From Chrysomallon squamiferum (taxonomy: Eukaryota; Animalia; Mollusca), in the NCBI GenBank assembly GCA_012295275.1, contig CM022674.1:10540001-10604000 (forward strand): a DNA stretch of 64,000 bases, read 5' to 3'. This document shows, in pieces, positions 1 to 64,000 of this stretch (position 1 is the first letter of the stretch; the number at the start of each line of letters is the position of its first letter). The notes beneath the pieces are model-generated. The model ran no database searches. It was not told the origin of the DNA and was given only the letters and a program-made list of their open reading frames with translations. The translations under genes and the position numbers were made by a program.

Positions 1-665
1 TGTTTGTTTAAGTTTTTTTGATGGAGGAATTATTTTTATCACAAAATTTACTTGTCTTTGCTTAATATCCAATTTAAAAAAAATAAAAGAAATAATAATA
101 ATAATAAAGAAATAAATAATTATGGAGAGAAAGCCAACAATCAAAATTAATTATAAATAATATCTATCTGTCTGTCTATCTATCTACCTATATATATAGT
201 ATAATTCCTATAATTTATTTTAACTAATTATTAATATTGTTTTATTAACAGTTCTTGAGCTTTTCCTTATCTGCTAGAACTGGTTTTGAGATATCGATGC
301 GCCATAGCAAACATTTACGCCAACGAAAAATCTAAACCAAAGCAGGTGCGCATGATGTCATTTCCTATCAACCATGTAAACAGTGGACTGTACTTATTTG
401 TGTAAAGATAAAAATTATAATAATAATAATAAATCATTTTAACCTGAATGATAGCAGAACAATAAGAAATAAATGGTAATTTTATTCGTTTCCGATTTCT
501 TCTGGAACTATCATTGGGTTTTTTAATACTTATAATTTTGTTTTCAGGCAATAGTTTTATCCAAAACATATACACAACATTTTGCTATTATAATTTCTAC
601 CATTTTCAGCAGAGGCACTACACTTTTAAAAGGTTGACGAAAATATTATAATATATTGAGCAATC

Positions 666-1124
666 ATGTCTTCAAAAAAAAAGGGGAAGTCTATGCCTGC
701 TAAACTGATGAAAAAGAAATTTTTGTTCGAAGAGGCTAAAGTAAATGTCGAAGAACTGAAGGATAATTATGAAGTTCAACAGCAAAGTGCGCCTGATAAT
801 GTGATCCAATTCGAGGACCCTGTTCCAAATGATTTTACATTTACCAAAGGAATTGAATATTTGGATGATGATGACTTTGAAGAGGAAAAAATGAAGTCCA
901 AAAGGAAGAATATAAAAACGTACTCTTCAAAGACCTCTGTTGTGAAAACTCAACAAGGAATGTTGAATCGTCACCCATCTCAGAGAGTTAAACAGCTTTC
1001 CGTCAGTCTTAAAACTGAGTATTTGGGCCGTAACGACCTTTTTGCATCTTCCAACAACAACGATTATTATCCCTTGAACAAACTGCAGGTAAGATCCATC
1101 CTATTTAATGAATTAGAATGAACT

Positions 1125-1185
<61 letters not shown>

Positions 1186-1350
1186 GCTGATTTCAGTTAT
1201 ACATCACAGTTGTTCAAGTATTCAGTGTTCTATTTTATGTTTTAATTCAATAATTAATAATTATATTTATTTGTCCACATATATATATATATATATATAT
1301 AGAAATAACTAATTTTTACACTTTATCAGCAGATTTTTCCTTCTAAAATG

Positions 1351-1383
<33 letters not shown>

Positions 1384-1785
1384 TGGAATTATTTATTTAT
1401 TTTTATTTGCAGGATGTGGTTAATAAGCTGAAAAGTAAATATAATTTTGAGCTGAATTTCTCTGGCATAAACCAGCTGACAGATGCAGTGTTTGCAACAC
1501 TGCTAAAGCTACATGATGGAGGTTTTGACAATGTGATGAAGATAAATCTGACAGGATGTTACCACATCTCAGACAGAGGGGTGTTCTGGCTTACAGTTTG
1601 TTTTAAAAATCTTCACTCAGTAAGTGAAACAGTTCATCACAGAGAAATTGTAGCTAGTGTTTTTAAAAAATTAAGCAATTCTATTAGGATACATGACACA
1701 CAGCTTTGTTACTTACCCTTTTTTTTAAATGTGTTAACATGGTATAGAAGTTGATATTTTTCAAATGTGGTGTAATTTATGTTAC

Positions 1786-1868
<83 letters not shown>

Positions 1869-4800
1869 CACCCACCCACACATACATCATGGGAGTTAAA
1901 AAATTAACTGTTGTGTACTTTTATATCATATGATTTGAATAAAAATTAATGTTTACTTTGTAGACAAAATATATTTGTTTCTAACTGTCAAATGTCATCT
2001 GTTTCAGTTGAATCTTATGAGCTGTGTCAGAGTCACAGAATGCAGTCTGAGTTCCATCATGGCAAACTGTAAAAACCTGACCAGTCTCACTATTACTGGA
2101 ACCAGTGTTAAACTGCTGCCATCCTGGCTAAGAAACTACACAGAGTTAAATGTTAATTATCTCCCTTTGGCATCACCGTCTCTTGAACAGTTTGAAAAAG
2201 AAAAACAAGCAATACTGAAAGGTAAATTTTTTAAAGACTTTTTAGGTTTAAAATATAATCTTTTATAAATTTTATTAAAAATATGAAAATATAAATGAAG
2301 AAAAAATACTTTCAGTGCTGAAAATGAGATTTTAAATGAGATTTAAAGAAGATAGTGAGTATAATTATATATTCATTTTCTATTCCAAGCCCAGCTTTCA
2401 AAAATCTCAGTTTTGAAAGAATGTTGTATATGCCTGCTTGTATAGTTAAAAAAACACAGAATAGATTTCTTTCATTCTATTTTGAATTCTTTTTTTTTTT
2501 TAATTCATATAATTATATTTTTCTAATTTATTTACTTATATGTTTGTTTTACATATAAAACTGAAGGAATGCAGATTTAAATTTATGGAGAAGAAGTGAA
2601 AAATAATATTTTTAATATTTCTAAATTGCTGTAAAAGCTTATAAAGGTAATATTTCTCATTTAATAATTTATTTTTGCAGATGAAAACTTTTTCAAAAAA
2701 AAAGAAACTAATTTGTACAAAGTAATGATTATCTGACGAAGATCAGTTCAGCTTAGTTTGTTGAAACTGATAAAAAAAGAAAAAGACTTGTTTGTCAAAG
2801 AGGAAGTGACTTCTGACCTTTCCTACAGGCTGAACCAAAACTTCCTGGCATTCATAGAATGTCCTGAAGTAAGTTTATTTTAAAATAATTATCAGCTTCT
2901 TGTCAGTATGGTGACATTAGAATCTGTTAGAAAGAAACTCAATAACTTTTTCAGAGTAATTTTTTTCATTAATTTTCTAATCATTTCTAATGCATTTGTC
3001 CCAGACATGATTATGTATTTCTACCTTCCTTTTTTAAAAACTTTTGTTATCTTCCATGGTCTCCGGACATAAACTATTACATAAAACATTGCAATATCAT
3101 TTTTGTCAAGGCAGAAGAGAATTCCAACGTGTGTTTAACATTAATATATACTGATATGATTATAAATGTGAAAGAAATTGAAAAAAAATAAAATTGTTTA
3201 TGTGATCTTTCATTTTGAAATTATATTTACAGATCTAAGTTCAGTAAGATTTCTGATAATGGAAAGATCAACACACACACACACAGACACACACATGGTC
3301 CATGCTAGTCATCCACACACACACACACACACACAAACACTCTTGCAATTATTTATTTTTTTGTTACCGTTTCAGTGTATGGAACTTGTAAATTATTAAT
3401 TGCTGTAAACATTTCCATGGATTCAGTTTTTAAAAACAGACTGAATTGTTGGGTTTATAGATTTTATGTTTTATTATGATGTGTTGTTGGGTTTTTTCAG
3501 AGTGTAGCCCATCTGTTTTTTTCCAAGAGAACCTGTTTCGTGTTGCCATATCAACTGCAGGATAAAAATAAAATCAAACAGGAGGCTGCAGATATAGCTA
3601 GTTTTATCTGTAATCTTGTAGCAAGAACCTGGGTAAAATATTTTTATTTGCAATAAGGTCAGTTTGTACATTTTTTTTAAAGAAACCTGGTTAATTAACC
3701 AACTATTAACAGAAATTTCTTATTTTTGTTTTTATTTTTAAAATATATATTGTTATAATATGATTAGATCTTTTTATTTAATAGATACTTTTACTTCAAT
3801 AAAATTACTAATTCATTATACATAAAAAAATGGTATTTATATTTGAATTCACCAAACAATTTATTAATAAAAAAATATTAAATTTATTAGGAATAACTAT
3901 TAGTGAGATGAACATCATGTTTGCCACATGTCAGTTAATGAAATTAATTTCTTTTTTCTTTGAGCACAAACAATGAGCTAATGTTTATAATGCAAAAAAC
4001 AGTTAAACAGATGAATATTTTAATTAGCCTATATATTAAAAATTTATTTTAAATTGGAGTGTATGTCTGTGTGTGTGGGGGCTGTTATTTAAAAAAAAAA
4101 AGTATTTAATAAATATTAATTTTAATTTTTTTGATAGCCTTCCCAGAACTCTTACACACTTGTTGGTATAAACACCAGTGTAGCTGGTGTGGTTCCGGCA
4201 GACATCTTGAAGGATGAAGTTGAGAAAGTTCTCAAACAAACAGAAAAAGACTTGGAATCAAAATTTGAAAAACTGACAGATATAAAGTAAGAATATACTT
4301 CTTTATATTTCATTGTATTTTCAATATACTTTGCTCAAACTAAAACTTGGTGACATATTGGGAACATAAAATTTTAGCATGTCAGCACTGAAAAAACCCC
4401 TAAAATGTCTCAAATTTTATGAAATAGCACTATTTCTAATAGCAGATAGAGCCTTTGAAAAAACAAAGTAAATAAAAGAAACCAAATCTCATTAAACCAG
4501 CATTTCTCCAAGTTGGTTTAAAACGAAAGATTACAATAAAATATCATCATGGACATGTAATTTTCTCTAAGTAGACTTCTTGATAAAATGTATGCAAATG
4601 CATATTTTTATGTTTTAAAGTCTTGTTTTGGGTTTTTATTTTCTTTGTTTTTTCCTTATCCTTATCGTTACATATTATTACAATAACTTTCAAATACATT
4701 TTATGATAATTACAAAATTTGCTAATATTTTAATGTGACTAATTTAGGATATGAGTAAATGAGTTTCTGTGGGGCTTATTTTTACTTTTTCATGTGTTAT

Positions 4801-7800
4801 TTTTTATAAATTTTTATTCATTTTATTCTATTTCTTTTTTACTTTTTTTTTATTTTAAAGAACTAATTCAACAGCAGATTACATTGATCAGGAGAAATTG
4901 GCTAGAATCAAATCTGTGTTGTCAGGAGTTACAGATCTCATTTTAACTGGGGTTGAAGTGACCACCAGTGAAAAAGATAGAGACAAAGTAAGCAGAATTA
5001 ATATTTAATAAAAGAAGAAAAAATCTTTTTAACCAGCATCCTCCAAGTTAATTTAAATAGAAATTTTACAATAATATATCATCACTGAAATATAATTTTC
5101 TCCATTTTGTTTATATCAAAGAAGAAAAAAAGAGAAAAAAAGTTAAATATATTTAGTTTTTAACTTTTATTTTATTTGTTTTACTGTTAATTAATAAATT
5201 AATGGGTTTAAACTGAAACAAAACTGATAAAATACAAACTTAATTAAGTGTTAAACTGGCTGTTGTGTGTTATTTTGTAAGGAGGTAAAGAAGGTTCTGG
5301 ATGACCTGGTTTCCCAGATGTCACAGCTGAACACAAAGTGTCCTGACACTGCTGACTATTCCAAGTCACTTCATGACTTCTGCTTGTCCAGTCCACTGAA
5401 AGATGACGTCTGCTCACTGGACAAAGCACTTCAGAGTCTTTCCTACTCTAAAAATAGACTGACCAATCAGGGAGCTCTGAGTTTCTTACATATGATGGTA
5501 ATGATGCATTTTTTTCTCATAATTTTATTTTATTTAATTTTTTTGTTATTCAAAGAACAATAACATCAAAATATTCTTTTCCATATATTTTTCACTTAAG
5601 TCTTTGGGATTTTTGGTTTGAAGAACATTTTTAGAGAGATGCTATATGAAAATTGTGCTAGGGTTTCCTAATTTGGAATGTATATATTTAGAAACAAACA
5701 CAACAAACAGGCAGAAAGAAAATTTTGGAAAAATTAACTATTCTTCTCTTATAACCTTTATGTTGTTTAAAAATACAAATGAAACACATCATTATTTTTT
5801 AAATGATTTCTTTTGACGTATGTAAACAAAGATTAATTTCTTTCTGTTAACTGTAGAAATACATGTCTGTGATGAAACCCAGCAGTTTGAATAATATGTA
5901 TATATTGGTTTGGGTTGCAGATGTTCATGAAATGGGGTACTATAATATTTAAGAAAGCCAAAAATAAATGTAACCATTTGTCATAAAAAAAAAGTAAACT
6001 AGTACTAATTTTTTAGTAACAAAAGGGGATTATTTCCATCAAGTTATGATTTTTTGTTTTTGCCATACATGTCCCCTTAAAAAGATACAACTTAATTTAT
6101 CATTACTCAGTTAACGTCAGAGTATAGGGCTTATATTTAAACAGTTTTCTAATAGAAGCATGCTAAAATCAATATCTAAATAAATGAAATGTTGATCAGT
6201 AAGAATAATTATTAATTTCTGACTTATTTTTCAGGGAAAAGTGTGTTTACTGCCTCAACCAGATGGATCTGATGTAAAGAATGTGGTAAAAACAACATGG
6301 CTGCAACAAGTTCTTAATGTGTTGATGGGGTCACCAGAAATTTCTTGTAACAACGGAACTATTGCATTTGTAACAGACGACACTCTGGTGTGGGAGAGTT
6401 CAAAACTAGACAAAGTTGTCCAGGATCATAAACTCAGTACTAGTCCAGAGGTAGCACTTTGAACAGTGTTTTTTTTATCTTTTTTATATTTTTCCAATTT
6501 ATTTTAACTATACTGATAAATTTAAAAAAATAAATAAATAAATAATAATTAATACTTTCTTTTTGGTTTCAAATTGTCCTTTTTTCTCAGTTTTGATTAT
6601 TTAGTTTGTTACTTATTTAATTACTTTCCTTTCCTTTTCTTTACTTTACTTTTTACTTTTTACTTTACTTTACTTTACTTTACTTTACTTTTTACTTTAC
6701 TTTTTACTTTACTTTTTTTTACTTCACTTCACTTCACTTCACTTCACTTCACTTCACTTTACTTCTTTAGATGTCTGCTGCCCTAACCTGTGTGAAGGAG
6801 TTTCTAGGTCTTGAGGTGCCAGGAAAGGTTTTCATTAGCATGCATCATCTAAAAAATGAGCCTCCTTTATCTTTGGTAAGAATAATTTTGTGCATGTGTG
6901 TATGTATATATGTGGATAATTCTATCTGTTAGGTCTGTCTGTCTGTCTTTCTCGCTGATAGTTACTATTTGCATTTCTCTGTTAACAGCAAAGTAAACAA
7001 TGAATAATTTCAGATATGAAGGTTTATTGAACAAAATAAAAGTACTCATTATAACTGATTAATATTAATTTGATATTTAAAAAATTAATAAAAACCCAAC
7101 AACATAAGAATATTTATTTTCTAAGTAGTTATCTTGTAGGCAAAGTAGAGATTTTTCATGAATTTTTATACCCAGAGCATAAGTTAAAGTTTATTTATGT
7201 TTTTTAGCATGGTAAATTCTGTATATAATCCATATTTATTGGAGAAAAAAATACTAATTCCAGAAATATAACTGCATGTATAATAAACTATTATTATAAT
7301 CAAAAAGTAATAGAAACAAGCTGAAAACTGCATTAATAAAAATGTTACTGAATTAAGGTTATCAAATCTATAATCATGAACAAAATAATATTTTTTCTTT
7401 TTGAATCACAGAATAAAAGATTCATAGAAACATAAAAACAAAGTATAATAATTATTATTATTATTATTATTTTCTTCTTTTTTTTGTTTTCTTTTGTGAT
7501 GCTGAAAAAGAGCAGTATAATTAAAATAGGTGAATTATAATAATTTCAGATTTGAAATAACATTTAATAGTTAAATATATTAAATGCATGTAAAGTTTCA
7601 TAATCTATTTTCACCAGGATAAATTTCTCAGTGAGAAAAACAATGATGTCTGTGAAAAGGTAACTTACACTTACTTGCTGAATCATCAACTTCCTGTACC
7701 CACAATGCATCAGCTGTTAAACTCCATTCTGAAATTACATCTGCCAATCATGTTGTGGAGAACTGGTTGTATCCTTCATGATGGGATTGTAGAAGTTCTT

Positions 7801-10800
7801 GTACACATGAGCAACAGTGAAAATGGTATTCATTTTTAATTTTTTATTATTATTATTATTTTAAATTTTATAAACATTTGTTGTTGTTATTATTGTTGTT
7901 GTTGTTGTTGTAGTTAAGTAGTAGTAGTGGTACCAGTAGTGATAGTAGTGCAGTAGTGAGAGTATTATATTATTTGTATTTTTTTATATATATGCTATTT
8001 TTATGATCTGCTATTATTATTATCATTATTATTATCATTACCAGTATCATTATTATCATAATCATCATCACCATGATCATCTTTATTAAGTAGTAGCTGA
8101 TGTAGCAGTAAGAGTATTATGTTAGTTTTGTTTATTTATTTATATATTTATTTTTATGATTTATTGTTATCATTATCATCATTGTCATTATCATTATCAT
8201 TATCATTATCATCACCATCATTATTACCATCATCGTTACTATCATTATCATAATTATTATTATTATTATTATTATTATATGGTGTGATGGTGGCATTCTG
8301 GTGGTGGTAGTAGTAGAGTAGTAGTATTGTATTATTATTACTTATTTATTTTTATGTTTTATTTATTTCAGAAAATGGTTGTATCACTCTTCATGCACAG
8401 GTTATCAAGGCACAGAAATCAGCTGATATGTTATGGAACTCAGCAGAGCAGTACAAACAAGTCATAGACTCTTGTCTGGCAACATCAGGAATATCATCTG
8501 AGGTACAACCAGTGTCATTCCCTGAAAAGAGAATTTTCACTTCCATTAATATTAATACCTTTTATCAGTTTCTGTTTAACCATAACAACTCTTCCAAAAA
8601 AACAAAACAAGAATTTTTATATGAATATTGTAACCTTTTAACTTCTGTTTAGTTAAAACAGGAGTCATAATAAAGTTTTCAAATTAAAAATTACTGAATT
8701 GATAACATTTGCTTTAAATGCGATGAGTCCTGGATTAATGTCTTCTTAAAAGTTTATTTCCCAATCTAACCAACAAATGCAGATTTTCTCTTATTTGTCA
8801 TCAATATTTTTTAAAAATGATGTTTTAATTATTTAGTTTAAATATAATGTTTACAAAAAAATTATTTATTTATTTATTTTTAACAAAATTAAGAGTTTTA
8901 TATCATATATTAAAATTAATATTTTTTTTTTTTTTTTTAATAAATTTACATAAGTGGAAGAGTATTTCAGAAAAATGTGGATTTAGAATGAACAGAAGAT
9001 GAAATTTCATTATTTACTGAAATGAAATCAGATGGTTAAAAAAACAGTAGAAATATTCTTGGATTGATAATTATTATTTCTTTTTAGTATTTTTGCCTGT
9101 TAATAATTTTATTTTTTAATTAATTAACAATTTATAGGTGGTGTGTGAACAGAGTATAGATAAACCACGTGAGTTTAAACCATTATAAAAATGACTAATT
9201 ACTACTTTTTCTGAAACATTTGTTATATAATTATTTGTGATTTGGACTTGTAAAATATTAAGACTAGTGGTTACAGTATGTAAATTTTAATATATTAGCC
9301 TTTCAGGTGCACTTTGAAATTATTATTCTTAAAAAATTTAAATTAATAAATGAAGCCAAAAACAAAAGTGAGAAATAATGTATACACTTTAATTAGTCAG
9401 GTAATTTAATATAAACATTTGTTTATAATGATTATTATATTAGTGTAGTCATTAAGTAATAACACAGATAAATAAATAAACTAAAAGGGAGTGCATTTTT
9501 CAGCTTTATATTTGTGTTTACTTTATTTTAAATTAAGATTACATAACTGGGCTCACATCTGGTCACAGTTTTCAAATGGAAGCTTCGGAACATTCCCAAT
9601 GCAAAACATGCAGCATCTCAGTCAAAGCTGCCAGGTATCAACAGGTAAATATTAAATATAGTTAATTATACACAGTTTAATTTATTTCCAACTTGTGTTG
9701 AACCGTATTTCTGTCTTAAAGCATATTAGTGTTTAAAGAAAATACCCAAAATTATTTTGTGTACTCATTCAAGATTTTTTTTATTGTCACAAGGTACACA
9801 TTTTGTAGTCAATGGATAACATAAAGTTTTGGATGCATTTGCTTTTTATTTTATTCTATTTTTTATTTTTGCTGACTGCATTTGATGATGTTTATAAGCC
9901 TATGGCAGTCCAGTGATCAAACCATTGGCCAACCTCACAGAGATAGAACTTGACATGTTAAAATAATTTTTCAAATTAATGGGTGAATGTATATATTTTG
10001 TATCCTGATTTATTCCATTTCAGCTATAAATCATATTTTTATTCCAATTATAATAAAACATAAATGATTGGATAGAAAAATGTTCCAGCTTTCTGAAAAT
10101 GCATAATATGTAAAATTTACGTCTTACTCTTATTCATACATGTCCAGTTTTCTTGTCTTTTTTGCTCCTTTAATCCAGTTTTAATAAGAAGTAAAATAAT
10201 GCATTTTTTTGGACTTGTTTTAAAGCTATTGTTAACATTTTGAAAGTACAGACAAAAACATTTTGTATGGAAGTTATCATCATGTTTTTGTTAAATGTAC
10301 TAAAATTGACAATATTTTACAATACATATTATATTTCTCACTGTTAGTGTTTTAAATTATAAATACAATTTCATATTTGTCAATATATTACTTTAAAAAT
10401 TTACATGTGTTTTTTTCCATTCTTTTACAATGCATATTAGGTATTTTTCATTGTTTCATAAAACATCATTTTTAAAGTTCATTCATGTTTTTTCATTATT
10501 TTACAAAACCTTTCAAGTTTTTAAATTGTTTCACATGATACACCAGTTTAAAACATTACTCATGTTTTATAATTATTTTTCATTATATCATTTACTCATG
10601 TTTGTTTTACATTATCTCATCATTTAAAAATATTTTTCAGTATTTATAAAACTCATCATGTCCTCTTTTTATTTTAGACATTTCAGTCCACTATTTCTGC
10701 TGTTTATTTAACTGACAAGGCAGCAAGATTTGATCCTGAAACCTGTGGTGAAGTGGAAGGAACGACAGTTGTAATGAACAGTGTAGGGACATGTCATCTG

Positions 10801-11178
10801 ATGAGCAGTATGACAGCATTTGAGAACAGCTACATCAACTTCACTGTCACTTCCTTGCCTTCAGATATAGCCTTGTGTATAGTTGGTTTAGTGTAAGTGA
10901 TGTTCTTTTTATCAGTGTGTGTGAATGTGTTGTGTATGTGTTTTATGTATGCGTGTTTGGGTGTGTGTTTGGGTGTGTGTTGTGTGTGTGTGTGTTTTAT
11001 GTACATGTGTATAATAGAATAGTAGAATATCTGTCAGTATGTAGTGTGATATATACAAACTCATTTGTAATACATGTCTGTGTTGTGCAAATATCATTTA
11101 TGCATGTACTGTATGTATATTGTGTTTATAATTTTTTGTTTGTGTGTATGAATGTTACATATAAATCTGATTCTTTGA

Positions 11179-11226
<48 letters not shown>

Positions 11227-11376
11227 TAGTAATATGATAGAGAGTGAGAAATAAAACAGAGATAAAGGGTCAAAAAATATAAATAGATAAGTGACAGAGA
11301 CAGAAATAGAGAATGGGATTGAACTACAAAACAGGAGAGAGACACAGTTATACATAAATGTATAACTATATATGTG

Positions 11377-11411
<35 letters not shown>

Positions 11412-14400
11412 AACAATATCTAAAAATTATAATATCCAGATTCTTTTTCAAACATATTTTTTGTAAATAAATGTCCTTGTGTTATACATTTTATATAATA
11501 ATGTTCTTTTTCTGATGTAAAATATTATAAAATAAAAATTCATTTCAGATCCAGTAATTCTATTTCTGTGAATTATAAGCTGTCTCAGGGAGAAATCATT
11601 TTTTCAAATATGAGAAAGGATCAGAAGATCACAGTTCCTAAAATTACCTCACCCGGTGCTGTGCTGAACTTCAGCCTGTCACCACTCAGTGATAAAGATC
11701 TCATACAGCTGGATGTTAGTGTTGGGGTCACTCTAGTGGCCAGATTATCAGTGCCCAGATCAACATATAGGCCGGTCATTCAAGAGGATGCTCTGGCTCA
11801 AATCACTGACACCATATCAACAAAATTTGAAGTTTCTATACAGTCTGCTCAGTTTGTGGTATTTATTTTATTTTATTTTATTTTTTGTATTTGTTTATTT
11901 GATGTTTTGTTAACTTTTTCTTTTAAATGAATTTTCTTTTTTCAGTTTTATTAATTATATTTTATTTTAATTTTATATCTTTTTCTGAAATGTATTTATT
12001 TAGTTAGTTAGTTATTATTTGCTTATGTGATCCAATCATCTGTTCATTTATATTTCTCTGACTTTCTCTTTACTCACTTGTGTATCTTGCTTTACCTATC
12101 AGTCCGTCTGTCTCTCTCACTACCTATATACCTATCTTTTTACCTTATTAACAGTTATTGTCATGATTAATGTTAAATATGTCTGTTTACCTGTCTGTTT
12201 ACCTGTCTGTTTACCTATCTGTTCATGCATCTTTCTGCAGCAGATTTTCTGATAGTTTTGTAGAAATTAAATACATTTTAGAAGTTCAAAGTTAATTTAT
12301 TTATTTGTTAATTTATTTTATTTATTGTTTTTAAAATGTTGACAGTTTATTAAGTTCAATTTATTTATTCTATTTTTAAGAAAAAAATAGTTTAACGTTT
12401 TTATTCATACAAGGCAACATTTTGAAAATCTTGCTCTTTAATTTACTTTAATCCATTTAATGAATGAGTTATGACTTTTTAATATAATTTTTTTTAAGGG
12501 TACTGCAATCAAAATTGAACCTGGAATGCGACTAGAGGCACTAGATCTGCTGAATCCTAGCTTAATATGTGCTGCTTCTGTTGGTATGGGTTTTTCCACA
12601 GCTTTTCCAAATCTAGCAAGTGCTCAATGCTTTATCAAATGCTGTGCTATCATTAGGAATATGCATCCTCCAACAGCAATTGGCTTTAATAATTAGTTTC
12701 ATTATTAGAAAAGGTATCATTAAAACAAAAAGTGTAATGTACAGTCACAATTTTTTGAAATTATTTCATACTGGCTATACAATATTTATATAATAATTTT
12801 TATAATTTATCAGAATTATATATTTCTTTATATAACTATAAACTGTCAGAATTGTGAGAAAATATTTCTGTGATGATAATGTGCTTTGTGTATATTTTAA
12901 ATTAATGCTTTATTCTCATCAGAATCAATTGATGAGTCAACTGGACAATGGCTGATTCATTTTGATGGGTGGACCAACCGTTACGACTACACTGCCGAGC
13001 CCACTGCTCCCCATCTCCACCCACTCGGGTACATGGAAGCTACAGGTCACAAGTACAAACAGTACAACTCCAAACTTCAAGCTCCACATGGTGAGTTACT
13101 GTTATATTTATCACAGAGGGATGTAAGATCTATAAGTATTGTCTGAGTGTTAGCTTGTGTTATTGTGTGTTTAGAATAATAAGTAGAATGGTCATATTTG
13201 TTGTATTCTGTGATAATCATATCTGAATGAGCTCAGTGTTTATTGATTACTCACATTACCATAGTTTTAATGAATTTTGTTTACAGCAAGAATATGTTTT
13301 ATTTTTTCAGGCTATGACAAGAAATTTAGCTGGCCACAGTATCTTAAAGAGGTTAAAGCACAACCAGTCCCTTGGGAACATTTTACAGAAGTAATATTTC
13401 TATCTCTTTATTGTACTTACTTGTTTATAAACTTCTTCAGATAATTCTTTATGATATATTTACTAAAATATAACTTGTTGGAATTATTTTTGTAATGGAT
13501 CAGTACTTTTGTCTGTGGCTATAATTATAAAAATAACCAAACAAACCATCTAATTGGCAAACTATTAATAATAATAATAAAATATTCTTAGGAATTTTTA
13601 AACAGGTTTTTATTTATTCACTGTAGGAACAAAAAGATGGTACTCCACCAGATGAAACTATAAAAACCCAGGAAAGTCTAGGGATATTTTATGACTTGAC
13701 TCTCTCAACATCCAGTTACTGTCCAACAAACAAATACCGTGGAGCAGGTATACTAGATCAGAAACCTTGTGTGTGTGTATTTATCAATATCGTATATATA
13801 AAAACAATGTATTTTTCAAACATAGCTTTGATTATTTTTTCCTTTAAATGTATACTTTATTATTTTTATTTTGTTAATATAATTTTTTCCAAGATAAACA
13901 CAGTTATGTTTTTGCTAGGGATATCTTCTGTAATTTATTTTTGTGAGCAGTTATCAGATTTAAGTTCTGTTAATAAAATGTTTTTGAATCTTGGTCCACA
14001 TATGCATTTATGGTTTTATTTACCTCTTAGATATATTATTTTGTTAGCCTTCATTGTTATAATATTAATTTTAGAAATATATAAATACAAAAAATACTTC
14101 AGATTTAGAGAAATATATAAAACTAAAAGTTTTTGAATTTTGGAGAAGTATATAAAACAAATGATATTTCAGTTTTGGAGAAGTGTATAAAACTAAAATA
14201 TTTCAGTTTTGGAGCAGTATATAAAACAAAAATATTTCAGGTTTAGAGAAGTACATAAAACTAAATTATTTCAGCTTTGGAGCAGTATATAAGCACTAAA
14301 ATATTTCAGCTTTGGAGAAGTATATAAAACTTAATATTTCAGGTTTGGAGAAGTACATAAAACTAAAATATTTCACCACTGGAAAAGTATATACAATTAA

Positions 14401-15940
14401 AATATTTCAGCTTTGGAGAAGTATATCAAACTAAATATATTTCAGGTTTGGAGAAGTATATAAAACTAAAATATTCCAGCTTTGGAGAAGTATATAAAAC
14501 TAAAATATTCCAGCTTTGGAGAAGTATATAAAACTAAAATATTTCAGCTTTGGAGAAGTATATAAAACTAAAATATTCCAGCTTTGGAGAAGTATATAAA
14601 ACTAAAATATTTCAGCTTTGGAGAAGTACATAAAACTAAAATATTCCAGCTTTGGAGAAGTATATAAAACTAAAATATTTCAGCATTGGAAAAGTAGATA
14701 TAATTCAAATATTTCAGCTTTGGATAGGTATATAAAACTAAAATATTTCAGCTTTGGAGAAGTATATAAAACTAAAATATTTCAGCTTTGGAGAAGTATA
14801 TAAAACTAAAATATTTCAGCTTTGGAGAAGTATATAAAACTAAAATATTTCAGCTTTGGAGAAGTATATAAAACTAATATATTTCAGCTTTGGAGAAGTA
14901 TGTAAAACTGAAGCTGGCTTACACAACCAGTGATGGAGGAGAAGAGCTAAACAGATTTCTGAAAGACAGTGCCTGCATAGTGTGTCTGTTACCAGCCCAG
15001 CTGGACGTCACCTACCTCAGATACCCTGCTCTGTCAGCCATGTTCAATCCCAAGATGCAACAGCTTCATTTAGTTTGTCCTGGATACAGTAAGTGTAAAT
15101 AAAAAGTTGTTAACAGACATTAAAACTGTTTTGCATTGGGTTTTCTTTGCCATTTCCATAGAGATTAAAATGAATTCACAGAGCTTTTGGTAGAATGAGA
15201 AATAGCCCTCTTGGTGCACTGAGTATGATTGCTCCTGTAAGACTTGAATTTGGCCAGTGAGTTATATTAGAACTATATATAGTGACATAATGAGTTACAT
15301 TAACATTCTATATAGTGATATAATGAATTATATTAGAATTCTATGTAGTGACGTAATGAATTATATTAGAATTCTGTGTAGTGACATAATGAGTTATATT
15401 AGAATTCTACATAGTGACACAGTTGTAGTATAATTCTCTTACAAGTTGTGACATTACATAGTGAATACTACAGCATGATTTTATTTAATTACCACTACAT
15501 TTGTCTGTCATTAAAGCGGTAATACCGTTATTTAATTCATAGCTTAGATAAATATATAGCTTATTAATTTTCAGATCATGACTTCCACTTAGTAGATGAC
15601 AAAGGAATAAATTTTGCAGAGATTTTCAAATCTTTTTCTGGCATAGAAGATGTGATGCCTTTGTTTCTCCAAGCACTCTATTTTCAGGAGGTTGTTATTA
15701 TTATTATTTCTGTTTTGGTTACTGTTACTGTAATTGTTATTTTTAAAAAATTTATCATTATTATTATTTTTATTATTCTTATTATTATTTTATTGTTACA
15801 TGCATTATTGTTTCAATTATTATTGTTGTTGTTGTTTTGTTGTTTTTCTTATTTTTATCATTATATTTTGTTATTATTTTATTACTACATATTATTATTA
15901 TTATAATTATTATTGTAATTATAATTATTATTATTATTAC

Positions 15941-15991
<51 letters not shown>

Positions 15992-17617
15992 CTTATTAGA
16001 CTGCACATAAGCAAATATTACTTTATGTTTATTTTTACCTTTTAAACTGTTATAAATATAACTATATCAAAAATTACATTAAAGTAAAAATAAAGTCAGT
16101 ATGCAAAATCCATATGTTTTATACCTCAAGTAGCATTAATTTTATCTTACATAAAAACCCAACAATAAATATACCGTGAGTACAGAGTTGTTATGTTAAA
16201 ATTATCATTAACTAATTAACAGCTAATTTCTTTTCCTAGCACCTGTTGCCAGACGTCCCAGTTAAACTGTGTCCAGGAATTGAGACTGTTTCTGTTAATC
16301 AGATGAAACTTGTAGATCTCGGAGTGCGCAGACTGCTTCGACTGTACATGATGATGTTTGAATTTTTATCTGGACTCGAATCTCAGGGACTCATCCAACA
16401 TCCAGAAATAAGAAAATCTGAAAGAGTTGAAGTAAGTCACAAAGTCTTGATTTCATAGTACAAATTATTATATACTTTCATCCATCAGACTTTCTCTCTT
16501 TAAACATATCAACTTTTACTAATGTATTTTCAAGATTTATTTTCAAAAATTAATTCAAACAAAAAAAATAAAGCTAACAATGAAAAAATCTTTATTTCAG
16601 AATACAGCTGAAAAACAAAGGATGGTTTTAAATATGGCAGTGAAGAAGGCAATGATAACACGCTATCCTGACTTCAACCCATCAAAACACCTGATTTGTG
16701 CTGGTCATCAGGCAGCAGTTTCACCTGGATGTAACCTGACCAGTATTTCCCTGGAATCATTTTCAGGTGTCTCTCAGATGATGACCAAATTAGATTTTCA
16801 AAACAATTCCATCTCTAGTCTGGATGACGATTTCTTCCAAAATTTTCCTAACATAGTTGAAGTTATCCTGTCCAGAAACCCTCTCACAACTCTGCCATCT
16901 TTGGCTTTCTGCAAAAACCTTGTTTGTTTAGATGTCAGTCATAATCGCTTGACCTCACTTCCTGAAGACTTGGTGAATACTAAAGATTCCCTGACCACAC
17001 TGATAATCACAGATAATCCCCTGGGAAAGATTCCCATGACTGTGACAGACTGCACTAGTCTTGAAGATCTTCAAGCTGACAACATTGGACTGGTATCATT
17101 TCTGCCAGATTTGTGCAGAAAACTGACATCTTTGAAAAAACTCTCACTCAATTACAACAAAATTGATAAGTGGTCAGCAAAGTTTCCAGAAAACCTGACA
17201 GAACTTGGACTTGCTGGAGTTCCTTTTATCCAGTTACCTGAGGGCACATCCAGTTTCAGCCTTCTACACTTCAATACTTTCTTGGACTCCAATGTTATGC
17301 TGTCAAATATTCCACAAAAGGTACTTGATTCATTAATAAATTATATAAATTTACCAAATGTTATATAACCTTGTTTTCTGTTAGATAATTCTTTCTAATA
17401 TGTTTTCACATTATTGTTGAGGCTTAAGTTTCTGGATAATTATTTTATCAAACAAACTTGTGAACTATATTCTCATCTATTTATTGCAGACTTGCTTATT
17501 ATGACACAAATAATGAGATTTATACACCTGGCTTTAGTTACTTATTGATTTGTTTGTTTGTATGTTGTTTGTTTGGATGTTTGTTTTTATTTGAACAACA
17601 TTTTTTTTATTCTAAAA

Positions 17618-17703
<86 letters not shown>

Positions 17704-20186
17704 GTGTATATATATTTATTTTTTTCACTGCATTTTAGGAGAGAATTGAGCTGTATTCTTCAGGATCAAAAACAGAAAACTGGAGTTCAGCGACATCTCT
17801 GTCAGTGAGTGAAATTAATAATCGCCTGGCAAAACACAAGGTTTACAGTCAGCTAGGAAGTGGTCAGTTCTCACCTAGTAAAGGTCAGTTTAACCAAGTA
17901 AATTGAAATAATAAGTAATGAGCTTACATCAGCAGGTTTTTAAAAACTAGTTTGACCTAATTAAGAAACAAAAAATATAAGTAAAAAGTAAGGTATATTT
18001 AGTTCTTATAAGCATATAAAATATATAATGAACCCAAAAGAGAATCAGTAGGTGCCAACTGATTAAAGACACACACACACACACAGATAAACACACACTT
18101 GTACACAAAGCAATATGAACAAACACACACATTAAATGTCAGCAACAACAAATATATTTACTTATTTATATCAACTATCCCTTATATTATAAAATCAGAT
18201 TATGCATATTTTTACCATTCCAGATTTACCCAGATAAGTCTGTTTTACTGTATGTTGTTTAAGAAATTAACATATATTTTTTCCATTCCAGATTTTCCCA
18301 GTGGAATTCCAGCCACTCTGTTCCAATGTAAGTCACTAGAGAAGTTGAATCTGTCAAATCATGCTTTCAGAGAATTACCTGACAATATTCAGCAGCTGAC
18401 AAATCTTCACATTCTTGATCTGAGTCACAGCTACCAGCTAGAGACAGTGTCAGCAGAACTAGCAACTCTGCCACTCACAGGTAATCCTTGTTAACACCTG
18501 CACACTGATACACACAGGTAATATATTGCCACTCACAGGTAATAGTTGTTAACACCTGCACACTGATACACAGGTAATATATTGTCACTCACAGGTAATA
18601 GTTGTTAACACCTGCACACTGATACACAGGTAATATATTGTCACTCACAGGTAATAGTTGTTAACACCTGCACACTGATACACAGGTAATATATTGTCAC
18701 TCACAGGTAATAGTTGTTAACACCTGCACACTGATACACAGGTAATATATTGTCACTCACAGGTAATAGTTGTTAACACCTGCACACTTGATTAAAGATC
18801 GTAAAATTTAAATATATGAAATATTTATTAATTCTGTGTTGTTTCAGAACTACATCTCAAAGACTGTCCAGTTCTGAAAACTCCTCCAAAGGAAATTGTT
18901 GCCCGAGGTTTCTCCACCATCTATGGATATTTACGTCGTCTGCGAATGGGATCCGTTCCCTGTAAGAGAACTAAACTGATGATGGTTGGTCTGGGAGGAG
19001 CTGGCAAAACCAGGTAATTTTTTCCATTTCTCTGACAAAAAAGTTCCACCCATTCATCCATCCATTCATCAATATCTAAATCTATATCTACATATATGTA
19101 TTTCTTTTTAAAATTTACAATTCTTTTTTTAATTTTCTGACTTCACACTTAATAAAATATTTATTTTACAAACATCTCCATTAGCTATTAAAAACAAATC
19201 CTTTTTTCCTGTTCCAGCCTTGTTCGAGCTCTGACAAATATAGATTTCCAGGCTTTTCTGGACTATGATGAGATGATTACTGATGGTATTGATATCAGTG
19301 AGTGGAAAGTTCCTGTCCAGGATTCGAAAGAACCCATTGTTTACAGTGTCTGGGATTTTGCTGGCCAGACAGTTTACTACAATACACATCAGGTAATTTT
19401 GAAATATCAATTATTAATTATTGGTTTCCAGTGTGTTTACAGAATGTTTTCACATTGTTTGCATACTGTTCACAGTGACTTGGATTTTCATGGCCAGACT
19501 ATATATTACAACACTCATCAGGTGATTTTTACAGTGTGTTTACATATTGTTTATAGTGTCTGGAATTTTTCTGGCCAGACTGTATATTACAAACCACATC
19601 AGTAGATTCTATTAAGAGTTATTTGTTTACTATTTGTTTACTATGTGTTTACACACTGTTTACAGTGACTGGAATTACTATGACCAGACACTGCAGTACA
19701 CATCAGGTGATTTTGTATATCTGTTTAAGAGTTAATTGTTTGCAGTGTGTTTACATAATATGAACAAACTATTTACACATTGTTTACATATGTTTACACA
19801 CTGTTTACAGTCGCTGGGATTTCCTGGCCTGTGTACTACTACAAAATGTTCAACATTACTTTTATATAACACCCATGATGAACAGTTGATATAGTACTGT
19901 GTAGAAAAGTTATAATATATATTTATTTTCAGTTTTTTCTGTCAAACCGTGCAGTGTATCTGTTACTATGGAACATACGTCTTGGTTACGAACATGCTGG
20001 TTTGAATTTCTGGTTGAGTTCAATTGCTTGTCATGCTCCACTTGCTCCAATACTGGTTGTAGGAACTCACTGCGACAAGGTTAGAACTGGATAATATTTT
20101 AACTTCTAGTGCAGCAACTTATTGAGTCACATGAATGATACCATCTGTATATGCAGATATGTGACTGTATGGGTGACACTGATTGT

Positions 20187-20265
<79 letters not shown>

Positions 20266-23200
20266 TTAGAAAAATAAAAACAGAGAGAAAGAGAGAGACT
20301 GACTGATTAGCAGAGCAAAACAGAAATTGATTAGGTTATATGTTTTATTATTTAGGTTGAAAAAACCAGACTTCCTACTGAAGAGTTACAAAGAAGATTT
20401 CCTCAGATCTGTGGTTTTCATTATGTCAGCTCTTACTCAGGGGAGGTAATCATTAATTTATTTATTTATTTTCAAAGCTAAAAAATGCTCTTTAGAAATT
20501 AGTATTTTTATATGGTTTTTAATAATTAATTGAACTGAAAACTATTTATATCCATGCCTTCTCAAATTTTTTTTTATTTAACTTTTAATTGCTTATATTA
20601 ATTAATTTTTAAATTATCTTGATTCTGTATTAAAATTTATATCTGTACATACATTAATTTGTATTTATTTATTATTATGTTGTTTTGTGTGTTTCATTTT
20701 CATTTCTTAATTATTGTTGTACTCATTTTACTGTAGATAGTCTGAATCCAAGCATGTTCAACCTTTGAAAATTATGTTTAATTGTCATTATTTTATTTTT
20801 TTAAACTCAGGGAGTTTCTAATCTGATGAAGGACATTGTAGGTGTGACTCTGAAACAGAAGTACATGGGAGAGCAAATCCCTGAAGCGTGGTTGAACTTG
20901 GAGAAACATCTTCTCAAATACAGAGAACAAAGCCTGGAACTGCTGCCATGGAAAGAGGTGGAGAAAGAAGCTTCATCATGGCACTGAACTAAAAAACTAA
21001 ACTTTTTGACCTGTTTTTTGACCTAAAATTAACTAAACTTTTCTGATTTCTGAAACACAGAGGGCTAAACTTTTTAGACTAGAAACACAGAGGGTAAAAC
21101 TGAACTAAAATTGAATTAAAATTAACTAAACTTTTAGACTGATTTCTCTGAAACACAGAGGTACTGAACTAAAATTAACTAAACTTTTAGACTGATTTCT
21201 CTGAACACAGAGGTACTGAACTAAAATTAACTAAACTTTTAGACTGATTTCTCTGAAACACAGAGGTACTGAATTAAAATTAACTAAACTTTTAGACTGA
21301 TTTCTCTGAAACACAGAGGTACTGAATTAAAATTAACTAAACTTTTAGACTGATTTCTCTGAAACACAGAGGTACTGAATTAAAATTAACTAAACTTTCA
21401 GAATAATTTTTCTGAATCTGTATTATTAGTATTGTTGTTAGTCCACATATAGATTTTCTGAAAAAACAGAGGTACTGAATTAAAAAAAAAAAAACTTTTA
21501 ATAAGGAAAAACACAGAGGTACTGAATTCTGTGACTAAAATTTCAGAATAATTTTTCTGAAAATGCAAATGTACTAATTAATATAGCAAAATAAAATATA
21601 TATTTTAGCAAAATAAATTATATATTTTTGAAATATATATATATATATATATATTATTAATAACTTGAAAATAAGATATATCAGAAAAGTTAATTCTACT
21701 AACTGTATCTTTATATTTGTGTATGCTTTTGTATCTTCATTTATTGTCTGTTTGACCTGTATTTATATCAATTTTTGGTAATATTTTAATTACACATCTG
21801 TATTTTTTCTTTTTAATAACCTATTTATTAACCTCTATTTTACCTCAATTTATTTTACCTTCTGTTTATTACCTGTATGTTTTCACCTGTTTCAGATTTA
21901 CCAAGGTGTGCAGTTTCTTCATGACTTGGGTTCAGTTCAGTTCTTCAACACCGATTTTCTCAGGTCTCAGGTTGTCATTTATCCTCAGTGGATTGTTGAT
22001 GTCATGGCCTGTGTCGTCACGGTACACGTTGGCCCAATACAGGTGAGTTAGACACACACACACACACAGTTAACATTCAAACTAGAAACAGTCAGCAAAT
22101 TAGTTTGAGTTTTGAAATTCAAATAAACTAAATAAATACAAAATAAATAAAAAACACAACTAAAATATGCAGAATACACATATATGCTGTGTGTGCATGT
22201 GTGCATGTTAATGATAAACAAAACAGAAACATACATTACCAGGTGGAATTAAAAACAAGTTTTTAATTTTTGAGTTTATATATATTTGAATATTGATGTT
22301 TGTCTTACAGAATGGCAAGTTTCAGCACTGTGACATGGCTAAAGTTTGGAAAGATTATCCTAGTGACCTTCACCCCTGGTTACTGCGACTCACAGAAGAG
22401 TTTGACCTGACCTTCCCAATACCTGATGAAGATGCCAATATTGTTCCTTGTCTTCTTCCAAACGCTGAACCAAAGGTAAACAGTACACGGTCAACGTCAA
22501 ATGACTTCATTTTTTCAAAATTATTTGTTTAATAAGCCTTTCACCACTGAGATGTGTATTATAAAATATTTTAAGTATAGTATAAGTAGATGATAATCAA
22601 GAAAATCAACACAATCATTATAGCTGAGTTTTAAGTACAGAAGAGGACAAAACTGTGATTGCTGTAGGAGTCAGTGTAGATACAGAGAGGATCAAATTGT
22701 GATAGCTTTGGGAGTCATTGTTAGTATTAGAGGAGGTCAAATTGTGATGGGTTTAGCAGTCACTGTAGCTGCAGAGAGGGTGAGAATGTAGATAAGGTCT
22801 GAATTGTGACAATTGTAGGAATCCCTGTAAGTACAGAGGTGTAAAAACTGTGATGGCTATTGTAAATCCAGTGGAGGTCAATATTGTGATGGCTATAGGA
22901 GTGACTATAAATGCTAGATGTATTTGAATTACTGACAGATTTATTTTCAATTTTTATCTATATTGTGTTTATTATTTTCAGTACACATGGCCAGCAGTGG
23001 ACAAAGAAAAAGGATTTCATGAGACTAAAATGATCTACAAATTTGATTACCTCCCTGCTGGCCTTTTTAACAGAGCTCAGGTAGTTATTTATTAATTAAT
23101 TATTAAATGATATCAGTAAGAGTGAATATTTGTAAATGTTATACATGACAATTTTATTAACACATATAACATGAAATAAGTCTTGTATTACAGAACTCTA

Positions 23201-24335
23201 TCTACTCACTTGCTATGTAAACAGTGTTTATACTGAGTACATACATTGAGTACTCAGTTTTAAATAGAAGATGTAGAAATATTTGACTACAAGCATATAC
23301 AAAAAAATACAGTTATAAATAAATATTTCTATGCTTATGTTATGTTTGAAGCTTAATAACAGTGTAATGTTCTGTATTTTATAAAATAAAAGTATCAGTC
23401 AAGTTAGTTCTATGTAAAATTATTGTAATTTTATTTACTGAACATTTATTTAGAAATATCAACATTTATTTATAAACATCAACATTTATTTACAAACATC
23501 AATATTTATTTGTAAACATCAACATGTAGTTATAAATGTAAACATTTATTTATAAACATTTTTCAGGTTCGACTTCAAGAATTTTCAACAAAATCTTTGA
23601 TGTGGAAGAAAGGTTCCATGCTTAACAAGAACAACCATAAAGCTTTGCTGCTTCAAACCAGGTGAGATCAAATTTAGTTATGTCTGAACAAACAGCATAA
23701 ATACATTCTCTATACTTTAGGCTGATTATTGTATTTGTATGTATAATATAAACTAAATTTCATTTATGTATTTTGTATGTTTTCAAGTAATTATTTTGTC
23801 TCCTGTTGAAAGTTTACATGTAATCATATCAACAGATAGATTTATTGCATTTTATAGGCTTCAGACAATCTGGTTTATTTATTTATTATTAAAATAAACA
23901 AATATCATAAAAATACATTTTTATATTTTTCCAAGTACATATTTCTTTCTTGTAACTTCAGTTATGAAATGAATGACTAGCCCAATCATAATGTAATACT
24001 TAATTATTCTTACTTGATTCATTATTAATAAGAGGAATATTTTAAACATAACATAATTGTTGTTATTTTGTTTACTGTTCAGTTTGCCAGTATTCTGTAA
24101 AATATTTTATACTAATAGTACAACATTGTTTTAGATATATCATTTCTGATTGTGTAATCAGAGTGTAGAGGTCTGTTTCTGTGTACACATTAACTTTCTC
24201 ACAAAAAGATTTCATCGAATATGAAGTCAAATCATGAAATGCTGAATTTATGGACACGGGATGAATATACAGTGTTATGTCAAAACTTACAATGTGTATT
24301 ATTATGATTACTGTTATTGTTATTATTAGTATTAA

Positions 24336-24387
<52 letters not shown>

Positions 24388-25620
24388 GATGGTGTTGTTG
24401 TTGGTGGTGATGGTGTTACAGATGTTGTTATATATATTCCAGTGACACAGAGGTGGTAGTCAAAGTTCAGGGTTTTAAACCAGAGAATGTTTTGTTTCTG
24501 GTACATGAGGTGTTTGAAACTCTTGTACACGAGTCTTACAGTGGGGTCCATTATGACTTCTCCATTCCGTGCATGGACTGCCAGGCTGAGGTAAACACTT
24601 TGACATCTTCAGAAATTTAATTAATTATCAGTCCTTGATGATTGTTATTAAACTTTATTTATTGAGAATAATACTTTTTGAGGGTGACTACTAGAATTTA
24701 AACTATTCCAGCAATTCCATTTTTGTTATCCTAATAAAACTAGAAATTTCACTTTTCAGTCTTTTTTATTTTCATAGTTTCAGTTTATTTAATAATATTT
24801 GCCATAATTAAATTACTCATAGTATACAGAATAATTTTATTTTTAAAGAAAAATTTATATCAGTTTATTTATTTTATTAAATGTATTTAGTGGAGTGGAG
24901 AACCCTGCATGTTTTCTGCATCAAAGATTCGAAGAGCTCTTGAGATGAAAGCTCCATTCCTACAGTGTGACAGTGCTTTTCACATTCTAGCCATCCCAGA
25001 GCTTCAAGGTATATCTGTCGATTAATTAATTTAATATTTATAAATTTCAGTTAAATTGTATCACTAATTCCACTAAAATATACTGAAGTTGTTAAAATGT
25101 ATTTATGGTGAGCAAGACATTTTGGAGATGTCTTTTAGAATTTAAACTTTATTAACTATTCTTGCCAAAATTATATATCTGTGTTTTGTGTGTGTATGTG
25201 TGTGTTTAAAGTATACAACTAAATCTATATATAAATATCTTCAACATAAATTTCAAGAAATTAATTATTTTATTTCATCAGCGGTTATGCCCCCTGACAG
25301 AAACACTGACTTTGATGAGCATCTTAGTCGAAGTGTTAGAGAGTTATGTGACCTTGAGGATGCAGTTACCATGACAACATTCTTTTTGTACTCCAAGAAA
25401 AACATCCCTTCATTGGCTGAAGAGTCCACATTAGTGCATCCTGGGAGAATTATTGAAGATCTGAGAGCATGCAATATCAAAGTGTATGTCACATGTACAC
25501 TAAATAGTTTTAGAGTGACATATTGTACTTTTTAATGAGAAAGTATACATTTTTGTCTCTGTATGTTTTTGTGTTTCTAAGTGTGAGTGTGAGTGAGTGT
25601 AGGTATGTGTTGTATGTTAG

Positions 25621-25656
<36 letters not shown>

Positions 25657-27918
25657 TGTGTGTGAGTGTGTTTGTGGTTGTTTGATTATAGATATATAAA
25701 CAGATGGATAAATAGAGAGAGAAATGTGTTTATATATATGTATATGTACATATAAATGTTTGAGAAAGAAGATAAAAATTATGTATATGGATGCATGCAT
25801 GCTTGTGTTTATATGTGCCTATATCGATTCATAACATTTAAAATATTTACTTTGAAATGTTAAAATTAAATGTTAACTGGTTCCAGGTCTTTCTGTGACA
25901 ACCCTGAATCAGCTGATATGGAAACTCTGACACTGTCACTGAAATCAGCCCAGGTAATACAGAATTTTCATCATAGCAATTATAATGTGTCCAGAAACTT
26001 AAACTTTGAAATTGCTGGCTAGTACTGTGTGATCTTATTGTGCATATAATGGTAAAATACATCATATATGTTTATTCATTTTAATCTCAATATAATTAAT
26101 TACTGTGTTATATATTTTACAATTATTTTTCTGTTAACACATTATTAAGATGTATTCACTGAAAACATTTTGTTTTGCATCCATTCGTTCATCTATTCAT
26201 CTTTCATCCAGCTGTTCATTCATTTATCAGTTAATATAACATATCCACCAAAAAACATACACAGAAAAAATAATAATAAATTTGAACAATGACAATATAT
26301 TTATAACATTTTTAAGTTTAATGTCTATTTTTGATAATCATACTATTATATACTTGCCTCTGTCTGTCATAAGATAGCTTTTAGTTTATTTATTTTCTTA
26401 TTTTAGGTTGTTTTGATTGGAATGTCAGATGAGTTTGTGGAAAATGAACAATGTAAGACTATAATTAGCTACACAAAGGAAACTCTCCATAAACCAGTTC
26501 TGCTTGCTGTTCTTGGCAAAACCTCAAACTGGACAAAAACTAATCTCAACATCATTCTGGGCGAAGAGGTCAGCCATTTTTTATTAATAGACCATTAACA
26601 TTTTTAATCATTAGTTATTTTAATTAATATTTATCAAAAATACATTAATAATGCTTTGTTATTATTTAATTAATATTTTAATTATAGTACATTAATATTT
26701 TTAATTAGTAGTAAAATATATTTTTTTTATTATTAAAATTTAGAGGATAACTTTAATTTACCAAACTGTTTCATTATTCTTCTGTTTTATTAATTTATTT
26801 ATATATAATTTTTCTTTTCTTCTTCAAATTTCTATTCTTTTTATTTTCTGAAAATTGTTTTTTACTTTTATTCTTGTTCAAAGTAATGACAACCTAATTA
26901 AAATATATGTCATTCAGACTTTGTGTTACAAGATTTGATGCTGTTAATGAATGAACAAACTGTTATTTTAATTGCAGGTGTTTGTGAAACTTCACGATCC
27001 TGCTCGTTACGAGGTGAAGAAAAATGAACTTGTTGAAAAGTTGAAGCTCAAAGCAGGGCACACGAAAAAGGTTTAAAATTACAAGCTTCTTTATTTTTAA
27101 ACTTAATTTATCTTACTTATTATTCTTATTTTAAATTATTACAGCAACAAAAACACTGAAATTTTTCTTCTTGATATTATCAAAAACGTTGATATTGAAA
27201 TTTTCTTTTCTTTTCTTTTTTTTGATATTTGTCAAAGGTTGTTTGCTTTTTAGTATTAATTTTTGTTAATGGTCTTCTTTTTTAAAATTTTATATGAAAG
27301 ACTCTGCTTTTTGATATTCATTTTTCCTTATTTTTCATTATATATAAAATATTTCACAGTATATATTTTATAACTTTAAAAGTTAATTTGTGTATAAGCA
27401 TGATTTTTCTTCTACCTTACAAATTACAGATGTAATCACTAATGTAATGTAATAAGTATTTACAAATTTTATTTTATTTATTTTTAGAATGAAGACTTTC
27501 CTAAATGTTTCATCAGCTACTGCTGGGCCAACTCAAAACTTGCTAAAGATTCTGGATCGAGATCAGGCCCTGGAGCTATCGGGTGGGGTGACCCCAGGAA
27601 AGTGAAAGATTTTCTAGAAAGCAAAGGCATAAGCTGCTGGCTGGATGTGGAGAGAATGGGCACGAAGGTAACTTCATAAAATGTTTTCACCTCTCCTGTA
27701 TCTGTAATGATAAAGATTTTGACTTCTGTACTGGAGTGACCAGTTTGGCTGTCACAATACAATGAGTTACTACAGAAGCCAGTTATCTGCCTGGATATTG
27801 TCTGCAGTTGAAAGTTAGTACTTAACTCAAATGAAGAGGTGAAACTCTAGAAAGTGCACACTTTAATTATCTATTTGCTCTTCTTGTACATTAAAAATAA
27901 CTAGCACAGATGCTTCAT

Positions 27919-27953
<35 letters not shown>

Positions 27954-28470
27954 TTCTGAGTTCATGTGAATTTGAAATATTTTAAAAGATCTGGTATTTA
28001 TATATATATCTGTGTGTGTGTGCACATATATATATGTTACTTAAAGTCACTGGTGTTTTTAATCCTAATGATGACAAGATATTCCTTTGTGTTTTCCTAT
28101 TGATTTGAAGGTGTATATTAACATTCCTTGTTTCAAATTGACGCTTTTCTCTTTCATTATTTTGGTGGTATTCCCTATATTAAAATCTTGCCACTATAGT
28201 TATATTTTAAATATTTTGAATAATTTGATTCAAATCATATTATTTACTGAAGAGATAACATGTTCATTTATTTCTGTTGTTTGTTTTAGGAGGGTTTCTT
28301 TGAGGACATTGCAGAAGGTCTCAGGAAAGCCAAGGTCATGGTTGCATGTGTTTCAGATGAGGTATGTTACCATAGTAACAGTGTTATAACAAGATATGTT
28401 TAATGTGATCAGTATAAATCTGAAAATTTTCAGGTTCTTTTTCGTCTTTGTATTTTATACTTTGTAAAAA

Positions 28471-28534
<64 letters not shown>

Positions 28535-31500
28535 TTATTTTATTTCATTTATTTATTTATTTATATATTTATAAAAAATGTTTACTAATTTTTAATAAAA
28601 ATAATGTGAGCCTCCATTGAATACACTTTAATATTTTCACCTGGCATAAATATACCAGAATATCCTTAATGGAAGATTGCTACTTCATAAATATTCACCT
28701 AGCAGTAAATGAATATTATATTGACAAAATATTTTATGCTGATTAAACAGGACTGATGAACTTCCGGATTCTTAAATATTGGTCCATTTATTCACTACAT
28801 TCCTTTTTCTTTTATTTAAATAATAAAAGATAAAAGTGAAATAATAAACTTAGAGTGACATTTTCTCTTTAATTGTAAATATAAAGAGACTTTTGCCACA
28901 TTGAAAATATTAATAATAAACAGTAATTTATTGGATGGTAGATTTTTTTTCTTTATACCTCGAACAAGCCTCAACTACTGATTGGGTTAGCTATTTTATA
29001 TAAAAATGAGTTAATTGTTAGTTATTAGAATCATTTTCAGAATATGACATTAATTTCTAACCTGTTATTTTCAGTACGTGGAATCCAAGAATTGTCGAAT
29101 GGAATTTCGATTTGGAATTTGTACACTGCGAATTCCTGTTGTCCTAGCCGTAGTTGGTACAGGCTATAAATGGGAGAGGTCAGAGGTCAGTGATGTTGTT
29201 ATGGTTAATACTGTGTTTCATAATCACATTGTTGTAAATTTGTAAAAGAATCATTAATGTTTTATAAAAGATATTTATATGTTGATTATTCTATTGTTAT
29301 TTTTATTTGATATACGTATATATATTAATAGAGATACATACATACATACATATATATATATATATTATGCTAATATTATGTTTTAATTTTAATTTAATTT
29401 TATATTTTATTATGATTTTAAATGTATAACCTGCTACGCACAATATACATATCAATCTACATAACAGATAATTTTGCATTGTTCACAGGTAGGACTGATT
29501 TCAGCAGGTAACGAGTGCCCCAAGGTCAATCTGCAGTATGACAATGAGGCTGGACTCCTTGACTTGTACACACTCATCAACGACATTGTCAGCAAAGCTC
29601 CAACAGACACAACTACAACACAGTCGGCATCAGAAATGAGGAAGACAGCATTTCAGGTTAAAATTATTACAATGATTATGTATTTTGTGAAACTGTGTAG
29701 TTTCTAAAAGGAAAAGAAAAAATACAAAAACTGTATATGTGAGTGTCAGTAAAGTGATTAATATGATGGGTTGGTGTGTAATATGGGTTGTTATGTTATA
29801 GATCAGTACAGATTTATAGAGTATTATAAAAATAAGGTGTGAAATTTTTGTTCAGTACTACTGAATATGTGAATCCTTTTTCTTTCATGTTGTTTTTTTA
29901 ATTTTTAATATTCTTACATGTAGGTGCTTCTATCCTTTTTTAAAATACATATTTTTATAACAGTGCTAAATAATTGGTTTTAACAGTTTAGAGTTGTTTT
30001 GTGTATCAGGAGGTTCTTGAGCTAGCACAGAGAAAGTTTTTACGACATCTAGAAAACTACGCCAGCTCACTGAACCGAGATGAGTTTCCGAATCTGGTGA
30101 CCATCGACCTCGCAGACGAGAACAAGAAAGAAGAAGACTCAGCTGAATGTAATGATGCAGTGTTTCATGCCGACGTAGCTGCAATATACGAGGTTAAGAC
30201 ATTGGACCAGGCAGAACAAGAAGACAAACTACAAAAAGCTCTTGACAGAAAAACTCAGCGGGTCAGTCCAAGATGGTTTACTTTTCATTTCTTGTTGATA
30301 TTTAAAAAAGGGAAATACTTTACAAGAAGAAAAGTACAGAATGTTAACAAAATGAATCAGATTTGTTAATTGAAAGTAGAAAGAAAAATGAAAGACAGAT
30401 AAAAGCAGCAGTAATAATAGCTAGCCAAAATGACAGATAATAATAGATATAAATGATAAAGAAATATATCCTTATAATTATTTAACTGAAAATGAAATGA
30501 AGAGACGCCTCATGTTGTTGTTTGGAAATATGGAGAACAAAAAACAAACGAAACTTTGTAAGAAAAAAATTATATCTAATGTTACTATGATATCTATAAT
30601 TTATACATTGTCATTGCATTTATCTGTTTTTTTTTGTTTCTTCAGGATCAAGAGAGGGAGAGAAAGAAATCTACAAAACAGTCTAAATACTGTTTTAAAA
30701 TACTGTGTGAATTTGAACAGGTAAGATTCCAGATATTATGTTGAATACATAAGGTAACAATTAATTTTTGAAATCTTAATAAATTAATTAACATACTTAT
30801 ATTACATTAAAAAATGGTTTTATATTAACAGTTATTAACAAACAGACATTTTATATTTGCTGCACAGTGATAATATGAGACAGGAAACTAATAACTGCAT
30901 TCAGCCTGGTAATTAACAATATGGTCTGTTTTATGCACCTTCCCATAGGCAGCACAGTACATACCTACACATTTGATACAAGAGGCGTTCATTGGATAAG
31001 AAGACATTTATTTTTAAGAAATTGAGGTTTAAAATTCAAAATTAAGATTTTTTGAGCAAATTTTAATGAGTAATAAGGTGTGTCTCATAACGCTGAGAAA
31101 TTAATCTGTAATTTGTTCAGTTCAAATGAAGAGCACAGTTTAATGAAATCAGACTTAGACAAGTTTTTGTTTTTTTAAATAAGTCTTAAAAGAATCAAAG
31201 ATGTATTACTCACAGACGCCCACAAACACACACTTATACAAACATATAGACTGTATACAAATAAATTAGGATTTCATTTTTACATTTACCCACATATGCA
31301 AACCTATATGTGTGATGAAATAGGAGAACCAGTCCAATGTTGTGCAATGTAATTTGGAGTTACAGCCTATTAATGCAGTACAATGCCTCAGTTTGTTTTT
31401 CACCATAAACAGTTTTGAAAACATCTTGACTTTCATGTCTCTGTAGGTTTTTTGCTGAAATCAGTCAATAAAACATGTTCTTTGTGTTTTTGTTTCACCT

Positions 31501-32162
31501 ATCAAAATCTTGATTAACAAAATTATGCTAAAACTACACACTTATTTTGCCATGTTTCATCTAAAATCTCTGATATTGCACACCCATGCATCACATACCA
31601 CTGATCTGTAGAATGTGATTTATCTTATTCCATCAAAACCTGAGTTTTGATAATTTTCACCATGTAACTGTTTATCCTATGTAACTGATACATGTGTAGT
31701 TTTAGCATAATTATTCTCAGAAGCAGTCAGCTATATATGTATATTCCACCAATAGCAGTCACAATTTATAATTTTTGTACTGATACTAACAAAGTATTTG
31801 ATTGTTAATACTGCAGGGTTGGCATTCAGTATCTGAAACGATTCCACTACCTGATTCAATCCATGACGATGAATCATTTCTGAAGTCTGTAGCACCGTAC
31901 TGTGCCCGTCTCTTTGCAATTCTCAAACACACCAGTGTCCAGCTCAATTGTCTGACCACAGCTGAAGGAGAGCAGCTGAGGAAGAAACTAGAGGAGGTAA
32001 CTAGACTGACCAGTTTTAACACTTATTTATTGACTTAATGATGATTTTTTCTTGTTTTTTTAATTTTTAATGTTTGTTTCATTTAATGTCAACTTTATTT
32101 TTATTTTATTTTTATTTTTAATTAAAAATATTTATAAGGCATTCTTCAATTTTAGATTCTGC

Positions 32163-32201
<39 letters not shown>

Positions 32202-33513
32202 ATTATTATTAATAGTAGTAGTAGTAGTATCTTAGTTTTAGTATTAATCTGTGCCTTTTATATTAACATAGGTTCCCTATTTGTGTTTTGACCTGCATTC
32301 AAATGTTTTAATTGTATGATGATTAATTTTTCATGTTGTGGTGTTTTAGTGGTGTGTTAAGATGACCCAGGAGTTTGAACAAGAATACACTCTCATGTTA
32401 AAAACTGTCATGGAGGCAGATGTGAAACACAGCATGGGAGGACTGAAAAGGTATACATCTGTCTCTGTGTCTGTCTGTCTGTCTTTGTGTGTGTGTTTTG
32501 TGCATTTATCTGAGCATTTTTGTAATGAAAAAAGAAAAGAGACAAAGAAAGAAAGAGAAAGAGTGTGTGGTGTGTATGTGTGTATATGTTTGCATGTGTT
32601 CATGCTCATATGTCTTCACCTGTATATGCTTAGATGCTTATTATGAGAGTTAAATCATATTATTAATTCCAGGATTATGGGGAAAGTAATAACATAAGAA
32701 ATATATAACAAATAGGTATTTTATAAGTTATTGACTGGACATTACCACTGTGTTTGAAAATGAACTGACAGTTAGATAGATCATCAGTTTGCTATAGAAG
32801 TAAACTTGTGCATGGTTGCAGGTGTCACATGACGAATGGAAAGGAGTTGTGGCTGTGTGCAGATCACCAGTCTCTGAGTGGGAGCAAGACAACTGAGCGC
32901 TACAAGGATCAGCTCAAATCTGTGGCCGACTCTGACATTCCAGACAAGTCACAAACCAAGTCTGATGCAGTAGGAAACTCTGAACCTGCAGTGGACAGTG
33001 AAAATGAAAGTAAACAAACTGGTGAGTGATCGATATTTCATTTGACACCTCGGTATAAATGTTAGTTAATATTACAAGTTTATGAGACGCAACAGAGGAA
33101 CCTCCAACCAAAGGACCAAAGAGGTACAAACCACATAATTTCTAGATTTTCATTTTTCTTTCTAAGTTTATTTGTTTCACTCATATGTATATTGACTGAA
33201 AAGGATTTTCATCATACTTGTTTAAAACATTAGTTACTTGACTGGGATATTAATCAACACTGTCTGAAATTCTGGTCTGTGGTCACCTCATATTTTCACA
33301 TACATTGTAAGGAAATTCACCAAGGGTGAATTGATTGATATGTGCTGTGATTTATTTCTTTATTATTTTAAACTTTATTTTTCAGAAATATCACAAACGA
33401 CAGACAGTGATAACAAAGATGAAGCTGAGTTGCCTCCCCTTGTAAAATCTCCAGTTCAGAAAGGCAAAAAGAAACTGAAGAGACAGACATCACAGGCCTG
33501 TTCTGTTATGTAA
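666..33513 (+). CDS. Giant multidomain ROCO protein (LRR, pseudoRoc-COR, SPRY-like, MBT, LRR, Roc, COR, TIR x2, C-terminal Cys/His module, CaaX), ~51 coding exons, ~2,800 aa
   Basis: Hand-spliced exons with consistent phase: 666-1088, 1413-1619, 2008-2221, 2681-2868, 3501-3632, 4138-4286, 4861-4987, 5282-5497, 6235-6450, 6771-6875, 7618-7825, 8372-8502, 9138-9168, 9538-9644, 10678-10892, 11549-11858, 12499-12583, 12923-13090, 13311-13390, 13627-13747, 14888-15088, 15575-15690, 16240-16431, 16601-17320, 17739-17883, 18292-18480, 18848-19013, 19218-19392, 19933-20079, 20356-20445, 20811-~20980, 21896-22042, 22311-22475, 22982-23080, 23567-23661, 24443-24590, 24891-25008, 25282-25483, 25887-25953, 26407-26568, 26978-27070, 27488-27667, 28290-28361, 29075-29185, 29489-29656, 30010-30261, 30646-30720, 31817-31996, 32350-32450, 32822-33021, 33386-33513. 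Two lesions: in-frame TGA at 2734-2736 and a missing donor near 20980. Confidence 0.85.
1413..2221 (+). CDS. ROCO exons 2-3: cysteine-containing (FBXL/AMN1-type) leucine-rich repeats
   Basis: NVMKINLTGCYHISDRGVFWL, NLHSLNLMSCVRVTECSLSSI and NLTSLTITGT match the LxxLxLxxCxxITDxG pattern. Confidence 0.75.
2681..8502 (+). CDS. ROCO exons 4-12: degenerate (pseudo) Roc-COR tandem
   Basis: KVMII*RRSVQLSLLKLI (P-loop position), AHLFFSKRTCFVLPY (cf. THQFFLSNRAVYLL), LVGIN (cf. VVGTH), ALSFLHMMG (cf. QFLHDLG), VVKTTWL (cf. VIYPQWI), LWRTG (cf. MWKKG), in the same order as in the intact Roc-COR downstream. Confidence 0.65.
12499..13390 (+). CDS. ROCO exons 17-19: MBT (malignant brain tumour) repeat
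   Basis: IEPGMRLEALDLLNPSLICAASV / WLIHFDGWTNRYDY...HLHPLGY...LQAP / FSWPQYLKEVKAQPVPWEHF are typical MBT core and arm motifs. Confidence 0.9.
14075..14910 (+). repeat. 35-bp minisatellite made of splice-acceptor plus exon-start copies
   Basis: Unit tttcagctttggagaagtatataaaactaaaatat, about 24 copies; the last copy is the acceptor of exon 14888 (tttcag|CTTTGGAGAAGTATGTAAAACTGAAG). Confidence 0.92.
15258..15420. repeat. 33-bp minisatellite, about 5 copies
   Basis: Unit gagttatattagaattctatgtagtgacataat. Confidence 0.8.
16601..18480 (+). CDS. ROCO exons 24-26: typical leucine-rich repeat array
   Basis: Repeated LxxLxLxxNxL, e.g. MTKLDFQNNSI, LVCLDVSHNRL, LKKLSLNYNKI, LEKLNLSNHAF. Confidence 0.92.
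18470..18788 (+). repeat. 56-bp minisatellite derived from the exon-26 donor
   Basis: cactcacag|gtaat recurs at 18478, 18536, 18592, 18648, 18704 and 18760. Confidence 0.9.
18848..25008 (+). CDS. ROCO exons 27-37: intact Roc GTPase plus COR domain
   Basis: TPPKEIVARG linker; KLMMVGLGGAGKTS (G1), ITDGIDI (G2), WDFAGQ (G3), VGTHCD (G4), VSS (G5); COR motifs QFLHDLG, VIYPQWI, VPCLLP, YLPAGLFNR, MWKKG, PCMDC. Confidence 0.95.
19337..19850 (+). repeat. Degenerate tandem copies of the Roc G3 exon end plus donor
   Basis: The exon end attgtttacagtgtctgggattttgctggccagacagtttactacaatacacatcag|gt is re-found, decayed, near 19465, 19546, 19655 and 19800. Confidence 0.85.
20981..21560 (+). repeat. ~53-bp minisatellite containing acacagag|gtactg donor-like units
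   Basis: Unit acacagaggtactgaattaaaattaactaaacttttagactgatttctctgaa, starting exactly where exon 31 breaks off. Confidence 0.85.
22615..22925. repeat. Degenerate ~46-bp intronic tandem repeat
   Basis: Recurring gtacaga..g..caaattgtgat.gct.taggagtca pattern. Confidence 0.6.
23441..23560. repeat. 20-bp tandem repeat abutting the acceptor at 23566
   Basis: aacatttatttataaacatc, about 6 copies. Confidence 0.8.
25282..29656 (+). CDS. ROCO exons 38-45: two tandem TIR (TIR_2-like) domains
   Basis: TIR-a: FFLYS...LTLSLKSAQVVLIGMSDEFVENEQC. TIR-b: CFISYCW...CWLDVERM...IAEGLRKAKVMVACVSDEYVESKNCRMEF...PVVLAVV. Confidence 0.85.
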
Positions 33514-34194
33514 ATTCTGAAGTACTTTTTTTTTTTCTCCTTTTTTTAGAAGAAAAGAAGAAAATATGAGAGGTGGTTAAATGCAGTTGTTTACTTGTGT
33601 GAGTAAACATTTCAGTAAACCAATGTATTCAAATTGCTGTTCAAACTGCTGTTTAAGTAAATAGTTATGTAAACTTAGACAACAGTTTGTAAACCTGTTT
33701 ATAATGAGTTATATAAGTAAATATAAATATACATATTCTGTAGCACAAAAACATTTTTAATGTATAATATTTTCTCAAAATTTATAAATATTTAATTTAA
33801 GATAACAAAGATAATTAAAATTATAATAATAGTGAAAATTGAAACTGGTAAACTGATCTGAAACTTTTAATATGATCTATATGATAAAAAAAAAAATTTC
33901 CTAAAGGATTTATGAATAATATGAAAATAAAATATCACATAATGTAAAAATTATGCTTATTAATAAAATTCACCATAAAATTGCAAAGATTAAAGTTCTT
34001 TTTCCATTCCTGTGTGAAAATATCTTGATTAGCAATTTTCATGTTTTGAAGCAGTTTAATAACTCAGGTTTTGCACAGGCAGCATTATGAAAACAGCCAA
34101 GTATTTCAATAAACTGTAAATATTGTTTATTTTAGTTATTTGTTTTATTTTATTTATTTATTTATTAATTTTTTGTTTGTTTGTTAAGCAGCTC

Positions 34195-34830
34195 ATTTGA
34201 ACCAGTTTCATTTTGTGATGTATTACTTTAGAAACCAGTTTTATTTTGTTGACATATTTCCTAAGAAATCAGTTTTGTATTGTGATGTATTTATTTCTTT
34301 AAAAACCAATTTTTTTTTATTGTGATGTATTTCTTTAAAAATCAATTTTATATTGTGATGTATTTTCTAAGAAATCAGTTGTATACTGTGATGTATTTCT
34401 TTAGAAATCAATTGTATGGTGTGATATATTTAAGTTATTTTTTATTGTGATGTATTTCTTAAGAAATACATTTTATATTTTGATGTATTTCCTTAGAAAC
34501 CAGTTTTATATTGTGATGTATTTCCTTAGAAACCAATTTTATATTGTGACGTATTTCATAAGAAATCAATTTTTTATTGTGATGCATTTCTAAAGAAACC
34601 AATTTTATATTCTGATGTATTTCTTTGTATATCTATTTTATATTGATATATATTTGTTAGAAACAAATTTTTTATTGTGATATCTTTCAGAATTCAGTTT
34701 CACTGTGCATGTGATACATTTAATCAGAAACTATTCATTGTTTATTGTGATGTATTTTCATAGAAACCAATTTTATACTGTGATATACTTCTATAGAAAC
34801 CAGTTTTATTGTAATACGTGACATATTTAT
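34195..34830. repeat. Degenerate ~33-bp tandem repeat downstream of the ROCO stop
   Basis: Recurring ttattgtgatgtatttc.tagaaaccaatttt. Confidence 0.8.
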
Positions 34831-36345
34831 TTAAAACCTGGTATTTATTAATATTATCATTGAATATTATGATATACTCTTTAGATACCACTGTCTAAGG
34901 GTATATATAATATCTGCTGGGCTGTCACACTGGATATTTCATATATCTAGTTAAAATCTGATCTCTTTGTATTTTGTGATGTATCCACAAACCATGATAT
35001 TATTCTGTGATGTATTGTTTTTCTAATAGTTTACATGATATATTCTACTAGGCATTATGTAAAATAATTACTATTGATATAAATATATTGTTTTATACTT
35101 CAGCTATTTATTGATATTATTTATATCTTTGCCTACTATGTTTTGTCTAATTTTTTTTTGATAAGGGTATTTTTTAAATCATGTTTTTAATTTATATATT
35201 GTTCTAATATTTAATGTCATTACTATAATCAAATTAACTTATTTTTTATATGTATATTCTATTAACATACGCACAAAAAAAATATAAAGAAATAAATTTG
35301 TATTTTGTTTGTTAGCATATTTGAATAAATATATCAGTGATGTTGTACTTTACATAATCTGACAGGATACACTAAAAACTGTTATTATGACTTCTTTTTA
35401 TATTACATTTTATTAGATAAGTAAACTAAGTGTTTAAAACATATCTATCTCATGAAAATCTGATTTAGAATAATACCATTTTATAAATTATTTATTTTTA
35501 AATAATCATATTTTGTTGTTGTTGGTCATGGTTTTTGACTAAGTGCAATATAATATAGCCAATATTAATAAGAGCATTTTTAATATTATGTTGGACTCAT
35601 TTTTTAAATACAACATTCTATTTATGATGTTTATCATCTTTTTTTTTTCTCCATTTTATCTGTTTTAATCCACTGAAGAAAAGTGTTGTGTATCAACTCA
35701 TATTTTGATCATTTCTAGACTTGTGTATATGAAAGTAAATAAGTAAATAATAAAATAATAATTATAGTAAAAATAATAATAATTAAAAATGTAGTAATAA
35801 CGATTCCCAATAATAATAATTAAAATGTAGTAATAACGATTCCCACCATGTTAATGAAACAGCAGTCTAGTTAAATGTTTTATATTTCCTTTTACAATTA
35901 ACTCATTTTAATACATTAAATCTTAAGTATTGTGCTGTTCTCTTAGATATTTTCTGTTTGTAACTATAATTATTATTCATCAAAGATGTTTAATACAATG
36001 TTTCACTTGTGTACAATATTCAAAAATCCACAAGATATTTTATGTAGTTTATGTAACACTAAATAATTCACATTTTAATACTGTTGTGTATCTTAAAATA
36101 AAATCAGTTACTGTAAACAGCAATAAAACTGTGAATTATAGGGTTTTTTTTGTTGTTGTTGTTGTTTTTTTTTTTTTTTAAATTTTATTAATTAATGCAT
36201 TTATGTTTATATATAAAAAATAAAAACACCAATAAATAAAATTATTTTTGTTAAGCACTAATTTAATAAGCACCTATAATAATTGTTTAGATTAAAATAT
36301 TTAAGAAACTACTTATTCTTTCTCTCTGTCTGTGTCTCTCTAGCC

Positions 36346-37195
36346 CAGTTATTCTCAAAGGGTGTGCCCAGGCACTCTGGTGCACATGGAGACATGCTTA
36401 GGTGTGCCCCACACAATTCTAGGATCTAGGTAGATATTTGTGATGATACAAAATTGATTACAGTAAACATAGAAAGATATCCAGTAAGAAATAGCCAATT
36501 GCCCGGAAAAGATTTGTAAACTCGTTTGAAACGAGTTTTGGCTGATGAGCAAGCGCGGCTGCTCAAAGCTGTGCAGTAGTTTACCAGTGACAGTATGAGT
36601 GACAGGGTGTGCATGAATGATAAATAGCCAAAGTTTTCTTGTGACACATATTCCTATCACTGTCACAGTCATTATCCTTCTAAAGCTTTAATACTGTATG
36701 GAATTTAAGCCTATTATATTTATTGAAAGCAAACAACTGATAAAGGTTTTCCCTCACTGCACAATGTACACCATTAAAAAAATAGCCTTTGTACAGGTTT
36801 TTTTTTTTTTTTTTTTTTTTTTGACATTTTGAACAGGCCATTGCTTTGTATCTCATAATATTTTTGAATAAATAGCAAAGACACACCAGGCTCATACTTC
36901 TCATCAGCACAATAGAGGATCAATAAAGGTATATATTCATACAAGGACAGTAACTCTAAATATATCAGTGAACATCTCTAACACAAGGGAGGTAATTCTA
37001 AATATATCAGTGAATATCTCACACTCAAGGGCAGTAACTCTAAATATATCAGTGAACATCTCTCACAAGAACCGTTTATACTCGATATATCCTTCTTTCA
37101 GTTATTTCTGTATATTTTAACATTTTGTATTATATTTTTAGCATTTTCTGTGTAGTGTGCCCTCAGTTTTGTGTTAGGCTTCAAGTGTGCCACGA
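36346..37195 (+). mobile_element. Non-autonomous hAT (Charlie-like) element, left part, right TIR missing
   Basis: Starts CAGTTATTCTCAAAG with gtgtgccc subterminal motifs; contains 3 copies of a ~41-bp repeat (36940-37066); 37020-37195 is homologous to 52456-52735. Confidence 0.65.
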
Positions 37196-37287
37196 CTAGT
37201 ATATAAATAATTAAAATAAAGAAACAACAAGCATAAAATGTAGGAATCACACAAACTTTTTATTCTTAGCTACTATTTTGCTGATAC

Positions 37288-37752
37288 CTGATCCAAGATC
37301 TTTTATTTCTTCATTGTCACTGAATTCATCAACATCTTTAATTATTTCTGAGGTTTACATTAGCCATTCAGCATCAGATTTCCCATCTGACTGAGGACTT
37401 TCACTGTTGTGCTGATGGGAGTCATAAATAGATGCTTCATCTTTATGTGTAGCAACATTTTCTATTTTCTTCTGAATTCTTTACTTTGGTTTAGCTGCAC
37501 CCTCTGACTGGCTGAGGTCAGGTTCAACATGTTCACGGTCAGTAAGAGATAAATTAACATCATTAATAAATTCATTCTTGCTTGATTTGTTTTCTTTCTC
37601 TACATCAGAAACTGTGAGGATCATATTGTCATTTTTGATTTCTCTGTGTGCTTTGATACCACTTCCATCATTTTCAAATAACATGGGTCCATCAACGAGC
37701 TGGTTATCAGTTGTCAGCCCATCTTCATGAACAGATCTAAGGAAGAAAGAAC
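37288..37752 (-). pseudogene. Decayed coding-like exon (acidic, low complexity) with two in-frame TAA stops
   Basis: AG acceptor after the (CT)n tract, gtatca donor, 465 nt, phase 1-1; one frame reads GSFFLRSVHEDGL...AAKPK*RIQKK...AEWLM*TSEIIKDVDEFSDNEEIKDLGS. Confidence 0.45.
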
Positions 37753-37753
37753 C

Positions 37754-37937
<184 letters not shown>

Positions 37938-39010
37938 ATATTGCAAAGAAAACGTAGAGACTAATCAAGATATGAACAAGAATATGGTGCTGTTAATTAC
38001 AAGTTTTACCTCTTTTTTCTTCTTTTTACTTATATATATATATATATATATAAATATATATATACATTTTTTTTTTCCAGTAGTGATCAACATTGAATAC
38101 TTTGTCAAACAAGGGTTAACAGTAACATTTCTGCTCCTCCCTATTGTTCTCTAAATATCCTTTAATGTTAATATACTTTGTAATGTGTCTGAATATTTTC
38201 TTTAACATTAAAAGTAAAATGATACCTTTCTGATCGCTGATACTACAGGTGACTCAGATAGAAACTTTCCCACGATATGTAAATCATGGTTGACTGGAAG
38301 ATGATGAAATCATCCCACTGGTACGATTATTCTATTACAGTGAACACTGAGAAATAAATATTTGACGTAATGTTCACACTTCTTTGTTAAGAAAGGCTCA
38401 CACAAGAATTAGGTTGCTGACACTGTTCTGTGATACCAGACTACTCAGCAAACCACTTAGAATACAGAGGATGATTCACTAATGTGGATACTTGGAGTGA
38501 AAAGATGGATTATAATTAATACCTCAGACTTTCCAAATAGCACATTTATAAAATATCATAACATACCTGAAAATTTACAAACAGTCTTTGTCAACAGTTT
38601 GTTGTTTTTTTGTTCTTTTGTTTCTGTAGACAAAGAAAAAATACTTCTACCTCATAATTATTTTTAGAGGATTATATTTACATTTAGTATAAAAAGAAAA
38701 CAAGAAAAGAAGTGACATATTTTATAAATATTTTATTTTGTTAAGCAGAAGTATATGTATTATCAAACATTTCATGTTTTTAAAGTAATATAAAATAAGT
38801 AAATATTTACAGTATATTTTTATGGCTAATTACAAAAGCATCAAATAGGCTGCAGATTAAAGAGAAATGAAAACAAATGATTATTTTCCAAATGTTATTT
38901 ATTTATATGTAAAAGGTACCAGTGATGGGTAAACATTAAATCTATTTCTTATACTCCATACTTCTGAGGGCCAAAAATCACAAAATTTAAAAGAATTTTA
39001 TATAAATATA

Positions 39011-39065
<55 letters not shown>

Positions 39066-39931
39066 TTTATAAAATAACAAAGAAACAAAAATAACTTTAA
39101 ATCAATTAATTAGCATTTATACCAGCTTTACTTTTTTTTCTTTTTTTATGTCACCTACACATATTGAATATATTCTAAGCCAAACTGAATGACAAATTGA
39201 AAATGTAAATGTGAAAAAGAAAAAGAAATAAACTAACAATTCTTATATGTCCAAACAACTGTCTGCCTGTTTTGGGTATTCTGTGTTTGTTGATGTGCAA
39301 ATATGTAAGATGAAGGATTATTTATTTTGTAAGGCATGATTAGTTTTTAAACAAATAAAAAAAAAAAAAAATAATAATGATAAAAAAATATGTTAAAGAA
39401 AAACTATTCTACCACACAACTTTCAGTTCAGAAATACATTCTGCATGTTAGTAGGTTTGTAACAATACAATTAAACTGCCTAAAAATACAAAGAAGAAGA
39501 AGAAAAAATAAAATCATACAATCTCAGTATCATTTGCATAAAATGTCAATTTTAGATAATGTTATTGACATAAAATCTTAAAACATTTACAATGAACATG
39601 GATTGAAACTTATTTTGAATTAATTAGTATTACTATTAGTAATTATTAAAACCTTAATTATAAGAAAATTACTCATAGTAACACTGGAATAATTACAAAA
39701 TTAAAATTACTGAGCTCCTGATGAATTTGACAATGTTTTGAAGTAGCCTAAATTACTAATCAGTAATAAAAGCTATATTGGAGCTAATACTGCTCTGTCA
39801 GTGATTTAATATAAACATGTGTACCTGTGTGTGAATGTGTGTTCTGTTGTTTGTCATTTCATTTTCAAAAGAAAATTACCAATATCAAGTTGTTAGTTAA
39901 ATTGGTTATTTTTTCTATGTAATTACATATA

Positions 39932-40481
39932 CAGTGGTACCTTGACTTACGAGTGCACCAACTTACAAGTTTTCCCAGTTATGAGCAGTCGTCCAGTTGA
40001 TTTTTTTTATTTGCACTGTGACCCAAAATCCGAGTTACGAGTGAGCTTCAGATAAGCTGCCACCAGTTGGCGCAATGAACAACACAACATCCACCCAGCA
40101 TCCCGCGACTCACTCATTTACTTCAGGTACCTCCCTGTGGAAGCATCTGCTGTGCTGTGCTTGTGTTTTGTTCAGCATTTTGCCAAAAAGGACATGTTCT
40201 GATAATGGATCCTAGGTGTTTTCAGTTAGGCCAAGTTGTCTGATATCCAAGATAAATAAACTTTACAAAACCAATTTATTTCTTTACATTCTTTTTTATT
40301 ATTCTTTTTTTATACAATATTTGTCATTTACAAACACATTACAAAATACTGGGGTGGTTTTTTGGGGGGCTGGAACAGATTAATGGTAGTTCAATTAATT
40401 TCAGTTGAGGAAAGTGATTTGACATATGAGCTAATTTGGTCAGGAAACAAATTATTAAACTCATAAGTCAAGATACCACTG
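39932..40481. mobile_element. Tigger/pogo-like (Tc1/mariner superfamily) MITE, ~550 bp
   Basis: TIRs CAGTGGTACCTTGACTTACGAG ... CTCATAAGTCAAGATACCACTG; TA on the left, TC on the right (mutated TA target duplication). Confidence 0.8.
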
Positions 40482-40974
40482 TCTATTGTTTCAGTAATAG
40501 TCATGACATAATTGTGGTTTCTGACAGTATCATTAATGTTGCATACAGATATGAGATCATTATTTCTCTAACATGATTGTTGTTTCCCTTACGAGGGATG
40601 AGAATCTGTGTTGAAAAAAATAAAAGTGAAAACATTAGGCTTGGTTAACATCTTTATGGACAGGACTGTCACAACTGAAATTGTTTACAGAACAACTACC
40701 AGTATAACAGATAATATAAACATACACAATAAAACAGTACAGTATTCTTAACCTCAGTTATTACTGTGTAACAGAAAAGCTTATGTAACAGAGTACTGTG
40801 AAAGGTTTACATTTTTAAATTACCTAGATAATAACATTTACTGTTCGTAAGATCTCATGACTGATTGGCCGATAGTTACATTATTTTCTGTGAACACAGC
40901 CACTTGACCTTTGAATGGATTTTAAAAATACCTGCAAATCTAAATGAAAATTCTCATCCCTGCTTACAAAGTTT

Positions 40975-43900
40975 TCAGTTTGTTGGATGACAGTGGATTT
41001 GGCCAGACAATGATGGTGTTGGTGGCAATCCAGGGAAGAAGTAGAAAGATTTATGAAATCGTGACTGGAAAGTTGACACCTGTCTGTAGCCTTCATCTGT
41101 AGAACCTCGGTTAACCAGTTCATTAACCTTAATCAAGAATATATAAACAAAGTTAACACAGTTGATTAAGGTTAACATAGATTTACTAAATGCAATAATT
41201 TAATATACTCTTATTAATAGTATAGATAAAAAAATGTATACCAAAAATAAAATAAAATTATATGAAATGAAATCTGTAAGTGAATGAAACATTGAATAAC
41301 TAGAGGTCTATGATCTCTTTTATAAACTGAGATCAATCACGAAAAAAAAAAAAAAAATAATTCAGAATTTATTTCTTCTTCAAATTTTATAAAATCAGCT
41401 AATTTGGTTCTCATTACAATGACACCTGATAAAGTATTGTATCAGATCTAAACAATTTTTGTAAAAATGCATGGTGAACATTTACATACCTTGGTCATCA
41501 ACACCTCCAGGCTATCCTTACAAGCAAAGTTTTGAAATACATAAACTACTGCCTGAATGAACCAGGTTCCTTTCTTGGTGTTTCTCCAAGACACATAATC
41601 TGGAAATAAAACCAATAAATATATAAATCCTGGGCTTATAAATATCAGTATTTATACTGAACCTGTTTATATCTGCTTGTTGTTATTTATAATATAGTAT
41701 TAGATACATATTTAGTAGGGTCTTACTACTTTGTGTAATAAGTGTTGAAAAAATGCTTCAGTTAAAGGTAATGAAATGTCTTTTCTGTTTCACATCTGTC
41801 TGTTCAGTCTGTGCATCTGTGTTAAAGGAGTCCTTGTAAAAAGATTCACTTGCTAGTGCCCTTACAGAATTCATCTGGTGCTATCTTTTCTAGAAAACTA
41901 TATGGCTATCGAGACTAACAGATGATTCTGTACCTGGAATAGTTGCAGATGCAATGAAAATATCTCCTTCACTGGGTACTGTATCTTCCTTTTTGCAGTC
42001 TGATCTTGTTTCATCAGAGCTAGACATTTTCATTTGTTTCATTTTCATCAAAGACAGTTTATAATTATCTGGTCTTCCACTTAGCTGTGGTGCTGCTTGA
42101 AGTGGCACACCAGAATCCTTGGAATCTGCAAAACAGAATTTGTTTAGTATATTAAGACTGAAATGTACGTAGAAAAATCTTTCGCTGTATAAAATAGATG
42201 AATGAAAAAATATAAAACAATAGTAACATAACTTAATACTGGTACAATGCAGAAAATGTATTTAATTAGTACATCCTAACAGAGACAACTACTTCAAATA
42301 AAGCTAACATATTAATTATAAAAAGTATGTTCAAGGCTGCACTGAAACACATCTCTACTCAGTTAAGCTGGTTTATTTTAAAGAAAAAAATGTTGGCATT
42401 ATTTTTGGATGGAATCTAAAAAACTCCATTCTAGTAATATTATTAAAATATTCTTTTATAAGAAAAATGACTGCTTACCAAAAACTCTGTTACATCATCA
42501 ACATATTGTATTAATAAGAACTGGAGAGTCCTTTAAACCAAATAACTGGACTAATGTGAAAAAGTTTAATACAAACTTCATTATACCTGCCACTGTTCAA
42601 GAAAAAGGTCTTATACACTGTTTTGTTAAAAATAATCTGAGGGCCAAAACTAACATTTGTTAAAATCACATTCAAAACATGGTACAAGTCACATTCAAAA
42701 CATGGTACAAGTCACATTCAAAACATCGTACAAGTCACATTCAAAACATGGTACAAGTCACATTCAAAACATGGTACAAGTCACATTCAAAACATGGTAC
42801 AAGTCACATTCAAAACATGGTACAAGTCTCATTCAAAACAAGGTACAAGCCACCTTCAAATCATGGTACAAGTCATATGGTATATATCACCTTCAAAACA
42901 TGGTACAAGTCATATGGTATATATCACCTTCAAAATATGGTACAAGTCACATTCAAAACATGGTACATGTCACCTTCAGAACATGGTACATGTCACCTTC
43001 AAAACATGGTACATGTCTCCTTCAAAACAGTACAAGTCACCTTCAAACATGTTACAAGTCACCTTCAAAACATGTACAAATCACCTTCAAAACATGTTAC
43101 CTGTCACATTCAAAACATGTTACATGTCACATTCAAAACTGCCCACAGTATATTGCATTCAAAAGATCGTACAAGTCACATATAAAACAGACTTATAAGC
43201 TAGATCTACTTTTTGTATTACCTTCATTACCAACAAAAGATTTATTAAGAAATATTTAAAAAGAAACAATTTTATGGTTACATCTCAAACATGTTATATA
43301 AAAAAAAATAATGATATGAATATTTTTGGGTCATTCCATTTTAAATCGCCCAGTAAAATGAAAAGTTGTAACCACGCCAATTTTGATTAAAAAAGATAAC
43401 TGCAGGATCTAAAGATTGTAGCCATACCAAAATATAAAAAAAATAAATGTAAACAGTTCCTAAAGGAGTTGTACAGCGAAGGAATAGAACAGAAAGAAGT
43501 ATGATGCACTCATTGATAAAGTTTATTTACTGCAAGATATAAATATCTGTAACCAAAAACTTGCTTACCTCCTTGACAAGCCTGGAAGAAGAACAGTTTG
43601 GGTTTTCCTGCCAGGGTTGGACACTTTGACCCATTAAAAGGATCTATGATTGAACTGATTGGTAGACATTCTCCGTCTACTCCATAAATATTATCTTTCT
43701 CTCCATGGGTCAGAATAACAAAAACAAAACTGTCATAGGCACTGTGATCATATTGAGCAATGGCTTGAATGGTATCTAAAATTTCCTAAATAAAATTATA
43801 TGAAAAAAACCTTAATTAATATGAAATAAAAACTGTGTAAAATAAAGACTTACTGCAGTATATGATATACATTTTAATTAAATTAGTGAAATTAGAACAC

Positions 43901-44810
43901 ATTAGACAAACTAATGATACAAACAAACTATAAAAATATAAAACAATATTTATTCTTATCTTTAAAAAAATTAAGAATAAAACTATGAAAATCATTGCAG
44001 TAAAATATTTGTTTAGAAATAAAATGTATAGAATTATTTCATATTCATGCAGGATAGAGTTTGCTTAAAAAACATACCTTTCGAGATAAATCTTCAAAGA
44101 TTTCTACTTCATAATACAACTGACCAAACAACTTGTCCAGGGAATATTGGTCTTGTCTGTGCCTTCTCTATTTTCTAACTTTATGTTATTATGTCTTGCA
44201 ACCTTGAAGTCGTAATTGTTGATTATTACAGCTTTACCTCGTGGCACACTTTGATTTTTGTAATCCTTTGAGAAATAAGTACAGTTAATGTACTATTATT
44301 ACTATTATTATTAAAACATTAAAAAGAAATATAATAATAAATGTAATTATAATCGTATTAAATAATTTTAAAAAGATATTAAGCTTTTTAATTTAGTCAA
44401 AATGTATGCAGTTGGTGTGTAATATATATAGCCATAGACAACATAATACAAATAATATATCCACATAAATTCAGAATATACAACAAAACAACAGATACAG
44501 AAAACAAACGAAATAACACAAATACAGCCAACACATTCACATACACTGACAGCATATCACATACATAACAAATATACAGACAAGAAAAAGAACAACAAAC
44601 TCAAAACTAGCAAACATACAGACAACAAACCATTAATAACACTAACAGACCACATTAAAAACAAGTAACAAACACAGAAAACAGACACCCACATGCAAAA
44701 AAAAAATAATTTAACACACGTACATACAAAACACAAATAAACACAAATAGTTAAGGCTTTTCTTTTAAGATTACAGATATATCTGATAGAAACCATTTAA
44801 TACTATAACA

Positions 44811-44842
<32 letters not shown>

Positions 44843-47182
44843 CAACATCAAAGCATCATTATTTGAGAAGCACCAACTGTGCATATTAGAACACACATGC
44901 ATAAAATAAAAATTATCTTGAACCTTGGCCTTGATACGTTGAAATGCAAAGAACAACATATCCACATACATAGACAGCATATCACACCGATAATAAACAC
45001 AGAGATAACACAAGTAACACAAGCACAGAGAACAAAAATTAAAAAAAAAGATATTAATAAGAAAACATTACAGTAATATAATAGAATAATAAATCTAATT
45101 ATGAATATATTAAATGATTTTGAAAAGATATATTAATTTTTATAATTTTCTGTGAAATATATATATATCCATAGACAAGATAACACAAATAACAAAAACA
45201 CGACAACAACAAACAAAACAACACAAATGCAAAGAACAACACATCCACAACTCACAAGCAGACAATGATACCACAAATAACACTAATAGACAACATAAAA
45301 GCAACAAGTAACACAAACACAGAAAGCTGACACATACATCTATTTACGGAGAAGATGGAAAACTTAATACACAGTGACACACACAAAACACAAATAAACA
45401 CACTTAAATAATTAAGGCTTTCCTTTTAAGATTACTGATTTATCTGAAAGAAACCACTGAACAATATCATTGTAAAAATGTCTGATTATTTGAAAAGAAC
45501 CAATTGTTGTGCATATCAGATCATAAACATACATAAAAGAAAAATTACCCTTGAACTTTGGCCTTGAGACCTCAGAAATCGATCATACATTGGACCAGAG
45601 ATATCACATTTGATAACACTAGCTTCAGGATCAATTAATGATTCATCTGGCCATTCTTATAAAGACAAAACAAATTATTAGTCTCAAAATAATGTACAGG
45701 CTATTACATAAAACATAAGTCTGTAAAACAATATCACTTTTTTTTGTTTTTGTAACTATATAAAACTATAGTCAATCTGCAAACTGAAAATGTTTCATTA
45801 TTTCTGTCTATATAATCTATATATTTCCATTTAGCTCTGAGGCATTGTAACAGAAACAGATCTATATAGAAAGTGAAATCAATTTATTGTCCACAGATTG
45901 CTTCATACTAAATAACATTTCAAAAATGGGCCAAAAAAGAGTATAACAAAATTGAATATACAATAAAAATAAAAATAATAATAATAAATAAATAAATATA
46001 TATATATATAAAGAATAATTAAATAAAAATACATATATAAAATGCAGGAATTTAGTAACAGTAATTATTTAAAAGAAAAAACCCAGCAGTTTAACAATAA
46101 TTATTTAAAAGAAAGACACAGGAATTTAACAACAGAACTTATTTAATAGAAAAACAGAAGTTTAACAATAATAATTAATTAAAAGGAAAAAAACTTTAGT
46201 TTAACAATAATAATGTCTTAACTTAAAAACCCTGGAGTTTAACATGACTTACTTTCTGGCAGATCATCATTTTCTTCAGTTGGTTGTGCTTGAACTGATT
46301 GTGCTTGTTCTTGCTGATCTCTTTTCTGTTGTTGTATTTTGTTGGCTTTCCTTTGAGCAGCTAATTCTGGTTTCAAAATATCTGCAGCTGAGCACTCATC
46401 ACAGCTGACTAAGACTTCATAAAATTTATCAAATGCATTTTCTCTTTGGCTTGGCAAAATAGTAAGTAGTTCTCTCTTCTTATCAGTAGCTGTAGGTTTA
46501 GCCTAGATAAGGAGACATATATACATATATATCAAGATATGTATATATGTATGAATGTATGTATGTGTATATGTCTGGCTGTATGTATGTATTTTGAACA
46601 TATTATTTATGTCAGATAATATTATGTATGTATGTATGAGAGAAAGAAAGAGAGAAAGGCAGAGAAGAGAGTGATAAGAGATAGAAAAAGTGAGAGAGAC
46701 TGAAAGAACTGGTTGTCTACTGTGTCTTCTGTTTGATATGCATTAGTATTACTGTGTTATGCTGAATTTTGTCGATGTTTTACAAAATAATTATTTTAAG
46801 AGCCTTAAAATAAAAAGAACTTTAAAGATCTATTAAAAAAAAAGAAAAAAAAAGAAAAGCCATAGTTGAATTCAAATTCTGAGAGTGAGAGAGACACAAA
46901 TGTAAACTATTTTTAAATTTGTTTAAAACCATGAATATATTTCAGTACTTTCAAAAACATATTTGAACTATTCCCCAAGAGCTGAATTAAATTTCCCATC
47001 AATTTACGTGTATTAAACAAAAATATATAAACAAAGTTATCACTAACCATAATCTCTTCCAACAGAGAGTTAGTAATAACTCCATTTTCTTCCAAGGCAT
47101 ATGCAATCGTTTTTATATCATGAATTTCTTCAATAATCCTAGTTCTTTCAGTTCGTAGAATGTCTTTATGTGTCTCATTCAT
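40975..47182 (-). CDS. CARD-containing initiator-type caspase (caspase-2/9-like architecture)
   Basis: Exons 47182-47048 and 46502-46253 (CARD: MNETHKDILRTERTRIIEEI...LLTILPSQRENAFDKFYEVL), 45655-45549, 44265-44078 (PRGKAVIINN, REGTD), 43785-43569 (ILTHG, GKPKLFFFQACQG), 42125-41934 (DIFIASATIP), 41599-41490 (YVSWRNTKKGTWFIQ), 41127-40975 (FYFFPG, stop). One-base frameshift near 44153. Confidence 0.92.
42662..43185. repeat. 23-bp minisatellite in a caspase intron
   Basis: Unit acaagtcacattcaaaacatggt, over 20 copies; explains the three overlapping plus-strand ORFs. Confidence 0.92.
44430..45580. repeat. Diverged local duplication of the caspase exon-3 end plus intron start
   Basis: 44430-44945 parallels 45165-45575 (ccatagacaa, aaggcttt..ttttaagattac, cttgaac.ttggccttga); the copied donor is mutated. 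Confidence 0.7.
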
Positions 47183-48039
47183 GACAAACAATTAATTGTC
47201 ATCTGAAAGAAAAAGAAAAAATACTGAAAGAAATAAAACATTAGTTTGACAAGGATTTTTTCAAAGATGTCTTAAACCTTTATCAGAACTTATGCACAAA
47301 GATGCTTCCTAGTAATGATGCTGTCAGGAACCTATATCTGATACAGTATGGAAATGGGGAACAGAATCAGATGAAGCTTTCAAGAAAAACATGTTTGATA
47401 ATACTTCCTGTTTTGGAATATCCAGTCTACATAAAGCTATTTGATTCTTACACAGGCATTATTAGTGAAAGTTTAGGAGCAACCATATAATGTTAAATCA
47501 AGATTATAACTGTTTTTTTTTTAAATTTTTGTTGTTATGACAGATAAATCCTCTGACATACATTGCTAATCTAGATCTTACATGCCATAAATGGTTATCT
47601 TCTTTTTGAGCCTGCTACAACTTCACAGTGAAGTATAGAAATTTTACTTTATGATTTCCAGAGAAGCAAGAAACAGTTCACATGAAGCAAATTTTGTGAC
47701 TGTGATCTGCAAAATTGTTCATGCATCAAACCATACAGAGAATTTGAGTTTTTCTGCAAATGTGATTAATAGTAATAATAAACATGACAATAGATGTAAG
47801 AGACAACTGATGTAATATAGATGTTGAAGACTAGAGATCACCATAAAAAAATACAAATTTAAATCCCATTCATCATCCAGAATACCAAGCTAGGCAGAAT
47901 TTAGTTCTTTGAAAATTTACAGTTGCAAGGACATTTGATGAATTTCATCTGTTTCCATATAACGCTGAGCATTTTTTTATTTTATATATAGATTTATTAT
48001 TTAGATGGTATTAGCCTCTTCTCATTGAATGGTGGCATT

Positions 48040-48760
48040 GTGTAGTTTCATGGTAATGTTGGTCTTCATGAAAGGACAGAAAAATTTCACTTTTGAAAGA
48101 AAGATTCTACTGGACAGATGTTGAGAAATCTATACAAGTCTGTATGTGAAATAAATAATGCCAACAAATACTACTGAACCCTCTGTTAACCTAATCGTCA
48201 ACTAAATCTATGAATTTTCTGAAAAAAACTATCCAAACTAGATCAACAGTATGTATTCATAATTTGACACAATACTCTTCAAGTGTATCCTAGGTCAATA
48301 AAACTGAATTATTCTTTATCCGTTTCAATATGTTCTTTCCAAAAGAATACATTCCTACAAAGGAGTGAGTGAAGTTTGTCGAAAAGCTGATGATTGAACA
48401 TTGGAATCTTCTGAAAACTGAAAAATCTTCCTTTACCATCTTATGGGTGAGTATAGACATAATCGAAGTTATTATAGAATAGTTTGAAATATGTTAATGA
48501 ATTGGCATCTAAAGATCTGAGAAAAATCACAATCCTGCCAGGAGATAAAATATAAAAAGAAGGCTGGAGCTGCTGTTTTATCAGTTGGTAACAGGCTTTT
48601 GTTTTCATGTATTGCTTTTGATGAAAGACATAACTTAGCTGGGAGTTGTGAAAATGAGTATTTGTGGTTTGACTGAATCTTTGTGATTTGTAAAGAAAAG
48701 GACTAGAGGAGAGAGAACAGTGCATTGTAAGTTGTTACTTCCAACACTTCATGGTAATGT
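48040..48760 (+). mobile_element. Decayed Ty3/Gypsy retrotransposon integrase fragment in the caspase 5' intron
   Basis: Broken frames give KDRKISLLKERFYW (~48072-48113), FPK-IHSYKG (~48337-48364; cf. FPxRIHSDQG), YHLMG (~48434; cf. PYHPMGNG) and LSVGNRLL...AFDERHNLA (~48578; cf. LxVGDRVL...GKHKLA). Confidence 0.65.
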
Positions 48761-49773
48761 ACTTCAACCTGAGTCATATCAAAGATATTATGACCCAAAC
48801 CTATTCCATAAACAACAAAACATTTTAAATTATGTTCATTCATTGCATCTGTTGGATTCAGTTACCTTTACAGTAAGATGACAGAGATACTGGTTGAGAA
48901 AGTACAGATGAAGTCAGTGATTTAAGTGAAACAAATGAGGAAGATGTTGAAGAATCAATTCATGATTTTGAGGAGAAGAAATATCCTCTGGCAATTCAAT
49001 CTCTGATCAGACTGCAGTCAAATGATATCAACCAAACTGCTTTCATAGATCAATCACCAGAAGAAAAAAGAACACAGATAAAGTAGAGGCTATGTCTCAG
49101 TTTCAACTAAGGATACCAGAAAATGCATATCCAAGAAGATCAAACTGAGCTTGGGACAAATCATTGTGCATGGACAGTGGACAGTATTTGATGTCAGCAG
49201 CAAATGAACAAGTATTGGATTGTTGGAGCTGATTATATCACCTCACTTATCATACTGGATATTTTATTTTTTCAAATGAGCCAGTGTATACATTATTCTT
49301 TTTTCTCTTATTTCTGTAACTTTTTATTTCAATTCTGCTATAATAACATGTAAATAAATCTCTTTTCTCAATTTGTCAAAACTTACATACAACACTTTTG
49401 CATTTTTCTCTTCATTTTAATTCAAAACTGTTTTATATATAACTTAAAAGGTATTGTCTATTTTAATCATAAAGTTAAATGGAAAGTAAAATTTAAAATT
49501 TTATATATGGATTCTTGGATATTTGAAGATATAAAATGCTCATGCCATCCATAGAGTACATTTAGGAAATGGATGTAATTATATTAGTGGCTGTAATTAT
49601 CATAATTGTGTAACGTATACTGATGTGGAGATTACTTCAGTCTAATTAAGGATTCAGGTGCATCATGTTTTTTTGGTGTGTTTTTTTATAACTATTATTT
49701 AAATGATGTTATATTTCGTATGACTAAAGACAGATATGAAGAAACAGCTCTCCAAATACCAAACAAATACCTT

Positions 49774-49815
<42 letters not shown>

Positions 49816-50128
49816 TCATCATCATCATCGTCGTAATGATAATTATATTAAACCTCAACAAGTAATACATACAAGTCTTTCTAAATAGATTGGTGATAAA
49901 TTACTTTTCATTCCACCTCCAGGAAATTATTTGCATTTTTGAACATATACTGACTCAGTGACTGTCTTACTTTTCGTTTTAAGAATTTAAAATGTTACAT
50001 AACTGATATTATCTATTTAAACTGTATATTTAATGCGGAGTAAATAAATAAATAAATAAACCTGGTAAACAGACTAGGAACGTTACTTACAAAATATATA
50101 AATGTCAGGTAGAAGTCACCTCTATTCT

Positions 50129-50140
50129 AGTTTCGGTTTC
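50129..50140. promoter_or_regulatory. ISRE/IRF-binding consensus near the putative caspase first exon
   Basis: AGTTTCGGTTTC matches AGTTTCNNTTTC; it lies just upstream of a minus-strand gtaagt donor (50090-50085) in a CpG-containing patch. Confidence 0.5.
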
Positions 50141-52455
50141 TAAAAGGAAGCGGTTAGTAACGTGAAAACTAATTCGTGATTTACGACACGTTTATATCAC
50201 CGGTCACGCACTAATCATGGACAGAAGACAGATAGATACAGTCACAACTAACATATACTAATATGATTATTGTAGTTATCAAACATATTACTATATTCGC
50301 ATTTAGTTGATTTTTGGGTATATCTTTTATTAACATGGCCTTATCACAGAATATTATATATATATATATATTTTCTTTTTTCTTCTTAGCTGATGATAGT
50401 CTTAGACCGTTGAGAACCTTTTTAAAAAAGAAATTAAGAAAATTAACTGTCATTTGTATTATAAAACAAATATCTGTCATTAGTTTTCCATTTTATGTAA
50501 ACTAATGTAGAACAGATTGCACAACACAACATTAGATAGCTAAAACATTTATTAAAAGTGCTTTAATTATGGGTTTAATTTGTCTTTTTATAGTTCTGCT
50601 ATCAGTAACTATAATACATATATACCGCTATGACAGAAATAGGCAACAAATCTTTGTACTTCTGTAAGTTTACACATTCGTTAGCAAATGTGGTTTGTAT
50701 AGTCTGCAGTCTAAAGAGTATAGTATAATATTATTATCTTATATCTTATGATTATGAAAAAATTGGGCTAGGCCAATTATTATTAATATATATATTTTGC
50801 CCTTTTCACACAAGGAATAAACGGTTAAACTGGTATCCTAATTAAGATATTCTTAAAGATTTAAACATTTTAAAACCAATTTTATAACATATAAAAGAAA
50901 AAAAAATCTTCTTATGTTTGTCAGTGTAGTTCAGTTGTATAACCATCATTGATATAATCATTTAAAATATCATTTAGCTTCATATAAAATGTATGGCGAT
51001 TTCACACATCCAGAAATTGATTTCGATTAATAATTAATTTGTTCACAGTTTTCTAAGAACCTCCATGCAGAAACTTAATTCACACTACTTTGCTGTAATG
51101 ATGTTTAAAGCATTACGGTGTGTACAATATAGAATTTGCTGCCAGTAGATAATAATAAATAGCGCCTTACAAAGAGCCTTCTCAAAATACCAAAAACCTG
51201 TTGTCTTATATTGATTTTGATATTGCAGTAGTAAAACACGACTGTAAGAAATTTTATATCATCTTGATTGATTCTCTGTTTCACATATATTAAAACTGGG
51301 TTTTTTAAAGGGAAATCAACTCGTTTTAAAAGTTGTAGAAATACAGAGTCAGAGGTGTCTAAAGATAATTCATTCTTTCACTACCAGGACTCTTTTAGTC
51401 TATAGACCTTTTGCCAAATATCGCTTTACTTCAAATAAATAATAATAATATTAATAATGGTAGTAACAATGATAATAAAAATTGTTCTTAACATAAATGT
51501 GCTAAGTGTATATTTTTCCATGCTGCACATTTTCACTATTAAAATATGTTGAAATTTAAATGTTTATTTATTAATTTGTTTTACAGAGTTTATTGTGCCA
51601 TATTTAAACAGATAACCAACATTTGAAACATTTCCTGGAAAGCTGATCTCTTAGCATATGCCTTTATTAAACATAAATAAATATTTTGATTTATATTCAG
51701 TCTTTAATAACTGTCAGTACAATTATTTCAACTCTGACTCAAATGTATAAGATTTTATGTGTTAATTTGATTATGAAGAAAAGAGATAAAATGCAAATAC
51801 AGTGGTCTTAATTTCAATGTAATTATGGATGAAAAAAAATTTAATGATCATATGATCATAATTATTCACCAATTCTTTTATTTTTATCAATATGTTTTTT
51901 AAAAATAATTTATCAAATAAAATTACTATAATTAGTTTCTAATTAACATCATATCTTAGCATACATTAATATAGATGTCACTAATCTGTACAATCTACAA
52001 CAAGGATAATTAAAACTTTCAATTTTTTCTTTGTTTTATTTATTTATTTATTTTTCCAACAATCTTGCCAGAGATGGTGAATGCCGTCTGCCGTAACTCA
52101 AGAGAAGACGACAGAGCCATTGTTTCCCCGTCTAAACAAAAAAGTTCATGGATAAAGAACAATTTACTTGTACCTGCCTATTGACATAAGCATATTAAAA
52201 TTAATTAAGTACTTTGTATTGAGTACATATTATTTTAATTATGAATTTTTATTATTATTTTTATTTTATTCTTCAGTAGATACGGATAACAGTGTCGAAA
52301 TATCGATAATCATGCATGAAAAAAATAATACCGATTTTACATTTTTATTATTTCTTTTATATTTTAATACAATATGTTTTAATTTAATTCAAAGACGTTT
52401 GATGTTTCCTAGAAATTACCATTATACATTTATGCATCACTTTATTATGATCTGA

Positions 52456-52758
52456 CATCTCTCACACGGGCGGTAACTAAATATGTCAGTGAACATCTCT
52501 CACAGCAGAAAAACAAACGGTACAGATTCCAGACGAGAACAGTTTATACGCGAAATGATGAAGAATCTGACATAGATGTAGACAATGAGGATAGACAGAC
52601 TGCTTGGCAACCGATTCAGTCGCAATATCTTTCTTTCGGTTATTTCTGTATTTTTTAACATTTTGCATTATATTTCTTAGCATTTTGTTTGGAGTGTGCC
52701 CGCAATTTTTTGTAAGGCTTCAAGTGTGTCCCGAATTCACAAAGCTTGAGAACCACTG
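52456..52758 (+). mobile_element. Same hAT family, right end with TIR
   Basis: Ends TTGAGAACCACTG (reverse complement CAGTGGTTCTCAA, a Charlie-type TIR); homologous to 37020-37195. Confidence 0.7.
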
Positions 52759-53030
52759 CTCTATCCTATGTCTGATTTCAGTTTCACAAGATAAATTAAA
52801 ATTTGTATTAACACACCATTTACGAATACAAACGAATACAAACATCGACATGGTTAAGACATACGATTACGTCACAATGTAATTTTTAAGCGTAACTATG
52901 GTAGTTATTTAATTTACTATATTTATGTAACAAGTTATATAAAACTCTTTAAAAGAAATTAATAAACAAAACAAAAATAATAATAATAAATTAGTAAATA
53001 AATAAACATAGTACCTTATACAAAGAATAC

Positions 53031-53082
<52 letters not shown>

Positions 53083-53110
53083 TTATGTTTGTTTTATTAT
53101 TGTTGTTGTT

Positions 53111-53122
53111 AGTTTCAGTTTC
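53111..53122. promoter_or_regulatory. Second ISRE-like consensus in the divergent intergenic region
   Basis: AGTTTCAGTTTC, about 800 bp upstream of the 53913 ATG. Confidence 0.35.
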
Positions 53123-53405
53123 GATCCATTTAGACATTATAAACAACATGCTGAAATCAAAACTTTGTTTCTATAGTCTTACGGTTGTCTGATGTTAACC
53201 ATATTTATGAAACGGCAGGAAAAAAAACAACTAACAACAACAACAAGAAACTAGTGCTTTTTTTTTATTATTATTATTATTATTTTTTTTTTTTTCAAAG
53301 AAACGAGAGACTAAATACCAATAAAATGTTCTAACAAAGCGTAGTTTATACCTAAACTGCAAGATCAGAATATCTCTGTCCTTGTAATGGTTCATGTACA
53401 GATAG

Positions 53406-53459
<54 letters not shown>

Positions 53460-53912
53460 TTATGTGTGTGAGAGAGTGCACTCTATCTGTGCTGAGCGTG
53501 AAATATTCATCTACCTTGTACTTTTGATCTTATTTGAAGTCGTAATTTTAAAAAACGAATTGATTTACGCTACACGGAAGTTGTTATTTTTCTTTCTTTT
53601 TTATTCTTTTTATTTAATGATTTTTGTGCAAATATTAAATAAATTACGTCACAATTACTGTTATTTATTATTTAACATGATCTTTATCGTTCTAACCACA
53701 AAAATAATTAAATTCCCAGTAATATTATAGCTGTAAACAAATAATTGTCTACGATAATAAATTATATCAAGTCAGGACGTGTTACCGGTTAGTCATAGAA
53801 ACACGTCTATTGATACAGCATGTTACTTTTCTTTCCTAAATAAATTTCTCAATCAGACGAATGAATAAAATATAACAGCTACTGTCAGAACTAACGTTAG
53901 TAAACAGTTGCT

Positions 53913-56257
<2,345 letters not shown>

Positions 56258-56501
56258 TTGCTTTTATTGATTTGGCATATCGAAAAGTACTCTTCAAAAA
56301 TTATCTTGAAACAACTTTTTGTGTTATATATATATTATTATATCGGCTATTATATGTTGTCCAATTAACATGCATAATGATTTGAATATAAAATAAAAAA
56401 TAAATATATGTATTTTTTAAAACTGATTTACGTTTCTTCAAATTTTTACTATTGTCTTTATTTTTGTATTTGTACATTTTTATGTGTGAAATAATTTAAT
56501 C

Positions 56502-64000
<7,499 letters not shown>

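Follow-up and report, generated by a model that had tools for sequence, protein, structure and literature searches.

The stretch of DNA analysed here (the window; 64,000 nt of AT-rich animal DNA from Chrysomallon squamiferum) carries a real gene whose architecture was correctly read in the original prediction. By its sequence, the locus is a member of an ancient invertebrate Roco-TIR family of the ecTIR-DC 14 II type, a class reportedly defined by Gerdol et al. in 2017. The gene is an ordinary orthologue of this family, the copy being broken as assembled while Haliotis, scallop and amphioxus have intact orthologues, and since the family has already been described in silico, it is less new than was first held. 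The part worth following is the predicted NADase of the second TIR (TIR2), placed under a dead-plus-live pair of Roc-COR units.

Positions 1-35000 of the window were inspected for the gene model, which comprises 51 exons (666..33513 on the + strand, 2827 codons), every intron being of the GT-AG type (Table 1). A profile of orthologues, built without the window and without the Gigantopelta sequence, matches 45 of the 51 exons with the order perfectly kept, which confirms the single phase-consistent chain of about 51 exons initially read. The CDS 666..33513 is also supported by tblastn with orthologues, and the largest exon matches a Gigantopelta aegis protein with 64% identity.

Table 1. Exons and features of the gene, in window positions.
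Feature	Positions	Strand	Remarks
Exons 1-8	666-1088, 1413-1619, 2008-2221, 2681-2868, 3501-3632, 4138-4286, 4861-4987, 5282-5497	+	
Exons 9-16	6235-6450, 6771-6875, 7618-7825, 8372-8502, 9138-9168, 9538-9644, 10678-10892, 11549-11858	+	
Exons 17-24	12499-12583, 12923-13090, 13311-13390, 13627-13747, 14888-15088, 15575-15690, 16240-16431, 16601-17320	+	
Exons 25-32	17739-17883, 18292-18480, 18848-19013, 19218-19392, 19933-20079, 20356-20445, 20811-20957, 21896-22042	+	Cryptic donor in exon 31 (20811-20957)
Exons 33-40	22311-22475, 22982-23080, 23567-23661, 24443-24590, 24891-25008, 25282-25483, 25887-25953, 26407-26568	+	
Exons 41-51	26978-27070, 27488-27667, 28290-28361, 29075-29185, 29489-29656, 30010-30261, 30646-30720, 31817-31996, 32350-32450, 32822-33021, 33386-33513	+	
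N-terminal cysteine-containing LRR (aa ~150-275)	1437..2202	+	
Degenerate Roc, small-GTPase fold, without G1 or G3 (aa ~291-450)	2707..4897	+	
In-frame TGA, codon 300 (exon 4), site of degenerate P-loop	2734..2736	+	Arg in Gigantopelta
First COR, COR-A and COR-B like (aa ~520-790)	5399..9560	+	
CxxC pair after first COR	9600..9611	+	
All-beta sandwich, galectin/ConA-like type	10681..11834	+	
Single MBT repeat with D, F, W, Y methyl-lysine cage	12499..13390	+	
Conserved linker region (aa ~1105-1340)	13627..16678	+	Conserved across orthologues
Second LRR array with insert (exon 25)	16691..18951	+	Pfam LRR_8
Intact Roc GTPase	18970..20816	+	G1 GLGGAGKT (18988), G3 DFAGQ (19354), G4 THCD (20065)
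Second COR, COR-A and COR-B	20859..25313	+	Pfam
Damaged 3' end of exon 31 and 53-bp array of donor-like units	20957..21416	+	Array 21112-21416
TIR1, without catalytic Glu	25371..27058	+	Ile here
TIR2, NADase-type S, D, S, E	27497..29548	+	Glu codon 29102-29104
C-terminal Cys/His module, CExxxxWH ... WLCxxH	29636..32900	+	
Polybasic stretch and CaaX box CSVM	33457..33510	+	CSVM 33499-33510

A homologue search, capped by length and by number of candidates, in which the C-terminal portion of Gigantopelta's protein was the query gave 101 listed matches of 900-2867 aa, none of which bears a vertebrate, arthropod or cnidarian name. MBT and COR are joined in one chain in 24 of these 101 relatives, found among the matches listed in gastropods, bivalves, annelids, a nematode and Trichoplax; molluscs and annelids have several paralogues per genome among the same matches. 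The search for this architecture among relatives, which had been suggested at the outset, recovers it in full in amphioxus, whose 3282-aa protein has a CaaX box and carries the MBT twice, and in a Trichoplax H2 protein of 2928 aa, so that the uncharacterised invertebrate orthologues judged probable do exist, from Trichoplax to amphioxus. In the tree of the Roc-to-TIR2 region (46 sequences), the window and Gigantopelta are sisters (support 1.0) and belong to a mollusc clade that includes Aplysia LOC101848126 (support 1.0), while Trichoplax and the window have only a broader clade in common (support 0.91). A first search for homologues of the N-half returned just 3 scallop proteins, and a representative-sequence search returned mostly MBT proteins.

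It could be argued that the locus consists of two or more tandem genes, the pseudo-Roco and MBT belonging to an N-terminal gene and LRR-Roc-COR-TIR to a C-terminal one. Although the RefSeq models are split in Gigantopelta, where the C-half begins at the equivalent of exon 21, and also in Haliotis rubra and Aplysia, the break points differ between species and a 2734-aa Aplysia model exists too. Moreover, the MBT-LRR junction is spanned in the 24 listed relatives, all of them gene models rather than cDNA, and introns 19-24 of the window are short, canonical and in phase. We attach next to no probability to tandem genes, and the split between SPRY/MBT and the second LRR, named in the original prediction as its refutation, is not borne out. 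The locus is, on the sequence evidence, a single gene spanning both halves, as first proposed.

The N-terminal half was expected to carry a cysteine-containing LRR, which is found, and a degenerate Roc-COR making the protein a 'double ROCO', which both profile and fold confirm. The N-half profile matches the COR in the C-terminal half of the same protein (P=95.5%) and, more weakly, the Roc of that half (P=76%), mismatched segment pairs giving less than 8% as a control. The Haliotis N-half, modelled with AlphaFold (pLDDT 77.6, alignment of 23 rows), resembles the LRR-Roc-COR of C. tepidum Roco, LRRK2 and LRRK1, a fold common to both halves of the protein. The first unit of this orthologue has the Roc and COR folds, and the first Roc has no G1 or G3; the G1 pattern GxxxxGK[ST] is present there in 1 of 18 aligned sequences, that of Trichoplax, and is missing in the window. 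The first Roc is a predicted pseudo-GTPase in the bilaterians checked, and the CxxC pair behind its COR could possibly form a metal knuckle. C. tepidum Roco, LRRK1 and LRRK2 have one Roc-COR, with the kinase as the LRRK output, and we know of no MBT, tandem TIR or CaaX in them.

The second Roc-COR is intact, as had been read. Pfam Roc, COR-A and COR-B are consecutive in the window exons and in relatives, and the G motifs of the second Roc are widely kept across 99 family proteins (G1 in 83, G3 in 94). Pfam scans of 10 relatives and of P0001 gave no protein kinase family, despite a UniRef label, which agrees with the kinase-less reading, and the Pfam scans gave no NACHT or NB-ARC ATPase. An NLR-like working logic would be plausible, and the protein may work like an NLR/STAND receptor though it lacks NACHT and NB-ARC.

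The two TIR folds anticipated are both seen when the TIR region of Gigantopelta is modelled (pLDDT 84), and only TIR2 combines the fold with the catalytic Glu and the pocket residues of a TIR NADase. The best PDB sequence match of orthologous TIR2 is the NADase Cat1 (E 1.5e-6), whose active site, in the accessible text of PMC12162218, comprises S7, D33, S68 and E74 and is a composite built from two TIRs. Cat1 D33, S68 and E74 are matched in TIR2 by alignment and S7 by position, the four counterparts being invariant in 21/21 mollusc-clade rows, and the catalytic Glu is present in 83/89 TIR2 vs 3/95 TIR1. These residues make it somewhat probable that TIR2 is a catalytic NADase, TIR1 being the putative pseudo-enzyme. 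Since TIR2 is NADase-like and TIR1 pseudo-enzyme-like, an enzymatic effector is more likely than one that recruits adaptors.

We have also considered the TIR pair as a non-enzymatic scaffold that would signal to NF-kB by recruiting TIR adaptors, MyD88-like or other, a role that has been proposed for ecTIR-DC proteins. An adaptor role is hypothesised in the accessible part of PMC6321704 and a GTPase-TLR cascade is proposed in that of PMC9334734; TIR1 looks non-catalytic, and the structural comparison (VIA) covering the two TIRs has MyD88, MAL and IL-1RAcP among its top matches. However, such a scaffold leaves unexplained why TIR2 keeps four NADase-site residues almost unchanged from Trichoplax to molluscs and the neighbouring TIR has lost them, and the closest match by sequence is itself an NADase, so that we regard it as unlikely and retain TIR2 as the candidate enzyme. 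Foldseek with the TIR-TIR-module model gave no informative match. The TIR NADases Cat1, SARM1 and plant TNLs share the TIR fold, and their active-site residues correspond. Cat1 is triggered by cyclic oligoadenylate, unlike the Roco gating proposed here, SARM1 by NMN/NAD via ARM-SAM and plant TNLs via NB-ARC.

In a scan of 121 proteins from outside the family, the Cys/His module predicted behind the TIRs matches the C-terminus of two metagenome bacterial-type LRR-Roc-COR proteins (lowest E 1e-6), where it stands directly after COR-B. In the present protein the TIR pair lies between COR-B and this module, and seems to have been inserted into a Roco scaffold of older origin. The bacterial LRR-AP-GTPase(Roc)-COR-effector systems, which are themselves predicted and have a single Roc-COR, likewise combine an LRR sensor and Roc-COR with effectors that include TIR (PMC8195603, accessible text). 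A Cxxx ending is found in 61/99 family proteins and in 61/72 of those with an intact C-terminal module, the latter figure, for Cys at position -4, standing against a Cys background of 2.2%. The CaaX box with its polybasic stretch, proposed as a prenyl anchor, is therefore conserved, and is likely a membrane anchor of the prenylated type.

Between the two halves, the domain termed SPRY-like is indeed an all-beta sandwich, for which SPRY is at most a putative identity: SPRY profiles are negative or weak, and the structural matches are of the galectin type. A PDB sequence search with the Trichoplax sandwich segment gave 0 hits, and the ESM Atlas no usable match for the sandwich or the Cys/His module; true SPRY domains are present in paralogues. 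The MBT repeat is recovered by domain search and by fold, with all four residues at the cage positions, which we take to be those of L3MBTL1. This agrees with the methyl-lysine reader first suggested, and such a function is predicted from the intact cage. The second LRR array, too, is as described originally. At the position of the exon-25 insert, orthologues give a weak EF-hand match (E 0.0099 in P0128), and an EF-hand is also drawn for the Trichoplax proteins in the accessible part of PMC6321704.

Taken by analogy, these features would describe a prenylated membrane-bound sensor in which the intact Roc-COR GTPase gates an NAD+-cleaving TIR assembly, a mechanism to which we give slightly less than an even chance. 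By the CaaX rules, CSVM would very probably be farnesylated, the basic stretch keeping the protein on the membrane, and the LRRs, the beta-sandwich and the MBT would receive the input. The GTP cycle of Roc would then alter COR-mediated self-association, as in C. tepidum Roco, and we tentatively suggest, again by analogy, that the dead Roc-COR might act as a built-in partner or brake. Clustered TIR2 would cleave NAD+, either the product or the depletion of NAD+ being the signal, with TIR1 or an adjoining TIR2 completing the composite site as in Cat1. While the anatomy comes from sequence and fold, we infer that the protein is prenylated, that GTP drives its clustering, what the dead Roc-COR does and that TIR2 is catalytic from the analogy with Cat1, with CtRoco, which changes from dimer to monomer and back with the nucleotide (PMC5714945, in part), and with bacterial LRR-Roc-COR proteins that have TIR among their effectors and have been put forward as conflict systems (PMC8195603, in part). 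In the searches made, none of the TIR NADases named above came up as gated by a Roco GTPase.

A non-immune regulator of membranes or trafficking, acting as a scaffold in the manner of LRRK, MFHAS1 or Pats1 or as a metabolic or neuronal sensor resembling SARM1, its TIR output serving development or homeostasis, would be in line with the conservation of the orthologue across phyla, with the CaaX box and small-GTPase fold, which point to endomembranes, and with the roles of Roco proteins in trafficking and chemotaxis reviewed in section 5 of PMC4104024, as far as accessible. It is nevertheless rather improbable, because the LRR-Roc-COR-effector layout parallels bacterial conflict systems and several paralogues per genome occur in the molluscs and annelids listed. 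The immune form of the sensor mechanism, in which a bacterial-type Roco switch was kept from placozoans to amphioxus and apparently lost in vertebrates, the dead Roc-COR being the dimer partner of the live one and the GTP cycle switching on a pseudo-TIR/TIR NADase at membranes, is conceivable, though we hold it to be doubtful as a whole.

The view that no characterised protein has this architecture stands with regard to function, as no functional study of the family was found in a literature drawn largely from outside subscription journals; the architecture itself is in print in silico. In the accessible part of PMC6321704 (Fig. S1), Trichoplax H2 TrispH2_001486 and TrispH2_004509 are classed as ecTIR-DC 14 II with almost the same architecture: about 3000 aa with LRR, P-loop NTPase, MBT, LRR, EF-hand, Roc, COR, TIR and TIR, and no TM; Toll-like receptors have a signal peptide, an ectodomain LRR and a transmembrane helix. 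The window family has the architecture drawn there, and the 2928-aa Trichoplax H2 protein, linked with TrispH2_001486 by length only, gives a match to each of the family's 14 segment profiles. The Trichoplax members carry extra SH3 and chromo-like domains, absent in the window, and retain the first P-loop; the same part of that paper makes no mention of the first COR, the CaaX or the TIR1/TIR2 split for them. Aplysia LOC101848126, described with MBT, ROC, COR, LRR and TIR and filed as a putative TLR (PMC9334734, in part), is an orthologue in whose RefSeq model the N-terminal LRR and the pseudo-Roc are missing. Trichoplax TRIADDRAFT_57945 has the same layout; in the accessible text of PMC4104024, from 2014, its Ras-like domain N-terminal of ROC is read as a lone output domain and the combination of two GTPase domains within a single protein is called novel, whereas here the Ras-like domain is followed by a COR and G1 is lost in the 17 other sequences checked. 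The second COR, CaaX, NADase residues and TIR split are unmentioned in the literature found, mostly from non-subscription journals, and Gerdol 2017 may describe more; no paper pairing TIR with CtRoco was found.

Two lesions on which the original prediction was silent are present, the in-frame TGA and the damaged end of exon 31. The N-terminal piece of Gigantopelta aligns with the window over 306 residues without gaps (62%), with Arg opposite codon 300; the stop could have arisen from CGA by a C-to-T change, and CpG is depleted in the gene (observed/expected 0.21). Selenocysteine is unlikely, because the closest relative has Arg at this codon. Bypass through an alternative acceptor has only weak candidates, the in-frame acceptors downstream of the stop scoring <=2.0, under all 50 modelled acceptors; skipping exon 4 breaks the frame, and skipping exons 3 and 4 preserves it but loses parts of the LRR and pseudo-Roc. 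In exon 31, GC at 20981 stands in place of the expected GT donor and about 8 codons are absent. The cryptic GT after 20957 (score 5.6, normal range) preserves the frame and drops 15 residues, and every candidate micro-exon of fitting length in intron 31 that would complete the GC donor creates a stop. The donor-like array is likely the site of a real deletion or misassembly.

The TGA would end translation, and the copy as assembled is therefore either a null allele or young pseudogene, or a consensus error of the assembly, with about an even chance for each. Apart from the two lesions, the protein is without clear decay. A pseudogene long in decay, and without recent function in the lineage, would account for these lesions and for the excess of window-only changes (15) over Gigantopelta-only changes (8) among 582 conserved columns; yet this excess is not significant (chi-square about 2.1), the violation rates of the window at conserved columns (17/91; 39/562) are inside the range of intact orthologues, the branch lengths in the window/Gigantopelta comparison are 0.09 and 0.07, the other 49 introns are canonical and there are zero frameshifts, which makes it very unlikely. 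Any loss of function would have to be very recent.

How Roc-COR acts without a kinase is an open question in the LRRK2 field, and a Roco with NAD+ cleavage as its output would, if true, provide a simple read-out of the GTPase switch, while a natural dead-plus-live Roc-COR pair would directly test dimer models. Invertebrate immunity would gain an enzymatic TIR family, which in the immune form of the mechanism would be a GTPase-gated counterpart of NLR resistosomes and a second animal TIR NADase family beside SARM1.

Fragments of the N-terminal pseudo-Roc-COR, the degenerate first copy of the double-Roco protein, are also kept in the MBT-less paralogues P0142, P0144, P0164, P0170, P0207, and P0213, and the Roc-COR duplication is therefore older than the paralogue split. 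A further TIR-MBT fusion is the Oscarella sponge protein P0379 (751 aa), which combines a TIR-like N-terminus (E 1.3e-6 against the profile of TIR2, the second, NADase-type TIR) with four MBT repeats. Several of the homologues, among them P0124, P0126, P0178, and P0273, carry the database names "serine/threonine protein kinase", "pats1" or "MFHAS1", despite which they are without a kinase.

The remaining features of the window are collected in the table below. The neighbouring caspase gene is recognized by Pfam through Peptidase_C14 (E 2.7e-20) and CARD (E 1.4e-4), the ion-channel exons are TRP-like in appearance, and the Glu/Lys-rich frame is open across 57404-58252.

Features in the window
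Feature	Position	Strand	Remarks
Tandem splice-junction copies	14073-14909		Roco-gene intron
Tandem splice-junction copies	18472-18788		Roco-gene intron
Tandem splice-junction copies	19390-19850		Roco-gene intron
Tandem splice-junction copies	21112-21416		Roco-gene intron 31
23-bp array	42666-43139		near CARD-caspase gene
CARD-caspase gene	43513-46502	-	Pfam; downstream of Roco gene, opposite strand
Exon-like frames	54411-56254	+	separate gene; no Pfam match
39-bp array	56612-58252	-	within Glu/Lys-rich coiled-coil-like frame
Ion-channel exons	60478-63566	-	Ion_trans, PKD_channel matches

In several introns of the Roco gene there are tandem repeats copied from a splice junction of the same intron. 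The copies are acceptor-side in introns 20 and 25 and donor-side in introns 26 and 28, all significant by a shuffle test; the units of the intron-31 array are donor-like. In intron 28 the repeat unit is the exon end coding for the G3 motif of the intact second Roc.

The CpG observed/expected ratio is 0.21 at the Roco gene (666-33513), compared to 0.87 past 50 kb (50000-64000). Such a low value suggests gene-body methylation, and therefore that the gene is expressed.
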